In this document: piece by piece, positions 1 through 64,000 of the stretch
Position numbering within the stretch: the stretch's first letter is position 1
Layout of the letters: each line of letters begins with the position of its first letter
From: Amoebophrya sp. A120
Lineage: Eukaryota; Protista; Dinoflagellata
Direction of reading: 5' to 3'
Length of the DNA stretch: 64,000 bases
Assembly: GCA_905178155.1 (NCBI GenBank)
Contig: CAJINV010000016.1
Location: 1,269,386 to 1,333,385 of the forward strand
Notes under the pieces: model-generated
Databases searched by the model: none
What the model saw: the letters and a program-made list of their open reading frames with translations, nothing else
What the model was told of the DNA's origin: nothing
Program-made: the position numbers and the translations under genes

Positions 1-3000
1 TGTAGCTTAAAACCGTGGGGTCGGTTGTGTGGACTTTTTCGACGACAGAGTCTAACGAGTCTCTTTCCGGAATCAAATTTTTCAATTGCGGAAACACGTC
101 CCAGCTCGGTTTGGGAATGAAACGTTTGTTCTTGATCGGCTTCTCTGGTAATCCGGTGTCTTTTTGAGTTTGGTTCAATTTTCCATAGTAGTCGGAGGAC
201 TGCGAAGCTCCGGAATCCGAGTCGTAGATCCCGTGTTTCATGAAAAGCTGCTGCGCTGTATCACAAGAAAAAGTGTTAACGTTAGCGGTTTTCACAGAAT
301 GCAGTCACGCATGACAGTTTTTGCCCAATATGCTTGCTATGCATGACAAATTTGGGCACCTTTTGTGTTGCATTACTGCATCACAAATTCGAATTCCGTT
401 AACCTTAACACTTTTCCCTGTGATACGCTGATGTTTGGTCATCTCCTTCTCCCCGGAGCGCCTTCTCCTCGGCTTCCAACCGATGTCTTTCCTCCTCGAC
501 GTGATCCGCGTGTTTCTGCAACTCGGATTCGTAGAAGTGGGAGTTCTTCTCCGCTTCGAGGCGTTTCTGTTCCGCTGCTTTTGCTTCCTCTGCCGCTAGC
601 TTCGCTTCTTCCTCTCGTTTTGCGTCGGACATGAGGGAGGAGAGGAGTTTTTCCTGCTCTTGTCGGTACTCCTCGTCGGTATCGAGAGGTTTCTCGTCTT
701 CTGCCGCATGATCTTCCTCCGCTTCAATAGCTTCGCCCTGAGCTGCTGCTGCAGCAGCATCCGCAGGACCACCAGCTTCTGCTCCGTTCGCGTCGCCATC
801 GCCTGCAGCAGGATTAGCAGCTTCCGCGTCTGCCATCTGCTCCGCAGTGGCTGCAGGGTCGTGATCTTCGCCGAGATTCTCCTGCGAAAAGAATGACGAA
901 ATTGCTGACTTTTTCTCTTTTTTGTTCATTTCGGAGATCGTCTTCGCTTTCTCCACCACTGCTTCTGGATCGGATTCTGCGTTTTCCAATTGCTGAATTT
1001 CCCAAGCAGATTTTTCCACCTCCATTTCTTCGGCGTCTAACTTCACTTCTATGACCGCGTGATCGAGTAACTGCTTTGTCTCTTCCTCCGCATCTTGCTC
1101 TTTCGGCTCCTCGTCCTGCTGCGCAGCACCTTCGTCACCGTCGTCCGGAGAGGACTTAGCTTTCTTTGCAACAGGTTTAACATTAGCATCCCCGCCAACT
1201 ACTGCAGCCAGTTCTTCCGTCAACCTCGCCTCCAACTTGGAAACTTGCATCTTCCCTAATTCCTCGATTTTCATTTTCGATTTTTTTTCCTGCAGTCGCA
1301 GTTCCAAAATCGCGCTCTTGTGCTTCTCGATCCTTTCCTTCACAAGTCTTTTCCTCTCCTTTCTCCTCTCCTCAGAAGATTCCTTCGCTTCTTTCAACGT
1401 GGTTAATTGCCCCTGCATATCAAATGCAAAAGCGTCTGGGCGGTCTGGAAGATTGCCAGGTTTGTCATGCACATTTTGCATGACTCCTGATGTCTGTGAT
1501 GCATGCCCTAGCGTCACAGATTTTGTGAGGGCCTCCTGATGCCTATACCACATGACAAATGCTCTTTCCGTGTAGCAAAACTTGGATTCTCTTTGCTGCT
1601 CATGCAATACAGATTTTTTCAAAATCCAAAATCAGCATTACAAGTTGGATTCTTCCAGACCCAGACATTTTTACATTTGATACTGCACGTCATTCGTCTG
1701 TTCCTCACAGAACTGCTTAAAATCCTCCGCATCTACCCACGCTTCTATCGGGGCGGTCAACGTATCCGCAGCACCGGACTGTTGGAATTGCAGCGCCAAG
1801 CTGGTTATGCACGGTAAATTTCCTCCTGCGCAGGTACAAATGCGGTTTCTGCATGGCAAAACTTGGTTTCGATCCTAGTTTAGCATGACAAGTTTTGCGC
1901 TCCAAATTAGTGAAATTTGTGATGCATCTGGTACATTTACGGGAAATTTGTATTGCATAGTGGTGACGTCAATGGAGGATGGTGCTGTTTTTGATTTGTC
2001 CTCTCTAACAAGAACAACTCCTCGACCCTCGTATTTCGCAGTTCGGTACTTCTCCCGACTCTCTAACTATCAAATGCAAAAGTGTCTGGGTCTGGAAACT
2101 TGTAATGCTGCGTTGGGACTAGTGAATGCTCTGTAATGCCCAGCCAAGCATGAGAAATATCTGCGCTTCGTTGTGTTGCGTTTTTCGCATGACAAACTGC
2201 GTTTTTGCATAACAAACAAAAGGGCGTCTTCTTGGACACGCATCACAAACTTTTTGGTCATCCCAGACAAGCATGACAAATCGCGCATTCTTCCAGACCC
2301 AGACATTTTTACATTTGATACTAACCGCCACTTCGCGAAATCGGCGAGGAAGTCCGGTTTTTTGCTCTCACTTGCTCCAGGTCCAGCAGCCGCTGCAGAA
2401 CCTCCCGCGGTGCTCCCGTCTAGCATGAGAGATTTCGGCAGTTCGGATTTCACAACCTCTTCCACGGATACTTCCGGGACTTCGACCGGCAGATCCCCCG
2501 GATGGGGTTGTGATTCCACGTAGGACTCTATCGCGTTGTCCAAAGCCCTCAGTCCGACGAGCAGCACTTGGTCCTGGTCCGTTGGAGTCTCCATTTTGTC
2601 CGTCGCGGGTGTGACCTGGGTGGAAGGACGCTGCGACTCGGGTAAATCGCTTGGTTTATCTCCTGCTTCTTTCTCCAACAGGTCCCGGATTTCGCCCGCT
2701 TGGAAGTCGCCAGACTGCTCGCCCACTGTTCCATCAACTAGATTCACTTGTTGCGTGGTCGGTGGTCCACCTACTTTTTGCTGTATCACCACTGGCTCTG
2801 GGATGTAGACGACGCATTCCCTCGCCCGCTTGATGCTTTCCTCGTCTATCCTGTGTAAAGACGTCCCCACCCCAGAGTTGTCATGCTAAACAAAATGCGA
2901 CACACTTTGCCCCCCCATTGTAGCATGGCCGCAGATGGCTTGCCACGCAGGGCGGGTGGGTCAGGCGGACACCGAAATGCCATCACCATCATCTCCCGGC

Positions 3001-6000
3001 CACTATATCCCAACTCTGTTTTCGCCAACCAACCATACTGCGCCAACAACCATACTGTGCCAACTTGTGCCAACTTGCCAACAGAACAACGCCTCACTTT
3101 TATGCCAACAATTCCTACCACTGATTCTCGCAAACTTCCAACTCGCTACCACTATAACGGGAGTATACAGCCAGGCTCACAACAACAAGAAAAAGCTGCA
3201 GCCTGCGGCAAAACCCGTAATTCCTGTCTGGATGAATGCATTCACTGGAGACACTAAGCGACAAGCGCCAGCCTGAAGTGACGTTTAAACAACCAAGTTA
3301 AAGGTAAAAGATGCGAGATTGAATACTGATCTTCCTGATCGCTAGACTTGGCGTTCAAGAAGCATGCTTTCCACATGACCGGAAGCTCGAGGCACAGAAA
3401 TACAATTGGCAAGGCAGCACAAGTAGAACACGACTCTGCACCCAATCCGCAGGCAGCACAAGAAGAAAATGACTCTGCACCCGAACCGCTGGGCTCACGG
3501 AACCACCGGGTCTATTATCGGTTTCCTGCTTCGTGGGCACCCACTTGGATCGTTGTCAGGGGCTGCTAACTCGAAGGCGATCCAGTCAGGCGTCGTTCAC
3601 AGCCTCAGCGGCGCCCGACTAGCTACCCGTCCCGGGTACTTGCGTCTCCGCCGACAAGTACTGAAACTCGTGCAGCTCGGGAACCCGCGACAGCCGGAGA
3701 TCGGGGGAAGTGGTTTTGCCCGCGCGCCGCCCCTCGGCGGCTTCTCGCTACCCCGGCTTCGACACCCTCGCGCGAATACCGCCTGAGTCCTCGTATTCCG
3801 TATACTCTAGGCGAGTGCCATCCGAAGGTGAAACATGCGACTTCCACCGGCCCGTTCTAAGGTGGAGGCGATCCGGTGCGACCCGAGCCTTGCCCTTCAA
3901 CACATATGCACGTAGTCGCCAGCCTACTGCATCGCAGTAGCGCCTCTCCTACGGAGCTGCATTACACCTTGCCTCAAAGTTCTGTTATCGTGAGCTCTTG
4001 TCCGCGCGCCTAGATTGGAGGAAGATAATCTTAGAGAAAAACTACATAGCTCACTAGCTTAGCAGGGGGACCAGGCGAGACGGATGCAGTAAAGCCTGTT
4101 GCTCGCTGTCTTTTTATGAACTGCTTCTGTTCAAAAACCTTAGGAGAAATGAGCAACGCACCAGCCTAGCACGGGAACAAGGCGAGACGGATGGATCCAA
4201 TAATAACGCCGCTTTTGGTTCGTGTTGCGCGTTGTGGAATACCAAAACTTATCAGCTCACGGAAACCTACATGGACATGTTTGAGAGGCCTTTTACTGAG
4301 CGACTACTCAGACTGATTCGGGGGGGGCTGGCGGTCTGGACATCGGGCCAGGCGGGGAGGCTGGGGGAGGATCTGAGGACTGAGTGGGCGTCCTCCCTGG
4401 CTGAACGCACGTCCTCTCCTCTGGTGCGGCGACTGACACCACGATACTGCTCCGCCGCTCCGCAGCACGGCCCTCGTCGTCGACCATAGTATGATGGCGT
4501 ATTCTCATCTGAAAGAGGAGGCAGAACACGCATGGGATCTTGTCGCTAGATTTTTATATGTATGTGGGCACTTGCTCACGTGCTTGCATTATCAGGGACG
4601 GCGGGATTGCTCTTACGAGGGTGTAGTGTATCTGATTGGGCCTGGCGTGGCCTTGCCTCCTTCCTAGCGCATGGGAAGAGTTTGCATATCCTGCAGCATA
4701 GCGTCCTAAGAGCAATGCCGCAACGCAACGCCAAAAGATGCAGAACATAGCGAAAACCGCATGACAAGAGAGCACGTCGAGCTTCTACCATCTTGCGACC
4801 CTTACATCTCCCGCGTTCTGCCTGAGGGGGAATGGATAATTTAGCCCGTCTGCACGGAGCCTGTCGTCGTTGCTGCTTGCGAGGGCCGTGCCGCCACCCC
4901 GGTCGTGCTACTAACCCTTTCTGGACGAGAGGCCCGACGCGCAACGAGCGTCGGGAGAGTCAGAAGAAGTTTTCTTCTATCATTCAACGACGCGGGCGAG
5001 GCAACTTCGCCAGGAAGCGGAGACCTCGCATCTTTATCTCTCGTGGAAATGCCTCCGGAGCCGACCACTGCCCCTCTTCACGCCGCTTTGCTTGGCAGGG
5101 AACAAGGTGGTCGCATCTCGCACAACCTGAATGCCCAACTCGAGGCTCGTCGTGGTTCGCCCACGCGTGTAGGCGCGTCCATTGTGATTTCTTTTTGGCG
5201 ACGCGGGGGCTATGTTGCGTGCTCTACCGGCGCCGTGGCGTCGTAGTGAGTGTATGTCTTGTGCGCCAGCACGATTTCCCTCAGTGGGGCGGCGTCCAGC
5301 GGGCCTAGGATTTGAATTGGCGTATTGTCAGAATTTGTGGTAATCAGGAGTATTGATGCTGATACTTCAGCAGCAAGTGCTTCCAGCACTACATGATCTC
5401 CCCAACATTTGTCTTGGGAATGCTGGTGGATGTACTCTGCCCACTCGCTGTCGGAGCCGACGAACGGCTGATAGTGTGCGCGGCGGAGGATGAGGCTCTG
5501 AATGGCACGACGCCGGAAATGGTTGTAGTTTGCTTCTGACCCAGTAACCATTCTGCTAACCGCCCGACACATGCAGTTTCCATCGCCGATCACTTTGTCT
5601 AGGCGGAGGCCCCGCCCTGCGAGGCGTCCCCGTAGTCTGGCTTCTAGTCGCGCGTCTGCCTCAGCTTCCTTGAGGGAGATCTCCACAGCTTGATCCATCG
5701 CCGATCGCTTCCCAAGTGCTGCATCCTGGCTAGGAATGTTGGAACCGAAAACCCGCTGCGGGATCGTCTGCGGCCGACTTAGGTGCAGTGGACCGGGAGG
5801 TAGGCGCACTTGCTGGAACTCGTGGACAGGGGGGGGAGACGGGCCCCCATTAGTTGCTACCGCTGGGCTTGGGGGCTGCATCTGTGATGGTGCTTGCCGC
5901 TCCCTGGAGCGGCTTCTGACACGGGAGTCGGCGTTTCGCCAATCGGCGACTTTACGGGGGCCACCGGGCGCGGCCCTGTTTGGCCTCTTCCAGCAGAGCC

Positions 6001-9000
6001 TAGCGCGAACATCTTCGATTTCTGCCTCCGGGACTTGCGTGTGCCCGGGCTCCGCTGTGTACATGCGGTGGACCATTGGTGGGACGTGGGACCGGAGACC
6101 CGGAACCGCGGACGGGTCTTGTGTTGCTGAGGGTGGCGGCGCACGCATGCGCGAGGCCTCCACCATGTTGTGAAATACCTCCGCTGCCCGGTCGATGTTC
6201 TTCTGTACTTCGGGGTCTGGCATGACATCGTCCCGAGGCTGGCGAGCGGGGGCTTCGACAGGCCACGTTCCTTTGGGCGGGGGGGGAAGACCTATGAGGG
6301 TGAGGAACACCCTCAACACCTCAGCCGGCTTTTTCATGATCTTCGAGACCGATGGCAGCACCTCTCCCGCCTCCAGCGGAAAGTTGTCGCACATGGCCTT
6401 GCACTCCAGAGTTAGCACATGCTTTGCAAATTGCGAGATCAACACTTGCCGGCCTTGCGACTGAGATTGCCTTTTTTCTCCGGCCTCCGGGGGAGACGGC
6501 GGAGGGGATTCGCTCGTCGGCTCCTGTAACGCAGCCGCCGCGCGATCTATCGAGCCAAACTCCTCTTCGTCCACCGCCATGTCGTCCGCGCCCTGGCTTG
6601 GGTGCTGCGACTCTGCATACATCTGTTGCGAGAAACACACTGCAGCATCTAGCTTCTTGCTGCATAAGCCACATTTTAGGTGAGAGGAGCCGACTACACT
6701 CCTGGCAGCACGCGCTGCTTCCCTTCCGTCGCCCGAGCAGAGACTCCATACGATCCACTGCGACGTGGGGGTGAGGCCGCGAAGGACACGGCGGGCGTTT
6801 CCTAACTGGGAGGCGATTCTCCCTCGGCACGCTCCTGTTTTTGATTGAGCGGCCCGAGTTTGTAGCTGCCGCGCTACTTCCGCCCGCAGGCACTTGCGGG
6901 CGAACTCCCGCAACTGCCGTAGCGGAACGCGCAGGCTTACGTAGTTCGTCAGCGGCTCACTCGGCAATAATGTAGACTTCTGCAAGATGTCGGCCTCGCT
7001 GTGCGGGGATATCCCCGAGTGCCCAGGGCACCAGTGGAATATGAAGGTGATGTCAGGGCGCCGGTCCGCTAGCTTCGTGATGGCCGCCCGGATTTCTTGC
7101 CATGTTTCCTCCGTGCGGAGGGACTGAATGTTCTCCAGCGCCGGGCTGGCATCGCACTGGAAGATCACGAACCTCAGGGCCGGGTCCCAAATCGGCGACA
7201 AGTCTTCGTCTAAGCTGTCCGCCAGCATCAGAACTGCCGCTGCGTGGGCGCCTGACTCACCCCAAAACGTGGTCAGTGTGTGTCGCAACCTCATTGCTAG
7301 AGCAAACTTACCTTCTTCGTCGCAACCCCTCCTCATGACCACCGTCCCCATGCGCTGCTTGGGGCCGGGCCCAGGTTCTGCACCCGGATCGTCGCCACTA
7401 TCCGTTGCCACCCAGAGGAGAGCGGGCCCCAGGGACCTTTCTAGGCCTCGAAATTCGTCGCGGACCCGGGCCGCGACTTCTGGAGTGTTAGCTTTACTGA
7501 GCGCCAGGTCGTATTTTTGGAAGACTGCGGACGCAGGAAGAATGTGGACGTTGCTTGGCAGGGGGTCAGCTGGGATGAGGTTGTGCGAAATAGGGAGTGA
7601 CGCCCAACCCTCTCGCCTCATGTTGAAGACATCCTGCACCTTTGATGACCGGGCGAACTCCGCGTCGTCCAGGCCTATCGCCTGCACGCAGAGGGTAGTG
7701 CGCTCACCTAGCGCCGCTGTGGAGGGCACTACGGCCCCCGCGCTGATGAAGGTGCTGTACGTCGGAGCCGTGAAGGAGATGCGAAGCATGCGGCGCAACG
7801 CTGTCTCCGCGATGTCGTCCAGTTTGATCAACGCGCCCGGACACAGGAGCGACTTTGCGCTTGCCATGTACTGCAGCGCGTTGAATGCCTTCTCGTGGTA
7901 TTTGTTAATTGCTGCAAGCGGGGAGGCGGCTGCCGCATCTACGGCGTCCTCGTCTGTGGACGAGCATGAGAGGACTCGGCGGCGTTGGTCCTCGAAGTGT
8001 TGCTCCCAAGCCTCGGGGTTTACTGTAAGTGGCATCCCGAGGACTGTGATGTAGTTCGCCTTATTATACCTACGAAACAGCCCGGGAAGCCGGACCGACT
8101 TCGGCGCATCGGGGTCCAGTTCCACCTCGACTTCCGGTGGGCAGAGCGTCACGCCGTTGCTGAGCGTAACACGAATCCGCTTCAAAAACTGCTCCAGTTT
8201 TTTCTCGTCACCGGCGGCATGTTCTGGCGAGCGAAGAACGGCCATTCTCCAGTCCGAGACCGGGTAGGGGATTGACAAGAGCTTGTTGCCCCTGTCCTGC
8301 AATTTCTTCACCATCTCGCCCTCGGATTCTGCTGTTACGAAAATTGCGATGTCGTCGCAGTAGGCCGCGACGCACTCCCCCAGCGTGGAATACAGGCCGG
8401 CGGCGATGAGGTGCTTTTCCACACAAGCCCGGAAGAGGGCAGGCGATAACAATGTGCCCTGGCCCAACCCATCGCAGATAGGAAACGCCACCCCCATCAG
8501 CCCGTCCACGGCAATCCGCACCGTTCGCCCAGTCATCCAGTAGCACACTGCCTGCATTACTTGCCGGGATGCCCCCCGCTCTAACAGAACCTGAAGGACT
8601 TCGAGGAGGCTGCAATTTTCGAAGCCCCCCGTAACGTCCGCGACTATCACCGCGACGTATTTGGCGTTCCCTTGCATGGTGCGGATCAGGGCTCGCAGCA
8701 GGCCGACGGCGGGGGATAGCCCCGGAATGAATGCCGTATTGTCTCGGAAGACATTGAGAGACTGCTGTAGTTCGCCGTGCAGGATGCTTTCCGTGAATTT
8801 ATCTTCGACATTCAGCATCGAAATAGGCCGCCAATAGCGACCCAAAAACTTCGAAGCCCCTTTTTTGTTGTGCTTGTAAAGCCAAGACACTAGGTATTGT
8901 TTCGTCCAGGTAGGGGGGTCGTGGTAGTCGTTGAGGGCGCGGCATACTATATCGCACAGAAGGACACAGAGTTCTAGGGAGGCGAGCAGCAGCGCGGGCG

Positions 9001-12000
9001 GGACGCCGTTGCTGCCTGCGGCGGCGTGGGGGTTCAGCCGCTTCTGCGCTCGCATCGCCATGTCACGGGTAGGCTTCAACGGTCTAGATGGTGCCGCTGC
9101 GATTAATTTCGCCGCGGCCGCCGCCACGTCGTGCTCCTCTTCTGGGGTGCGCAACAGCCCGGCTGGCTTGTTTTCGCATAGCCGCACTCGGAATTGGTTC
9201 ATCGTCTCTTCTGTCGACGCGGTGAGGGATCCATCCCCACGTAGTAATGCGAGGTGAACGGAGGGAAGACGGGACTTGTTGTGTGGGGCTTTTGCCCGAT
9301 CAAGTGCTGTCGCCAAGGTGTCACCCGTGAAAGACGGCTCCTGCCCCGACGCAGCCGCGGATGCATCGGAGAGAACCTGGCCCAGCGTTTCCTGGTCTAT
9401 GCTGCTCCAGTGGAATACCTTTCGCCGGGTGAGCGATTGCGGGCAGGAGATGCTGTCTGGCCGGTCTTGCTTTTCTTGCCACCCGTCTGCGTTGGCGCCT
9501 AGGGCCGACCCATCCTGCCGCAGTTCGCAATCGATGCGAAGATGAGCGGCCCCGTTCATCGTAAGGTAGCGCGGTTCGACGAGCCGCGTGCATAGCACCG
9601 TTTCCGTGGTCCGAGGCTTGAGCAGGACGACGTCCGGCTGGGATTCCCCGGAGGGGAAAGTTACATCGTCCGCCTGCAGTGCGGAGGTGAGCCCTTCTGC
9701 TGTCGCGAATTGTGACAGTTGGCTTTGCAGCCAGTTCCCGCGGGGTGTGTCCGCTAGCACAGGGCCCGTGCTGGCGTTTAAGTCCCCGGCGATGCCTACC
9801 ACCTCCGCGGCATTGCTTCTCGCGAAGTTCATGAGGCTTTCGCGCTGCCCTCGGACTGGTAACTCTGGAACGCTGCATGAGGCTGGAGGAATGTAGCCGG
9901 CCAAGAGACGCCCCGCGATGTCCTCGTGGGCTACTAAGATGCAGGCCATGTTCGGTGCCCCTGGGATGGCCGCTGCGATTGCGTGGTCTGCAGGCCGGAG
10001 AGAGTGCGCCACTAACACCATGGCTCGGGGGGCGGACCAGATGAAGAACCGCCCAAGGAGTGTGCGGTAAATCAGGTCCCGGATTGGTTGCTGCAGTGCT
10101 TGAGTCGGCGTGTCGGATTCCGACACGACGACTACCAGCGCCCGCGACGCGTTGATCTCATGCACCAGCAACGGCCACTGTGAAGTGAGCGCGCGAGACA
10201 TGTTTATCGCCATGATCACGAAGCGCCGCCCTTTGGACCAGTCCTTGTCCGGCTTGGGTAGCCCGCCGGTGAAGTTCAGTCGGAGGCTGGCCAAGTGGTA
10301 CGCGGTCGATGTAGTTATTTCCCTTCTATTGTCTGTTTCCCCCCTGCGAACGCCCGGCGCCAGAACTCCTTGCGCCAGCTCCGCTAACTTCGCTAGCATC
10401 GCGCTCTGCAAGCGGCCGTGGCGCCCGATTCTGCACAATATCACATGTGCCAGCAGTGACGCTGGTTGTGCAGTTTCTTCTCCACAATGTGAACAGACGT
10501 AGAGCGCGTGCTGCTGAAATTCGATCTGCGACTGGGACTGGCTAACCGGAACGCGGAGGTACACCGGATAATCTGAGGAGGGGGCGGGGGAGTCGCTTTC
10601 GCCGGGTTTCGGGAACCATTTCGTCGGCCTTGGCTCGTCCGGTGGCGCCCGAGTGACTTCTAAAAAGGAGGCCAAGTACGGGTGGACCATCGGGTTGCTC
10701 GCCTGTGTGGCTTCTAGCCGGCCCGTTGCTGCTCGCACGCATTCCGCACAACGCCCATGCTGTTCGAGTTTGTTTACGGCAAGGTTCCACCGGCTGAGGC
10801 CCCGCGTTGGTGCGCAGATCATGTCCTCGACCTCTGAAGCGTCGGCCGCGGGCCGGTCGTGCATTGACCAGAAGAAAGTTCCCGGCGCCGCTGATTCGAT
10901 CTGCCGCTTCAGGCACCCGTGGCCCTTCGTCACCACTGCCTTGTCCTCGTCGTTGTCTACGCACCTGATTCCCGCGCTGATGAGCGCCTCTGGGTTTGGC
11001 GGACGGTCACACCAGTCCGAGGTTGTAAAGCCGCCGTAGTTGTGAATAGCCGCGGCCCCTTTGCGCCTCGGCATGCGGCGCGGATCGATTCTGATGCCGT
11101 GGTCTGTGCGGCGAAGAGCTACACCGTCGCTGGCTGCACTCGATAGCGGCCAGACGCCGGCGTAATCCGGGAAGCAGTCTGGGATTTCTGCGAGAGGACC
11201 CTCGCGGCAGGAGGTCGCCCGCCATACCGCTAGCGGAATTTCTGTTTCGTAGAACTTTTTACCCCCCGGTATGCACACCCCTCGGCGAAGCGCTTCTTCT
11301 GCAGCCTGTATCCTCTTAGACTCGCGCTCCCCCTCCTTCGCCGGGCGCGACATTTCCGCAAGGCAATGCGGGCCACATTCTAGTAGTAAGTTGTGCCGCT
11401 GTGCAGAACGGAATGCTGCTGCTGTGTGCTTCGGTACCATGCGCGCCACTTTTTGCAGTTTGGTCAGTGACCCCGCTGGAAGAAACGCCGGCGTTAGTAC
11501 GAACGCCTTGTTTGCTACGTATGTATCTGGGATCGCGTCCTCGTCTACCGCCGGAAGCGGGAGACCCGGCGGCCCGTCGCCCACGTTGGCATTTGGCGCC
11601 TCTGGGACGGGGGCGAGCTGCTCGAGCCGCTTGATTACAGCCGCGCGTATCGCTGCCATTGCCAACAGAGGCACGACCCACATCGTCGCTCTTTCTGCCC
11701 ACTTCCTGCGTGCTCTGTGCCCGACGAGCCCGCGTCTAGAGCTGTGCGGTGCACTGAAGGATTAGTGTCTTCGCTTTCTGTCTTGTGCCAGCCTATACCA
11801 ATAATAATTTAACTTCTATACATCAGTATATCACCAGAGTTGTCATGCAGATTTACCATGACAGGAACATTTGTGATGCGCAACCCCATGACAGGCATTT
11901 TCAATCGTGTTTGGGAACTTGTGATGCTGTAAACAGGATCAGAAGGTCGATTTGTGATGCGGCTTTCCTTGCTAACTTGCACTACCTTACGGACTGAAAC

Positions 12001-13400
12001 TTGTCATGCGTGACTCCTAAAACTCCTAGGTTTGTGTTGCAAAATCCCCATCCTGACTCTTGTGTGGGTACGTTTTTACTCAGGATATCGTCCATGTCTT
12101 CTTCATTGTCGAACGGAAACGCGTTTTCCACCTGGATCGGGGAAAAGACCGCGAGCCAGACCTGCTGGAGCAGCTTCAGCCGGAGCCGGATGTTCGCCGC
12201 GATCGTCATCTCGACGTTGTCGAATCGAGTGCGGAGGTGGAATTTTGTGGAGGAATCGGTGGAATTCAGAGCGGTCTGCTGCAGCACTTCGACGTAGAAA
12301 AATCCCTGATAAAGTAAAATGTGCATGAGCATAGCTACCATGTGTTCTCTGGTGCCCAGAGGCTCTTCAAACACAACAAAAACTGAACTTTTTCATCATG
12401 CCTGATAAACCCGAAATAAAATAATCTGTACCTCCTTCCCTTCAATTTTTTTCTGTTCCCATTTCCCGAACAGCTCCTCCCCGTTTATTTTTCCGCAGTT
12501 TTCAATTTCCTCCAGCAAGCACTTCTTCACGGATTCCTTCCCGTCATCGAGAAACAAATTCTCCTTCAGCATCCTCATCAAATCGATAAAAAATCGCTCC
12601 AACGGGTGCCGATAGCTCGCTTCCAACAGCGCAGAGTCCCAGAAGTACACCCTATCCTGTCGCATATCGTTTCTCGCCGACCAGGGTTTCGGGAGCTGGG
12701 AGTTGAGTACAGGTTTGAGAATTTGGAACAGGGTTTGATCCTATGAGAGTGCACAACTCCCCTTCCCCCTCATTTGTCATGCAAAGTATCTAATTTACGC
12801 CTTGCCTCTTGGCACTGTTAGCATGACAAGTTCTGGCAGCCCAAATAGCACAGCACTTCTGTTCAAATTTGTCATGCAAAACCTGTATTCTTGCTGACGC
12901 TTGTATTGCTGTTCATGCAATACAAATGAGGGGGAAGGGGAGTGGTGCCCTCTCATAGATCCTTTCTGGACTGTTTCAGGTTCAAGCCGAGGAACATGGC
13001 GTAAGCGTTGGGGTTCATGAAGCGAGAGACGGGTATATCACAAGAAAATGCGTAAACGTTCGCGGTTTTCACAGATTGCAGCGATGCATCACAAATTTAG
13101 CCTTACTAGCCTAGTATGCATGTTATGCATGACAAATTTGGGCGAGTTTTGTGATGCATTGCCGCATCACAAATTCCGTAAACGTTAATACTGTTTCTTG
13201 TGATAGGGTAATTCCGGGTCCTCATTCATGACCGTTTTGGAGGGGGACATGGCTTGGTGAGAACCCTCGAAGTACTTCTTGTTTGATGGTGTTTGCGACG
13301 CGTACAACGTGGAGTCCAGCTGGCTCCTCGTTGTGCAAGAGGAAGAAGTTGCCGGGCTGGTGCCGGTTAGGACACCGGTTGGGAGGACGAGACGGTCCAT
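1..13400 (-). CDS. Multi-exon host gene (3' end runs off the window): WW-like/CEP164-N-like domain followed by acidic coiled-coil protein
   Basis: Starts at ATG 13400 (MDRLVLP). The frame stays open to base 1 after removing introners 13036-13205, 12742-12957, 2847-12087, 2068-2320, 1806-1959, 1418-1682 and 259-425 (each with one TSD copy) plus a GT-AG intron at 12363-12431. The joined sequence YAMFLG...LPKPWSARNDMRQDRVYFWDS...SYRHPLE resembles the WW-containing N-terminus of CEP164-like proteins (by eye). Confidence 0.75.
259..425. mobile_element. Introner (family F2), 167 bp
   Basis: TIR tatcacaagaaaaagtgttaacgtt / aaccttaacacttttccctgtgata; TSD cgctg (254-258, 426-430); frame restored DQTSA|QQLF. 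Confidence 0.92.
1418..1682. mobile_element. Introner (family F1), 265 bp
   Basis: TIR tatcaaatgcaaaagcgtctggg / cccagacatttttacatttgata; TSD ctgca; frame restored DVQ|GQLT. Confidence 0.92.
1806..1959. mobile_element. Introner (singleton), 154 bp
   Basis: TIR tatgcacggtaaatttcc / ggaaatttgtattgcata; TSD ctggt/gtggt; frame restored. Confidence 0.8.
2068..2320. mobile_element. Introner (family F1), 253 bp
   Basis: TIR tatcaaatgcaaaagtgtctgggtctggaa; TSD ctaac; frame restored WRL|ESREK. Confidence 0.92.
2887..11833 (-). mobile_element. Non-LTR retrotransposon (I/Ingi-like architecture), ~8.95 kb, apparently full length
   Basis: 15-bp TSD ccagagttgtcatgc at 2872-2886 and 11834-11848; GC-rich; single 2157-aa ORF; 150-nt 5' UTR; ~2.3-kb 3' region; no poly(A) tail. 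Confidence 0.9.
5210..11683 (-). CDS. Retrotransposon polyprotein: Zn finger - APE endonuclease - reverse transcriptase - RNase H - OTU-like cysteine protease
   Basis: Zn finger CSHC...H...C. APE motifs VSESD, YIPP, AGDLNA, TF...QPDVV (~9540-10220). RT motifs WRPISML, QGTLLSPALF, YCDD (8351-8362). RNase H motifs ATDSG, GE, QCDA, WCPGHSG...EAD (~6970-7420). OTU motifs GDGNCMCRA, WGD, HYDA (~5230-5600). Confidence 0.93.
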   Translation of the reverse strand: MWVVPLLAMAAIRAAVIKRLEQLAPVPEAPNANVGDGPPGLPLPAVDEDAIPDTYVANKAFVLTPAFLPAGSLTKLQKVARMVPKHTAAAFRSAQRHNLLLECGPHCLAEMSRPAKEGERESKRIQAAEEALRRGVCIPGGKKFYETEIPLAVWRATSCREGPLAEIPDCFPDYAGVWPLSSAASDGVALRRTDHGIRIDPRRMPRRKGAAAIHNYGGFTTSDWCDRPPNPEALISAGIRCVDNDEDKAVVTKGHGCLKRQIESAAPGTFFWSMHDRPAADASEVEDMICAPTRGLSRWNLAVNKLEQHGRCAECVRAATGRLEATQASNPMVHPYLASFLEVTRAPPDEPRPTKWFPKPGESDSPAPSSDYPVYLRVPVSQSQSQIEFQQHALYVCSHCGEETAQPASLLAHVILCRIGRHGRLQSAMLAKLAELAQGVLAPGVRRGETDNRREITTSTAYHLASLRLNFTGGLPKPDKDWSKGRRFVIMAINMSRALTSQWPLLVHEINASRALVVVVSESDTPTQALQQPIRDLIYRTLLGRFFIWSAPRAMVLVAHSLRPADHAIAAAIPGAPNMACILVAHEDIAGRLLAGYIPPASCSVPELPVRGQRESLMNFARSNAAEVVGIAGDLNASTGPVLADTPRGNWLQSQLSQFATAEGLTSALQADDVTFPSGESQPDVVLLKPRTTETVLCTRLVEPRYLTMNGAAHLRIDCELRQDGSALGANADGWQEKQDRPDSISCPQSLTRRKVFHWSSIDQETLGQVLSDASAAASGQEPSFTGDTLATALDRAKAPHNKSRLPSVHLALLRGDGSLTASTEETMNQFRVRLCENKPAGLLRTPEEEHDVAAAAAKLIAAAPSRPLKPTRDMAMRAQKRLNPHAAAGSNGVPPALLLASLELCVLLCDIVCRALNDYHDPPTWTKQYLVSWLYKHNKKGASKFLGRYWRPISMLNVEDKFTESILHGELQQSLNVFRDNTAFIPGLSPAVGLLRALIRTMQGNAKYVAVIVADVTGGFENCSLLEVLQVLLERGASRQVMQAVCYWMTGRTVRIAVDGLMGVAFPICDGLGQGTLLSPALFRACVEKHLIAAGLYSTLGECVAAYCDDIAIFVTAESEGEMVKKLQDRGNKLLSIPYPVSDWRMAVLRSPEHAAGDEKKLEQFLKRIRVTLSNGVTLCPPEVEVELDPDAPKSVRLPGLFRRYNKANYITVLGMPLTVNPEAWEQHFEDQRRRVLSCSSTDEDAVDAAAASPLAAINKYHEKAFNALQYMASAKSLLCPGALIKLDDIAETALRRMLRISFTAPTYSTFISAGAVVPSTAALGERTTLCVQAIGLDDAEFARSSKVQDVFNMRREGWASLPISHNLIPADPLPSNVHILPASAVFQKYDLALSKANTPEVAARVRDEFRGLERSLGPALLWVATDSGDDPGAEPGPGPKQRMGTVVMRRGCDEEGKFALAMRLRHTLTTFWGESGAHAAAVLMLADSLDEDLSPIWDPALRFVIFQCDASPALENIQSLRTEETWQEIRAAITKLADRRPDITFIFHWCPGHSGISPHSEADILQKSTLLPSEPLTNYVSLRVPLRQLREFARKCLRAEVARQLQTRAAQSKTGACRGRIASQLGNARRVLRGLTPTSQWIVWSLCSGDGREAARAARSVVGSSHLKCGLCSKKLDAAVCFSQQMYAESQHPSQGADDMAVDEEEFGSIDRAAAALQEPTSESPPPSPPEAGEKRQSQSQGRQVLISQFAKHVLTLECKAMCDNFPLEAGEVLPSVSKIMKKPAEVLRVFLTLIGLPPPPKGTWPVEAPARQPRDDVMPDPEVQKNIDRAAEVFHNMVEASRMRAPPPSATQDPSAVPGLRSHVPPMVHRMYTAEPGHTQVPEAEIEDVRARLCWKRPNRAAPGGPRKVADWRNADSRVRSRSRERQAPSQMQPPSPAVATNGGPSPPPVHEFQQVRLPPGPLHLSRPQTIPQRVFGSNIPSQDAALGKRSAMDQAVEISLKEAEADARLEARLRGRLAGRGLRLDKVIGDGNCMCRAVSRMVTGSEANYNHFRRRAIQSLILRRAHYQPFVGSDSEWAEYIHQHSQDKCWGDHVVLEALAAEVSASILLITTNSDNTPIQILGPLDAAPLREIVLAHKTYTHYDATAPVEHAT
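12742..12957. mobile_element. Introner (family F4), 216 bp
   Basis: TIR tatgagagtgcacaactccccttccccctcatttgt; TSD gatcc; frame restored. Confidence 0.92.
13036..13205. mobile_element. Introner (family F2), 170 bp
   Basis: TIR tatcacaagaaa...aacgtt; TSD gggta; similar to 259-425; frame restored ELP|VSRF. Confidence 0.92.
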
Positions 13401-15375
13401 TTTGCTATTGCTGTCTGTGATTAATTTTGTTGCGGAACAATAGGAGCAAAGAAACTGAACCGGTTGCCGGAAAAAGACGGTGATTAAACACCAAATGACG
13501 ATAGACAACTCTCCATTTGACCGCGACGAATCGAGAAGTAGGTCGGCAGCGAAATAAGCACAGCGAAGCTCTCACCTCGTAATCGTCTAGGTGTACGTTT
13601 CCCTGAACAATCACTCACTTCTGCAACATTATTTCTTCTACTCTTGACAACATGAACCAGAATCAACGAATCATCGACCTCCCCGAATTGCTTTACCTGG
13701 CGAGGAAACGACTATGACCAAAATTCCAGAGCAGCGAAAGCTCGACAATATGACGATGGAGAACAGAACGATGTGACGAGTAAGCTATTTTTTTCACGGG
13801 GGGCTCTCCGATATTGGTGTTGCATAGCGGTCTCTAATTCGACCAGCAGAATGTTGTGTCTCAAGATAAATGATACAGGCGTCAGCAAAAATCTACTCTA
13901 TTGTGTGAAGTTCTAATACTGCTCAAAGCCAAATTCTTTTTTCCAACGATATCGTAACATCTAGTAATGGTAGCGCTCCTCGCGCTTCGTATCCAAAAAA
14001 TTTTAAACATTATTAACACTTCTGAGAAACTACAAATACATGAACTTATCCTCCTTCAAGAAACTACTTCAAATTCAATATCAAACAGATATGGGCCAAC
14101 GCCAATTCAGCCGTGCAATGGATAAATTTTTTTTTACTTAGTTGAGTACTTCTTTTGAGTCCGAGGCAATTAAGCCAAACAAAGTTCCAAAGAAGATGAC
14201 CATGTCAATGATAGACGTTCTGGCTGCTGGCTGTTTCATTCTACATTCTTTCGAAATGCAGCGCAATTTTTCTCGCGGCTAACGACTTCTCGAGATCAGG
14301 GCGTAACCAGGATTGACATTTTTGAGATTTATCATTCAAAAAGTTGTTGCGCAGAAACGCCTTTAAAAGCACCATCTTCCTCCGCCTGGCGTTCACTCCT
14401 TACCGGATCTCGTCCGGATGGAAAAAAACTGCTGGTACGCAAACCATCTCGATAGAAGAACGAATACGACACATGCATAGGCATACCCTCTCTTTGTCCC
14501 TTCGCTCTGTATGCTTGACCAATCTCCGATATAGCCATGCAGCCATCACTCATTCTCACTAGAAAGACTAATCTTTTTTTTTTGATACTTGGGGCACACC
14601 TCGCCTCTACCTCCGGCCAAAGCCAAACATTCATGTCTTCAAGATTCTGGAGATGTTGATTGAGACTTCATAGTTCCTCACTCAGACCCAAGTTGTAACA
14701 TCTTGCTGCATGATTCCTCAGACAACGAGATCGAGAACGATAACAAACTGCCACAAGTCTGCGGCTAACCAAAAATACCTGAGTGCCGGAGTCCTCCTTC
14801 CTGCGACTGTAGATCATGGTGCCTGATTGGTGGTAGCGGTAGGATAATTGCTAAGATTTTATATAAGGTCGTCGTCGTCGTCGTCGATATTATATAAGGA
14901 CTTTTTCCCTTGATGTTGCCTATGTTGATACAGCGAAAAGGAAAAACTGGGAGGCGGGTCAGGTTTGTTACATTAACATTAGGATTAGTTTCGCTTTTGA
15001 TTCGTTCTTCGTGGCTGATACTTGTAGTGTCGATTGTAATTCGTTCGTTGTAATTCTTGAATCAATGCCAATCATTTGAGAATCTTTAGTTTGCAGTTAT
15101 TTCGTCGCGGGTAATTTATTATATTTTCATTGCTGATAGTAGATAATGATAAATCAGTAGCGAACTACTTGTAGAGATTTTTTCTTCAAGTAGAAATACT
15201 CAAGCTACAGCTTGTTGTTCGAAGTTGAGACTTTTCGTTCCCCCCAGCTCTGACACCGACTTCATCTCGCAACAACTGCGCCTCCAGAAGATGAAGATGC
15301 TGGAGAGGTGGAGTCGTGTTTACTCGTCGACTAACCGTCAACAGCAGCTCACGAGCTGCGACCATTGTGTTGGAA

Positions 15376-15928
15376 TCACTCCCCCTCGTTGTAGCACGCC
15401 TCGATGCGCGCGGGTTCATCATCAGCACAGTAGAAGTCGCTGCACCACTCGACGTCCGCGGCCGTAGGGGCGGTTTGGATCCTGTAGCCCGCGCCGCTAT
15501 TGCAGACACAGCGGTAGTAATCCGGCGTCCCCCGCAACGTATTCCGCGCATTCCGCATCTCCTGGGCGGCCCATTCGATCGCTTCGATAGCTGCTCGGTG
15601 GGACCCGGCTTTGAGCAGGTGGTGCACCACACACATCGCCAAGCCGGTCGGTGTTCCTTCCTTTTCTTCCAAATACGTCCCGGCCGTAGCATCTCCGTCG
15701 CTGCCGATCACGGCCAGATTGCGGGGGGGGGGGGGGGGGCGCGTCGTCCTTCATGTCGGACCGTGCCACGGCCACGGCTTCATCGGAGAACTCGGCGCTG
15801 GTGCTGGAGGTGGAAGTCGGGACTAGTCCTTGCACGCCGGCGGTGTTGAAGATGGAGGAGGCGGTTAAGACCGCGACACAGAGAAGCAGCTGCTTCTTGT
15901 GGATGATCTCGGAAGCCGCGAAGAACAT
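15376..15928 (-). CDS. Probable secreted Cys-containing protein, frameshifted at a G17 homopolymer
   Basis: ORF 15497-15928 has a signal-peptide-like N-terminus ending in poly-Pro. ORF 15376-15711 continues in another frame just past the G run at 15723-15739. Confidence 0.55.
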
Positions 15929-17110
15929 CTTGTCTGCCGAATATAATTTTAATTGGGAGCAGCTCAGAAGTGGTTTAGGTTTTACTTTTATTGGGCTGCG
16001 CTAGCTACTTCTAGGCACTCACTGTCACTGTGGGAAGGGTGTTGTAACTGGTTCAGGAGCTGTAAGAAAAACGATGAACAACAGCAAAGGTGGCTTCTAC
16101 GTGCATGTAAGTGTAGTGGTCGATACGATAGACATAGACAGCAAGCAAAGTCGCAAACAATTATCCTTCTTAATCGACTTGTTTATGTTTTGATTACCCT
16201 AACACATGATATCACTCACCACGAAAGTTCACACCTCGACAGCATGCAGCACCCCAAGAGCGTCTGACCCCACATCGTACGACCCGATAAAGACATAAAT
16301 AGATGCGACAAAGTACTAGATTTAACTCCGACAAGACGACGAAGAGCGATCATGTGTCGAATTGGAAGTCGTGATGTCCTCTTCCTCGTCACATGGCGAT
16401 CGATGCATGAAACTACATCAACATCGCTTCTTCTTGAAGTTTAAGTGTATGGTGGTTGTGGTTGTCATTCTTGTCTCCAACTCGACCAGAATATCAATAT
16501 TTGTCAAGCAGGTCCATAATACAATTCAAAAATGTAAACTTCAACATCAACGCAGACCAATAATTTCCAAAGATAACATAACACTTAAAAGCTTCCTTCA
16601 TTTTCCAAAATATGTTGACATAAGATTGATTTTTAAGGCACCAATGATTCTTGACATGTGGTGGAGACGTTGCCGCATCACTGCCTGACCTACCGAAAAT
16701 TACTTTTGCTCCAAGTTCAAGAGAGGACTGATACGTAGTGATAGATCCGGGTCACTGAACCGATGGCACGACACTAGCGCCAATATGCTGCGAGTTTCAA
16801 GGTAATTTTCAAATCATTCAATCAGCTCTGGTTCTGGTTGCAGGAAAAAACGAAACAAATACGACTGCTACTGCATGCTGAGCATAAAGGTAGTCATGTT
16901 ATAGGCTCCTGCTGGTGCTGCCTCAGTGGTCTTACAATATCCTACATGTTTTCTTGTCAGATTGACGAGATGTGTTGACACATACTTACCTCTATTTTTG
17001 TGCGAAAGCGGGACCGTTACTGCTAGCTTGAGATCTTAACATTGATCCGTGATTCAAAAAATTCTGTACCACAGTATTAACGTAGTTCTGCTCGTACCCA
17101 CAGTCGTTCC

Positions 17111-18482
17111 TCACTCCCTGCTGGGCGACGAGCTCGTCCGGATGGAAAAAAACTGCTGATACGCAAACCACACCAAGAGCAGCACAAACGCGATTTCCTT
17201 CGCGATGCTGGCGACGAAGAGCAACTTTTCGAAGCACTTGTTTACACCAGTTTTCAGAACTGCTTTCCCTCTGTTCACTCTGCTTTTGAACCGCAAGACC
17301 CTCTTGTCCCACGACAGCTTCTTCCGGCGGTACGCCATGCGGATACGCAAGCAGGACTGGGATTTCAAGGCCTTTCGGGCGGATGTCGGCGCGGTGGTCT
17401 GTTTTGCACGTTTTTCATTTTGCATGGCAGAGTTCCTTTTTATGACCTGATACGCTATTGATAATGGCAGTAGAGTCGCAACAACTAGCACTAGAATCAG
17501 ACTTGTCACCACCTAAAAACATCTAAGTTAGTTTTACCTCCCGCAGCGCCACAGCGCCCACGTCAAATCCGGCCATGGTCATCCTGCGTTTCGATCCGCT
17601 TTTGCTTTTACTGTTCAACGCGGCTGCGATTGGAGCAACGTCCTGCTCAAAGCAGATGTAATTGTCGTCCCATTTTTTCTTCATCATAATCCGCTTCTTC
17701 TCCGTTTGTTCCTCTTCAAATTCCACAATCGCGTTTTTCATCCGTTCCAACCGTGCCGGGTCCGCAAACTTCTCAAATTCCAGGTGCGCGTCGTCGGTGA
17801 GGGCCGCGTGGGCTTCGACGTTGAGGTGTTCCTGCCCACCTCCACTAGAGGCACTAGATGACGCGGAAGAGGACGTCGAAGGAGTTGAACTGCTGCTCGT
17901 CACAACAGCGTAGGTCCGGAACGCTTCGATGAATTCTGGGAACAAAACCTCGTGCTTTTGCTTCTTTTTGTTCACTGCTTGCTTCAACAGGATCTCCAGC
18001 TCCTCTTCGATCTCCAGAACGCCACTCAACTTCTGCAGCAGTTGTTTGCAATTTTCGATCAATTCGATATCTTTCATTTTCGAGTCTGAGTCAAGTGAAT
18101 TTGTTTGTTCAGGAGCGACTCCTGCAGCTGCACTGTTGGAGGACGAAGTGGCATTCGCATTGTTCTCATCGTCGGAGGAGGAAGTAGATGCCTCGTATTT
18201 CATCTCCAACGTCGGTGCGTGGGTGTCGAATGCCGCCTGAAAATCGTAGAAGCTGGCCGTGTTGAGAGTGACATCGTTCACAAATTTCTGCAAGGCGTTG
18301 CGGCTGGCGGTCCGCTTGGCTTTTTCTGTCAGGGTAAAACGGAGCTCGGATACCTTGTTGGAGTGCGATGAAAAATTTGAGGTGCTTGCTATAAAAAGTA
18401 ATTCGAGTGAAGCATGACTTTGATCATCGAAAACTTTCCATACGTTAGTGCAAGATGAAGGAAGCTCAAGTTCCCTCGACAC
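17111..18482 (-). CDS. Hypothetical coiled-coil protein with C-terminal hydrophobic segments; probably the 3' part of the IQ gene
   Basis: 319-aa ORF joins in frame to ORF 17111-17512 through a candidate 25-nt GT-AG intron (17513-17537). The junction to the upstream ORF ending at 18493 is unresolved. Confidence 0.5.
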
Positions 18483-18492
18483 AGTCGAGAGG

Positions 18493-21400
18493 TCATACCT
18501 TCCTTCCCAGCTGCTTCAGGCTATCCCTTGTCTCCTCTCGGAGCACATTCAGTGGCGCATCTTCACCCGCAGCAGAACTGTTTCTCGTGCCCGAGGCGCT
18601 GCTCTGCTGCTTCTTGAACGGCGAAACACTACGCCACAGCTTCTTCACAAATCGTGTCGCTTTCGCTGTTGTCGATTCGGAGCCAAAGAGAAGTTGCTTG
18701 AAAAAGTTCGCGAGCTTTTCGTTTTTTCCCAGCACATCTGCGACCTCCGCCGGCTCATTCGTGTCGTTTTCGCTGCAGGTAGACGATGCCAAACTCTTCA
18801 ACGCAGACAAGCAGTCTGATAATTCCGAAATCCCGAAATTCGCCTTCATGAGCACAAAGTGGAGCAACAATGTCCACGCCTCCTCCCGCTTTTGCTTCGA
18901 CAAATCCACACTCTCAATCGCAGTTGTCAGCGCAACTAAACTGGCTTCGTCGAGAGCCTCTTCTTCAGCTGATTGTTGGGAAAGGAGGGAGGTCTGGACG
19001 AAGTTGATTTTTTCAGTGGCGGAAACAATGTCTTCTGTTTTTTTCTCGTCGTCGTCTCCTTCTGGGTTCTTGCACTGCTGAAAAATGTCGATGAGCCAGG
19101 CGGGAAAGGCGGCCTTCAGAGCGAGCGCCAGCGTGTTTCCTGCTTCGTACCGCCGGCAAGCCGCAGCGTGCTGTGCCTCAAGCTCTTCGACGTCTTCGAT
19201 GCGGAGGCTTTGAAAATCGCACGCATTCGCGTTGAAGTTTGCCGCCTTCGATAGGAGCGTCGCGAACTTTTCCAGAAGCGACTCGATCTCGAGCCCTTGC
19301 TTAGCGTTTCCTTCTTCCCTGACGCTGGTGGAATCTTCTTCACCATTTGCATTTCCTCCTGCGACCGCTTCGGCGTTCTTCATGTCTTCCAAAGCTGTCG
19401 CCAAGTCGGTTTCCAGTCGGATTTTCTCGCCCCACTGTTGGAGAAACAGGCTTGCTTTTTCCGCAATAGAAACGGAATGCACTTCGTTGCTCTTGTACTC
19501 CTCGAGAATTCTTTGGAACTCGCTCCGATCCGCAGTCGCCCAAATGTCCATCTCGGTCATTGCAAAATACGCCTGGAGTTGCTTCTGCAGGGCCAGCGGC
19601 TTCTCGGTTTTCTTTCCCGCAAGAAACTTGCGGATGTGGCTCTGCGCCTTGACGGTGCTTTGCTTCTGCTGCAAGAACTTCTTTTTCGCCTGCAGGACTC
19701 GGAAAGCAGTCTGCAAACGGATGGTGGTGGGGATGACAAGGTCAGTAAGCTCTTTCCGCTTTTCCTTCACCTCTTTCACCGCCTGCATCTTGCGCCACTG
19801 TGTCTGGACCTGCAAAGTTGCTTTTCTCTGGTCCAGGAACGCCTTGCGCACGAGGGTGACATTTTTCCAGTACTGCTGAACCTTCCTCGCACCCGCGATC
19901 TGCTGTTGCAGCACCGCTGTTTCGCCTCTTTGCTTCTTGCCGCGATAGATCGATTGGATTTTCACTGAGGCCAGGGCTTGTTGTTCGAGTTTGGCCTTCT
20001 CTTCCCGCAATTTTGCGACCGTTCCTCTTGCGCATTTTCCTCGATAGCAGCTCTGCAAAACCCTCGCGGCCTGCGCTTCCTTTGCGTCCTGAAGTTTCTT
20101 CTGCTTCGCAGCACGCAATCTCGGCAGTACCAGTAACCGCGTGACGACACCGCGAAATTTGGATTGAATCCAGATCGCCGCATCGGATTCCTTTTGCTTT
20201 TTTGCCTCCTCCGCTTCTCTAGCCTTCTTCGCGTCCAATCGGTCTGCCAACTCTTTCCTGGCCGTTTTCCCGCGAAACTGCGTTTGGATTTTCGTTGCCG
20301 CTTTCTTCTCCTGCACCGCCTTCCGGATCTTCTGCAAAAACGCCCTCGATCGGAAAAACACTTGCACGTCCCGCGCCGCCATGTCGAAGGCAAACCGCAT
20401 GTCCTCGTAGTCACGACGGACGATCTTGCTCCGCCAGATGGCCTGCAATTTGGTGGCGACGCTGACTTTCTGCTGCTGCATCACGAGTTGCGCAATCGCG
20501 TGGAATTTCTGCAACTTCGCTCTCCAAAATTTTTGAATCGCTAAAACCGCCTCCTTCTCCCTCGCAACCTTCTTCCTCGCAGCAGCCCCGCGGTACAAGA
20601 CCGCCTGGATTTTCGTCGCGGCTACTTTCTTCCTTTCCTCTTTTGCCTTCTTCGCCATCTCCGCTTTTTCGCAAACCTGCAGCAAGTGCTCCGTCGCACT
20701 CAGAATAGCCGCCTTCAACTCGTCCGCCCGGCCGAAATTTTCGTACTTTGCCAAAACCGCACTGCTGTTGCAGAGAACTGCTTCAAACCTCTCCGTTTGC
20801 TGCTTCATCTTCTGTTGCACAGAATGAGAATCTTTGTTGTTTTCACGAGAAGTAGATTCTTCATCGAACAAAAAATCGGTTTCCGTCAGTGCTAAAATCT
20901 CGGTCAGCGGCCCGTCCACCTGCTTCAACATCTCCACTGTGGCATCGCCCTGCGACAGGAGATCGGACGAAATCAGTTCCATCGCTTCTTCGTTCAGTCG
21001 GATCTGTTCCAGACACTTCTCCAAGATCGCGGAACTAATCACCTTATTCGACAGGCTAGAGCGCAGCGCCGCTTCCAACTGGTCCGCGCGACGGTTCAGC
21101 TCCGATTTCCGCCGGGCCGCTTGCAGTTCGAGTTCCCTATCAGATGTAAAAGTGTCTGGGTCTGGAAGAATGCACCTTGTCGTGCTGATTTGGGACTCTA
21201 AAAAAATTTGTATTGCATGACCAGAAAGAGGGGTCCGGTTTGTGCTACACGGACAGGGCATTTCTCATGCGAAAGGTGCATCAGGAAGCCCTCTAAAAGT
21301 CTGTGATGCTAGGCCATGCATTACAGGCATCATGGATCATGAGAAATATGCATGACAAACCTGGCAATCTTCCAGACCCAGACACTTTCACAGTTGATAT

Positions 21401-21957
21401 TCCCGTGCGGCTCGCAATTTCTCGTCCACCTGCTCCTTGTTGGAGGAAGCGTTGCTGTCGAAGGAGTTGCGCGGTTCACTGGTACTAGAACTGCAGCCCT
21501 CATCTTCGGGCAATACATCGTTCCCCTCTTCACCGACAGAGTGGGACTGCTCTCCCGGGCTGGAGGCCGACGAGCTCTGTTCATCGGAGGAGGAGCTGGC
21601 CGAGCTGGAAGACGAACCAGCACTCGAGCCTGAGCTGCTGCTACTTCCACCGGACGAGGACGATGCTGTGCTGTTCTTCACGAAGATTTGTGGTTGTTGG
21701 GTAACAACTCCCGGCTGCTGGTGCAGCGCGGCCTTTTTCAACGCCGGTTTGGGTTTCTGCGAGTTCAGAAGATGAAATGGCTGCTTGTTCTTTACCGCAA
21801 CAGACACCGACACCGACTTAGACTCCTCATCAGAAGAGTCGGAGTCCGAATCTGAATGGTTATCGCTGTTGTTTTCCAAGTCCTCGTCTTTTTTCTTGAC
21901 AAAAACGTCCTCCTCGTCGCTGTCGAGACGAGCGAAACGTGGTTTCGCGGTCGGCAT
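18493..21957 (-). CDS. IQ calmodulin-binding repeat protein (ASPM-like IQ array)
   Basis: More than 10 IQ-like motifs (KIQTQFRGKTARK, IQSKFRG, IQSIYRG). ORFs 21388-21957 and 18493-21261 join in frame across introner 21138-21399. Confidence 0.8.
21138..21399. mobile_element. Introner (family F1), 262 bp
   Basis: TIR tatcagatgtaaaagtgtctgggtctggaaga; TSD ttccc; frame restored ARE|LELQ. Confidence 0.92.
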
Positions 21958-22968
21958 CTTTATTTGGGAGACGAGTTTTTCTGTGTGAGTGTCAGTCGTG
22001 GTGATCCAACGTGCGTCCTAATACTGATTTCTTTCCAGAACAATAGAAGCAATTGCTTCCTTTGGCTGATAGCACCAGAAAAAAACTTGAAGGACCTGAA
22101 GCCTGCAACTGCTAGAGGTAGTTTTGCTAGTTGTAGCACACGACTTTGTAGATTGAATTATGATCTATCTCAGCAAAAAGTGACCACTATCTTTCAACTA
22201 ATACCGAGCTAAACGAGGAGAATGATCATGATCATTACTGCGATGACGATGCTGCCCGAAATAGATGAAAGAAAGCTATGCTATTCAACACGACAGGGTG
22301 GTCTTGGAGCAAACACTAAGAACAGGTCATTGTGAAAAACTTATGCGTGATTCCCTTTTGTTTTCAACTACAAGGCTCTTTAGTTTCACTACCCACGACC
22401 GCTTTCTAAGTGAGAAAAAAGACGAGTGACGATGACCAAGGGCGATTTCAACGAGGATGGAAAGAACGAAAAGCAGAAGTCTTAACAGAGCAGCTATAGT
22501 GGGGACAAATCAAAATGTGCAAACCCAAACTGAGTGTAAATATACGCTCTAGCAGCTGCATCTTCATCATCTTCCCTACGAAAGGATGAACATCTTGTAT
22601 TTACACCTTCTGCAGCAGTAATCAATCTCCTCCCCTTGGCGCCGCTATTTTTTTTCTTCATGCTATGTCCACAATGATCGTCATTGATATAAAAAAATGC
22701 ATACTTCTTTTCGCTTTCTCTGTTGATGCATTTGCATGGAATAGGTCTTTATGTCGTGTCGTTCAGAAGCAGATGATGCAAAAAAAAAGATTCGGTCGCT
22801 AACGCTATTGAAAAACTCTGTGTTGAAAAAGTCCCAAAGTGAACCCTTCGTAACCGCAGCTCTTCTCTCAGTCGCTTTCTTGGAAAACTGATGATCGTGT
22901 GATCTTTATGACCAAATTTCGACGTGCTTATACCTGCATGCTAGTGAAGTTATTTCTTTACAGTTTCT

Positions 22969-25900
22969 TCACCACTTATACCACCGATTTCCCCAGTCGT
23001 CAGTCTCCATTTCCAACGGTTCATCTAATTTCCACCGCCATGGTAGCGGTTTGAAACCGCTACGCGTTCTCCTATACCTGTTCTGTGCCCCATCAACACA
23101 CGTTTCGGCATGAGCATTGTCCTTTTCAAGGTCATCTACTTCGCCTTGTTCATCTGCGTCGGACTCTTCCAGTAGACTGTTCGCGACCGCAGTATTTCTC
23201 GCCTGTATCGGCAGCCCGTTCAAACTCACACCTAATTCTGAAAGTTCGCAAAGAAACAGCTGGCACTTTGGCTGGTGCTGGACGACGTGGTCGTCTAAGT
23301 GGGTGGTGTCTGTGCTTACCTCGTCGACCCCCACCTCCAGGGCAGCTGCTTGCTGCTCGTGGTGCTCATCTGGTTGATGTTCCTCATCGGAACTGGATTG
23401 ACCACTCGTAGCGTGATTGTTCGTTCCGCCCTCCTCGCCTCCAAGCTCGTCAGTCAAGCTACTCACCCCAGCGGGACTAAGAGCCGGACTAACACTAACT
23501 GCTGATGCACTACTCAGCGCCGGGCTGACAAGCGGCTGAGCTCCGCCTGAATCTGCGGTGGTGGAGCTGGTGGAAATACCCGAGAGGACGCTTCTGCGGC
23601 CTCTTGCGGTGCTGTTTAGCAGCTGCTCCTGGGTGGATGACGATGAGAGCAGAACGCTGCGCGGACAGGAAATCAAAAAATCGAACCTCGCTTTCGCAGG
23701 GCAAGACCTCGAGTTCCAGTGTGCGGGATACCAATACTTCAAAAACCAGCCGGCGAGGATTTTTGCGTCGTGGTCAATTTTTTCGCAAAGCTTAGCATTA
23801 TTGCAGAACATTTCCTCTAACGCCTCCTCCTTGGTAAAACTGTTGCTGTCCGTCATCTCAAAGGAACTCTGGCTGGTCTCCCGAGTAATCGGCATGTACC
23901 GCGTCCGTAGGTCGTAGATGCTTTCCCCGGTTTGTGGGTCCGTTGTCCCGGTATTGAACGCGATGACGCGCACCTCTCCAATCCGATCCGGGATAAACTC
24001 CTGGACGAGACAAGAGGTTCTGGTGTCGAAGTCGTCAACCGTTGCATGGTAGCTCCCGTTATTTTTTCCTCCGGTGCTGTAGTACCCATCGTAGTTGTAC
24101 CCGTAGCCGTAGTCGTTTTGTTTCCCGAAAATTTCCTGCAGTTTCGAAACCAGGTCCTCTTCGTTGTCCCACTTCAGGACGTCCTGACCGCACCAGGAAA
24201 AGGGAAGTTTTACCACGCCAGAAATGACCTTTGTTTTGTTATTTGTCCGTGCTTGTGTCGTGTGTTGGCCGTCGAGCTGCTCGAGAGCGGAATGATTTTC
24301 CGTTGAAGGAATCTTGTTGCGAGGCGAAGGCGATGAACAAGGTGACCAACACGATGTGCCGCGATTGTAGGTGCTGGCACTGGCGGTCGCCCTCGCTGCT
24401 TCCATCAACCGACACTCCTTAATCTGCTCCAAGGCTCTGATTGCGTTTTTCGCAGCCAGTCTTGGGTTCTGGAACACGTCGCAGAAGAAAACCCGGGTCG
24501 TTGCGGGCACTTGGAGGATTTTGTTCTGCAAAAAGGTCGTGGGCGGATGCAGCTGGTGCCCGGTCGTCGGTCCGTTTCTACTTGTTGTTGGCGCAGTTGT
24601 GTTCTTGGCAGATGTTGTTGACACACGAGAGCAGTTGGACGGCGCCTCCACCGCAGTATATTCACTCGGTCCGTAAGAGACTATCCCCTCTAAATACTCC
24701 TTTCCGCACAGCTTCCTATACAGTCGCGCCGGACAAGGCCACCGCGTCGGAATCCCCATGGCCTCAATCTTCTCCACGAAATCGAAAAAGACCGTCTGCT
24801 CGATCATGCCATCCGTTTTCTCGGTTTTTTCGCAGGGCCACAGGAAGTACATCCCGTATCTTTTCGTCGCCTTCTGCATAATGTGCTGCAGAGAGAGCTG
24901 GTCTGCTTGTTGCGTCATTGTAGCTTTTACTTTTAGCATGTTGGACAACGGCCGCGTTGCTGTAGATGAGCCGCCCCCGCCTCGTCTGCTGTTTGCGTAC
25001 TGTTTCAGGGAATACAAGGGAGCCGACGTCGCACCAGCTCCCGAAGACAGCATTGCTCCACTACCACTCGCCCAGTCGCGGTACTTCCACTTACTCGCCG
25101 GATTGCAGTACTGCTTATCCTGTGCAAAAAAATCGCATTCGTACTAATCGCAGATATGCATGACAAATCTCATGCCTAAGCTCAAACAGCATTAGAAACT
25201 CCATTCGTCATGCTGATCTAATTTGTATTGCAGTTACTAGTACTAGTACGATGCTTTTGCATTTGATACTGATCGTAAAATTGCAACAATTCTTCCCCAT
25301 TCCGCACAAACAAACTCCAGACCTCCAACTGCGTCCCAAACAACTCCACCAACCCAGAGTCCTCTATCAGGGACTTGATCGCAAACTCGGAAGTTATGTT
25401 GTAGTCGGATCTCTTCTGATTGGTGTGGTAGTCGTACCAACGCACCATGAGCACGGAGACGGTGGCAGTGCTGGTCGACTTGCGGCTATCTTCTACTTGT
25501 ACTTCTTGTGGTGTGCTAGTGCTGTCAACAGCTTTTTTCTTTGCCTTGCTAAAATCGCGAGGACCAGCATCAATCTCTCCAGTCTCAACCGGCCGGATCA
25601 AATCCAAATCGGTCACGATGTATTCCAAGTTTTGCTCGATCGGACTGTAGGCCCCCACGAATTCGTTTGTCATGGGCTCCTTGTAATCCCCAACCAGTTT
25701 TACCGTGAAGGAGAAATAAGACACGATATTGATGTCGTCATTCTCGATGAAATTTGTTTCCGCTGTCGTGCTACTCTGACGGTCGTCGCGAAGAAAATCT
25801 GCTTGCTCGCCGTAATTCTGATGCTTCTTCACCACAGTCCCCAACACCCACCCCTGCGTCAGCCCGAAAGTGAAAGTGCCTGCGTTCATTTTTGAGCAGG

Positions 25901-26174
25901 ATGCACTGTTCCATTTGGCGTGGCGGGTGGAGCTGTGGGGAAGCTTTACCTTCCGAAACGTGCCGTCGTCGAGGAGGTGGGTGTTGTAGTAAACCTCCAC
26001 GGTGTCACCCACTTCGAAGTTGTAGATGGGTCGTTGGGGAAGCCGCGGTGTATTGTCGTCGTCAAGCTTGTCGCTGAGGCCCACATGACCTTTCTGAAGC
26101 TGGTCCTTCACACTCGCCTCATTCTTCACCGGGCTGAAGGCAGATGCAATGCTGGCGAGGAGGTTTGATGCCAT
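22969..26174 (-). CDS. ATP-grasp-like fold protein (hypothetical)
   Basis: Two ORFs join across introner 25116-25268. Motifs GVVKLPFSWCGQDV, CLVQEFIP, ARFDFL and LCELSELG resemble ATP-grasp enzymes (by eye). Confidence 0.6.
25116..25268. mobile_element. Introner (family F5), 153 bp
   Basis: TIR tatcctgtgcaaaa / ttttgcatttgata; TSD ctgct/ctgat; frame restored. Confidence 0.85.
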
Positions 26175-26888
26175 TTTGATTTTCTAGTTTTTACTTCAGG
26201 TCAGCGTCAGTTTTGATTTCGCTTTCGGAAATAAAACTGAAGCCATGCAGTACGACCACGACCAGAAGATGGAGATGAAGTTTTTACGAATCAATGCTCC
26301 ACCTAGTACCCTTCAACAACTACAACAAAGGTGTCGTGGTGACAACTATCAAGCAGATTACTTTCATTTTCTGCGTCAATTTACCATAGAAGGTCAACAA
26401 CAGATAAAGGACAAAATGCGGATCGCGATTCTTTCCTTTCGCGTGAAAAACCTCATCAAAATTATTTGCAAGATAAGTATATGAAGTGAAAGATGACCAT
26501 GGTGCCAGGTCCAACAAGTAGGTGCCAATCTTTCTCTTCTTGTGTGGATCGAGTGATCGCCCTCTTCTAGTATTAGCGCGAAATACAATTACAAAGAGGT
26601 CGACGTGACCACGCGGCCGCCCATGAGCAACATGAACTTCCGTAGGAAAACGGTGGGCAAGAAGTTGGGACTTCCATCAAGTTCGAACAGCCAAGAGTTC
26701 CGAGAGAAAGAAGATCATCCGCTGTACAAGAATCGGAGCACAGGAAAAAAGCTGCGAGATGCGAAGCATGCGCGTAAGCATAATCAAACTTTCTTTGTGT
26801 CGTGGTTTCCTTGCAGCTTCATCTGTGCTTACACAAGTTATCTCTGGCTTCATCACCTCCGACAGCCTATTTTTGGTGTCTAGGTCGT

Positions 26889-29800
26889 CTACGTCACCAG
26901 TTGCTCGATGTCCAAGTGCTCCAGACTCCTGAGCTCCATCGTAGCCTTTCCCCGCAACCCCACCGACAATTCTACATCCGGAACCATACACACCTTCATG
27001 CCAGCAGCCAGGGCCGCGTCCACCCCGGTTGGAGCGTCCTCGAAGACAAGCACGTTGGCTGGGCTGACTTCCTCTCCCGGTCTTGAGATCATTTTTAACG
27101 CCTTCTGGAAGATTTCGGGCTCGGGCTTTCCCTTGCCATCAAGCTCGTCGCCGCAGATAATGTTGGAACCGAAAATCTGATTGAGTGCGAACGAGACCGT
27201 TGGAGGTTCATCAGAAGAAAGTAAGTTTGCGAGGCGGGAGAGACGATTTTATCTACGTTCATGCAGGTGGTCATCCTGCATCTTCAGCATCTTTAGTACA
27301 CAAAAGACTATACCTCGTCGAAGACCGCGCGCACCTTCGTCGTTTTGATCATCATAAGCGGTCGGCTGCTGGAGGTCGGCTATGAGAGTGCACAAATAAC
27401 GATGAACGACTGCAACGCATTCGCATATTTGATATCATTTCTTGGCAATATAGAGGAGAGCCGGCGCACGGTGCAGATTATAAGCCCGTGCAGTAGTTGT
27501 AAAGTGCGCGCTTTATGCTTGTGAAAGACTTACTCTTACCTTGATGCACTTGCAGAGGGTACTATTGATCTCTGCCACAGCTAATATTGCTGTCCTTTAT
27601 AATTCATGCTTTGGCTTTTGCCTAGCTCAAACTTGTGAATGTGGTCTGGAAAACAAAGGGCGGAAGAAACCCGAAGCGGGCAGTGCGAGAAGTAAGTGGT
27701 TCTTCATCGTCTTCGTTCAACTGTGCTCATCTCGCATACTGCCAACGCGAGTGGTATCTTGAAGCGCTGTAATCTATACAGCAGTTCTTTCGCACCAGGC
27801 AGAAAGTCCGCCTCTTTCATTTTCTCATCCATGAGCTCGCCTATGGAACTGTCAGGATTGAAATCGTCAAAGTTGAAATAGTCTGTCATGCATAAAATGC
27901 AACGCAGGCAAGATCAGGCAAGGGAGGCAGATTGTAAGCCTGTAGTTTCGGGGTAGAAATAGAGCTGCGAAAGTAGCATGACAAAAGGCGTCTTTCTCAT
28001 CTAAACAGCATGACAAACTGGGTCTCGGCTCTACTCAAATTTGTCATACGTCGCTTAAAAATTGGGCTTCATCTTCAAGCTTGTATAGATTTTATGCATA
28101 TACAAGTTATCTCAACTTTGTCGATTTCAACTCTGACGCATCCATATCGCCTCTTTCCTTGATAAACTGTTCCGGCGAGAGCACATCCTCCAAGCCCAAC
28201 TCCCGGACCGCAATTTCGGCCGCGGGTAAAGCTCGTCTGCCGATCATCTTTTCTCGGATCCGGTGCGTGTATTCCTTGTTGTACTTCTCCCGGCACAGCT
28301 GGATCGTGGCTTGTTTGTAGATGTCCTCCGTGTTCTATGCAAGCGTCAGGACCGAAATCAACAAAATCGAAATAATTTGTGATGCATAAAATCAATACCA
28401 GTTGTAGCCTTAGTTTCCAAGTAGTGCATGACAAATTTCGGGAGCAACAAAATCCAGCCTGTCATGCTGTTTTGGCAAAGAAGACTGCTCCTGTCATGCT
28501 ACTTCGACAGCGCATCGTCTTCCTTAAACAGGCTTGCAATCGCTCTCATTTGCCTGCTCCCCAATACAGGCCATATGTGCCCTACATTTTATGCATTGCA
28601 AATTTTTCGACTTTGTCGATTTCGATCCTGACACTCCCATATGTTCAGTAGCAATCCGTCCATGTCGAAAAGCACGTGGGTGATTTTTGTACCAACTGGT
28701 GTAGTCGAAAAGAAACCTCTCACGAGGTTCTCGATCGCCCGGACCGGCAGGCCCCGGATTCCCAGCGTCGGGTCGCCGAAATATTGCTCGTCTAGGGTGG
28801 AAAATTCAATGTCTGTCCCAAGCCCCCCACGACAGATTTCTTCCAAAAGGAACCCGCCGGCGGACTGCAGGATCAGGGGCTGCAGAGTCTTTGCGTCGGT
28901 CAAAGCCAAGAGAGAATTGATTTTCTCGTCTGACAATGGTAATCTGCGCACTCGGCTGATGTCAGACGAATGCAGGGACGTCCAACGGTAGCCGTGCGCC
29001 CTGGACCGGAACAAAAGTGTTGAGTTCTGCTGTTGTTCATGCAGGAACTTCTGGTCTGCCTCTGTCTCGTCCTTCTGGGAAGATGAGGGTGAAGATGAAC
29101 AACCAGGTACATCAATAAAGACCGACACACAGATATCACGAGAAAAAAGTGTTACAGTTACACATTTGTTGGAGTTTCTGCATCACAAATTTTCTCTGTG
29201 TGGCAGGGAAAACTTGTAATGCGAAGATCATAAGGGAAAACAGGAAGGAAACGAGGTTCCCAAGCATTTCCTGCATGAGAAAGGTTGTCTCTGTTGCCAG
29301 TCTTGCATGACAATGTGTAACTGTAACACTTTTTTCTGGCGATAACAGAAGCCATTCACACACTCGATCCAATCGTCCGGGTATTGCTTGTATGCATTGC
29401 AAAAGTATCCTATCGCGGTCGCGCTAGTATAAATTGCATATACAAATTTCCTTAGCATTAGAAATGGAATTTGTCGTGCTGGTTTAGCTTGCAATAGGGC
29501 TCTGTAATGCATGAATGCGACTAATACGAGTGCGATACTTTCGCAGTGCCAGTGCATAGCTTGTAGGACTCCAAAAATTTCCTTGCCTCCGCCAGATCGC
29601 GGGGCTTTTCGCGGATTTCATTACGGAACCGGACCACTTGATCTAGCGTGAGGAGGGCGGTAGGCCGTGTTGCTCCAATTTCTACACCTCCTTCCTCAAT
29701 TTGACTAAACAGGCGAGAAGCCTTGTGGTTGTTGTCCTTATCGGTTGTCAGATCGCGAATGATTTTCTCTGCCTTTGTCCTGGCAAGCTTCTGCGTCAAA

Positions 29801-30039
29801 ATTTCCGGACTGGGGTCGCGGATCGCTTTTTCGTCGATATCGGCCGCGTGAAAAGCGGTGCTGCCGAAAAATTTTTCGAAAAAGGCACGGCGTGAAGAGG
29901 ACGCAGAGCCGAGAATCCAGTGGAAATTGTTCGACAAAAAATTGCTTGGCTGCACATCCTGGCTCTGCTCCGGATTTTTTGCAGCATGTGGTTCGCCAGA
30001 GTGCAGCCATTGCACTGCTCCTGCACTCTGCTTCGCCAT
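26889..30039 (-). CDS. Maf-like nucleotide pyrophosphatase fused to HAD-superfamily phosphatase (HDHD1/PUDP-like)
   Basis: Maf motifs ILGSASSSRR, DIDEK, KAE, DQVV, EKP, SAGGF, GLP. These are followed in the same exon by HAD motif I FDMDGLLLN, then LPGA, GKPEPEIF and LVFEDAPTGV. Four introners; the exon(s) at 27180-27740 are unresolved. Confidence 0.8.
27842..28146. mobile_element. Introner (family F6), 305 bp
   Basis: TIR tatggaactgtcaggattgaaatcgtcaaagttga; TSD tcgcc; frame restored. Confidence 0.9.
28336..28641. mobile_element. Introner (family F6), 306 bp
   Basis: TIR tatgcaagcgtcaggaccgaaatcaacaaaatcgaa; TSD tgttc; frame restored LLN|TEDIY. Confidence 0.9.
29134..29344. mobile_element. 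Introner (F2-related), 211 bp
   Basis: TIR tatcacgagaaaaaagtgttacagttacacatt; TSD acaga; frame restored. Confidence 0.9.
29391..29558. mobile_element. Introner (family F5), 168 bp
   Basis: TIR tatgcattgcaaaagtatc; TSD gcttg; frame restored YK|QYPD. Confidence 0.88.
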
Positions 30040-30874
30040 GTTGTTCTTGATCAATGGTTGATGGGCCTTGAAGATATTGTCACGCGAAAATGAATCGGAT
30101 GAAAAATTACGAGGAAGAGTGATGCTTCAGTTACAGCTAGGTATTTCCATTTCTTTGATGTATCTTCTACGAATGCCGATCACAACAAGCAGCTCCTTGC
30201 TCTGCATGGCAAAGAAAAGTTGCAGCAGTTGCAGCGTTCCATATTTCATCAACGGAGATGTTAGATGAAGAAGATGGATCCACAACTAGAACTACAGGAG
30301 ATCGAACTGTCGAAAGAAGATGCGTTGCTCTTCCATCACACGCCACCTTCATCCTGGCAGAAGATCCTTAACGGAGCAAGCAATATTAGGCCCGAAGCCC
30401 ATTCAACATCCAGCGTGCAGCTCGGAGGACAACATGATCAAGGATTTCTTTCTGAAAGAAATGATCCAGACCAGGATCACGACATCACAACAGAGCACGC
30501 GGCTAGTGCTAGACCTCATTCAACACGAACACCTACAAGCCACGCCCCCCGCCGCCTGTGCTCAGAAAGAACGTCTTTCAAATGCAGGACGAAGGGGCAG
30601 AAATGCAAAACTACGCTCCTCTTGCTGAGGCCACTTCGACAACTGAAGTTGCCGAAGTGTTTTCGAGGGCGGGGGCAAGAGGTTTAGAGCAATTGCTTTC
30701 AACGTGCATATTTCATGTGCATTATGGCTTGTTGTTTGAAAACATTTAGAAGTCGAAACGGGAAAGCGTATTCGGACCGCGGTGTGCCCACTGTACGCGT
30801 TAGAATTATTTCATCGAGGACATCATACACGAGAGTCATTTTTTCGAAACAGCTTAAACCAGCAGTCCTGGTGT

Positions 30875-33288
30875 TTAAGCCAAGAACTTCTCTTTTTCTT
30901 CCTGGAGCCATTGGAAGACGCAGGTCGGTTATCCTCCGCAAAAATCGGAAAAAGCGCCACCGCAAACACCTCTGTAGTCTACTTCAAGGAGCTCAGCAGG
31001 ATGAAAACGCTCTTGCTACTAGTACTTACTTTATATACATAGATGCAAGGATGGGGGGCTCCATGCATGGCACAACAAAAGAACTGAAACAACTCTGGCC
31101 GACGTGTTCGCGGAGGCCACCGTGTGGGTGGTGTAGCTTTTTACGTAGGATATCACCACAAATTTTTCTTCCTCTGCGTTCTTGTCCGGATGAAACCTTA
31201 GCAAACACTTCTTGAAGTAAACTTTCTTCTCCTTCGGATTTTTTATCTGCTTCATTTCCCTCATCAGCTTCTGAATTGCTTGGTTGATTTTCACCTGTGC
31301 GTCGTTCACATCGGACTGCGTCGTCATCGTTATGCAAGACAAATTTGCGACGATGCCTGGGCACGCCCACGCTGGTACAAAAAGAATGACACAATGCTAA
31401 AAAAATGGCACGCGACATGCTGTTGAATGAGCAGGGACATGGAGTCTTCTCATGCATGGTTGTACAGCACGGGGGCATCGATATCAATTTCGCTCGTCGT
31501 GGATAATCGCTTTATTTCCAGGATTTTTGTTGCCGTTCCCTGCGGTTGCGCTCCTCGGCTGCTGGTGCTGGTTTGACGTTGACCTGCCTCCATTTCGGTA
31601 GGAGCCCGTCCTGGTTCCGGCCTTTTGGTCGTTCTTTTGGGACGACGTGTTGGTGTTAGCATCACCATAAGACTGGTCGTCTCCTGCGGCGTCGAACGAG
31701 GATGAATTGTAGTTGTAAGGAAACTTCTGCTGATTTTTTTCTCTCTCTTTTCTTTCCTCCAACTTTCGCTGTCTTTCCATACTCATCTCCTCCTCTATCT
31801 GCTTCTTCGTCTTGATATGCATGGCAAACTTGATACCTTAGCACTCGTCACGGCACATTCGTTGCACAGACTTCAGATTTAGTATTAGTTCTAGACTTAG
31901 TACTCTCATCAACACCAACTGGTACTCCATGTATATATATGAATTTCTTAAATTTCTGACCACGCTACCCTTCGTCGTGTTTTTCGCTTGGCTTGTTGGA
32001 GTGTTTGTTGTGACGCATCCCCGTGAGGGCGGATTCAAGGTTTGCCTATGCATATTTAAACTTCGGCCGTCTTTTTCGTTCCTTCTCGAGAAACTCCTGC
32101 TCCAGCCTTTCCTTTTCCCGCCGTTTTTCTTCCGCTATTTTTTCCTCTTCCTTTTGCTTCTCCTCCAAAAGCTCATAGTTCCGGACCGTCTGGTAATACT
32201 CCTGGTACTCCTCGTGATCGTCATAATACCACGCGTCATTGTTTTCGTCGATGTAGTACGGCTTCATTTCTTCATCCCAGAAGCAGCGGTAGCCGAAGTC
32301 GTCGAACACAAAGGGCTCGCCCTCAAAGTCGTAGTAATAGCCAGTTGGCTATCCAGGAAAAATCACCCACCCCCATCCAATTTATCATGCAAAAAATGCA
32401 TAAACTCCAATGCTTGTCATGCAGAAAATGGATGGAAATGAGTGTTTTTTTCCTGGATATGGGCGTGTGGTAGTAGGCTTTTGCGTTCTCGTCGTACACC
32501 AATTCCTTGAGCATCTGCTGGCTCTCCTGCTGCTGCTTTTCCTTTTCTTTTTCCCCAGCGGCCGGATCAGTTTGTGGAGTACTATCGGCTCCTGCTGTTT
32601 TCGAATCAGATCGAGGCGTGACCTTTGAATTCGTTCTTGGCGTGGTATCGCGACTACGAACTGATCCTGGAGGTTTTTGCTGCGCCTCAGCATTGGAAAC
32701 ATGCCCGGTATTTTTTTGGCTTTCCTTTTCCAGAATTCGCTGCTTCATCCTTTCCTTCTGTTTCGCCCTTGCTGCGAACTGCGCCTCGTACGTGTTTGAA
32801 CCCAAAACACCACCAGCGGCGGACTTCGGTGCGTAATATCGTGTCGCGGTCTGCTGTTGCTTGTTGCGGTAAGAGGTTGGCTGCTGTTTCAGCTCTTCTT
32901 GGGAAACGACCCTTGGCGTGACGTTTTCGGAATCAATGTCGTCGTCAAAGAACCAGTTCTTATTTTCGTGGATGGTATCCAGCGTTTCATCAAAGTAGTG
33001 AAGCAATTCGTCCGCAGCGGCAGTACTGTAATTCGCTGCGGCGCCTCCGTCTGTAGTCGGACTGATTTTGTTTTGTTTCTTCTTCGTCCCTGAAGAAGCA
33101 AATGGTGCGCAACAAATGAGGAGGGTGGTCTGAAAAGAGTCACTTTTTGCTTTTGTTGTATCATCGTCCAATTCGTGCCGGAAAAAGCACGAATCCCCAA
33201 ATTGGCAGCGGCCCTGCTTGAACGCAACACAAATGGGCCGGAGGGTCTGCTTCTCATCGTGCACTGGTTGAGATGATGAGGCGACCAT
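30875..33288 (-). CDS. CCCH zinc-finger protein with C-terminal J-domain-like (HPD) region
   Basis: CVAFKQGRCQFGDSCFFRH at the N-terminus. After removing four introners the C-terminus reads LLRFHPDKN...VTCVFQWLQEEKEKFLA*. Confidence 0.72.
30930..31152. mobile_element. Degenerate introner (F3-like), 223 bp
   Basis: Ends tatcct...aggata; TSD decayed (tcggt/tcacc); removing the element plus 5 bp restores the frame. Confidence 0.65.
31331..31505. mobile_element. Degenerate introner, 175 bp
   Basis: TAT...ATA ends; TSD atcgt/atcgc; frame restored KA|MTTQ. Confidence 0.7.
31816..32054. mobile_element. Degenerate introner, 239 bp
   Basis: TIR tatgcatggcaaactt / aaggtttgcctatgcata; TSD cttga/tttaa; frame restored. 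Confidence 0.72.
32350..32459. mobile_element. Introner (family F7), 110 bp
   Basis: TIR tatccaggaaaaa; TSD ttggc/tgggc; frame restored HTP|TGYY. Confidence 0.88.
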
Positions 33289-34235
33289 AGTTCTTCAGGC
33301 CAAGCCTGTAAGGTTTATCTATGCGCTGGTGGAACGAACAAGTGCCGTGCGGGGCTACAGCGGAAAAATAATGGGATAAATAGAATAGGGTAAGATGATG
33401 ATTACTGAAAAGACCAGCTCCACTTCGGAAGTAGATGACTACGAAACCATCGACAGCACCACGAAGGGGCCGGACAGAAGCATGCACAGGGAATACCAGT
33501 TTGAAGATGTCAAGGTCAAGGAGCGCATGATGACCATGATCATTCTCTTTCTCTATCAAAAAATGTTTACAGTTAGGAGGTCCTGAAAAAACTGTAGTTG
33601 GCAGGGCAAGCTACAAGCTGCTCGTCAACATCTGCACGCTGACAACACGTGCGTCGGCTCATGATGATCGTGGTTGCTGCTCAGCAGGAGTTCGCTTTTC
33701 TCACAACTCACTGAATGTTCCTACTCTCACGCGCTCACACTCAAACTCAAAAGCCGGCTGCTCTAAGAACAGAAGGTTGTGCCGGAACATATGTGACGCT
33801 CACATCAACATCCCAGGCGACTCTGCGAAGAGGAAGACGAGTTGAGCTTACAATTTTTCACCATCGCGCTTGATACATTTCCTTACCGGGTTTTCTAGCT
33901 GTTGACAACTACCAGTGATATTAACAAAGGGCAGACCAGTTTTGGCTGCTGTAGACCACTCGTGTTCTACTTCGCAAATACGCCGTCATCTCGGGAGTAG
34001 TTCATTTGTAGATGAGTACGCTCCTTGAAGTGCCATTCTTTCACTGAAGCTGCTGGCTTGTTCTTCTAGCTACTCCTGTATTGACAACTACCTGGAGCGT
34101 ATAATATCCTCTCCAGAATAGAAAACAAAAATGATATGGTATATTGCGTATCAGAAATTTAGCAAGAAGAGAATAACAGAAATTCTTTGGTTGCGTGATA
34201 TCGTTCTCCCTACCATCCCGGGGCTCATCTTCTAT

Positions 34236-35621
34236 CTAATTGAGATTCCCCAGAAACGGCCCCCGTCCAACGAAAAAAGCGTTTGCCTCGTCGGGCCGAG
34301 CTGGCGTGCTGGATGCAGGAGATGATTGAGGTGCGGAGTCATCTTTTGGTCCGGATGTTGTTGTAGTTACTGCACACGACAGGCACCAGGCAGCATGATT
34401 GTTGCCGGCCTGTGCCTGAAAACAAGAACTACTTGAATGATCCGACGACCTGGTACTACAAGCAGACGGCGAGAGAGACGCCAGTCGTAACGCATCTGCT
34501 TTCTGAGCAAAACTGCGTAGAAGCAACGAATTGCTTTCCAGCATATCCATGCTCTTCGTTTCTACGATACTTTCCTGATCAAGATGAGCCGGTGAAACGG
34601 GAAACCGGGAGATCTTCGTTGTTCCGACGCAATAACACGGTGCTGGAGCGAGGAGGATATCATTGCTGTTGACCCAAGAACGCGGCTTCTGGTCATCTCC
34701 AGCGTACCCTCCTCCACCGACAGCGGCTCCGACCTCCATTACATTTCTTGGTTCATCTGGGAATAGATTCAGTGAAAACTTGCCAACACATGGCAACAGG
34801 CACATCGGTGCTGGAGGGCTAGAAGTCGCCGCCAGATGCAAATGACGAAGCAGATTCGATGTGGTTTCGCTTTCGCCGTCGTGCAGATTCGAAGCGTAGT
34901 CCCGCGCGCTGTTTGTCAAATTTGTCTCCCGAGAGGTTGGGGTTATATCCCTAGATGAATGATTCATCTGTAGTTCGGATCTCCTGCCGGAAAAATTCTG
35001 GCACGACCTACTAGGCCCCGCAGCCTGGCGATGGGGTTGTGCGGCCGGATCTCGATCACGAGCAGTCGGAGTAGCGGTTTTGTGTGCAGCTTCATGGACC
35101 AGGTGGTCATCATTGCTCAAATAGCCTTGATCCACTCGCAATCGCCATCCCGTGTGCGCGCGGCGGCGAAATTGGTGGGCAGCGACGAATACCAAAGGTC
35201 GTGCAGAAAGCCGTGGCCGGGCCGGTTTCGTTGCAAGTGGAAGCAGCTGCAGCGGCGTCGTGGCTGCCGCCTGTCGAAGCTCTACACCGCTTTTTGCGTT
35301 GCTCCTGGTAAAAATGAAGTCGCTGTGGCAGCTTTTTGATGCATCTCCAGCAGAGAGGACATCGTCCGGTACTGCACACTGCGGAGGCAATGCGCTACCG
35401 CTAGTGTTCTTGAATAAAAACTGAAGGTCGTATAGAAAAAACTCAAGAAACAAGTTAGTACAGATGCACACGAGAAAGAAGCACGAGACGTGCTTGCAAC
35501 GTCGATTAAAAGATGAGAGCAGCGAGAGCGACATGCTGCTGGCACTCGATCGTAAAAGAGCAATAAGAGGGACTTGAGTAGTACGTACGAAGTGTGTTGC
35601 ACTAATCCGAACGACACGCAT
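34236..35621 (-). CDS. Hypothetical protein (461-aa ORF)
   Basis: Long ORF on the locally coding strand; no recognisable motif. Confidence 0.35.
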   Translation of the reverse strand: MRVVRISATHFVRTTQVPLIALLRSSASSMSLSLLSSFNRRCKHVSCFFLVCICTNLFLEFFLYDLQFLFKNTSGSALPPQCAVPDDVLSAGDASKSCHSDFIFTRSNAKSGVELRQAAATTPLQLLPLATKPARPRLSARPLVFVAAHQFRRRAHTGWRLRVDQGYLSNDDHLVHEAAHKTATPTARDRDPAAQPHRQAAGPSRSCQNFSGRRSELQMNHSSRDITPTSRETNLTNSARDYASNLHDGESETTSNLLRHLHLAATSSPPAPMCLLPCVGKFSLNLFPDEPRNVMEVGAAVGGGGYAGDDQKPRSWVNSNDILLAPAPCYCVGTTKISRFPVSPAHLDQESIVETKSMDMLESNSLLLRSFAQKADALRLASLSPSACSTRSSDHSSSSCFQAQAGNNHAAWCLSCAVTTTTSGPKDDSAPQSSPASSTPARPDEANAFFVGRGPFLGNLN

Positions 35622-36703
35622 TCAATTTGATTTATGATTTTGAGTTCATCAAACAGAGACGACGAGGACCACGACTGACTGTAGAGGACTTTATTGAAGA
35701 TGAAATGCTGGGAGAGCAAGAGGGACCACGATCTTCTTGCTTCGACATCAAGATCCTCTCAACGCATGTGCTTTGGTTATTGGACACGTCGACCTAGATC
35801 CACCATCTTTTCTACTTTTGATCTTTCTGCTCCTTTAGTGCCTTTTCTCGTCGCAGCCACTCACAAAATAAGTCGGCCTCATCATGGCCGCATGTGATGT
35901 GTCGTCAAGACAGCTAGCTTGTATTCAGATCTCGATTCTCTGAGTACTGCGATCGACCTGCTCCTACTACAGCGGGATCATCATCGTGAAAATGAAAGTG
36001 ACCTAGCGACCTGCTGTGCGACCCGGTTCCATCGAAAACAAAGCTGAGCCTTTTGATCTTCACACGTCGAGATACGAAACAAGGAACATCATCACGCACA
36101 AGAAGTCTTTGCCGTCTTGCTTTGAGCAGCCGCAGTGCCAACTACCCACATTCTTTTTTAGAATAAAAAGTAGAAATGAGTAGAAAACAAGTTTCGTTGC
36201 GAAGAACTAACTTCTTCCAGATCTAGGAGTAGAAGTGACTTTGCGTGAGCGAAGAGCCATAGTGCGGAAAATCTAATCTACTTACAATTACATGTCTCTC
36301 CCGATGCAATGCTGTGTACCTACTGTCCCTCGATATTCTATGTGTAAGAGAGACTTAGGTGTTGAGGACCCTAGTGGTCGGAGTTCGACTTGAACTTTTG
36401 CACTACAACAGGACAGTGAGCGCCGGAAACAAGCAGTTGCAGCGAGTAGATCCATCCTAGATTGTTTCCATCCTGAATTTTGAAAGTAGACTGCGCGAGT
36501 AGTACTTCGTCCTCTTTTGAGGGGGACTACAGAGGATATAATGGTTAATGCCGATGCGCGTTGAAAAAAAGCTATACATAAAGTAAAATGAAATGCGAAA
36601 GATAGACATGGGGAAAAATACGCGAACAAAAAAATGCCTACTAATATGTTAATAGAACAATGCTACACATTGAACAACTACGAAAAGCCATCAGAACTTG
36701 TTA

Positions 36704-38103
36704 TCATGACACCTCTACTGCAACTGCCGGTGAAGCCGCTCCAGAGGCGAGCGATTCCGTCGTCTCATGTATCGTTTCCAGTCCGACGCTCGGTGAGGCG
36801 CCTTCAAACGTCGAGCTTTCCGCACCACTACCGTCGACATTCCTGTTTCTGCTGACGTCTTTTACCGGCGTTGTCGCTGATTTTGGTTCTGGCTTTGATG
36901 TTGATGTGTTGAAAGATACTGCTCCAGCAGCGGTATTTGCGTTTACCCCTGCTGACCCTTGTCCGCTGTTGCTTCCGCTGGATTCTTTCGACACCGAGGG
37001 CGAGATTATGTCTCCGTCCCTCTCCTTCTTAAACATGACTGCTTGGCTGACGGTGGATATCGCCTTCGTGGCCCAGTCGCACATTCCTCGCGCGTTCTTC
37101 TCCGCTTGCTGCTCCCGTTCCCGAATAAGTTTGTGCTCGTGGAGCGCCTCGCGGAGGGGGCCGCGCGGGTCCATGGCTTGCTGGGCTTTTACCAGCCCGT
37201 CCAGGATTTTCAGTTTCTGTAAGGCGGTTTTGATTTGCAATTTGTCAAGCAAAACTCACGTACTCGACTGAGCATATTATCCTTCGTATTGCATAGATGA
37301 CGTTGAAGATGAGTTCATCAAATCGACCTACAACAACACACGCAGCACGAATTCACTTTTCTATTCTCACGTCACAAAAAACCTAAACTCAGTACCACTT
37401 TGACGAAGTCTGCGAGTGCTTTGAAGCACAGATTTGGTGCGTGCTCCTTTTCCAACGGCGGTATCCGCAAGAACGGTTTTGGTGGGGGGTCTAGCAGGTT
37501 GTGCGCCGTCAGAAAGGCGTCCACCGCCGCCTCTAGGCGCTCTTCCGGCCCGTCTTCGTTTCGAATGATGACACGGCAAAAGCAGTCGCGTAGTGGTCGG
37601 GCCGCCGGGTTGAAGAAATCTTCGTATTTGGAAGCGAGACTCGGGTCCCGTTTTTCGTCCTCCGCGTCGCCTGATGTTCGTGGGAGTTTGTTCGCGGGCG
37701 AGGCAATTTCTACCTGCAAAGCATTGTTCTCCGTTGACGTATTGCTAGCATCTACTCTCGGTAGTCTCTCTGGGATTTCCGGAGTGGGTGCCGCGTCGAA
37801 ATCTTGCGTCAGTGGTGATTTGCTTAGGTCTTTTACCACCTCCACTCTCGGCCTGGGCGGAGCGCCCTTCTTCAGGAACACAATGGCGGAGTTCAGAAAA
37901 TCCCTTGCTGCGGGAAGCTTCTTCACCATCAGCAGCTCATCCGCCGGGTCGTGCGTCCCGAGTACGTCGCCCGCGGTCCCCGCGTCGCCACTCGCGGCGG
38001 TCAGATCGCCGGCCGATTTCGCCGAGTCGGGTCGCTTCTTCACCGCTCGGGCCTTCGGGGAGGCCGAGCGTTTCGGGCTCGCGGCCACGGCGAACTTGGG
38101 CAT
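36704..38103 (-). CDS. Hypothetical two-exon protein
   Basis: ORFs 37372-38103 and 36704-37252 have coding-like composition and can be joined by a GT-AG intron. Confidence 0.6.
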
Positions 38104-39319
38104 TTGCTTTTATGTGTTGATGAGTTCTTGTTGAATTAAGCTGCAGAAAATGGTCTTAATACTGATGTGGGGTCGATATCGATTAGGGCGTATTTGGGGG
38201 ATAATGTACAAGAGTGTCACGTTCACATGCACTATGCAGCAACATGGCTGGAGGTACTACACGACCGAGGGCTTCGATACCGTTATTGGATACGGATATT
38301 GGCAAATAAGTAATGATTGATCACCGGTGAGTGTTTAAATGGGTCCTGAAGTTGTAAACAGATGAGTTGGTGTTTGTCTTTGTACAGGCACGAGCTGCGT
38401 GAGATGCAGGCTACCGAGTGAGAATGACGACAAGAAGATTAATGTGGAAGAAGTAACGAGCGCACGACGATGCTGCTTTGCACGAGTGTAGTCCGTAGAA
38501 CCGATTGTGAGCTGGAGTTTCTCAGGTTTCATCTTGCACGACAGCAACCGATTTTACTTTTAGTGACCTGCTTGTGCTTTTGCGCCTATCACAACGGCAC
38601 ATGCTGAAACCGATTTTTTTTTCTTTTTCTTGCAGCTTGTTGGACGAGAAATTTCATTGCTTGAACGAAACCGATCACATCATCGAAAGCAGTCGACCGA
38701 CTCAAGTGAAGATAAAAGGGCACGAGAGATGAACGTATAGAGGCGCGAGGAAACAACTTACCGTGCTTATGAGACATGCATCGTCGTCGAAGACGTAGGA
38801 GCAATAGTCCACATCCTGGCGCAGAAGTCGTTTCAACATTTTGAGTACACGTTCATTTCTTTCTCATTATTTTGTTTGTCTCAATGTGAGCGTTCTTACA
38901 GCCGCACGTTTTTCTAGAATACACTGAGACGCATCTAGTACCTTGTTGCTCCTCTCGATTCATCACATTGGTGACACTGTAGCTGCGGTGCGCTCCTTTC
39001 ATCATTGTACATCACAAAACGACTCCTGACACTGAGCATGCCATTGAGTTCTTGCACTCCTGTTTTCGATGTGTTAACCAGGTATCACGTAATTCGCATT
39101 CTAATGAAACTTCGAGGCTTTGTAGCTCATCTAGCTCTCGTGTAGGTAATCATGTCTAAACAAGTCATCTTTCGCTAACTATCTGTGAGTGTATTGTCTG
39201 TGAAAAACTACATGCCAAGCAATATTGCTCGTGGGAAGTAAAACTACGCCTTCAAGCGCTATCAAAAAATTGTTGCTGCTATTCCTATTGACCGCTACCG
39301 CAGCGTCCCCCCGCCCCGT

Positions 39320-42300
39320 CTACTGCGGTCCCTCCCCGCCGCCCTGCGGGTTCGTCGATTATCCTGAGTAAAAACGTACCCACGCCAGAGTTGTAATGCA
39401 GATTTGCAAAGACTGGAAGACTTGTAACGCGCATCCCCTTGAGAGCCATTTCCAATCGTGTCTTGGAATTTGTGATGCTGTGAACAGGATCAGCAGATGA
39501 ATCTGTGATGCGGCTGCACTTGCTAACCTGCACTACACTGCATAGTGCAACTTGTCATGCGTGACTCACAAAACTCCTAGGCTTGTGTTGCAGAATCCCC
39601 ATCCTGACTCTGGTGTGGGTACGTTTTTACTCAGGATATCGATGGCCGCATGTTCAGTCCGATGGTTCTCGGCGGCAGTTGAAACCCGGAGAACCTGCTG
39701 GCCCCGGTGCCGAATTGCAGTGGTTGCGTCTGGAGCATGCCAAACTGCATCGGTCTTGCTTATATGCTCTGCAAAAGTATCACGCTCGTACTAATTGCAA
39801 TCATGCATGACAAATCTTGTTTCTTAGCCAAATTAGCATTACAAACTCCATTTCTCCTTCTGAGAAAATTTATATTGCGATTTCTACTAGGACGATGCTT
39901 TTGCAATGCATAGCAGCGATCCCAAACTGCGGCCGGCTCGGGGCAGTGGCGGTCGTCGGAGCAGTGGTGCGGATGTTCGACGACGTTGTAGTCGGGCCAG
40001 CGTTAATATTTGCTGTAGTTGTACTGCCGACGCCGGTAAACTGAGGCTGTGATGATGCTGCTGCGCCGGCACCGCCGGTGACTCCTGCTCCTGCAGCTCC
40101 GTTCCCATTCTCCGACCCGCTGATACTGGGAATCACCGCCGCACCTCTGCTCGGCACACTTGTTCCCAGCGGAACCGGGGGTGTTGCCGTGCCACTCTGG
40201 TGCGCGGGTACGATCGGTCCCCGCGGGGCCGGCAGTGGACTCGTGTCTTTCCGCTGCCCACGGGCGCTGCTCTGCCAGTAACTGCTGGTGGTGGGGTTTG
40301 TGTCTGTAGTGGTCGTCGGGGGGTTCAGCTTTTCGTTTAGCGCATTGAGGTTCGATGCGGTCAATTCCGCGTTCGGATTGATGGGCGATGCCCCGCTCAG
40401 CTGTCTTTGGACAACACTACTCGGCTCGGCTTGTCCTACTGGCGGGTTTACGATCATGCTACCCGCACCGGATGATTTACTCCCGGCTCGGTGCGGTTTC
40501 TGGAGACTGCCGGCGGCGGTGGAGGGCGGGGGTAGTGCAGAGTTGTTGTAGTTATTCATCATTGCATTTGCAGAAGTGGATGACGATGCTGCGCCGGACG
40601 TGGAAGATCTCCCTACAGCTGCTGCTGCTGCACTAGTAGTCGCTGCGAGAAGAGACGAGCTCGAGCTACTCGGCGCGGTTTGCGGAACCGTCGGACCGAC
40701 GATCATTGGGGGGGAAAGAGCAGGGGACTGGGCACCGGAGCCCGGGGTTTGCTCCGTGCCAAACTGCTCGTGAATCCAGGCAGTCCAGTTCTCCATCGGA
40801 ATTTTCTGCTCCTGATAAACGATACAATTTCAACATACACGGCGGACTTACTAATGTTGACCCATGAGCATGCCAGATTATTTTGCATTTGTCATTTTTT
40901 TCGCATGACAAGTTGTTCGTACAACAGCGAACTTTTTCAATACCAGGCAGGTCTTGTAGATGTCGGAGATCAGGGTCTTCTTAGCCTTGTCCTTGTCCGT
41001 ACACTTGAGTTTCACTGTCAAGCTATGAACTGCAAAAGTATCGCACTCGTATAAATGCATTACAAATTTCCTCAGCATGAGAGATAAAATTTGTATATGC
41101 TGATTTGCCCTGGGAACAAGATTTGTGATGCAAGACTTGCATTTATACGAGTACGATACTTTTGCACTGGATACAAACACTGCGAGTAGAACCATCTTCG
41201 CTTGTCCTCGTCCGTCTTGCAGGCGTTCATGCTGGTGGGATTTGTGTTGCAAAACTGCAAAAAGCACTAGAGAATGCGAATGTAGTTCCTCGAATGACAA
41301 ACTTCTCATCGAAAAAAAAAGAAAGCATTGAATTTCAACAATATCATGATACTCCGTCTGCAAACTTGACAGATTCGCGACGTCATTTATCGGCGGCGCC
41401 AGTCCGGTGCCGCCCCGACTCGTGGCGGTAATATCCGTTGCGGAGATTTCGGTACCGCAGTAACTCGACAACCCGACAACGGAGGTGACCTCCGACTTCG
41501 CACCGTCCGCGCGTTCGTCCTGAGAGTTGTCGTTAGAGACAGTCAGTCTGTTGCGTATTTTGGACGAGAGAAGATGTGTTTATGCGAGACAGTAACAGAA
41601 CGTGCTTGTGCCGCAGTGATGTGAATCACAGCCGACCACGTTTGTAAAAGCGTTGCTCAACATCTCCTAGTCGTACCTCATCCGCATCCTCTAGGTCATC
41701 AGCGTCTTCCGGTCGTGTTGCCAACTGCCCGGCCTCTATCTTCAATTTTCGGAGGTATTTCTCTTTTTCTCGCACGATGGTGTGGACCCTGTTTATTTGA
41801 TGGAGGAAAGACATTTTTTCGCCGTGGCTGTAGTCGCAGCTGCTGATGCACGAAATAATCACATGCAAGCAAGACAATCGAACACTTGGCCTTGTATAGC
41901 CGCCACAAACAGATGATGACAATACCGTTTCGAAATGACGTATTCCTGCGGCACCAGTGTGAGGGCGGAAGACACAATGGACGCTAAAGACACCATATCC
42001 AAGAAAAAAACACTGTAGGTGTAACTTTTTTGGAGGAACAGCATTACAAATTCGTCTGGCACGACAGCAAAAACCTGTCATGCGCAGATAGCACGTCACG
42101 AAAACGCCCTTTAGTGGGCGCTACGAAGCATGCTTAGCATGACAGACGCAATCGTCTTGCATGTTGCGCATCACAAATTTACACCAACAATGTTTTTTTC
42201 TTGGATAAACCACAGTGTGCTCCGACAAAACGCCGATGTCCACACACCCCATGGTCCACCCTTTCGCCGTATTAAATGCAAATGTGTCTGGGTCTGGAAG

Positions 42301-43846
42301 AGTGCAAACTTGTGATGCGCATTTGAGAACACAGAAAAATCTCTCATGCATAGGTAGCAAAAGGCGCCCACTTTCTGTCACCAAAATGGGGCATTTGTCA
42401 TGCGGATTCAGCATTGCGGAAGCTTCTGGAAAGCTGTGACGCTAGAGCTTCCATGCCAGACCTTCTGCGTCATGCAAAAGCTGCATGATAACTCTTCCAG
42501 ACCCAGACACTTTTGCAATCCATACGCCGTTTCTAAATGGTATTTCACCTGCGTCAAATGCCTTGTCACTCCTGCCTTCAGCTGGTTTTTCTCAATCCTC
42601 TCTTGCAGCGTCTGGGCAAAATTTGAGAGCCGGCTGTTGTAGTTCTCGACGCGCTCCACGGGAGGCTGTTTTGATGTTGGGTTTTTTTTGCATCGCACCG
42701 TGATCAGTTTCATTTATTTTGCTTTTTGGAATGGACGCATGTCATGCGCAGCAGCAGGAGCACATCCACATCAGATAATTTTGCTGGTATAATACCAACG
42801 ATTCCAAGTGCAGCGGTGTCCCACTCTTTCCCAACAACTTCGAGTTTTCCGTCTCCAACGTATTCGTGTTCAAACACAACGTCACCGTTTCCGTATTGGC
42901 GTCTGCTTTCGGCAGTGCGATCCGATTCTTCGCGACCGTACTTACAGTGCTGCCGAACGTGCTGGCTGGCGTGCCGACTGTGCTGCCGGTTAGACCACCT
43001 GTAGTCCCGAAGATGTTCTGGCTACTACCCGACAAGCCGTTTTTGGAGCTCCCCGCCGAGCTACTGGAGGCGCCGCCGGCCGCGGAAGAGCCGGTGAGAT
43101 GGGAGGTTTTTTGCACTTCGAGGCGTTTCAGGTAGAATTCCTATCCTGAGTAAAAACGTCCCCACCCCAGAGTTGTCATGCAAATCTGCATGGTAAAAAT
43201 GCTTCTCATGCGGAGCCCCATGAGAGGCATCTTTTATTAGTCGCGTTTCGCAATTTGTCATGCTCCAATTGGCATGCTGCGCTGGATCTGCGATGCTGCT
43301 CAACTAGCTAAACAGGATCACACTATGAGGCCAAACTTGTCATGCAGAACTCCCAAAACTTGGAGATTTGTGTTGCAGACTTCCCATCTGGACTATGGTG
43401 TGGGGATGCTTTTACACATGATAATTCCTTCAGTTGGTTCACGTTCACCCGTTTCTCCGCGCCGCTGGGGCGTTGCTTCTGCGCAGACTTTGCTCTCGCT
43501 TTCACCGCAGCCTGCGAGTTCAGCTGCATCTCCGCGTACCGTTTCGCCAACATCTTTGCTTGGTTGTTGATCTGGGTCGTGGATAGAAATGCACTCAGAT
43601 GTAGTTCTTGTTGATCGTAAACGAGGTAAATACGGAGGACGTTGTTCCTGCTCCGTCCCCGTACAGATCTTCGGCCGTCGCCTGGCTAAGAAAACGAAGA
43701 TGTAGATGAGGGGCAAAATAAGAACAACACAAAACATGAAGATAACAAGGCCAAGACGCTTTTTTGGAAGCAGCTCTCCGATAATGTACTCTCTGACAGA
43801 TGATGCTTTCGACTCGCCGCAGTTGCCACTGCAACGAGTGATCCAT
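39320..43846 (-). CDS. Multi-exon hypothetical protein with Ser/Thr/Pro-rich C-terminus
   Basis: Continuous frame reconstructed across six introners and several GT-AG introns (e.g. 42666-42795, 41232-41352, 40812-40943). The start codon is uncertain. Confidence 0.65.
39360..39638. mobile_element. Introner (family F3), 279 bp, uninterrupted
   Basis: TIR tatcctgagtaaaaacgtacccac; TSD tcgat; colinear with 2847-2886 plus 11849-12087. Confidence 0.93.
39763..39912. mobile_element. Introner (family F5), 150 bp
   Basis: TIR tatgctctgcaaaagtatc; TSD decayed (gctta/gcagc); frame restored. Confidence 0.82.
41024..41173. mobile_element. Introner (family F5), 150 bp
   Basis: TIR tatgaactgcaaaagtatcgcactcgtataaatgca; TSD caagc/caaac; frame restored. 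Confidence 0.88.
41996..42207. mobile_element. Introner (F2-related), 212 bp
   Basis: TIR tatccaagaaaaaaaca..gt.ggtgtaa; TSD cacca/aacca; frame restored. Confidence 0.88.
42270..42524. mobile_element. Introner (family F1), 255 bp
   Basis: TIR core gtgtctgggtctggaagagt; TSD cgccg; frame restored. Confidence 0.9.
43142..43423. mobile_element. Introner (family F3), 282 bp
   Basis: TIR tatcctgagtaaaaacgtccccac; TSD attcc; contains an empty ccagagttgtcatgc site; frame restored. Confidence 0.9.
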
Positions 43847-46365
43847 CCATTGCTGCCTCTCGCTCTCACCAGATGGACTTGTTTTACTCGAGGACAAAAA
43901 TCATCGCTGAGTCCGGCTTGATAATTTGTCTACAGCCATCCCTCACGACACTATGACGTAAGTAAGTACCAAAACCCTCGTCCCTACTGCGGGACAGAGG
44001 GTTCTGTAATCGTCATGGAGGATGTGAACAAGTACGCCGGCCACTTGTGTTTTGCCCTTTTCAAATCGTAAGCCATCAAATTAGGACAGAGGCTGCAACT
44101 CTACTTCATCAGGACAGAGCATATCGTGGCCCAGGAGCACCATGATCATGAGCCAAACTTCAGCTGCAACAGAAACACACCGCGTGGCCCTCCGCCACAT
44201 CCAGGCTCGCGCAACGAGCCTCGACACGAGGCGCGCGCGTGCTGGCGCAAATCTTGCAGAGAGACTCGCCGCAGCCGGCACGCAAGCGCCGGCCTGGCCG
44301 GGATGCCTGAGAGACGGGGCGCATTCAATCATAATCCCGCCAAGCACCGGCGGGCCACGGGCCGGGCGGGGCTCACTCCAATGGCGCGCACCACAAGCAA
44401 CCACCCGCCGAGACACTGGCGGGCGCGCGCCCGCATCTAGGCAGCGCGGCGCCCAGCTACGTGATGGGCCCCCGCGGGGCCGGCCACACCGCCCAAAGGC
44501 TCGGGGCCGGCAGGACGACCCCCCTGGCGCACAGGCATGGGGACCAGAAAAGCAGGCGCCACACATCGCGGGCGCCGCTTCTGATTGTCGCGCGCGGCGC
44601 TTCGTTGGAAGATTCCATCGGCATGGCGCGCGTCGCGTTGTGGAGAAGTGGTTCTTGGCGGCGCCGTTGCCCCATCGGCATCGGGTTCATCGAAGCGGCT
44701 TTGCGGCGCCTTCGATCTGCCCACTCCGCAAGCTGCGCCGCGACTTCTTCGCCGTGCATCCCGCAGGCGCCCACCGCAAGCAAGAAGACCTGCGAAGAAA
44801 AACAATCAACACCACACCACTACCGGCACTAATAACCACACTAATCAGACAACAACTACGAACTCGAACACTTTTTCATATATGTTATTTCCTTCTCAGC
44901 CTTAGGCTCGGTCTCGGAGGAAAAGCTTCCGCTCCGGGTAGAAGGACATTTAGAGTGAGTTAGACACGCTTATGATCTTTCTCATCTCCTCGTGATCACA
45001 TCACTTCCAAGAATTCTTCGCTCAACATCTCCGCCGAAACCACTCGAGTATCTGAAGAGAGAAGATTAGAACCACGACTGAGAGGAGAACAAATTTGATG
45101 AACGACCTCTCAACAAAAATGTAGATTTGCTTTTGCATGCGCCACCAACACGAAACACGACACCCAAGAAGGTGACTCACAATTTCGTGACCTGTCTGGT
45201 TTGTAGCGGCTGCCTCGTGGTGCAACTTTCTTTTTCGTGTGGTCAATCATGATCTCAAGGTTGCAAAAAAAAATGTCTCCTTCAGGAAGATTCAGTTGCT
45301 GATGATCATGTTGAGCATCATGCTTTTCATGGTACTACCTTGCTGCCCTGTAGAAGTCGCATGAGTGTACATTTTCTTGGAAATATCAGCGACAACTACT
45401 TCATCGACTCGTTGGGCCAATCTGCTAACATGGCCGGCCAGCTGTCGAATGAAATCATTCCTTCGGCCGCTGCCTCTATTCGGCAATAAAGACAAAAAAT
45501 GCTGCAGTTACAAGAAGGAGAAATATGTAGCTCCTAACTCATGGTACATTGCTTCTGCGTTGTTTCCGTCAAACACTAACAAAACAAAAAGCGAAGCTGT
45601 GCAATGTTTTTTTTTGCTATGAGTGACAACGACGAGCAGGCTCCTCCACTCGCTGGTCCTAGTCAATCCAAAAAAAGTGCAACGAAGTGTGTGCCAAAAA
45701 TCTGTACAAGTGAATAGTCAGTGTGAAAAACAACTGACATGTCGGTCTGCATTCGACATAAGCAATCCGCTCATGATATTCAGGAAATGGAAAAATTGAA
45801 ACCAAAATGAAAATCGACATTTCAAAATAAAGGAAAATAGTTCGAATTCATAGTCGATAAATTGCGCCTCGACGTGGCGTTCAATTCTTGTTTGTTTGTT
45901 GAGTTCTTACGCTTAGGTCTTAGGCATTATATCGATTCATATTTTTCGCTAAAATGAGAATGTTCTCTGTGGTTTTTTGTCCTGCCAAAAACGATGGTGC
46001 TGCACAGCCTGCCTTGCGGAAAGTAAAGCAGGTAAACAAAGATATTTTTAGTCGAAGAGGAGCACCCTAAGCATCGCGGTCCTTTCATCTTACAAATCGC
46101 AGCTGTGTAGTAGAAACGGTTGCTCTCAGTTGAGAATCGTGGCACAAGAATGTTGCAGCTCTCAGGTTTTTGAATGAAGATGGAAGAAGCGCTAATATCA
46201 ACATTTGATTCCGGATGCGCTTATAGAAAAACAAGAGATTGAGATTGATATAGTAGTAAGAAAAAGTCGTAGCTCAAGTAGATAAAGTGTCTACTACTTC
46301 TGCTGCTTAACTTTCTTGTTCCACCCTTCTTCATCCTTCTCTACCACGTGGTGATCCACCGACGT

Positions 46366-49341
46366 TCACATCGTCTTCTTCACAGCTTCATCACCCTCCT
46401 CCTCCAGAAAAAACTTCTCATCCTTGGTCAGCAACTTCGCCCGGGTGGAATGCGAGTACATGTATTGGAACACCCGGAGGAAGTAGTCCCGCGTGTATTC
46501 AAATTGGTACAATTCCTCGTACAATCCCTTCTCCTTCAACCACCCCTGCATCGCAATCGTCGCTTCCTTCAAGTGGTAGTGCGGGATCTTGGTGAAAAAC
46601 AGGTGGTGGATCACGTGGCAATCGGTGATGTTATACATTGCAAAAGTATCGTACTAGTAGAAATAGCATTACAAATTTTGCCAGAAGGAAAAATGGAATT
46701 TGTAATGCTGAATGAGGGAAGTAACCAGATTTGTCATGCATGACTGAAATCACCACGAGTACGAGTTAGTACGATACTTTTGCAATGCATAAATGTGGTG
46801 GTGAAACAAGTCAATCACCGACCCGAACGTGCGGTCAACGGTTTCAAACGCGGCGGTCGAGTATTTCCAGGTGGTATTGTCGTACACCTTCACGGTCGGG
46901 TTGTGGTGCTGCAGGTAGGTGACGGTGTAGAGGTAGAAGCACATGGTGAACCAAGCGGGAAGGTATACAATCGCGAACTCCGAGAAATTTCCGTTGAAGA
47001 AACATTGCGTGTACCAGTACCCGTAAGCAAGGACGACGAAAACGGAAATCCAGCACTTGATCAGTTCCTGATTTTAAGGTATGATATTTGGTTTGATGTG
47101 CGAAATCACTCACAAACACCACGATCCTCAAAGCGAATCTGTCATGCTGTTTCATCTTCATACAAAAACGAAATGATCCATTGCGATCTTCATCTCTAGT
47201 TACTTTCACACGAAGACCAAAACTTCTTTATTTATACCTGCGTATCCACATTTTCCCACAACCTGCATCCGCTGAAGACGTTTGGAAAGTAGTGGGTCCC
47301 GTCCACCCCTCCGTACTGTTGGGGCCACAGCATATGGATCTGTCAGGATCGAAATCGACAAAGTTGAAATGATTTGTAATGCATAAAACGGACATGAAAG
47401 CCGTCGCCCAGATTCCAAGTGGCGCATGACAAATTTGGGTAGAACCGAAATCCAGTTTGTCATGCTGTTTAGGTAAGGAAGAGCTCCTCTTGTCATGCTA
47501 TTGCAGCAGCTCAGCTTCTACCCCTCAACAGGCTTACAATCTGCCTCACTTGCCTCCTCTGCAAGACAGGCGTTCTATGGGCTGCATTTTATGCATAGCA
47601 AATCACTTCAACTCTAACGATTTCAATCCTCGCACTCCCATACAGCAGGTAAAACGCGTAGCCAAACACCGGGTACACCGCCGCGGGAATCGCCGGGTAG
47701 TTTTTCACGAGCGAACTGTATAACAGTGCACAACTCCCCCTCCCCCTCATTTGTATAGCATGAACGGCAATACAAGCATCAGCAAGAATGCTCGTTTTGC
47801 ATGACAAATTTGCACTGGATTAAAGTGCTATTTGGGCTACCAAAACTTGTCATGCAAACAGTGCTAAGAGGCAAAGGGTAAATTGGGTATTTTGCATGAC
47901 AAATGAGGGGGAGGGGGAGTTGTGCACTGTCATAAACTGCACGCCTTGTCGAACTTGGGATCGTGGGCCCAGGGGAAGCTGTAGTCCTTGTCCAGATGGT
48001 TGTGGTACATGTGATGAAACCGGTGGCTCCGGGCCCAGGACTGAAACGGCACAAAGATCGCCCCGTGGGTCAAGTTTCCGAAGAAGAAGTTGATATTTGA
48101 ATTGTTGCTGAACGTTCCGTGTCCGCAGTCGTGACCGACGACGAAATTCGCCCACATGAAAAACCCCGCGAGCCAGTAGAGGAAAATCGCCAGGACGGGT
48201 TTGAGCAGGATAGAAGTGTGGAAACTGCTGATGTTGATGTTGTTGTTTTCCTGCTGTTGACTACTGGTGCTGATTAACGACGATGAATTGTCGAGAAACA
48301 AGAAACCGTCCAACTCCCCGCGGTACAACATCTTCAACCCCGTCAACGCGGAAAACACGACCGCTAGATCGAACACCATCCACTTCAGGGAGCGCGCCAA
48401 ATCCTTCTGGAAACACTTCTTCGGCAGTGCCTTCCGAAGATATACTGCGCAAAAGTATCGCACTCGTACTAATTGCAAACATGCATGACAAATCTTGCTT
48501 CTTCGCCAAGTCAGCATTACAAATACCATTTTTCCTGCTGGAAAAATTTGTATTGCGATTTATACTAGTACGATACTTTTGCAATGCATAGGAGATCCTC
48601 CAAGTTGAAATTTTCCGGGTGGTATCCACAGAAAAAAACCCACGCACATCCAATTTGTCATGCAGAACACGCATCAAGTCATGTGTTTGTCATGCAAAAA
48701 ATGGATGTGGATGTGTGTTTTTCTGTGGATAGGTGGACCTGGCTGTCGTGCTCGATGAACTTCAAAAACTCGGTGTCGCGGAGGTTATCAAATGTAAAAG
48801 TGTCTGGGTCTGGAAAAATGCAACTTGTGATGCTGCATTTGGATTCCAAAAAAATCTGTATTGCATGAGTACCAAAGGAAATGCAATTTTTGCTACGCTG
48901 AGAAGGCATTTGTCATGCGGAATACGCATCAAGAAGCCCTCAGAAAATCTGTATTGCTCGGGTATGCATCACAGACATCATGGCTCACGCAAAACGTGCA
49001 TGACAAGTGTCAGAATCTTCCAGACCCAGACATTTTTACATTTGATAGAGGTTTTGGTGTTTCAATTTCGACTTCGTTTGCGCTTCATCGTCGGTGTCGG
49101 ACGAAGAAGTTGTTCCCGTTGCACCCCCTTCGTCTTCAGAGGAAGACCTGGACGCCCGCGTGGTGGTGCGGGTCAAAGTCGCACTGCTGGTGCGGGCGAT
49201 GTCGTTGTCGGTGGTGTTGTGTGCGAATAGTTCTTGTTTGGTCGCAGCTTTATGCTGCTGGTGTGGTCCGGAAAAAGAATTCTCATCCTCGGTCGACAAG
49301 AGAGTCTTGTCCGGGTACCCGGGAATTGCGGCGGTGGACAT
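46366..49341 (-). CDS. Membrane fatty acid desaturase (delta-12/omega-3 type)
   Basis: His boxes HDCGH, HRFHH and HHITDCHVIHH; also DLRKALPKKCF, VTYLQH, TVDR and IPHYHL. Frame is continuous across six introners and one GT-AG intron (47068-47237). Confidence 0.9.
46632..46791. mobile_element. Introner (family F5), 160 bp
   Basis: TIR tatacattgcaaaagtatcgtacta; TSD gatgt/aatgt; interrupts the HHI|TDCHVIHH region. Confidence 0.9.
47333..47642. mobile_element. Introner (family F6), 310 bp
   Basis: TIR tatggatctgtcaggatcgaaatcgacaaagttgaa; TSD cagca; frame restored. Confidence 0.9.
47719..47934. mobile_element. Introner (family F4), 216 bp
   Basis: TIR tataacagtgcacaactccccctccccctcatttgt; TSD aactg; frame restored. 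Confidence 0.92.
48441..48590. mobile_element. Introner (family F5), 150 bp
   Basis: TIR tatactgcgcaaaagtatcg; TSD gaaga/ggaga; frame restored DL|RKAL. Confidence 0.9.
48623..48731. mobile_element. Introner (family F7), 109 bp
   Basis: TIR tatccacagaaaaa; TSD ggtgg; frame restored. Confidence 0.9.
48786..49047. mobile_element. Introner (family F1), 262 bp
   Basis: TIR tatcaaatgtaaaagtgtctgggtctggaa; TSD gaggt; frame restored. Confidence 0.92.
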
Positions 49342-50194
49342 TTTGCGATGGAAATATGGCGCGAACGCGATAAATATTGTCGCCTTGCTGGGTTCCAGGT
49401 AGAGTCAGTCTGTAGCACCAACGCGGAGCACAAAGCAGATGCAGATGCTTCAAAAAGAACAGATGATAATATTTATTTATTTTCACAAGAGTGCGACCAA
49501 TTTGACCACAGCATGCCTTTTATTTGATTATTGACAACGCATCGGCGTACGCCGGCACGCACGTCTTTGCTCTCCGGCATCACAAAGGAAGCCCGCACTT
49601 TGGAATTCTCTCTATCAATACGGTGAAGCTTTCTACTACATTCTCTCGCACGACCCAGTTTGGATTCTCATTTTGTCTGTCGCTCACAGTCACAAGGCAT
49701 CACGGCGCATTCAGAATCATGTGAGTCCTTGGTGCGAGGACGTGCAGTAGCATCTGCATTGCGCCTAGCGGTTGACCACACGACGAACAGTGAACAACTT
49801 TCTTGCTTTTACAGATACTTACGATTATAGCATCTACAGCTACACGCAATCGGAACTAGAGCCTGCAGGTTGCAGTCTGGAGGAGGTGCGCGAACGACCC
49901 CTGTCGCTGCGGCCCATACAACTTCACCACCACGATTTCCGAAAGGCGAGACCAAAAACTCAAGGCCTACTGAAAGCACACTTCGTTCCTAATCGTACAA
50001 ATTCGCAAAAGAAAATTCTGGTAGAAACAGATCCTGATCTACTTCACCGTTCATAATTTATATCCCTCTCCCTGTTCCAGTTCCTACAAAAATGCTTTGC
50101 ATAGCACCACAGTCATGGTGCAGACAAGAGGACGTCACAACTTATTCTGCGTTCATCTTGCTCAAGGACTTTCCATTTATTTCCGCCATCTCTT

Positions 50195-51154
50195 CTACAA
50201 AAAATACACTTCGTAACTCGCATTGGCGCCTCTCCAATCTCTGGGTATTCTTTCGTCGTGATCCCCCAAATACACACACTGCTGTTTGTCCCAGTACGGG
50301 GGATTTGGCATGGACGTTTCCGGAAAATTTTCCGCTTTCTCCACACACTGCGTCCGCATCGTCTGCGAATTGTAGTTGCACCACCTACCCAGCAAACCAC
50401 ACTTCCCGTCCTTCCGCTTGCTTGGTTCGAACACCGAGCAGTTCATCCTTTGGTCGTCCTCTTCGAACTGTGGGTATTTCATGATCGGCTTGATGTGCGT
50501 GGTGCACCGGAACCAGATGTCGCTCGCCGTGTCGTAGATCCAATCAATCCCCCGCAGCCCGTCCGCCCGGATGGACTGGAACCATTCCACCGGGGTGCCG
50601 TGCTGCAACACCGGCGGCGGGGCGGTCTTCACGTCGTCGTTGTACCGGATCTGTTTCCGCTGGAACAAATCCCGGACGTGCGCGCACTGCGTTTCCAAGT
50701 CGTCACTCCACTTCTCCGTTTCCAGCATGTCCGGGTCTTTGTTCAGCGGGGTTTTGCGGTAGAGTAATCTCCAAGAATGCGTCCAGCCACTTCCCTTATC
50801 CCAAATCTCCCTTTCCGCTTCGTGTTCAGGCGGGTAGAAGTGCGCGTGGAGCCGCTCCTTCCAGTTGATGGAATTCAGTGGGTTGCGGTACAGCCGACAG
50901 TCGACGAAGAAGGACGTATTTTTGAAGCGCTTGCTTTTCGTGCGTGCTGGGGCGTTGATTCTTCTTGTTGTGTGAAAATAATGACTTCCTACTTGATCTA
51001 GATGTTCAGCTGTCACGGTAGTCATTCCGCTGCCCTTGCTGCTCTTCGAAGCTAGGCGTGACGGGGAAGACATCGGCGTTCCAAACATCTGCTGTGCCTC
51101 GGTGGACAAAAGACCGCCTGAAAGAGAGGCGTAGCTTCCGACAGACACTGTCAT
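50195..51154 (-). CDS. Hypothetical protein (Trp/Cys-rich, 319 aa; 3' end may be spliced)
   Basis: Long ORF with coding-like codon usage on the locally coding strand. Confidence 0.65.
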   Translation of the reverse strand: MTVSVGSYASLSGGLLSTEAQQMFGTPMSSPSRLASKSSKGSGMTTVTAEHLDQVGSHYFHTTRRINAPARTKSKRFKNTSFFVDCRLYRNPLNSINWKERLHAHFYPPEHEAEREIWDKGSGWTHSWRLLYRKTPLNKDPDMLETEKWSDDLETQCAHVRDLFQRKQIRYNDDVKTAPPPVLQHGTPVEWFQSIRADGLRGIDWIYDTASDIWFRCTTHIKPIMKYPQFEEDDQRMNCSVFEPSKRKDGKCGLLGRWCNYNSQTMRTQCVEKAENFPETSMPNPPYWDKQQCVYLGDHDERIPRDWRGANASYEVYFL

Positions 51155-52891
51155 CGTCTCAGAATACTAAACTCAGTGCGAATTTTGCGTCAGCTTTCTG
51201 CTTCTCGTAGTTTACCTTTAGGCCTCCAAGAGCAAGAGCGACGAGCTCTAGAGGACTGATGAAAAAGAGAAAAAATCCTTTTTCTTCGGTAGATGAGGAT
51301 CGATGACTACGAGGAAGGCGATTAGGATTATCACATGCGCCGACAACCGCTTTAGGTTCTCTATATCCTACCTGTTAATCATGTTGCTCATGTGGTTGTC
51401 GACGATCGTCCAACAACGAACACTACAAAGACACTCTGCGCTCGAAGAAAATCTATCAAAGACTCATCTTCATCGGCGAGGGCGAGCGACGACAACGGCC
51501 ACGCTAGACGTGGAACTCGAAAGCGATAGCTTCGCCCGCCTCTACAACATTGGCGGCAGGCGTCGATCAATAACAATGGCACACTGATAGATAATTTATG
51601 AAAGGAAACATCACCGGCGGCGCGCGCTCGCATGTTTGTATGACAAGGGCTGCTTCTTCCACGCGCACGCCAGAGCCCTAATAACGAACCCGACCACTGA
51701 CTGGCGGCAGCACCCGATTTACAAGCGAAAAGGGCGCGCCCGTGGGCAACAGGGTAACTAAGCTGGCAGGCAACGGCGCACGGGACTAGGCGAACCGGGC
51801 GCGCCAACCGCGGCTTCTTCGGCCATTGCTTTGCGCGGCCCCGCCGGATTCTGACTGTCCCGGGCGGGTGGCTGCGAACATTCGCGGGCGCTGGCACAAC
51901 TAGGGCGCGCGCCCTCGCAGCGTGCTAGTTGACGAAATACGACAGAGATAGCCCGGGCACCGAACCAGCAACGCGCCCCAGGCCCGAAGCGCTGCAAATG
52001 TAAGCGCCACCACAGCCCCACGACGCAACCCAGCCTGCCACCAGAACCAGGCGGGCCAAGGGCGCGCGCCCTGCCCCATCCCCCCGGAATGCCGGCCGGC
52101 CGTCTTCGATACGCCGGCCATTCGATTCCCTGCCGGGCCGAGGTCCGTCGAGGAAGGCGGCGCGGAGCATCTTGGACGCGAGCGCCTCGCTTCCACGATG
52201 CTCCTGGCGTGGAATGCGTGCCCCAAGCCATGTCGGGAAGGCGCCCGCGGAGGAAGCGCAAAGATGCCGCGCCCCGGCTGAGTGTGTAATCGCTAACACA
52301 ATCCAGGACACTCCTGCAGGAATCGGCGCGCAGGCTCCGCCCTTCGTGCGCCTGCCGGACCGCGTTAAGCCGGCCGGGGGCCCGCCCCGCCGCGCCCGCT
52401 TTGTCCCTGTCCTCCCGCATTTTCGCAATTTTCTCGCTCGCGAGTTCGGAGAGTTTCCGCTTCTGCTCTAAGGCGGAGACGAGCCCGAACACAAAGCGGG
52501 GCCGCTGAGCCTGTCACGGACGACATTGAAGGCCTGGCCCGGGCATTCCTACAGCGGCCACTTGCTGGCTTCACGAGCCGGGACGTTCTGACGATCGCTC
52601 GCAGTTAGGACACAAATACGACAGACATGATGCATCAAGCGCGACGGCAACTATCTGTCTCTCTCCTGACCCGATCCCGACACAGCAGCAGAACACCCGA
52701 GAAACCGACACGACATAGGAACACAGAGCTCGACGAACCAAATCAATCTACATTGCTGAAGCTTTCTTCTTCAAAGTTCAATCTCAAGATGTACACGGAG
52801 CTATCCACGTCCTGTTTATTTAAGTTCGATAATGAAAATTCAAGCTGAGTTGTGGAGGAGCCATCAAATACGTACAAAACGAGAAGCAGTC

Positions 52892-52970
52892 AGCCGCCTC
52901 TACTAAAACTAGTAAGCGTGGTCAAGTTATAGCTCATGAATAGCTCCAGCTGCACTCTTAAAGTTCTGGA
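52892..52970. repeat. Structured ~80-bp repeat, copy 1
   Basis: agccgcctctacta..tagta.gcgtggtcaag...tcatga...tccag-ctgcactcttaaagtt-ctgga; recurs at 54921, 55069 and 56385. Confidence 0.9.
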
Positions 52971-53114
52971 ACGCCGCCCCGCAGCCAAGCATTAGAAGAC
53001 GCAAAGCTGTTTCGACGGCTTGCGTTGAACGTGTCGGGAGCAGCGCAGCCAGGGAAATCGAAACACGCGAATAGCAAGTCCAACACCGGCGTGCCCGGGG
53101 TAACCCAGTTTTCG

Positions 53115-53666
53115 ATGAAGCAAAAAAGAAAATGGAATCGAGGAGCAATCGTAGGAGCGTTCAAAAGCCGGAAAAAGGCGATCCTCAGAAGGTACAAGGT
53201 GAACATGAACACCAAAGCCCCAATGAAAAATTGGCAAAAGCAGCGAAAGTGTAGAACGAAGGCTCAGAAGGCAGGCTTAATTCAGCTCATGACACGATGG
53301 AGACAGGCGAAAATGGAGCGCGTCGAGCACCCTGGCCGCTCGGGACGAATGCAACGTCACATCAAGAAGACCACCATCGACCCGCTCCGCAAGAAAATTG
53401 TGGCCCAGGGGAAAACGCTCTTCGATTTCCGGAAAGTGGCGAAGAAGCTGTTGAAGCCCCGGCGCGCAGCAGTGGCTACCAAGAAGTCGGAGCTGTTCGT
53501 GCCGAGTTCTTCCACCCGGAGAAAAGCGGAGGTTGCTGCCGGGTCTGTGCCGCATGTCCGACCAGCACACCAGCCTACCATGGATCCACGTGAGTTTCGA
53601 TTCGTCGGACCAACAACCAAACTGCCGAAGACGCGGGACATGTCGAAGGGGTTCCGACGCCCCTGA
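53115..53666 (+). CDS. Highly basic (K/R-rich) hypothetical protein, only credible plus-strand ORF
   Basis: ORF 53025-53666 with first ATG at 53115; intronless; lies just downstream of repeat copy 1. Confidence 0.45.
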   Translation: MKQKRKWNRGAIVGAFKSRKKAILRRYKVNMNTKAPMKNWQKQRKCRTKAQKAGLIQLMTRWRQAKMERVEHPGRSGRMQRHIKKTTIDPLRKKIVAQGKTLFDFRKVAKKLLKPRRAAVATKKSELFVPSSSTRRKAEVAAGSVPHVRPAHQPTMDPREFRFVGPTTKLPKTRDMSKGFRRP

Positions 53667-54889
53667 AGCCAGATGAAAGGAGTGGTTTCATTTTCCGATC
53701 TTCCTCGTTACATTTTCCCCAAGCACTCTCTCGCGATTCAGATAAACGTTGCTGCATGCACAAAGTTCACGTTGCGCAACTTGTATAACTTGCAGGGGAG
53801 TGCGGAAGTATTTATGCAGTTTTTGAACAGACATGCCTGGAGCTCGACGCGCCGAGTTGTTTTTTAAGGAAAGTAGAGTGCTAAAGATAGAAAGATCTGC
53901 TACACGATGTTTCTGTATTCAACCGGGCTCAGAAGTAGTAGACTCTCGGTCAGCGAGACGTCCACTCAACTTGCGAGAACGAAGAGGGATTGAAGGGCTT
54001 GCACGGTACTATTAGATATTTCTTGATGCTGTCGCTTTCCCTGGCCTCGTAGCAAGATTGGATGAAAGTTGCGCGAGAATCGTGTCAAACAAAACCATGA
54101 CTGTCTTCTTTTAGAACTAGCACACTGTAGTGCCAGTCGAAGCCATTTTTTTTCCAATTTACTTTAATAAGTAATACTTATTACTCAGCCCTTGTATCTG
54201 CTGCCTGGTGCAATACTCGCTGCGTTCTCGGACAAAAGGCCCTAGGCTGTGTGGTTTCAAAGCCTATTGTCGAGAGATATTGCCCTGTCAAATATTGAGT
54301 TGCAGAGGATCACAGCGGCAGCAATATTTTTTCATACGAGGAGCTAACTGTTCAGCCGGGCCATGGTTTCGCGATATTCTGGCCGAGCTGGATCTTCACA
54401 CATCCTTTTTTCTATCAATTCTTTCGGAATTTAGATTTTTACTGTTTCACTTTTCAGTTTCCCTTCTGTTTGATCCGATTCGAGTCCAGTTTAGCTTTAT
54501 AGTATGTCGCCTTTGATTTACCGGCCTTCGTGCAGTCTTTCTATAAGATTAATAATTGAACTTAATCATAGAATAGGAAGATTGGCGAACGAGGAACGTA
54601 TCTCACATCACAATTGCCCACGACACACATCACAGTAGTTAGGCAAACGAGTCACGCGCAACATTTTTAAAAGCCAAGCAGTACTAAAGTTGAGGTCAGG
54701 ACCAGTCTAAAGCTTTGCCAGGCAGTTTCTGTAGTAGCAGCGTGCGAGCGACCCAGGCCAAAGCCAAAAAGCAAGCGCAACAGCCTTTTTATTCTTTTCC
54801 CTTATCGCTTTTTTCTAGTTACACAACGTCCCTACCGCCGCTTTCGAGCGAGCATTTGTAAACTTACTCTTTATGAGTATTTACAAAAA

Positions 54890-55000
54890 AGCCGCCTCTA
54901 CTAGAATTTAGTAGTTAGTTAGCCGCCTCTACTAGAACTTAGTATGCGTGGTCAAGAGTTAGCTCATGAATAGCTCCAGCTGCACTCTTAAAGTTCTGGA
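54890..55000. repeat. Structured repeat, copy 2 (54921-55000), preceded by a partial duplicate (54890-54913)
   Basis: Direct sequence identity with copy 1. Confidence 0.9.
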
Positions 55001-55068
55001 ACCCTATATACATGCGTATTTGCCCTGGGTTTTTGTATGACACGAGGGAGGGGCGCAGGTTCATCGTT

Positions 55069-55145
55069 AGCCGCCTCTACTATAGCAGTAAGCGTGGTCA
55101 AGTTTTAGCTCATGAAAGCTCCAGCTGTACTCTTAAAGTTCTGGA
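55069..55145. repeat. Structured repeat, copy 3
   Basis: Direct sequence identity with copy 1; the loop of the first hairpin varies. Confidence 0.9.
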
Positions 55146-56384
55146 CCGCCCCACCGCTCGCCACTCGCCGACAGCCGAGCCGAGCCGAGCCAAAACAAAC
55201 ACATAACATATAAACTTTTTCTAGTTAATATAAAAGATCTGTCTATTTCTTTGATTGCCCAGTCGTAAGCACCTGCTCTTCAATCTTTATCACTTTGTCT
55301 AGTCACAAGTAAGCTTTAGTCTTCCTTTGCTACCATCATTCTCTACGCCATTGCTGTTTCCAAAGAGCAAGTGAACCCACTACGGTGGAGCGGAAAGTTT
55401 TCGAACAATTCGGACGTTTGTGGACTTTCAGAACTTGTTTTTGTCGCACTAGTGTAGCGCCCGGCGGTGAAGAACTTGTTTTTTAGCTCCCCTGGTGCTC
55501 TAGGGACTTAACCTTACATAGCACGCCGACCGGTAGTACTACTACAAAAAGGGATGAATAACTTATGCCCGAAGAGGCTTAGCATAGTCCATCCCTCGCA
55601 CTGCTGTTGCGTCAGCAGATGCGGCGACAGGCGTGGCGTTCGCGGGGACCTCATGGCGAGGCTAGTTAGTTTTGCATGGCGGTCTGCGTGACTGCATCGC
55701 CGTGGCCGCCACCATAGGCCTGCTCGTGTAGTACATTCCGCGTAGCGCCCACCTTCGACGACCTACAAATATTCGTAGCGCGGAAGCCCACTGTGCGGAT
55801 CAGTGGCACTAGTAGCGCCTTAGACACCTCGGCCAAAAAAAAACAAGAAGGTGGTAAAATTTTTTTTTATATATAGCGTTACAGTACTGCAGTTCAAGTA
55901 GATCAAAAAGTTTTCGTACGAAAAACAAAAAGCAACTAGATCGTAAATTCCCATCGGCGAGTCCAGTGCGCAGCGGGCTGTCCCCACCAGTACACGAGTA
56001 TATTCCCACTAGGGAAAAGAGGCGTCCGTGTGGGCCGGGCAATTTGCACGTACATGGGAAGTTTGATGGAGGGGTTCAGGGTACATAAAAAAAAAAAACG
56101 AAAAGAAAAAGATCAAAATGATCCAGGCCGAGGTGTAGATGCATGCAAATGGGAACTTGTATTAGACGAATAGTAAAAAGTAAGTGCTTGATAACTTAAA
56201 CAGGGTTTAGGGTAATCAGCCGGTGCTCTGGTTGCGGCGCGTGAAGCTTTAGCATCGACCGGTATAAGACTTTCGGTGTGCTTGTCGGGTTTTGCTCAGT
56301 GGCCGAAATTCCCAGTCCCACCCAATAGGCATGCTATACGGCCCGGGGAATTTGTATCGCGGGCGGGGTACAAGCATCACTGTT

Positions 56385-56461
56385 AGCCGCCTCTACTAGA
56401 ATAGTACGCGTGGTCGAGCTCTAGTTCATGAAAAAGTCGGCTGCACTCTTAAAGTTCCGAC
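56385..56461. repeat. Structured repeat, copy 4 (divergent, compensatory stem)
   Basis: Stem tccag/ctgga is replaced by gtcgg/ccgac around the same 16-nt loop. Confidence 0.88.
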
Positions 56462-56997
56462 ACGCCAAACCCCATGCTATGCTATGCTAAATTAAATCTG
56501 ATCTGATCTGAATTTTTCAACAGCGTCAAGGAAGGTGATTCGTCTCCTCCTTGAAAAAAGAATTTTTCTCTCGTCAGGTGGCTCCTCAGAAGACTAAACA
56601 AGAAGCACGCTTCGTCTGTAGCAAGTAACTTACTGTAACTGTCATAGTCATTACTAGTCCGACATAAGGGTCGCAAACCAACTGGGATATTGAAGAAGCG
56701 AGACTACATGATCACTCATCAGCACACTAAGAAATAACATTTTTTTTGTCATGTATCAATATTATGCGGCACTCTACTTTTAGGACTCATACTCGCCGAT
56801 CATCTTGAATCAACAATCACTTTAACTTTACCATCAAGCTTTTTGTTCTAGTAAGCACGCAAGTTGCCGCCCTAGGAGGTGTTTTTTTCTTTGTAATTTT
56901 TGTTCTATGTCATCTTGATCTGGATCTGCACAAGAACGTTATAAGTACGTAGGATCTAGTTCTAGTCGTCGACCTGATCATCTTCCCTTCCCTCCAA

Positions 56998-59900
56998 TCA
57001 CCTTCCCCACAAACTGTCCGCCGTTCCCCCTCGCCGTGTTGCCTTCGGAATCATGTTTTCCTTGTCATCTTCCGACGCACTGGTGTTCTCCTCGAACTGC
57101 TCATTTTCCGGAATGCTGCTGGTTTCCAGGCTCTGCAGTGTGCCACTCGGTCCCCGGAACGACATCCGCGGCGCGGGCCCGTCCTCGTATATGCGCTGCA
57201 AAAGTATCGCACTAGTACAAATCGCAATACAAATTGGCTCAGCATTACAAATTGAATTTGTAATGCTGTTTTACCTTGGGATGAAGATTTGCAAATTGTA
57301 ATCAATGCATGACTGCGATTACTACGAGTACGATACTTTTGCACAGGATATCGTACTTTTCAACGCCATTTTCGGTAAAACTCCCCGCGTCACCTATGGG
57401 AGTGTCAGGTTTGAAATCGACAAAGTTGAAATGGCTTGTGATGCAGAAAATCAATACCAGTTGGAAGCCCAATTTTCAAGCGGTGCATAACAAATTTCCC
57501 GAGCACCGGAATCCGATTTGTCATGCTGTTTGGGCACAGACGACTGCTTTTGTCTTGCTACTTTAGAAGCTCTATTTCACACCCTAAACAGGCTGACAGT
57601 CGGCCTTACTTGCCATCCCGGCAAGACAGGCACTTGCATTTTATGCATGACAAACTCTCTCAACTTTGTCGATTACGATTTCAAACCTGACGCTTCCATA
57701 TCACCCCCGGCCCCGCGGGAGGAGGAGTGGATATACTCTGCAAAAGTGGGTGTAGAATCGCATTTGGAGAAGCGTTTTTCGCATCTAGTACTTCTCGTAT
57801 ATCATCCTTTATTTTCGAGTTATGTTTTTTATGCCAGGTGGAGCAGCATTGCAAATGCAAGTTCCGCATTTTTACTACATTTCTTTGAATTCGATATATC
57901 ATTCGAGATGCGATGTACACTTCTAGAGGAAAAGTGCGATGCAACTTTTGCAAGAATGCATAAGAGACGACATCCGGCGAAGATTTGTCAAAAACGTCCG
58001 TCGCTGACCACATGTGGCCCGGCTTTTCGGTCAGTACCGCGGTCATGTTCTGGGAACTTTGCCGGAGGAACTGCGCTATGGATAGCAAAAGTAATATCTT
58101 CATACTCGTAGTAATCGAAATCGTAGGCATGCGCCATAGTCTGAAGGTTAAGGTGAGTCCGCATTTACAAATTTCATTTATCATGATCCTCCTGACGAAA
58201 TTCAAATTTGTCATGTGATTCTGGCACGAAGATACTTTTGCAACGCATATTCGCGCGCCATTGGGCGGTGGACTCCGCAAAGTGCTGCTTGGCTTGCGCG
58301 TTCATCTGGTGAGATGCGTTTTTTTATGTGATGTTCGAGGACCCATAGTTGTACTCCTGATAATTACATTTGTAGTCACGCAGGTCCGAGAACAAGGGAG
58401 CGCCGAGGCGACCAAGAAGAATAACTCGCGTTTCAGTTTGTTTCGCTCCTACACAAAGCAATTTCTTATGCAAAAAAACAAAAAAAATCCTACCTGCGAA
58501 TCGTCCGCGGTTGCGTGGAAGGTCTGCGCACGCTGAAACGTCGCCCGGATCCGCTTCGGTTGCCCCAGTTGTGGGCTCGAGTCCCGCTGTTCCGCCACCG
58601 ATTCCGGGTTGTGGTTTGCGAAGGTGCCTCGGTGGGAGGGCTGCGTATGACACCCTCAGAATGGAAATCCTCAAAGTGCAAATGATTTGTGATGCATGAA
58701 ATGCGACACCAAAAAGACTGTATTGCAGAGAACGCAATGGAGGCCGACTATTCTGCTTCTACGGGTTCAGAATTGGGCTGCTGATTAGCATGAGAGAAGG
58801 GCACCCCTTTGCCTAACTAGCATGACAGACACGCTTTGGGTGCCCGGGAAATTTGTCATGCGCCGACTAGAAGCGATGCTCCAACTGGAGTCGTTTTTTT
58901 GCATTACAAATTATTTTCACTGTGAGGATTTCTAAGCTGAGGCTTCCATACTGCGTGCCGGTCACGTAGCTGTGGTTGGCGAAGGTTCGTCGCTGGCCCC
59001 GCATTTCCCGGATCTTCATCTGGTTCTTCTGTTTTGCCGTGGACTGCTGGAGGTTTCCCTGCGGGCCTAACTGATCAAACGGATCCACGGCGGTCTCCGC
59101 GTTTTTCACCCGGCTCAGCATATCCGTGCTCCGCCGCAGAAACTCATCCGCGTTTGCAGGGAGCCGACCCCGAAATTCGGTGGAGGGTGTCGCGGAGTGG
59201 ATGTTGCTGCTCAGCGAAGCGGTTCCCCCACCAGCGACGAGCGGTCCGGAATGCGTCCCGGACGGGGTAATGCGTTTTGCTCCCGCGGCGGACCCGGCCG
59301 CAGCTGCTCCAGCAACAAAGGAGGTCTGTTTCAAATTATTGTCCATATCGACTGTGGAAGTGTCGCTCAAACCGGGGAGTGGTAGCCCAGCAGTCGTTCG
59401 CTCTCCCGATAAGAGCAGCTTGCCGAGCATTTTCTGCTCCACGAACTGCGACCGCAATTCTTGCCGCTTTTTCTGCTGATCCTCTTGGATGATCTTTTGT
59501 TCCTTCGCTTCTTGTTCTGTTCGCGGAGTGCTGGTCCACTCGATGTCGCCGTGAGAACTGTTGCTGCTGATACCTCGTCTAGTGTTGTTGTTCCCGTCCA
59601 GATATTCTGTGCAAAAATATCGCGTTCGTAGCAAAAGTAACTAGAATTAATACAGTGATGCCTCAGTACAAATTACCTTGTTCTTCCCAAGGTGAAATAT
59701 ATTATAATATATATTATCGTGATTATGACAAATGGCATGACAAATTCCATTTGTGGTCATGCTGAGCGAGAGCGAGTTGGAGTTTGCAATTGCGATTACT
59801 ACTGAGGCGATATTATTACTGTTTCAATTCATACCACAACCTCGTAAGTTTTCGTCTCGTAGTCACTGGAACCCGATTTCTCGCGTTTGTTCCCCAACCC

Positions 59901-60612
59901 GCCGAGCATCCATCTATCCTGTGCAAAAGTATCGTACTCGTATTGCAATCATGCATTACAAATCTATTTCCTAAGGTAAATCAGCATTACAAATTTTCTT
60001 TCTCATGCTGAGGAAATTTGTAATGCATTTATACGAGTACGATTCTTTTGCAATGCATACCACCTTTGCTGCTCCAGTAGATCCAAAGTTGGGCAGTTTG
60101 GAATCGGTTTCCCGGTTTTTTTATCCAGGACGGTTTGCCCGTCCGCCGCAATCCGATACTCCGTTAGGCCGGTAGCAAGGTAAACCAAGTCCGTGTTTTG
60201 GTCTACCTCCTCGGCGGGGGCTGCGCCTCCGCTAGTGGTCATGGCGCTACTGCTCGATCCGCTGCTGCTGTTTGCTCCACCTGTAGAAGTACCGGAGAAC
60301 ACGAGACTAGTTTTCGGGGGCGTCCTGATGCCGCTGGGTTTGGGCGACAAAATGCTGCCGTGCATGAAAAGCTTTTCTACTGATTGTTGCTGGAAGGAGG
60401 TAAGGGCCCCTGCTGAGTCTTTATTTCCGGCCTTACTGGAGGAAGAGGAAGACTTCTGATGCTTGGCGTTTGTCATTATCTGTTGCTGCTGCAGTATGGA
60501 AGCGTCCACCTCATACGAGGTTCCGGAGGAAGAAGATCTATTGGCTCCCTTCGAATTTGTGTTGGACGAGGCGTTGGACTTTTCTTGGTCCGGAGGCTGT
60601 TCGGTGACCTCA
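56998..60612 (-). CDS. Multi-exon low-complexity hypothetical protein (5' end unresolved)
   Basis: Frame continuous from ORF 60003-60509 through 58867-59634 to 56998-57201 across seven introners and at least one GT-AG intron. Confidence 0.65.
57190..57350. mobile_element. Introner (family F5), 161 bp
   Basis: TIR tatgcgctgcaaaagtatcg; TSD tcgta; frame restored. Confidence 0.9.
57395..57700. mobile_element. Introner (family F6), 306 bp
   Basis: TIR tatgggagtgtcaggtttgaaatcg; TSD tcacc; frame restored. Confidence 0.9.
57732..57962. mobile_element. Degenerate introner (F5-like), 231 bp
   Basis: Ends tatactctgcaaaagt / acttttgcaagaatgcata; TSD decayed (gtgga/agaga); frame restored. Confidence 0.68.
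58077..58249. mobile_element. Degenerate introner (F5-like), 173 bp
   Basis: Ends tatggatagcaaaagta / tacttttgcaacgcata; TSD tgcgc/ttcgc; frame restored. Confidence 0.75.
58646..58950. mobile_element. Introner (F6-related), 305 bp
   Basis: TIR tatg....ctcag....gaaatcctca.agtg.aaat.atttgt; TSD ctgcg; frame restored. Confidence 0.9.
59603..59833. mobile_element. Degenerate introner (F5-like), 231 bp
   Basis: TAT...ATA ends; TSD ccaga/ccaca; frame restored. Confidence 0.72.
59915..60059. mobile_element. Introner (family F5), 145 bp
   Basis: TIR core tgcaaaag.atcgtactcgtat; TSD ccatc/ccacc; frame restored QRW|MLGG. Confidence 0.88.
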
Positions 60613-60828
60613 TTTTAAATGATTATTTGTGTCGTGGTTTTTTATTGGCCGCGAAAGGACCAATCATAAAGCACATGCAGATCAACTGTTCTTGCTGCAA
60701 TTGCAGTGCAAATCAGAAGTGCTGAGTACTACGCTCGTGCAAGACTTCAACTTCTACAGGCAAAGCCAGGAGCAAGACAAAGACACGAGCAGCACGACTG
60801 CAGAAGCAGCTCATGGAAAAATTACATG

Positions 60829-61104
60829 TATGGATGTGTCAGAGTTGAAATCGACAAAGTTGAAATAATTTGTCATGCATAGTGGCGCATGACAAATTTC
60901 GGCGGTTCCTAAATCCAGTTTGTCATGCTGTTTAGGCAAACAAAAGTGATTTTCTCATGCTACTTTAGCAGCTCGAGCTGTAACCCCAAACAGGCTTACA
61001 ATCGGCCTCACGTGCCTGCTCTGCAACACACGTACCGCGGGCCATGCATTTTATGCATTACAAATTATTTCAACTTTGACGATTTCAAACCTGACGCTTC
61101 CATA
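60829..61104. mobile_element. Introner-type MITE (family F6, internally deleted), 276 bp, no evident coding context
   Basis: TIR tatggatgtgtcagagttgaaatcgacaaagttgaaataatttgt; TSD acatg. Confidence 0.88.
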
Positions 61105-62807
61105 ACATGATACAATACCGTGGTCGACCCTCCGAGCTTGTTTTGTTTCCTTGGCTCGTTTTTCGGGACTCCACCTGCAGGTATAATTTGTGGTGGAGTT
61201 GAAATGATACAACTGTGGTAATCGTTTCTTGTGTGCACCAGTTGCAAGAAGAAGCACCACGAGCAGGAGCGGGAGCACGGTCACTTCTACCACTATCAAT
61301 CACGTATTCCTAGTCCTACATGTTCATCTTTGTCTTTCATGACATCGTCGCAACATGAAACAGATGCCTTCGGGCCTCTCCCTCATCCTCTGCCTCAGCT
61401 CCTGCATAATATTTTATCTACGCACCGGCACCCCTCGTGTCCGTACTAACCAGAAGCATGAAAAGCTTAAATAGGGCTTACCGGGCTCTATGAGCAATAA
61501 GTTTTGCGCTTCCGGTGACACCACATCGTCCTCTCGGCTCATTTTCCTGGGCACTGCTGGATGGAATATTCGGTCTGCCATGGTAGTTGGCGCTGGCTGC
61601 TTTTTCGTTTTATTCTTGCACGAAGAGGCGGAGCCTGTTTGTGTGATTGATTGAAATTGATTGTTGCGAGAACATCATGCGTGTGGGCGGGAGAAGGGAG
61701 AGGAAGAACACACTTCCTATACAAACATGAACAGTGGCTCACTTTTCATGCATGAGAAGGTAAGGAAAGGCTAACTGCAACATGACTCCTGGTTTCCACC
61801 ATTATCAATCTGCTCGGGTCCGCATTCCTGTGCCGAAGCGGGCGTAGTCGTCGCGGAGGCCCGCTTCTTCTTACTGCCATAGTTTCCCATGGTTCTCGCA
61901 GAGATGAATTTGCTGGACGAGATAGGGAAGAGTGGAGTACCTAGGCCTGGAAGATTCTTCCAGGCGGCGGCGTTTGCTATTAGAATTACCGTGAAGCGCG
62001 CTCGTCTCCGAAAAGTAGTAGCGGTCAGGCGCCTTTGGACCACGGGACTTCTACTGCTTCAGGTTCGTTATATCTGCAGGTGCGATGCCCTCAATGCATC
62101 ATCATGTCGCCTGGTGACCAGAGCACCATCAGCATCTCCGACGGCACTACACAATGGTCGTCGACGTGTGGTAGTTTTCGTGTCTATTACAAATATCACT
62201 GTACCAAGATCTGCTTCTGCTGATCCATGCCTCTGCCCACTCTTACGCTCCCGAGGTGTGATCGTGAAGAAAGAAAGTGAAAACAGATGAGGAATAAAGC
62301 TGCTTCTCCGCTCTTCCACTTAATAATAATAGTCTCTCTGTCGAAGCGAATGCCTGCTCTTGATATGAAAAAAAAGGGCTGCGTTGCTCTTGTCTCCCGT
62401 CGAAGGGGCTGTGTAAACAAATGGCACCGAAGATGACCCACGAAGAGTGGCCCATCAAAGGCAGCACGACTTGCCAAGAAGCAAGACCGGTGGAAAACCT
62501 CGGCACATCAAGGCTGGCTGCAAAAGCAGGAGGTCGTGGTCCTCCTGTTGAGCGATAGTTTATACGTTTTCGTCAGTAGTTCTTCCCGTTGCACTACCAT
62601 TCTTGAAACATAGATCTGATGAACTTCCCGCGTTCAGACAATATCCTACAAGTTGAAAAACCAAATAAAAAATCGTCTTCGCTTTACGTTTGGTAAAAGC
62701 CTTATTTGCGTAGTTTCATTTTCCGTCGTTCTTCGAACTCCAACTTCCAACAGTCGCCGCACTACGGAGTAGACTCCCAATGAAATAACTGATCTCCCTC
62801 CTATCCT

Positions 62808-63839
62808 CTATCTCGCCACCAGATTCATGAACGCGTCGTGGTTACTCGCCGGGGGCAGCTCCACCAGCGGGTCGTGCTTTGCGTAGTAGGTTTTCAAGAT
62901 GGCCGAAGATATGCATTGCAAAAGTTAGTATCAAGGCTTGCACTAATACTAATTGCAGCACAGCATGACGAATCTGAATCTCGCTGCTCAGCTCATGCAG
63001 CATTACAAGTGTCTCATTCTTCCTCCTGGAGATGAAACTTGTGATGCTATTCCGACTAGTACGATACTTTTGCAATGCATAGACCCGATAAACTCCCCAT
63101 TTTTCGACGGATCGGTCACAGTCAGCTCGTACCGATGCGGGATATCCTCCAGAGGGGGGCAAAACGTGCCGAAATCCATCTTACTTCCCCCGACGGGTTG
63201 TTGGAAGGGGGTGAGCAACTTCGTGTTCCGCAGGTTGTAATCTGCGTCCCACAATACCTCGTTACCCTCTGACAAATCTTCCAAATGCACGTGGATCATG
63301 TCCCGGCGGTCTTTCAGTTCGAGCAACGGGTGCTGTGCGCGTACCACGTTCCCCTTCGTGCTCGCACCGAACAACTTCTGTTGCATCTCGGTGATCCCTT
63401 GTTGTCCGGGAATATTTGTCGTCCTGGAGGACCCTTGTGACCCAGAAACCACGGGCATAGACCGCCGGAGCTTCCCGCAGGCGAAAAGGTCGGGGTTGTT
63501 GATGTCGGTGTGGGTGATTTGGTCTGATTGGTAATCCGTCATGATCTGCATGTCTGTCTCTTTCACGCCCAAACTGCTCGAAGGTTCCTTCGCCAATTGC
63601 CGCATGGAAAACAGAAAAATCGCCGTGAGGAAGGTCCGGAGTAAATCCGGCAGCCAGAGCTTGGGCAGCCCGGGGAGCTCGGGCAGCATCGGGGGAAAGG
63701 TCAGCGGGAAAGGCCAGGGAGGGCAGAGCTGTTGCGGTGTCGTGTTTTTGGAATTTATGTAGCTACAGGAAGTATAACGCATCGCAAAGTAGGTCGTGTG
63801 TAGCTTAAGTTTTTTCTGTGCGTGACCTAGGCTAAGCAT
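62808..63839 (-). CDS. PEBP/YbhB-like domain protein (start uncertain, possibly ATG 63689)
   Basis: Motif DFGTFCPPLEDIPHRYELTV. After introner removal the C-terminus reads FIGSAILKTYY...LVAR*. Confidence 0.6.
62910..63081. mobile_element. Introner (family F5), 172 bp
   Basis: TIR tatgcattgcaaaagt; TSD decayed (gaaga/gaccc); frame restored. Confidence 0.82.
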
Positions 63840-64000
63840 GTAGGCCAGATTGGGTTATGAAGTCGTCTGTCTAAAATTTATGAGACAAATTACTTGATTA
63901 ATTCAATTTCGATTCAAAAATCAGCTTTTGCATTTTGAAAGAGGCCAGTATAGCCTCAAAAAGGTGACGCAAAAACGGCGCCCATTCCAGCACTGCGACG

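Follow-up and report, generated by a model that had tools for sequence, protein, structure and literature searches.

The nested locus

The window, a 64-kb stretch (64,000 nucleotides) of the genome of the marine parasite Amoebophrya sp. A120, contains a host gene on the minus strand in which one exon is interrupted by an introner of family F3, and this introner is in turn interrupted by a full-length non-LTR retrotransposon. The features of the locus are given below in the direction of host transcription, followed by two empty F3 introners used for comparison, with the strand stated where one applies.

12088..12304, minus strand: host exon upstream of the composite intron (...FPFDNEEDMD); record 22 of RNA-like contig sample X4, and ortholog P0001 aligns
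12088..12092: introner 5-bp TSD TCGTC, right copy
11849..12087: right 239 bp of the F3 introner, including the right TIR at 12056-12087
11834..11848: 15-bp TSD of the retrotransposon, copy at the element 5' end; a single-copy short-read contig crosses it
2887..11833, minus strand: full-length non-LTR retrotransposon, 8,947 bp, without a poly(A) tail, in host-gene sense
2872..2886: 15-bp TSD of the retrotransposon at the element 3' end, with the putative first nick on the plus strand after ...TTGTCATGC; the same junction is found in L009 and twice in L073
2847..2886: left 40 bp of the F3 introner, including the left TIR at 2847-2878
2842..2846: introner 5-bp TSD TCGTC, left copy
2321..2846, minus strand: host exon downstream (EESIKRAREC...); X4 record 17, P0001 95% identical
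39360..39638: empty F3 introner, comparison copy
43142..43423: empty F3 introner with the same 15-bp target

The 15-mer CCAGAGTTGTCATGC occurs in the 64-kb window only at 2872, 11834 and 43167, and the first two copies enclose the 8,947 bp of the element. The two introner halves (40 and 239 bp) add up to 279 bp, the length of the intact copy at 39360-39638, to which they are 84% identical (blastn), and the TCGTC repeat brackets the whole nested unit. F3 introners form a repeated family inside exons, with TIRs, a 5-nt direct repeat and a start of TAT, seven nucleotides and AAA, the form in which A120 introner ends have been described (PMC7789003). All coordinates of the three-layer nesting reported in the initial annotation hold, namely an exon, a TIR introner of 279 bp flanked by a 5-bp TSD and, inside it, an element of 8,947 bp whose TSD is 15 bp long. 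Its reading frame for the host gene was also recovered undamaged: excision in silico of 9,246 nt yields ...NEEDMD|EESIKRAREC... on the minus strand, and the exons carry no lesion on either side of the composite intron.

Two details of that annotation required amendment. The insertion, placed just inside a TIR of ~32 bp, does leave both termini in place, but 7 nt at the inner edge of the left TIR are also part of the 15-bp TSD, and the TIRs of the filled introner mismatch at 5 of 32 positions. The supposedly identical empty site in the introner at 43142 is identical over the 15-bp TSD and at 38 of the first 40 nt, but diverges after the nick.

Short-read contigs of sample X1 back the element body and the right junction of the nested assembly, but none among the contigs listed bridges the left junction. 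One contig of 7,330 nt corresponds to 4556-11885 with no differences and extends 52 nt across the element 5' junction; since its depth (45.4) matches that of unique host contigs (41.6-46.2), the ORF-bearing body is single-copy. The interval 3239-4585 has a depth of 78.6 with two differences, or about two copies, and the last ~350 nt of the element are highly repeated (bin mean 1,419, a summed contig depth and not a copy number). This progression from a single-copy body through a two-copy 3' UTR to a highly repeated tip fits a gradient of 5' truncation.

The element and its protein

The element comprises the following features.

11684..11833, minus strand: 5' UTR, 150 nt, AT-rich start; no Rfam match
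5210..11683, minus strand: single ORF, 2,157 aa from the first Met, no stops
10433..10501, minus strand: CxxC...H...C zinc-finger-like motif, kept in an alignment with three AT5.2 relatives (Pfam zf-C2H2 weak, E 0.23)
9527..10219, minus strand: APE endonuclease domain (LINE profile iE 3.9e-8, low-confidence model fold matches, motif positions)
8309..8836, minus strand: reverse transcriptase core with YCDD (Pfam RVT_1 E 1.8e-13; L1 ORF2p and R2 matches)
6977..7417, minus strand: RNase H domain with the D-E-D-H-D pattern (model matches HIV RT, human RNase H and XMRV RNase H, best E 5.9e-4)
5231..5629, minus strand: C-terminal OTU-like cysteine protease with D/C/H catalytic positions, GDGNC...THYD (Pfam OTU E 3.8e-9; PDB OTUD3 E 1.2e-9)
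2887..5209, minus strand: 3' UTR, 2.3 kb, longest ORF in it 143 aa

The element is full length because the first Met of its ORF aligns with the starts of its AT5.2 relatives. It has the features of the APE-type non-LTR class, a non-LTR-type RT with an APE upstream of it, together with the marks of TPRT: TSDs of variable length, a fixed 3' end and 5' truncation. Self-blast detected no terminal repeat, and hence no LTR, and an Rfam scan of positions 1-14000 gave only two chance matches, with no ribozyme at the element 5' end. The APE, RT and RNase H domains of the initial annotation were each confirmed by profile, Pfam or fold matches, but that domain list had overlooked the C-terminal OTU protease.

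The APE domain was scored against a profile built from 65 LINEs chosen by RT alone, and its low-confidence model matches ExoIII, L1-EN, TRAS1-EN and R1Bm-EN (E 1e-4 to 9e-4). Its motifs read INM, SESD, GYIP, GDLN, SQPD and AAH, the last at the place of SDH, and its hairpin loop is short, with five residues between T and S. The RT has its best PDB matches in L1 ORF2p and R2. The OTU domain scores 37.6 bits against a Pfam cut-off of 23.3, aligns to OTUD3 and OTUD1 with the D/C/H positions, and is predicted to be a deubiquitinase. The N-terminal region of ~490 aa belongs to no known family, and residues 1-486 are modeled with pLDDT below 50.

Two candidate origins of the sequences at the 3' end were tried and rejected. 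Derivation of the repeated 3' tip from an introner gave scores within those of shuffled sequences (25/60 and 9/60 shuffles reach them), and carriage by the element of its own left flank (3' transduction) is contradicted by the presence of the left-flank variant in empty copies.

Close relatives were found only in Amoebophrya among 1,512 protein matches. The six closest are from Amoebophrya AT5.2 (39-49% identity, 572-603 bits) and the seventh is an A120 protein (38%), the remainder being LINE RTs of generic type that score no higher than 72 bits; the RT is at most ~33% identical to LINEs outside Amoebophrya. The OTU is absent from the predicted proteins of the AT5.2 relatives. ESM Atlas neighbors carry Exo_endo_phos, RVT_1 and RNase_H at 0.94-0.96. 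Homolog searches by word matching, a weak test, gave no match for the RT or OTU region, and protein-based locus scans of the metagenome_contigs and viral_contigs sets recovered no relative.

Insertion at a single base of F3 introners

Taken by itself, the window makes a weak case for targeting: 80 of the 83 TTGT[ACG]ATGC motif sites lie in 32 introners that make up 12.6% of the pre-insertion window, and the post hoc probability that an insertion lands at a motif end is ~0.0015. We scanned a related genome for F3 termini, which gave 119 stretches in 117 loci, 78 of them listed with wide flanks and most others with 300 bp, totaling 827 kb (~712 kb non-redundant). Three further copies of the element were found, all 5'-truncated.

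L009 1295-1428: 134 nt, 95% identical to the element of the window
L073 18063-18113: 51 nt, 98% identical
L073 10791-10817: 27 nt, diverged, 22/23 identical over the core, E 0.024

Nine of 12 fuzzy tip matches in the loci (5 mismatches in 20, no extension) and five 16-mer matches at E 1.5, off the tip, were dropped as chance.

All three further copies start at the last base of the element, directly after CCCCA[G/T]AGTTGTCATGC at F3 position 40, and have the same orientation in F3 as the window copy, so that all four lie at base 40|41 of F3 introners (target CCCCA[G/T]AGTTGTCATGC^A). TSD lengths for the copies of 8947, 134, 51 and 27 nt are 15, about 4, 18 and 17 nt, respectively. Two short 5' ends show microhomology with the target (TGT in L009, a C run in L073), and the 27-nt insert has a local CATAG variant in each copy of its TSD. 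The bodies of the filled host introners are 68-83% identical, as against 95-98% between the two longer tips and that of the window. The further copies are independent insertions, because the introner bodies diverge more than the tips, the 5' ends and TSD lengths differ, and CATAG was duplicated locally. The collection of flanks and TSDs suggested in the initial annotation, carried out on these loci, placed every further copy at F3 position 40 with a TSD of its own.

These observations make it very improbable that a single ancestral insertion was spread by introner transposition or gene conversion and later shortened by deletions. Introners are mobile and the left context is common to all four junctions, as such a history would predict, but the filled introners belong to different subfamilies, the TSDs of 17 and 18 nt are longer than that of the full copy, one TSD has its own variant in both copies, and the left-TIR variant of three filled copies also occurs in empty ones (T at position 8 in 21/106 left ends).

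The related genome contains 128 F3 left ends, of which three are filled. The loci hold 1,559 TTGT[ACG]ATGC sites, and only 102 of these are the F3 position-40 site; the other 1,457 carry no copy, nor does the ~95% of scanned DNA that is not F3. The target is accordingly narrower than the shared word. The probability of all three placements is 2.8e-4 if any motif is allowed, 6e-9 if any F3 base is allowed and 4e-13 if insertion is random. The sample was chosen around F3 termini, however, and two of the three filled introners themselves matched the search pattern; for the single copy found only in flank DNA, P is 7e-5 against random insertion and 0.065 against insertion at any motif. A LINE has been regarded as target-specific when more than 20% of its flanks fall in one sequence type (PMC4494074), and here all four copies lie at F3 position 40, albeit in a small, F3-enriched sample. 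The element thus likely aims at introners, as the initial annotation had proposed, with three of three further copies at the identical base; its target is the F3 left-end site and not the general TTGTCATGC word.

Insertion without preference, in which only introner insertions survive selection in a gene-dense haploid genome, is by the same evidence hardly credible. It draws on the abundance of introners, which account for 12.6% of the window as it was before the insertion and for 17% of the A120 assembly (PMC7789003), and on two other retroelement families of the related genome that lie mostly in introners, at several positions. Survival alone would permit any base of any introner, but the base and the orientation are the same in all four copies (P 6e-9 within F3 for the three further ones), and this explanation is already largely refuted.

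Two other retroelement families were encountered in the same loci. One, with an (ATG)n tail, is represented by four copies: those in L045 and L020 lie at the second F3 motif, a third is within a different introner family, and the fourth has an introner on its 5' side. The other, with a poly(A) tail, is represented twice (L051 and L028), 3-6 nt past TTGTCATGC at the inner TIR edge of two different introner families.

Detection of these families elsewhere in the same loci means that the method does find insertions at other sites. Retroelements in general accumulate in introners here, and the OTU-bearing LINE is set apart by its single-base precision. The TTGT[ACG]ATGC motif may attract several families, which keeps in play an alternative that would alter the mechanism but not the targeting. 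In this view a transposase, a splicing or chromatin factor or a similar protein would bind the motif where the TIR ends inward and would recruit several retroelements or expose DNA to them, and the endonuclease itself would be little specific. The short APE loop is consistent with such tethering, as are the poly(A)-tailed copies 3-6 nt beyond the first motif in two introner families and the (ATG)n-tailed copies at the second F3 motif. The OTU-bearing LINE is nevertheless absent from the 1,457 other motif sites, and C25 and C36 are common to all four of its targets (38/102 F3 sites; P 0.02-0.05), which suggests that bases beyond the motif are read. We regard tethering as plausible but rather unlikely.

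Splicing of the composite intron

Sample X4 behaves as spliced RNA from the same or a nearly identical strain. Its record 17 matches two exons with no differences, the 908 nt between exons being reduced to 221, the exact exon content, with three neighboring introners gone. This record ends 6 nt past 2846, and record 22, which covers 12088-12304 and 12431-12736, ends 7 nt past 12088; the trailing letters of both have no alignment to the introner. Non-introner letters at both TSD edges are as expected if the exons are joined. No contig or read joining both host exons was seen in X4, and the raw RNA run X9, with 16 reads, leaves the locus uncovered. X4 depth is zero over the ORF body of the element, and this sample may lack the LINE.

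Ortholog P0001, from another genome and 95% identical, reads EEDMDDESIK across the site. It appears to be an unspliced translation, because its sequence continues across an ordinary intron and, at the end, enters an introner. To judge from this protein, its genome likely has no introner at this site, which would make the A120 introner young and the LINE younger. The TIR duplex of the filled introner is estimated at -34.8 kcal/mol, compared with -32 to -68 kcal/mol for other introners here (-55.3 for the copy at 39360 and -32.3 for that at 43143).

The proposal that the element is spliced out as part of a 9.2-kb intron is thus backed indirectly, by X4 contigs that leave the genome at both TSD edges and by P0001 reading across the site, but not by a spanning read; we think that the composite intron is probably spliced cleanly. 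A targeted full-length insertion might instead harm the host gene, the 9.2-kb intron being poorly spliced and the insertion merely very recent. Besides the lack of a contig across the spliced junction, the depth of the upstream RNA contig (7.7, versus 25.4 downstream) and the five mismatches of the left TIR point in that direction. The depth difference could, however, be 3' bias, both RNA contigs pass the TSD edges with non-introner letters, and the host exons are without lesion, so we consider harm to the host gene fairly improbable.

Proposed mechanism

The locus holds an intact APE-RT-RNase H-OTU LINE, which likely inserts at F3 40|41 by sequence-specific TPRT and is likely removed from the host mRNA with the introner, an account that we consider probable as a whole. 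Sequence-specific insertion is likely because all four copies were found at this base. The APE would nick the plus strand after CCCCA[G/T]AGTTGTCATGC, and the resulting 3' OH would prime reverse transcription, with a second nick up to 15-18 nt from the first. Both TIRs and the 5-bp repeat would stay at the intron ends, so that host non-canonical splicing would still remove the unit. The element has the same sense as the host gene and so may obtain its RNA through host transcription, as R2 does in rDNA. The four filled hosts all score as transcribed in element sense, but so are 45 of 72 scorable empty copies, a difference that is not significant, and we therefore offer co-transcription only as a hypothesis.

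The APE loop has five residues, whereas those of the specific Tx1L and TRAS1 enzymes have 11 (PMC1950540). The element may therefore owe its specificity to the zinc-finger region near the N-terminus, to pairing between RNA and target, or to a tether.

A more far-reaching reading, which we entertain as possible without favoring it, is that introners host a guild of retrotransposons aimed at TTGT[ACG]ATGC ends. The OTU-bearing LINE would use the intron as promoter, harbor and exit: its RNA would be made by transcription of host genes, the non-canonical splicing machinery would excise it as a 9.2-kb intron, and the excised RNA would be its template.

Comparison with known elements

The Tx1 clade has two ORFs and an APE-RT without RNase H, and the element was rejected as a member on both counts, having one ORF and an RNase H fold. 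Ingi/L1Tc and I-group LINEs encode APE-RT-RNase H in one long ORF, and the Ingi/I group has a 5' HDV-like ribozyme signature and a poly(A) tail. The element resembles them in domain order, in its single ORF and in being a protist LINE, but differs in having no poly(A) tail, no Rfam ribozyme at its 5' end, an N-terminal region of ~490 aa, a C-terminal OTU and site specificity.

In habit the element resembles Tx1-type systems. Tx1 (Tx1L) in Tx1D, crocodilian Tx1-Mar/SINEU in Mariner-N4_AMi and Tx1-9_AMi in Harbinger are APE-type LINEs that enter a non-autonomous family of TIR DNA transposons at a fixed position, their TSDs being around 15 nt and their short copies numerous (PMC4494074), as is the case here. 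The target here, in contrast, is an introner in coding exons that is likely spliced out, a harbor inside genes, and the single ORF encodes RNase H and OTU in an alveolate host. An introner-aimed LINE would work like Tx1 in Tx1D.

R1, R2 and Utopia, in rDNA and U2 genes, also have a fixed 3' junction in a multicopy target, few full-length elements and possible co-transcription with the target (PMC4640811, PMC4494074). Their insertions inactivate the target gene copy, whereas the host gene here is likely intact, and R2 and Utopia use a restriction-like endonuclease in place of an APE (PMC4640811, PMC4494074). Fusion of a ubiquitin-like-modifier protease to a transposon protein is shared with the OTU of Ginger1 and Helitrons and the Ulp1 of NeSL and Utopia (PMC2836005, PMC4640811), but in the present element the OTU lies at the C-terminus of an APE-type LINE ORF; the accessible text of PMC2836005 names OTU for Ginger1 and Helitrons only.

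The F3 family has the anatomy described for Amoebophrya introner elements, and the accessible portions of those accounts describe no LINE aimed at introners (PMC7789003, PMC12130899). Three A120 introner families are classed there as TIR DNA or Unknown with LINE peptide matches (PMC12130899, supplement file 8), matches that may reflect nesting of the present kind. A search of the open-access literature found no description of an introner-targeting LINE or of an OTU in an APE-type LINE.

Implications

A LINE aimed at introners would have a harbor in which a parasite of 9 kb can lodge midway through a coding exon. To our knowledge, transposon-targeting LINEs land in inert DNA, and those that target rDNA or snRNA genes kill the copy that they enter. 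The element encodes a sequence-specific LINE protein that is highly divergent, has a target of ~17 bp and carries an OTU, and it may be useful for the study of specificity with a short APE loop. LINE matches in introner consensus sequences should be treated with caution, as they may be nested guests.

The locus also offers a natural test of how the non-canonical introns of Amoebophrya are spliced. If an intron 33-fold longer with the same ends is removed cleanly, then the ends alone would define the intron. Were the guild reading true, the LINE would be an analog of a group II intron that does without self-splicing, and introner splicing would depend only on the termini.

Introner motif and other retroelement families

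Across the whole window, 80 of 83 TTGT[ACG]ATGC sites lie inside 32 introners. The introners bearing the motif belong to several unrelated families and carry 2–4 sites each; ~1.4 sites are expected by chance. The motif probably acts in transposition or splicing as a protein-binding signal.

Two further retroelement families served as controls in loci of one related genome, gathered by a scan for termini of the F3 TIR introner family. The first, unrelated to the main LINE, ends in an (ATG)n tail and is present as four 5′-truncated copies, 94–99% identical. Both copies of the second, poly(A)-tailed family lie 3–6 nt beyond TTGTCATGC, at the inner TIR edge, and their host introners (L051, L028) represent two different families. 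The two (ATG)n-tailed copies in L009 and L078 comprise one within a different introner family and one with an introner 5′ of it.

Retroelement copies in related-genome loci
L045 7445–7556: (ATG)n-tailed, at the second F3 motif
L020 6476–6921: (ATG)n-tailed, at the second F3 motif
L009 6343–6829: (ATG)n-tailed
L078 526–1014: (ATG)n-tailed
L051 445–657: poly(A)-tailed, TSD of 9 nt
L028, start ~10810: poly(A)-tailed

An intergenic region of the window carries 4–5 copies of a repeat of ~90 bp that is not an introner (GCCGCCTCTACTA...CTCTTAAAGTTC), together with GC-rich islands.

Other repeats and islands in the window
52888–52982, 54917–55157, 56320–56466: ~90-bp repeat copies
44081–44963, 51758–52513: GC-rich islands

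Further features of the main LINE

The N-terminal ~480 aa of the LINE protein (window 10250–11683), with 32–37% conservation in its AT5.2 relatives, matched no Pfam family and gave no confident fold in structure prediction; this region may be a fused ORF1 or a targeting module. Directly before the OTU domain, MDQAVEISLKE (window 5666–5699, minus strand) resembles a ubiquitin-interacting motif, and had no match in the Pfam search of the LINE ORF.

In the 3′ UTR, a stretch that weakly resembles an introner and contains one TTGT[ACG]ATGC motif (window 4680–4800) lies close to the edge of the two-copy segment at 4585; its score was matched by 1 of 60 shuffles, with five regions tried.

Rows 557, 588 and 605 of supplement file 8 of PMC12130899 list LINE peptide matches in A120 introner families classed as TIR DNA or Unknown, possibly representing nested LINEs.

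Apparent introner turnover in the host gene

P0001, the ortholog of the interrupted host gene from another genome, seemingly lacks four other introners of that gene (compared with window 1413–2320 and 12741–13205) and seemingly carries one where the window has none. Turnover of introner presence and absence appears to be fast between close strains.

Follow-up and report, generated by a model that had tools for sequence, protein, structure and literature searches.

The window analysed here is a stretch of 64,000 nucleotides (64 kb) of the Amoebophrya sp. A120 contig CAJINV010000016.1, with a GC content of about 50% and co-oriented genes. Between positions 259 and 63081 it holds 39 curated elements that begin with TAT, end with ATA and carry terminal inverted repeats (TIRs), collected by a relaxed scan and curation by eye; the invariance of these ends within the window is partly built in, because the set was selected for them. 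A strict scan, requiring inverted arms of at least 12/20 and a 5-bp repeat of at least 4/5, found 27 TAT...ATA pairs in the window, whereas 10 dinucleotide-type shuffles gave 0 each. The mean identity of the flanks was 0.84 at 5 bp, the sole peak, versus 0.21-0.33 at lengths 2-4 and 6-9. The target-site duplication (TSD) matched at 5/5 positions in 22 elements, 4/5 in 11, 3/5 in one and 2/5 in five, and a perfect 6-bp duplication occurred in none of the 39 elements nor in any of 280 elements from a related assembly. Clustering by BLAST gave seven multi-copy families (29 copies) and 10 singletons, in both orientations. These figures agree with the initial annotation, which had reported 38 such elements with 5-bp TSDs, perfect in about half, in about seven families. 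An A-run lies about seven bases past the TAT at one or both ends of 31 elements. Summed DNA contig depth, which is not a copy number, reached 1e4-1e5 in the highest element bins versus about 45 in unique bins, and a family-F2 copy in the ortholog P0001 occupies a site that is empty in the window, indicating mobility. An Rfam search of the window gave no match, nor did a search of viral contigs with one TIR pattern.

Removal of each element together with 5 bp leaves the minus-strand frame stop-free for at least 22 codons on either side at all 39 sites, a test that short flanks can pass by chance and in which other deletion sizes sometimes open the frame too. The earlier claim that such a deletion restores the frame is thereby upheld. 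All features below lie on the minus strand, with family or singleton status, length and TSD match in brackets; the inferred intron of each element runs from its end plus one down to its start minus four. Removal is supported by the frame for the elements at 259..425 (F5, 167 bp, 5/5), 1418..1682 (F1, 265 bp, 5/5), 1806..1959 (singleton, 154 bp, 4/5; the site is joined in the ortholog P0001), 2068..2320 (F1, 253 bp, 5/5), 12742..12957 (F6, 216 bp, 5/5) and 13036..13205 (F5, 170 bp, 5/5), the last with the TSD gggta cited in the initial annotation. The frame also supports 21138..21399 in an IQ-motif gene (F1, 262 bp, 5/5), 25116..25268 (F2, 153 bp, 4/5), 30930..31152 (singleton, 223 bp, 2/5) and 62910..63081 (F2, 172 bp, 2/5). 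Further copies occupy 41024..41173 (F2, 150 bp, 4/5), 41996..42207 (singleton, 212 bp, 4/5), 42270..42524 (F1, 255 bp, 5/5) and 43142..43423 (F4, 282 bp, 5/5), and the copy at 60829..61104 (F3, 276 bp, 5/5) precedes its gene's long ORF and is possibly untranslated.

One copy, at 2847..12087 (F4, 9,241 bp, 5/5), is much longer. Its two halves, when joined, make a 281-bp F4 copy that is 84% identical to the element at 39360, and removal of the element plus 5 bp opens 101 and 661 codons on its two sides, whereas other deletion sizes break one side. The halves are separated by a nested non-LTR retrotransposon at 2887..11848, whose 8,962 bp count one copy of its own 15-bp target duplication (at 2872 and 11834). 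Its ORF (5210-11761; 2,183 codons) has RVT_1 and OTU domains; LINE endonuclease and RNase H parts were read by eye and are unconfirmed by Pfam. No spliced protein of the window that would span the insertion was found among proteins of 304-2000 aa. The 9.2-kb element was considered as the autonomous transposon of the system and rejected, because it encodes a reverse transcriptase and OTU and has a separate 15-bp duplication.

Transcript evidence comes from contigs of four runs (X3-X6; two samples of one study) whose label as RNA is conjectural; a raw-read RNA run (X9) had only four reads matching the window and is probably from another strain. Among the 15 joints listed, 12 skip exactly one element plus 5 bp, in all four runs, and the other three are two canonical introns and one cross-copy artefact. 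Some joints were read from piece coordinates, as other element copies in the DNA run swamped the joint table. Altogether, the element plus 5 bp is absent from the probable RNA contigs at 14 listed joints and, by length, at seven more of the 39 elements. Joints at copies with perfect TSDs are those of 47333..47642 (F3, 310 bp), 47719..47934 (F6, 216 bp), 48623..48731 (F7, 109 bp), 48786..49047 (F1, 262 bp), 57190..57350 (F2, 161 bp) and 58646..58950 (F3, 305 bp). Absence by length was seen at 29134..29344 (singleton, 211 bp, 5/5), 29391..29558 (F2, 168 bp, 5/5) and 39360..39638 (F4, 279 bp, 5/5) and, by summed length, in the HAD gene at 27381..27738 (singleton, 358 bp, 2/5), 27842..28146 (F3, 305 bp, 5/5) and 28336..28641 (F3, 306 bp, 5/5). 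At 31331..31505 (singleton, 175 bp, 4/5) an RNA piece starts at 31506, on one side, and 57395..57700 (F3, 306 bp, 5/5), where sliding could give GT-AG, is absent among the joints listed. The interrupted HAD and fatty-acid desaturase genes named in the initial annotation were confirmed by Pfam matches of their exons. At 27381..27738, a GC-AG cut would alter the conserved Ala of the HAD ALA motif (weak PDB match, E 1.2-1.5).

Copies with mismatched TSDs locate the cut within the duplication. The number of upstream TSD bases kept in RNA is 4-5 at 32350..32459 (F7, 110 bp, 4/5), 48441..48590 (F2, 150 bp, 4/5) and 58077..58249 (singleton, 173 bp, 4/5), 3-5 at 39763..39912 (F2, 150 bp, 2/5; from record coordinates), 2-4 at 31816..32054 (singleton, 239 bp, 3/5), 0-4 at 46632..46791 in the desaturase gene (F2, 160 bp, 4/5) and 2-5 at 59603..59833 (singleton, 231 bp, 4/5) and 59915..60059 (F2, 145 bp, 4/5). 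The only copy that fixes the register exactly is 57732..57962 (singleton, 231 bp, 2/5), where the joint from 57727 to 57964 is unambiguous and four bases alone are kept; the two duplication copies thus need not match for removal. All nine informative copies are compatible with four kept bases, while five are excluded by three copies and three or fewer by four. Very probably, the elements are removed at one fixed register, N-TAT...ATA-NNNN, in which the intron consists of one base before the element, the element and four bases after it. A cut like that of Fritillaria (one base kept, acceptor TAN) was rejected on seven RNA-informative copies and on 39763. GT-AG or GC-AG ends can be reached by sliding in only four of the 39 elements, in line with the earlier remark that most cannot be given GT-AG ends, and the joint at 59915 bypasses an available GT-AG cut (one base kept). 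Such a single fixed register was not found in the literature searched, although Figs 3 and S19-S23 of Farhat et al. may show part of it.

At this register the TAT occupies positions +2 to +4 of the intron and the ATA positions -7 to -5. The +1 base is free (A 11, C 9, G 11, T 8; n=39), U at +2 is invariant and A at +3 nearly so, and the acceptor is unconstrained; as a group, the elements do not show the GT or GC donor and AG acceptor of U2-type spliceosomal introns. Canonical donors here (four transcript-supported and six picked by eye) start with GTA in 10 of 10 cases, with T at +4 in six, C in three, G in one and A in none; they include two internal controls, the GT-AG introns at 47068..47237 (donor GTATAA) and 58306..58493 (donor GTAGGA). 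Given the fixed register, the donor of the elements reads N-U-A-U, like the organism's canonical GUAU donors except that the first base is free; the U2-type donor core (+2U, +3A and +4 as in the host's canonical donors) is present. In Table S4 of Farhat et al. (PMC7789003), whose borders may reflect aligner habits, nine of the nine top A120 non-canonical pairs begin with N-T and nine of nine A25 pairs with TT, and the A25 TIR is given as TTA in the sections available; +2U and +3A therefore appear to be common to A120 and A25, with the TIR offset by one base. U1 and snRNP27 were not found in A120, and loss of snRNP27 is described, in the part of the literature available, as accompanying +4U donors in yeasts.

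The related assembly extends these observations. A 5-bp duplication at 4/5 or better flanks 238 of its 280 elements, and 195 of 214 pairs of inverted and direct repeats collected with no triplet criterion are TAT/ATA. Among its end-variant copies, which are known from sequence alone and whose strands were assigned by a coding model trained on the window, 17 of 20 could be oriented; the outermost base was changed in none at the 5' end and in seven at the 3' end (p=0.016). All four variants starting with TAC are preceded by G, giving GTAC; two other oriented copies with altered 5' ends, one with TAG after T and one with TTT after A, are not donor-like. End positions 2-3 are equally constrained at both ends, which could reflect the needs of the transposase, since even the closest copies agree to only about 87%. 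On the 3' side, constraint is strongest at A(-7)U(-6). Among 205 copies, 123 are followed by an exon that starts with a purine, with no clear purine rule. In the window, G/C at +5 looked asymmetric (39/39 at the 5' end versus 33/39), but the related assembly gave 197 versus 196 of 205 and the asymmetry was rejected.

On balance, we favour, at somewhat better than even confidence, a reading in which these small, non-autonomous, MITE-like transposon copies in coding exons are removed as introns at a fixed register by a relaxed spliceosomal donor and a distance-set acceptor; that the spliceosome is the catalyst is itself given barely more than an even chance. The 5' site would be read by sequence, N-U-A-U being the canonical G-U-A-(U/C) donor in which +1 is no longer fixed, and the reader would probably be U6, since U1 has not been found. 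The whole hairpin, tolerant of single mismatches, could bring the far end near, and the 3' cut would be placed 4 nt beyond the ATA, where A(-7)U(-6) may act as a branch point or in a short pairing. Because the ends are palindromic, an element could be spliced in either orientation and the gene restored exactly. Against this reading, an acceptor without AG is unusual for a spliceosome, and the variants TAG after T and TTT after A do not resemble donors.

The main competitor, possible but clearly less probable, is a second, non-spliceosomal pathway resembling that of Euglena, in which a nuclease and a ligase would read the TAT/ATA at the hairpin base, cut at spacers of 1 and 4 nt and release circles. 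It is the strongest form of the initial proposal that splice sites are defined by terminal pairing rather than by dinucleotides. The spacers, fixed and asymmetric, resemble those of the Euglena code N3CDG...CH'GN5-6; 30 of 38 predicted folds make at least 9 of 12 expected terminal pairs; the acceptor has no dinucleotide and +1 no base preference; and the failure to find U1 in A120 and the like constraint on positions 2-3 at both ends also fit. However, stem positions 4-20 vary at the interior rate in the related assembly (189 and 191 observed versus 181 expected), and no G-U excess appears on the transcribed strand (28:19 in the window; 133 G-U versus 168 A-C in the related assembly, private changes 67 versus 62). 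Further, the outermost pair is broken from the 3' side only, the motif at the 5' end matches the canonical donor, and A25 appears, from the data available, to retain +2U with a different overhang. Because of the stem rate, the missing G-U excess and the one-sided changes, pure terminal pairing is not supported as the splice-site rule. The part of the initial proposal that stands is the acceptor without a dinucleotide; the part that does not is set against the +2U/+3A donor, the asymmetric cut (1 versus 4 nt overhang) and stem pairing without base-by-base selection.

Two explanations would deny splicing of the elements altogether. A hairpin with direct repeats is the classic setting for reverse-transcriptase template switching, and all RNA data are cDNA-derived contigs, so the joints might be artefacts of elements left unspliced in vivo. 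This is very improbable: the joint is exact at 57732, where the repeats match at 2/5, one register holds throughout, a single contig per run lacks all five desaturase elements together with a canonical intron, and retained elements would bring stops or frameshifts into conserved genes. Excision from DNA is less probable still and largely refuted. Ciliate IESs are TA-bounded, TIR-bearing inserts, a form that the elements share, and the RNA label of X3-X6 is conjectural; but the DNA run X1, which may be the window's source sample, keeps the elements at the flanking unique depth of about 43, with one contig spanning 29445-39386 with 0 differences across four elements. Canonical GT-AG introns are missing from X3-X6 as well, and none of these runs covers 51437-52370.

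The elements are almost certainly introners of the A120 type; the initial annotation had likewise pointed to introners described for Amoebophrya. In the available sections of Farhat et al. (2021, PMC7789003), A120 introner elements have an inverted repeat of TAT, seven variable bases and AAA, direct repeats of 3-5 nt, given as 5 bp in the legend of Fig. S19, thousands of copies and borders that are non-canonical, with no internal transposase. Shared here are the TAT inverted repeat, the 5-bp direct repeat (33/39 at 4/5 or better), non-canonical removal and the division into families, whose lengths (about 110, 150-160, 210, 260, 280 and 305 bp) match those of A120 families in the accessible data of Gozashti et al. 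(2025, PMC12130899). Unlike in the published account as available, where border positions are variable or unknown with no clear signature, the borders here fall into a single register with an N-U-A-U donor.

Parallels exist beyond the dinoflagellates. The nonconventional introns of Euglena (Nomura et al. 2025, PMC12501133, sections available) have a CAG/CTG motif, spacers of 3 and 5-6 nt and a purine exon start, and are thought to be non-spliceosomal. A MITE-like origin, a terminal inverted motif, fixed asymmetric spacers and coexistence with GT-AG introns are shared, whereas here the motif is TAT/ATA, the spacers are 1 and 4 nt and the donor mimics the host's own; the euglenid combination of a CDG/CH'G motif (+4..+6; 5-6 nt from the 3' end) with a purine exon start is not found in the elements. 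Similarly, Fritillaria borealis, as summarised in part of a review (PMC11282704), has MITE-derived introns with TIRs and TSDs and mostly AG-AC and AG-AT ends, which a modified U2 spliceosome removes; TIR, TSD and non-canonical ends are common to both, while here donors are N-T with any acceptor dinucleotide.

For insertion, the best guess is a Ginger/IS3EU-like integrase: a DDE transposase of the Ginger/GingerRoot/IS3EU type making 5-base staggered cuts would leave the observed duplications. Family 38 of the A120 introners is classed as Ginger, with a 5-bp TSD and TA/TA termini (available part of PMC12130899); compared by description only, it is about 808 bp long with five copies, whereas the elements here are non-coding and 109-358 bp long. 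IS3EU/GingerRoot elements, in the accessible portions of PMC10045372, PMC12730594 and PMC6839031, have TA..TA termini (TAYGG..CCRTA in rust fungi), which the elements share, and an integrase-like DDE transposase. They usually make 6-bp duplications versus 5 bp here, a point against this step of the favoured reading, and are not described there as introns; for want of the 6-bp duplication, the elements are not filed as members. A single transposase type for all families, as initially proposed, is plausible, although one small A120 family has 8-9 bp duplications and GG/CC ends (Gozashti et al. 2025) and no autonomous copy was found. Neither the window nor the 555 kb of loci scanned contained a long coding element with TAT...ATA ends, a possible source of an integrase-like DDE transposase, and Farhat et al. 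likewise found no transposase in A120. Five longer copies in the related assembly (457-972 bp) carry inserts without a long ORF, with short ORFs read by eye.

The element system was thus already known; what is likely new is the cut position, called unknown by Farhat et al. (2021, PMC7789003). A rather unlikely extension would join these readings: the second code N-UAU...AUA-NNNN may cover most of the tens of thousands of 'signal-less' introns of A120, a spliceosome lacking U1 would use the transposon end as a built-in, reversible donor, with an AG-free hairpin-ruler acceptor working even across 9 kb, and retroelements may exploit this by inserting at an internal GCATG motif of introners, hidden in always-spliced DNA. 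A single register would turn more than half of the genome's introns from noise into rule, let the A120 gene set be re-annotated and give assays for lariats or circles their exact junctions, and it would make the choice between a modified spliceosome and a second machinery directly testable. It also shows how a transposon can be rendered harmless in either orientation while the target sequence contributes nothing, an outcome that euglenids and larvaceans reached separately.

An unbiased scan of the window (inverted arms matching at 12/20 or more, 5-bp flanking repeat at 4/5 or more) found 27 TAT...ATA pairs, and none in any of 10 shuffles. Relaxing the scan and curating by eye brought the set to 39 elements. 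Their flank identity has its sole peak at 5 bp (0.84 versus 0.21–0.33 at other lengths), and the target-site duplication (TSD) is perfect in 22 copies, matches at 4/5 in 11 and is worse in six. The elements form seven multi-copy families and 10 singletons, and both orientations occur relative to the minus-strand genes. At all 39 sites, deletion of an element together with five bases keeps the frame open for 22 codons or more on either side. Sliding to GT–AG or GC–AG ends is possible in only four elements. The description in the initial annotation, of TAT...ATA elements with 5-bp TSDs whose removal with five bases restores the frame, is thus upheld.

The elements are removed from RNA and not from DNA. 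Positions 29445–39386 are covered by a single contig of the DNA run X1 with zero differences and four elements retained, whereas contigs of the four probable RNA runs skip those elements; this argues against the DNA-level excision that the initial annotation had wished to see excluded. Across 46300–60300, 12 of the 15 joints listed (out of 18) skip exactly the element plus five bases in all four probable RNA runs, the other three of those listed being two canonical introns and one joint between two copies. With two further joints and seven length-based cases, 21 of the 39 elements have transcript support from these runs, which represent two samples of one study, whose RNA label is a guess and from which GT–AG introns are also absent. 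Elsewhere in the window, a short ORF region at 53006–53666 (+), with 52989, has probable RNA contig cover with loose ends on both sides; it lies on the plus strand of an otherwise minus-strand gene cluster and could represent either a repeat or a gene with several copies. Two GC-rich segments with long open frames lie at 44084–44820 and 51391–52513, and the probable RNA runs leave 51437–52370 uncovered. A dispersed repeat of ~85 bp, without an Rfam match, has four or five copies (52893, 54891–54922, 55070 and 56386) in an intergenic, partly transcribed region.

Junction mapping at copies with mismatched TSDs, as initially proposed, placed the cut within the 5-mer. If k counts the bases of the upstream duplication that remain in the joined product, it can be 4 or 5 at elements 32350, 48441 and 58077, 2–5 at 59603 and 59915, 2–4 at 31816, 0–4 at 46632 and only 4 at 57732, all from RNA joints, and 3–5 at 39763 from record coordinates. 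The sole value common to these nine informative copies is k = 4, and the intron has the form N-TAT...ATA-NNNN in one fixed register. At 59915 an available GT–AG cut (k = 1) is left unused. At 57732 the joint is exact though the duplication copies match at just 2/5, so the signal does not lie in the direct repeat, and template switching is an unlikely explanation. In the k = 4 register the +1 base is free (A11, C9, G11, T8 in 39 elements) and the final two intron bases are unconstrained, leaving an acceptor without a signal.

The donor, as judged from sequence, appears to resemble the host's own canonical donors. Ten of the latter in the window, four transcript-supported and six picked by eye, all start GTA, with T at +4 in six, C in three and G in one. 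In Farhat et al. 2021 (PMC7789003), the nine top A120 pairs of Table S4 all start N-T and the nine A25 pairs all start TT, the A25 inverted repeat being TTA, although aligner bias is possible at these borders. The same paper reports U1 and snRNP27 as undetected in A120; in yeasts, a +4U preference is described as accompanying loss of SNRNP27K or METTL16. A canonical-looking GT–AG intron at 40812–40943 (-), which starts GTATTGAAAAAG and includes the motif GCATGACAA, may be an old introner with acquired canonical ends.

A larger test set was provided by one related metagenome assembly (contigs JACKZZ01), where the inverted-repeat pattern occurs in at least 154 stretches at 151 or more loci (555 kb) that carry the window's families at 74–96% best identity. 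Among 280 elements called there by arms alone, the 5-bp duplication is perfect in 210 and 4/5 in 28, the remaining 42 including mis-paired ends, and no other duplication length stands out. Strand was assigned for 205 of 339 elements by a coding model, and the stems of stranded elements have no G–U excess (133 G–U versus 168 A–C). At stem positions 4–20, differences from near copies are as frequent as in the interior (189 and 191, against an expected 181; 253 elements). The terminal triplets show few changes beside the ~12.5 expected at each position: 0, 1 and 2 in the 5' triplet, and 5, 1 and 2 in the 3' triplet, a constraint that may derive partly from transposase needs and from the selection of elements for TAT/ATA. 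Among the end variants that could be oriented (17 of 20), changes of the outermost base number seven at the 3' end and zero at the 5' end (p = 0.016), and this asymmetry is the transcript-dependent part of the end constraint. TAC starts are preceded by G in four of four oriented variants, and two variants (T-TAG, A-TTT) are at odds with the donor reading; all these end-variant copies are known from DNA.

Mobility is indicated by P0001, an ortholog protein with 95% identity over the query, which runs uninterrupted across five window insertion sites. It appears, from the protein, to run into its own copy of family F2 at about window 1748, where the window site is empty, and its stop falls directly after the element's ATA, as predicted by 5-bp duplication of the empty site. 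The P0001 C-terminus would represent an introner presence/absence difference and a mis-annotated public gene model. Element 2847–12087 has a perfect 5-bp duplication and contains an insert of 8,962 bp that has its own 15-bp duplication and encodes an ORF of 2,183 codons. This insert, at 2887–11848 (-), is a seemingly intact non-LTR retrotransposon (LINE) nested in the introner, with a reverse transcriptase (RVT_1, E 1.8e-13) and a C-terminal OTU deubiquitinase-like domain (E 3.8e-9); Pfam did not confirm the endonuclease- and RNase H-like stretches recognised by eye, and no second copy was found in the window or the JACKZZ01 loci. Because removal of each element plus five bases, element 2847 included, opens a 762-codon frame through five elements, this element probably behaves as a spliced intron of 9.2 kb. 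Five longer JACKZZ01 copies also hold inserts (L075 6024–6995, L050 3862–4492, L049 571–1051, L077 8962–9457 and L023 5314–5770). The inserts span 177–704 bp, and several of them have duplications of 8–19 bp as well as A-rich or microsatellite tails. Counting the LINE (window 2872), there are six such cases, and in every one the insert's apparent 3' end lies ~8 bases or less from CATG, a proximity noticed post hoc, satisfied by 15% of element positions and ambiguous at two of the junctions. Retroelement targeting of introners is possible on this pattern.

The element system itself is already known. Farhat et al. describe A120 introner elements with direct repeats of 3–5 nt, variable or unknown borders and an inverted repeat in which TAT is followed by seven variable positions and then three or more As; they report no transposase in A120. 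Gozashti et al. 2025 (PMC12130899) tabulate 58 A120 families, with lengths similar to those of the window families, including an 808-bp Ginger family with a 5-bp TSD and TA/TA ends. On these correspondences A120 or a closely allied lineage is very likely the host. The TA..TA ends of the window elements suggest integrase-like IS3EU/GingerRoot transposons, but these usually make 6-bp rather than 5-bp duplications, and on that feature membership fails. One published four-copy A120 family has 8–9 bp duplications and GG/CC ends, so that one transposase is not common to all A120 introners. No autonomous element was found in the window or the JACKZZ01 loci.

Alongside the observed anatomy, RNA-level removal, fixed register and absence of an acceptor signal, a mechanism can be proposed. 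An integrase-type transposase would insert the element, N-U-A-U would be read in a spliceosome-type manner as donor, and distance would set the acceptor, the hairpin acting as a tolerant bridge. A second, Euglena-like machinery with fixed spacers would be the main rival. The fixed register, which searches of published text did not turn up, is an addition to the known introner system of A120.

Follow-up and report, generated by a model that had tools for sequence, protein, structure and literature searches.

A regularly spaced word shared by unrelated introner families of Amoebophrya sp. A120: a likely DNA site for element copying

The locus and its introners

The window, i.e., the entire 64,000-nucleotide stretch of Amoebophrya sp. 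A120 DNA that was analysed, contains a fatty-acid desaturase gene, a non-LTR retrotransposon and many short inverted-repeat elements that share a 10-bp word. Elements were detected blind to this word, on the basis of TAT..ATA ends, paired arms and a 5-bp duplication, which yielded 31 candidates in the window; one doubtful candidate (31816-32054) was dropped and 30 were kept. The features are listed below, with strand given where one is assigned.

259..425: introner of family F13, with TAT..ATA ends and a perfect 5-bp duplication; second copy at 13036-13205
1418..1682: introner of family F0; also 2068-2320, 21138-21399, 42270-42524 and 48786-49047
2847..12087: F1 introner split by a retrotransposon, with the host duplication TCGTC on both sides
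2872..2886, plus strand: left copy of the 15-bp target duplication made by the retrotransposon; within it, at 2877-2886 on the minus strand, is the end-proximal variant of the word, lying 31 nt from that end of the introner
2887..11833, minus strand: non-LTR retrotransposon, its 3' end adjoining the 5' edge of the word
5210..11761, minus strand: 2183-aa ORF with a predicted APE-type endonuclease, a reverse transcriptase and an OTU-like tail
11834..11848, plus strand: right 15-bp target duplication of the retrotransposon, with the second copy of the word
12742..12957: introner of family F6; second copy at 47719-47934
25116..25268: introner of family F2; also 41024-41173, 46632-46791, 48441-48590, 57190-57350 and 59915-60059
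39763-39912, 58077-58249 and 62910-63081: weaker copies of F2
27842..28146: introner of family F5; also 28336-28641, 47333-47642, 57395-57700, 58646-58950 and 60829-61104
29134..29344: introner of family F3; second copy at 41996-42207
32350..32459: introner of F12, the shortest family, its two words on the same strand, starting at 32 and 64 of the element; a further copy lies at 48623-48731
39360..39638: introner of family F1, its words all on one strand; second copy at 43142-43423, skipped by an RNA-like contig
46632..49047, minus strand: fatty-acid desaturase gene with six introners, all of which RNA-like contigs leave out, together with exactly 5 further bases each
47424..47465: two convergent words at a distance of 32 bp, given as an example
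59603..59832: introner-like insert, decayed and with a single word; boundaries set by eye
1826-1960, 29391-29557 and 57732-57961: similar decayed pieces, boundaries set by eye

For a wider sample, the end pattern of F1 was used to retrieve 117 loci from the JACKZZ01 record set. Together with the window these amounted to 891 kb including 98 kb of duplicate, i.e., ~0.8 Mb of a genome of ~115 Mb, and were weighted towards loci with an F1 end, such that F1 is over-represented. The sample yielded 580 distinct elements, whereas 373 kb of shuffled DNA gave a single one. The 580 fell into 39 clusters, 17 of which were multi-member. A perfect 5-bp target duplication flanked 447/580 elements, none (0/580) had one of 6 bp and other lengths were near zero; no target-site consensus was found at element insertions. 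In a cluster-weighted end logo, A reached 0.70-0.79 at positions 11-14, the TAT itself being required by the detector. With terminal inverted repeats (TIRs), a target-site duplication (TSD) of fixed length, many dispersed copies and no coding capacity, the elements have the properties of MITEs, and thousands of contigs of the DNA run X1 piled onto them.

Contigs from X4 and X6, which were RNA-like (their RNA status is a guess), skipped at least seven window elements at exactly the element length plus 5, among the 15 joints listed, and also skipped one canonical intron; pieces of an RNA-like contig from X3 skipped an eighth element. The joints in the desaturase gene (X4, X6) measured 165, 315, 221, 155, 114 and 267 nt. 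As read from these RNA-like contigs, splicing of the elements does not use GT-AG ends. The raw-read runs X10-X12 gave 104, 10 and 9 reads on the window, all of them partial, and X9 covered pieces of elements alone.

An exon of the desaturase gene, lying between two elements, matched a named Amoebophrya sp. A120 protein at 100% identity, and the elements are the known introners of this organism. A120 introners have been described by their terminal motifs, as sequences of ~240 nt with inverted-repeat ends of TAT + 7 nt + AAA, short direct repeats and non-canonical splicing (Farhat et al., 2021; PMC7789003). The window elements share with these the host, the TAT ends and A-run, direct repeats at the boundaries and removal without GT-AG. 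In its accessible text, that paper argued against general transposase mobilisation, found neither a transposase nor a U1 snRNA in A120, and reported no internal shared word or spacing for the A120 introners.

Distribution and spacing of the shared word

The motif GCATNACAAA occurred 62 times in the window (31 GCATGACAAA, 15 GCATCACAAA, 14 GCATTACAAA and 2 GCATAACAAA), as compared with 0.78 +/- 0.93 in dinucleotide shuffles. Fifty-seven of the 62 words fell within the 30 elements, which span 6,491 bases and were detected without use of the word, and 61 did so after the addition of six hand-curated pieces; none (0/62) lay inside the retroelement body. The motif could be refined to GCA(T/A)NACA(A/G)A, position 5 being almost unconstrained. 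In the wider sample, with duplicates removed, the exact word reached 4.68/kb inside element-like DNA but 0.128/kb across the remaining non-ORF DNA and 0.062/kb across ORFs, i.e., ~35-75 times greater in elements than elsewhere. A PWM>=10 site was present in 572/580 elements (39 clusters) and the exact word in 432/580, mostly with 3-6 words per element, and the density of PWM>=10 sites was 17.6/kb in elements vs 0.1/kb in shuffled DNA.

GCATGAC was found in 14 of 15 family consensuses. When words were masked, family interiors gave a median alignment score of 21 vs a null median of 20 (null maximum 31), with 3/105 family pairs above the null maximum, so that a few family pairs are related. The best second motif shared by the 15 families after word masking, CTAAACAG, occurred in 4 of them, and an Rfam search of the window gave 0 matches. 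The first-pass annotation had described one word, in both orientations, in otherwise unrelated introner families and scarce in exons, and this description was upheld by the count in the window, by families that cannot be aligned beyond the word and by the low ORF density. Its further statement that the word is scarce in the retroelement holds for the body of that element, but the retroelement itself sits inserted on a word. The term "shared cis code" is likewise supported, given the density reported here and a conservation far above that of neighbouring bases (see below).

Outside elements, non-coding DNA contained 143 PWM sites vs 13 when shuffled, and with duplicates removed 6/21 non-element word pairs were spaced at 31-33 bp, with none below 31. 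Scans of viral contigs returned 10 and 35 loci for word-pair patterns and 1 for the F0 end pattern, nearly all of which consisted of the matched pair alone; the two word-richest of these loci were rejected as tandem repeats.

In the spacing analysis suggested by the first-pass annotation, regularity was found in two forms, namely a 31-33 bp rule between words and a phase at 10-10.5 bp relative to the element ends. Among word pairs within 70 bp in the 15 family consensuses, 23/71 were 31-33 bp apart (null mean 4.5, maximum 12 in 5000), and 13/15 families had at least one such pair (null mean 4.0, maximum 10). Further peaks lay at 15-18 and 46-51 bp, and the 19-29 interval was almost empty. The interval was stable between copies, being 31 in 120/130 F1 copies and 32 in 40/42 F4 copies. 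Inverted pairs 20-40 bp apart had been proposed previously; pairs at 31-33 bp proved to be real, but neighbouring exact words at this distance were more commonly direct (8) than inverted (5 convergent, 0 divergent). Amongst the pairs given as examples, 47424/47456 was correct and 60887/60920 has 60919 as its second coordinate, while the members of 12820/12868 are in fact a variant, GCATGACAAG, close to 12821, and a word ~47 bp away, at 12868.

In 12 families, the outward-facing word started 30-33, 40-43 or 51-54 nt from the end (~31, 42 or 52). At period 10-10.5 the phase of these distances had R=0.88, a value that 1/20000 nulls attained. The distances were entered by hand per family for the 12/15 families whose outward word lies no more than 56 nt from an end, F2, F10 and F11 being excluded as having no outward word near the end. 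DNA makes one helical turn in ~10.5 bp, and given this standard value we read 31.5, 42 and 52.5 bp as distances of three, four and five turns of the helix. Element length displayed no helical periodicity (R 0.17 at 10.5).

Conservation of the word and the level at which it acts

In each of the nine largest families (9/9), the word core was less diverged (2.3-9.3%) than the rest of the interior (9.8-30.4%), divergence of the arms being 8-20%; the core was 3-9 times more conserved than its neighbours in every family tested, with position 5 free. Between nearest-neighbour pairs scored on held-out columns, core divergence increased from 2.5 to 6.5% while that of the other interior bases increased from 5.6 to 28.1%. 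The two copies of the target duplication served as a clock, in which 124/2585 sites differed (4.8%, i.e., 2.4% per copy) across 517 elements, after exclusion of three that shared flanks and of any whose duplication copies mismatched at more than two positions. At strong sites, 232/8280 core bases were off consensus (2.8%). Per copy, word bases are thus lost at about the post-insertion rate, and the losses are not passed to new lineages. Slower decay of the word than of its neighbours, which had been raised previously as a point to examine, is clear between lineages but not in the per-copy loss. Because per-copy decay is close to the clock rate, yet losses do not reach new lineages, we infer that selection operates at the copying step. 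There may also be weak constraint on the word after insertion, since the core was still ~two-fold less diverged than other interior bases in the youngest pairs (2.5% vs 5.6%) and 2.8% lies inside the clock range of 2.4-4.8%. Redundancy of the sites, at 4-6, could mask post-insertion constraint.

Gene strand was called for 313/580 elements, on the basis of reading frames rather than RNA. Words in genic elements were sense in 364 cases vs antisense in 322, and core decay was 133/3211 (4.1%) in sense and 124/2889 (4.3%) in antisense words (p=0.80). No sense word, even at PWM>=7, was present in 24/310 genic elements, 21 of which need removal to keep the frame, and no antisense word in 40/310. F1, the six words of which are all on one strand, was inserted in both orientations (36 vs 23, p=0.12); F4 orientation leaned 17:6 (p=0.035 uncorrected, 1 of 14 tests). 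Inverted word pairs did not covary (convergent, 0.679 vs 0.686 expected; divergent, 0.572 vs 0.567).

A double-stranded DNA site is favoured because there was no strand bias and no covariation, and because F1 has one-stranded words yet both insertion orientations. We consider it likely that the word is such a site, bound by a protein needed to copy the element, i.e., a transposase or helper, and that it is not a splicing signal; the binding protein is a putative one. Of the three functions suggested in the first-pass annotation, it is therefore the transposase-type DNA site that is retained. The accompanying idea, that the symmetry of the word would permit splicing both ways, is unneeded given the one-stranded words of F1.

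Strand independence and helical phasing would also fit a host DNA-binding or chromatin protein that occupies the word in inserted copies and aids co-transcriptional removal, as would the two-fold lower divergence of the core in the youngest pairs, the enrichment of the word in non-element non-coding DNA with the same spacing, and the U1 snRNA not found in A120 according to the accessible text of PMC7789003. We nevertheless regard a strand-independent splicing aid of this type as unlikely. Per-copy core decay (2.8%) was not below the per-copy clock (2.4%), core decay did not differ between genic elements (4.2%) and unassigned ones (4.3%), decayed inserts with a single word site persist, and the sites outside elements could be old remnants.

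The probability is lower again for a site of an RNA-binding protein or snRNA that licenses non-canonical splicing, although the elements are spliced without GT-AG and nearly all of them have the word. This option, the second in the first-pass annotation, is weakened by the even strand counts, by the equal decay of sense and antisense words, and by the genic elements that lack a word on one strand or the other; it would, moreover, require two unrelated RNA motifs of equal effect.

That the word is a functionless relic, of shared ancestry or of an internal duplication of the end motif, is very improbable and largely refuted by the conservation data. The end consensus TAT-N7-AAA does resemble TAT + word and a few family pairs are related, but the core is far more conserved than its neighbours while position 5 is free, interiors are otherwise unalignable and the spacing is fixed. 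The word does not reproduce the end motif exactly, the match being partial (best at offset 4, 4.4 of 9 letters).

Finally, a branched RNA (or single-stranded DNA) structure built by inverted word copies, the third earlier option, is scarcely credible as a general rule: predicted RNA folds had word-word pairing of 0.27-0.65 in 8/9 families (at most 8 copies per family), with interior folding z of -1.5 to -3.5 in 7 of these 8, but F1 (pairing 0.01, z -0.10) and F12 already run counter to its expectation, variable positions did not covary, direct pairs dominate the 31-33 class, and a stem needs no fixed sequence. The end arms paired in the predicted folds of all nine families (0.79-0.89).

A retrotransposon at the word, a proposed mechanism and known systems

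The retrotransposon of the window is 8.9 kb long and nested in an F1 introner; its 15-bp target duplication ends on the end-proximal word, which was duplicated by the insertion. Pfam matches of its ORF were RVT_1 (1.8e-13) and OTU (3.8e-9), and four relatives were found, all of them eukaryote proteins. Pfam and PDB sequence searches alone missed the endonuclease domain (9512-10249), a model of which (pLDDT 64.6) matched the APE1, TRAS1 and LINE-1 endonucleases (E ~1e-6). Taken with this model, the nested element fits an APE-type non-LTR retrotransposon, with a predicted endonuclease upstream of the reverse transcriptase. An initial endonuclease model was poor (pLDDT 42.8).

Related insertions abutted the word edge with the same junction and orientation in 5/5 cases found (three in F1, one each in F0 and F7), drawn from the 13 split elements listed; the word edge makes up 0.009 of positions. 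Truncated copies at two loci (L055 and L119), inserted into further F1 copies, shared this 3' junction, their flanks and 5' junctions being different, and a similar 3' end lay at the same word edge in F0 (L116) and F7 (L090), its relatedness to the first 3' end being judged by eye. Across this group, duplications were of 15, 17 or 9 bp or nearly absent and 5' junctions differed, with a fixed 3' end and 5'-truncated copies. The other eight inserts, which were of other types, lay at or within ~15 bp of words and had no fixed junction. Removal of the whole element plus 5 nt was the sole tested offset that kept one frame open on both sides of the window insertion (300 + 711 nt), and for this reason the 9.2-kb split introner at 2847-12087 is, as far as its reading frame indicates, probably still spliced.

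In the mechanism that we propose, several copies of the protein would bind words on one face of the helix and so hold both ends of the element in register, and the aligned TAT ends would then undergo strand transfer of an integrase-like type, staggered by 5 bp. New lineages would be founded only by copies whose words are intact, which would explain why the word is constant across families while decaying in a roughly neutral manner after insertion. Splicing would rely on the paired ends instead of the word, and the retrotransposon endonuclease would read the word or its protein complex, its insert leaving with the introner. We extend this, tentatively, to a wider scheme, in which one protein may read a helically phased array of words (pairs at three turns; ends at three, four or five turns) and thereby mobilise dozens of unrelated intron-forming MITE families, each arising by word arrangement between any paired TAT..ATA ends, and in which a retrotransposon lineage may have evolved to cut at the word, hiding a 9-kb insert in a spliced element.

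The word separates two problems posed by Amoebophrya introners, their movement and their splicing. For the first, it suggests a mobiliser that acts on DNA and provides a defined bait and a spacing rule with which to find it; for the second, it removes the introner interior as a likely splice code, with the paired ends remaining. Transposase or integrase matches numbered 0 among 284 open frames of 180+ codons (~0.8 Mb), a DDE transposase of the IS3EU/GingerRoot clade included. Long TIR elements in the sample, considered as autonomous candidates, were rejected as nested insertions or chance pairs. According to the accessible part of Gozashti et al. (2025; PMC12130899), A120 family 38 is a TIR DNA family with a 5-bp TSD, TA/TA termini and integrase-like homology, and it may be the mobiliser lineage. 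The word was absent from the 12 supplement files of that paper that were searched. In the accessible Amoebophrya literature we found no internal shared word, spacing rule or word-targeted retrotransposon insertion; the supplement figures of PMC7789003 and Roy et al. (2023) may bear on this. As far as this literature shows, the spacing of the word, its pattern of conservation and decay and its targeting by retrotransposons are new, the introners themselves being already known.

The closest analogies are with DNA transposons. As far as the accessible sources describe them, the subterminal repeats of CACTA/En-Spm elements are bound by TNPA (PMC2613891) and motifs of the Emigrant MITE by Lemi1 (PMC1636448). 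In these systems a short motif, in direct and inverted copies inside the ends, is a cis determinant of transposition, and the A120 word may, by analogy, act likewise. The CACTA and Emigrant motifs, however, differ by family and cluster near the ends, whereas the A120 word is common to more than 30 clusters, is distributed throughout the element and follows the 31-33 bp rule. The ends and duplication length of the A120 elements also differ from both; with TAT termini and a 5-bp TSD, instead of CACTA termini and a 3-bp TSD, they do not belong to CACTA/En-Spm. Like IS3EU/GingerRoot elements (PMC10045372, accessible text), A120 elements have TA..TA termini, and integrase-like chemistry would suit the 5-bp stagger; the duplications of the former are usually 6 bp, unlike the predominantly 5-bp duplications of A120.

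For the nested retrotransposon, the parallel is with the Tx1 non-LTR retrotransposons of Xenopus, which target Tx1D DNA transposons (PMC6719617, accessible text), there too a DNA transposon serving as safe haven for a non-LTR element. The A120 case suggests a safe-haven strategy that exploits splicing, and also that some A120 introners classed as retro-derived may be MITE introners with nested inserts. Unlike in Tx1/Tx1D, the target in A120 is a word common to unrelated families, and because the host element is an intron, the insert would be spliced out.

Splice register and expression of introners

Three spliced introners in the window, mobile introns ending in TAT and ATA, carry mismatched target duplications:
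46627-46793, spliced introner with mismatched duplication
48435-48591, spliced introner with mismatched duplication
62904-63082, spliced introner with mismatched duplication

In these, the mismatches bracketed the position of the cut, and a single register suited all three (n = 3 only): read in the direction of the transcript, the intron begins 1 nt before TAT and runs until 4 nt past ATA. Approximately 96 raw reads of RNA run X10 matched the window at 49014-49047, i.e., at the end of an introner of family F0 only. Within these reads, the F0 end was joined to a different interior, also word-bearing, and to a different flank. The reads point to an F0-ended copy located elsewhere, expressed and unspliced.

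Inserts within introners and other repeats

Three kinds of insert were observed among the additional loci:
L074 10759-11965; L097 399-895: poly(A)-tailed insert
L055 6184-6998; L066 near 6496; L091 7233-7620; L124 near 992: insert with (ATG)n tail
L049 505-1608; L060 10001-11148; L075 8799-9843: GC-rich insert with GAGAGG repeats

The poly(A)-tailed insert was found in both F0 and F1, a few bases upstream of the end-proximal word. At least three of the four (ATG)n-tailed occurrences lie within introner-like sequence, and the GC-rich insert, of approximately 850 bp, is nested in three different introner families.

An OTU-like cysteine protease domain (5210-5600; Pfam E 3.8e-9) forms the C-terminal end of the ORF of the window's non-LTR retrotransposon. 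A relative of this ORF, P0001, is annotated as a fusion with a DNA primase small subunit domain, possibly a gene-model artefact through nested insertion.

A motif of approximately 60 bp starting AGCCGCCTCTACTA was located in the window:
near 52893, 54920, 55069 and 56385: ~60-bp motif

Strain-like variants of it occur in RNA-like contigs (RNA status being the tool's guess). The motif (54900-56460) is not an introner.

The word outside recognisable elements

In the non-element non-coding DNA of L047-L163 and the window, the 10-bp word GCA(T/A)NACA(A/G)A was enriched approximately ten-fold and also retained its 31-33 spacing. These words may represent either an older introner layer or use by the host.

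Follow-up and report, generated by a model that had tools for sequence, protein, structure and literature searches.

The closest described counterparts of the repeats studied here are the 3′ tails of stringent LINE/SINE pairs. The tail of UnaL2 is a stem-loop with an internal loop and a 5-nt apical loop, followed by [UGUAA]n with n usually 3 (PMC1636434), and reverse transcription of stringent-LINE tails starts at the repeat, with template slippage (PMC1636434, PMC4176376). The structured core that we describe resembles the tails of eel UnaL2 and UnaSINE1-2 and of zebrafish ZfL2-1/2 in its terminal stem-loop split by an internal loop and in the 5-nt apical loop (PMC1636434, PMC4176376). As in these tails, a short unit usually occurs about three times behind the stem-loop, and elements with different bodies have the tail in common. 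The core differs from them in having three hairpins over 80 nt rather than one, and a repeat unit that varies, often in two sets, rather than one fixed unit. Unlike in stringent pairs, there was no tRNA-derived head, no target-site duplication (TSD) was seen, and no partner LINE was found; likeness to known LINE/SINE tails at the sequence level was compared through Rfam only.

Other systems share further traits with the locus. Partial head-to-tail tandems are formed by the pseudo-LTRs of Penelope-like elements (PLEs; Naiad/Chlamys, MRC1) and by non-LTR retrozymes (PMC8557442; bioRxiv 10.64898/2026.07.22.740005). Further traits in common with them are a short module at both unit ends, promoter-like sequence in the terminal module and the lack of a clear TSD. 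In contrast to pseudo-LTRs and retrozymes, we found no hammerhead and no GIY-YIG or reverse transcriptase (RT) partner and saw no inverted 5′ copy, and the tails are short triple repeats instead of the single 30-40-bp extension of PLEs. In the WEIRD/Mg-SINE/MGL chimeric retrogenes of Magnaporthe, transcript copies are likewise fused directly and include one small non-coding unit, and fused transcript copies are attributed to LINE template switches (PMC2104539); here, by contrast, no flanking direct repeat was found, and a single-event origin of the pile would be conjecture. Amoebophrya is an early-branching dinoflagellate in which most repeats are unclassified (PMC7789003). Its introners are non-coding mobile repeats of the same kind of genome but carry terminal inverted and direct repeats and lie in genes (PMC7789003), whereas the core element has neither repeat type.

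The window, i.e., the whole stretch of 64,000 nucleotides that was analyzed, is eukaryotic; most of its genes lie on the same strand, and introner-like repeats with inverted repeats are numerous. Families of the latter, e.g., at 48441-48590, 48786-49047 and 57390-57700, consist of long inverted repeats of the GCATNACAAAT motif with short terminal direct repeats. GC-rich, GCGC-rich non-coding patches of promoter-like appearance lie at the starts of gene blocks (51700-52500, 44200-44800), and a similar patch follows one of the additional core copies described below, L030.

Copies of the core and their predicted fold

Four full copies of the core lie on the + strand, at 52889-52970 (copy 1), 54918-55000 (copy 2), 55066-55145 (copy 3) and 56382-56461 (copy 4, of the GTCGG/CCGAC stem type). 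An earlier note on this DNA had reported four copies in the same orientation, and they are present, the conserved core beginning 3 nt upstream of where that note had placed it. Pairwise identity among them is 81-92% (BLAST E 1e-16 to 1e-30), and a covariance model searched against the 64 kb returned these four alone (101-108 bits; next match, 9.1 bits). A fifth copy, reduced to the 5′ part (54890-54913, +), duplicates the beginning of copy 2 in tandem. Copies 1 and 2 have a 1-nt insertion in common and an identical start point, the first base of the core; both are without the block found upstream of copy 3, and copy 2 ends 2 nt past the last stem, without a tail.

A metagenome scan yielded 35 loci, 4 of them true copies (L013, L030, L031 and L036; 107-113 bits), all from one other assembly, and 31 of them chance pattern matches (at most 20.8 bits). 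As only 4 of the 35 are true copies, the scan revealed no relatives outside the Amoebophrya-type lineage. Viral contigs gave 2 matches, the same sequence both times with no further likeness, and then 0. In run X1, 52 contigs lie on copy 3, with a summed depth of up to 3019 compared with about 40 on single-copy edges; this depth is inflated by overlapping contigs and does not equal copy number, and we infer from it that the genome has tens of core copies. Some copies in X1 contigs are decayed, with gaps and broken pairs.

In an alignment of eight copies, i.e., the four of the window with L013, L030, L031 and L036, 162 of 168 cells are paired on the + strand and 144 on the − strand, which favors the + strand. 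Taken singly, the copies do not exceed shuffles in folding (z 0.09 to 0.71, + strand), and thus the support for structure is comparative only. Hairpin 1 is composed of 5 bp, a 3x3 internal loop, 4 bp and a loop that does vary, as the note had it; all nine pairs are invariant and hence show no covariation. The middle hairpin, with 81% pairing, is weak. The last hairpin comprises a stem, an internal loop, a second stem and a 5-nt CUUAM loop. Its switch from TCCAG/CTGGA to GTCGG/CCGAC, which the note had read as three compensatory pairs, is present, but the three double changes represent a single lineage split (5 versus 3 of the 8 copies). A third type of last stem, ACTCG/CGAGT with the inner ACT/AGT changed to GCT/AGC, is also fully paired; it was seen at loose contig ends only and was left out of the alignments. 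There are, in all, three fully paired versions of this stem.

The proposal of a selected single-strand structure is supported by the pairing on + and by the three stem types; hairpin 1 adds no covariation. Comparison of the copies makes selection on the last stem well supported and selection on the remaining stems plausible. The TCATGA palindrome is invariant, as claimed, and 27 invariant columns of the eight-copy alignment lie outside the drawn pairs. A closing helix between an upstream G-run and a downstream C-run folds in five of the six copies that carry the upstream block, but its conservation over the alignment is poor. Between the two ends of the core there is no pairing.

Rfam searches of the window and the region, and likewise of the individual copies and of L013, L030, L031 and L036, gave chance matches off the core only, and the core remained matchless in stretches of 330-370 nt at E values up to 10. 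ARAGORN found 0 tRNAs on the core, Rfam gave no tRNA match, and the B box is absent from all eight copies, which speaks against a tRNA or a tRNA-headed SINE. By eye, the note had seen no match to the tRNA, hammerhead, HDV, twister or pistol consensus. A literature search, partial in coverage, turned up no description of this element.

Upstream bodies, 3′ boundary and repeat tails

Copy 3 is preceded by a block (55002-55065, +) that abuts the end of copy 2 and contains a CATG box, GCCCNGGG, TTTGTAT at about −33 and a G-run. Copy 4 ends a longer repeat whose non-coding body spans 55444-56381 (+), with the upstream block at about 56319-56381; copies 3 and 4 have about 65 nt upstream in common (74% over 143 nt). 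The combination GCCCNGGG..TTTGTAT occurs in the window solely upstream of these two copies (2 versus 0.00 expected) and recurs in L013, L031, L036 and contig ends. The upstream boxes are tight palindromes with promoter-like spacing, and block and core together could form a pseudo-LTR that supplies a promoter and a start site; a cleavage site and a gene for a small RNA are other possibilities. Aligned with the remainder of the window, the block scored no better than shuffles; a link with the introner motif, suggested by a likeness seen by eye near 58840, was rejected as not above shuffles.

Two loci of the other assembly show how far the copy-4-type repeat extends. L013 matches 55802-56473 at 90% and L036 matches 55807-56511 at 93%; as 55802 and 55807 mark the limit of the DNA compared, the upstream stretch shared with copy 4 is at least 570 bp. 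On the other side, homology ends shortly past the last hairpin (at 56473 and 56511), and unrelated DNA follows. Within their assembly, L013 and L036 are on separate contigs and have different downstream DNA, indicating that they are paralogs and not one locus. In run X6, a 1311-nt contig departs from the window at 55444 and continues for about 935 nt further 5′ in other sequence, and the copy-4-type repeat is thus about 2 kb or more long, with its last ~1 kb in the window. No Pfam domain was found in its body. About 1.5 units of the telomere-like motif TTTAGGG lie inside the body at 56203-56214 and are kept in L036 and nearly so in L013.

L031 has only the 63-nt block and the core in common with copy 3, so that different bodies end in one module; it is weakly like L036 back to −149 (z 3.9). 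Upstream of its block, at 224-320, are small repeated hairpins with a CTCTT loop, loosely like the last loop of the core. Downstream flanks are unrelated in 21 of 21 pairs of copies (z at most 1.9). The flanks had been said to differ between copies: this is true downstream, but upstream copies 3 and 4 share the ~65 nt, and the repeat that terminates in copy 4 is 1 kb long or more. In run X1 the summed depth falls from 2372 to 238 within 16 nt past the last stem and fades over about 40 nt on the 5′ side, where the gradient may reflect subfamily divergence instead of truncation. Among copy-4-type loci the core shows 1 difference in 75 positions and the body 55/554, 27/558 and 46/557, a contrast that is significant in two of four pairs (p 0.009, 0.23, 0.03 and 0.08), the pairs not being independent and L013 and L036 having been chosen by a core pattern.

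Short repeats lie behind several copies. The C-rich tail of copy 1 (52971-52990, +) is shared with L030 (96% over 102 nt). Copy 3 is followed by a C-rich linker and AGCCG x3.8 (55146-55191, +), and copy 4 by a C-rich linker, ATGCT x3.2 and ATCTG x3.2 (56462-56511, +), in which the homology with L013 and L036 ends. Units of 4-6 nt repeated about three times within 60 nt past the last stem were found in five of the eight copies, four of which carry two sets, against a background of 5/1064 window tiles and 1/68 locus tiles; by the rule applied, the other three copies have no such run. The units vary (AGCCG, ATGCT, ATCTG, CCGT, TCCAA, TCCACA, CCCATG), and the only period-5 arrays in the TRF list are those behind copies 3 and 4.

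As judged from these comparisons of sequence, the core is the conserved 3′ end of a non-coding dispersed repeat family of an Amoebophrya-type genome. Of the options offered by the note, the terminus of an unknown element is the one favored by the fixed 3′ boundary, the match of L013 and L036 and the repeat tails.

A head-to-tail pile of fragments

From left to right on the + strand, the locus consists of copy 1, a gene fragment together with sequence from downstream of that gene, a 235-bp repeat, the part-copy, copy 2, the copy-3 unit, about 250 bp and the copy-4 unit. The gene fragment (52989-53666, +) comprises the final ~227 codons for an Amoebophrya protein of 1640 aa that belongs to no known family, and is fused directly to the tail of copy 1; it begins exactly at that tail, at about residue 1416 of 1640, and the remainder of the gene is absent from the window. 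It is 94% identical to P0004 and 74% to P0005, and 94-96% to an Amoebophrya sp. A120 record. P0004 and P0005 represent a family of proteins about 1650 aa long, Cys-rich around residues 1040-1100, for which no Pfam, PDB or distant homolog was found, as was also the case for a K/R-rich ORF. Other copies of the 3′ part of this type of gene differ mostly at third codon positions. Behind the fragment, a 271-nt GC..AG stretch (53668-53938, +) is skipped in one run X6 contig, whose short side is 28 nt; it may be an intron lost in a paralog, of which this one contig is a weak indication.

The separate ~235-bp repeat (54656-54890, +) ends in a hairpin and an A-run. The hairpin (54855-54887; 5-nt loop, z −3.45) resembles the last hairpin of the core. 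In run X10 this repeat has other flanks and is then followed by ATCTG repeats.

The copy-3 unit begins at −63, directly at the end of copy 2, and in one X6 contig a copy-3 unit is followed by another one (joint of 55169 to 55002). Tandem units of 148 and ~181 nt were seen in all. The pieces begin at different points, a pattern of 5′ truncation that divergence can mimic, and several pieces of the pile appear to be cut at the 5′ side.

Candidate functions of the core

We favor, with a probability of roughly 0.55, the reading that the core is an RNA structure recognized by a retrotransposon RT and that the repeats are non-autonomous retroposons. The core is an uncatalogued structured terminus of a mobile repeat family and most likely represents a variation on the RT-recognition tails already described. 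In favor of this reading are the fixed 3′ boundary, the repeat tails, the cut pieces, the decayed copies and the lower divergence of the core than of the body. A trans-acting RT would bind the last hairpin of the core RNA and prime at the tail, where slippage would produce the triple repeats; it would copy leftwards and often stop early, leaving pieces cut at −940, −63 or 0, and serial insertion or template jumps would pile the pieces, including the host-gene fragment, head to tail. Against this reading, the first base of the core is where both copy 1 and copy 2 begin, and only 2 nt of copy 2 lie beyond its last stem, as would fit a discrete RNA. The variation of the repeat unit, where known tails keep a single one, the three copies without a run and the palindromic, promoter-like upstream boxes also count against it. 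A search for TSDs gave chance-level 7-8-mers only, the 5′ ends of L013, L031 and L036 being unfixed and the copy-4 junction set by eye. No partner RT with the core tail was found in the window, whose LINE scores at most 4.4 bits. As neither a partner RT nor a TSD was found, we do not class the core as a member of the stringent LINE/SINE tails.

RNA runs X9, X10 and X11, which barely cover the locus, gave 2, 232 and 0 reads on 51600-57300, with none on the core, and X10 gave 0 reads on copy 3 at 80%. Most of the 232 X10 reads fall on the 54656-54890 repeat, at about 92-99% identity and with different flanks.

A less likely alternative is that the upstream boxes drive a multicopy family of small-RNA genes, whose product would be snRNA-like and possibly a stand-in for U1, or else a spliced-leader RNA of variant type. 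On this view the long bodies would be hitch-hikers, and retro-copying would have produced copies 1 and 2. The identical start base of copies 1 and 2, the restriction of the paired boxes to the upstream side of copies 3 and 4 with their recurrence in L013, L031 and L036, and the tandem units of 148 and ~181 nt are consistent with it, as is a donor-like GTAHG, paired in hairpin 1. Two-mismatch likenesses to the U1-70K- and U1A-binding loops occur in U1 order in 8/8 and 7/8 copies, but the third stem type has another loop in place of the U1A-like one, and the core has no U1-type 5′ arm pairing with the donor and no Sm site within or behind it. That U1 was not detected in Amoebophrya A25 or A120 (PMC7789003) also speaks for this alternative. 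A spliced leader is opposed by the lack of the tail of the invariant 22-nt DinoSL exon and by the would-be exon end being the most variable part. For any small RNA, the lack of an Rfam match at E up to 10, even over 330-370 nt, and of a B box in the core copies is unfavorable, and it is left unexplained why the upstream sequence common to three loci, 570 bp or more, should stop at the core.

It seems rather doubtful, on the same data, that the core is a discrete RNA of 80-90 nt, either a hammerhead-less ribozyme class that sets the RNA ends of Penelope-like retroposons or a replacement for the missing U1 in a genome with mostly non-standard intron ends. Were the RNA discrete, it would be a testable candidate either for an as yet undescribed class of ribozymes or for the factor that fills the U1 gap of Amoebophrya splicing.

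We regard it as unlikely that the core is a self-cleaving RNA of an undescribed kind, located in the pseudo-LTR of a retrozyme-like, non-autonomous element of Penelope type, with a putative cut just before the first base of the core that would set the 5′ end of copies 1 and 2. Besides the identical 5′ start of these copies, it would account for the partial tandems (copy 2 followed by block and copy 3; the joint of 55169 to 55002) and the 27 invariant columns outside the drawn pairs. Yet the hammerhead core motif, CTGANGA, is absent from both strands of all eight copies, there is no Rfam ribozyme match, no closing helix or pseudoknot common to all copies was seen, and the window contains no PLE RT. 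Partial tandems, the frequent lack of a TSD and the absence of canonical hammerheads are described for Naiad/Chlamys PLEs (PMC8557442), which speaks for this reading, as does the derivation of retrozymes from pLTRs (bioRxiv 10.64898/2026.07.22.740005).

It is improbable that the core serves, as single-stranded DNA, to mark the end of a Helentron/HINE-like rolling-circle transposon, although such an element would also capture gene fragments and form tandems. One fixed end, tandems, a captured gene fragment, microsatellites and a 3′ stem-loop, all seen here, are HINE/DINE-1 traits (PMC4067079), and DNA also tolerates G-T pairs. Near the ends of the copy-4 unit, however, subterminal inverted repeats of 12-15 bp are absent, perhaps because only one unit end is present; no CTRR occurs within 15 nt past the last stem, and there is no common T-run boundary. 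The 80-nt core with its conserved loops is larger than a 5-10-bp palindrome, and no Rep/helicase domain was found in the scanned ORFs.

Recombination or nicking sites bounding cassettes (attC-like), which the note had proposed and to which the same-orientation copies between unrelated pieces would correspond, are very improbable, as the intervening pieces are cut gene or repeat fragments and not intact cassettes, no pairing joins the core's two ends, such sites would not be expected to have variable repeat tails, and a scan of 27 + 19 ORFs revealed no recombinase or HUH domain.

If the core is an RT-recognition tail, it would provide a structurally defined RT-recognition signal in an early-branching dinoflagellate and a handle for finding the partner retrotransposon, and could account for the copying of host gene fragments to other places in the compact genome of a parasite. 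It would be unusual in that one tail is common to unrelated bodies while the terminal repeat unit is free to change. The RT-OTU LINE of the window (5210-11683, −) was considered as partner and is ruled out for this copy, which lacks the core structure (at most 4.4 bits). Its 2157-aa ORF is intact and contains an RT domain (E 1.8e-13) and, at the C terminus, an OTU protease domain (E 3.7e-9); endonuclease- and RNase H-like motifs were seen by eye only. A GCGTT x2.6 run at 4719-4731, about 480 nt past the stop of this LINE, may be its 3′ end.
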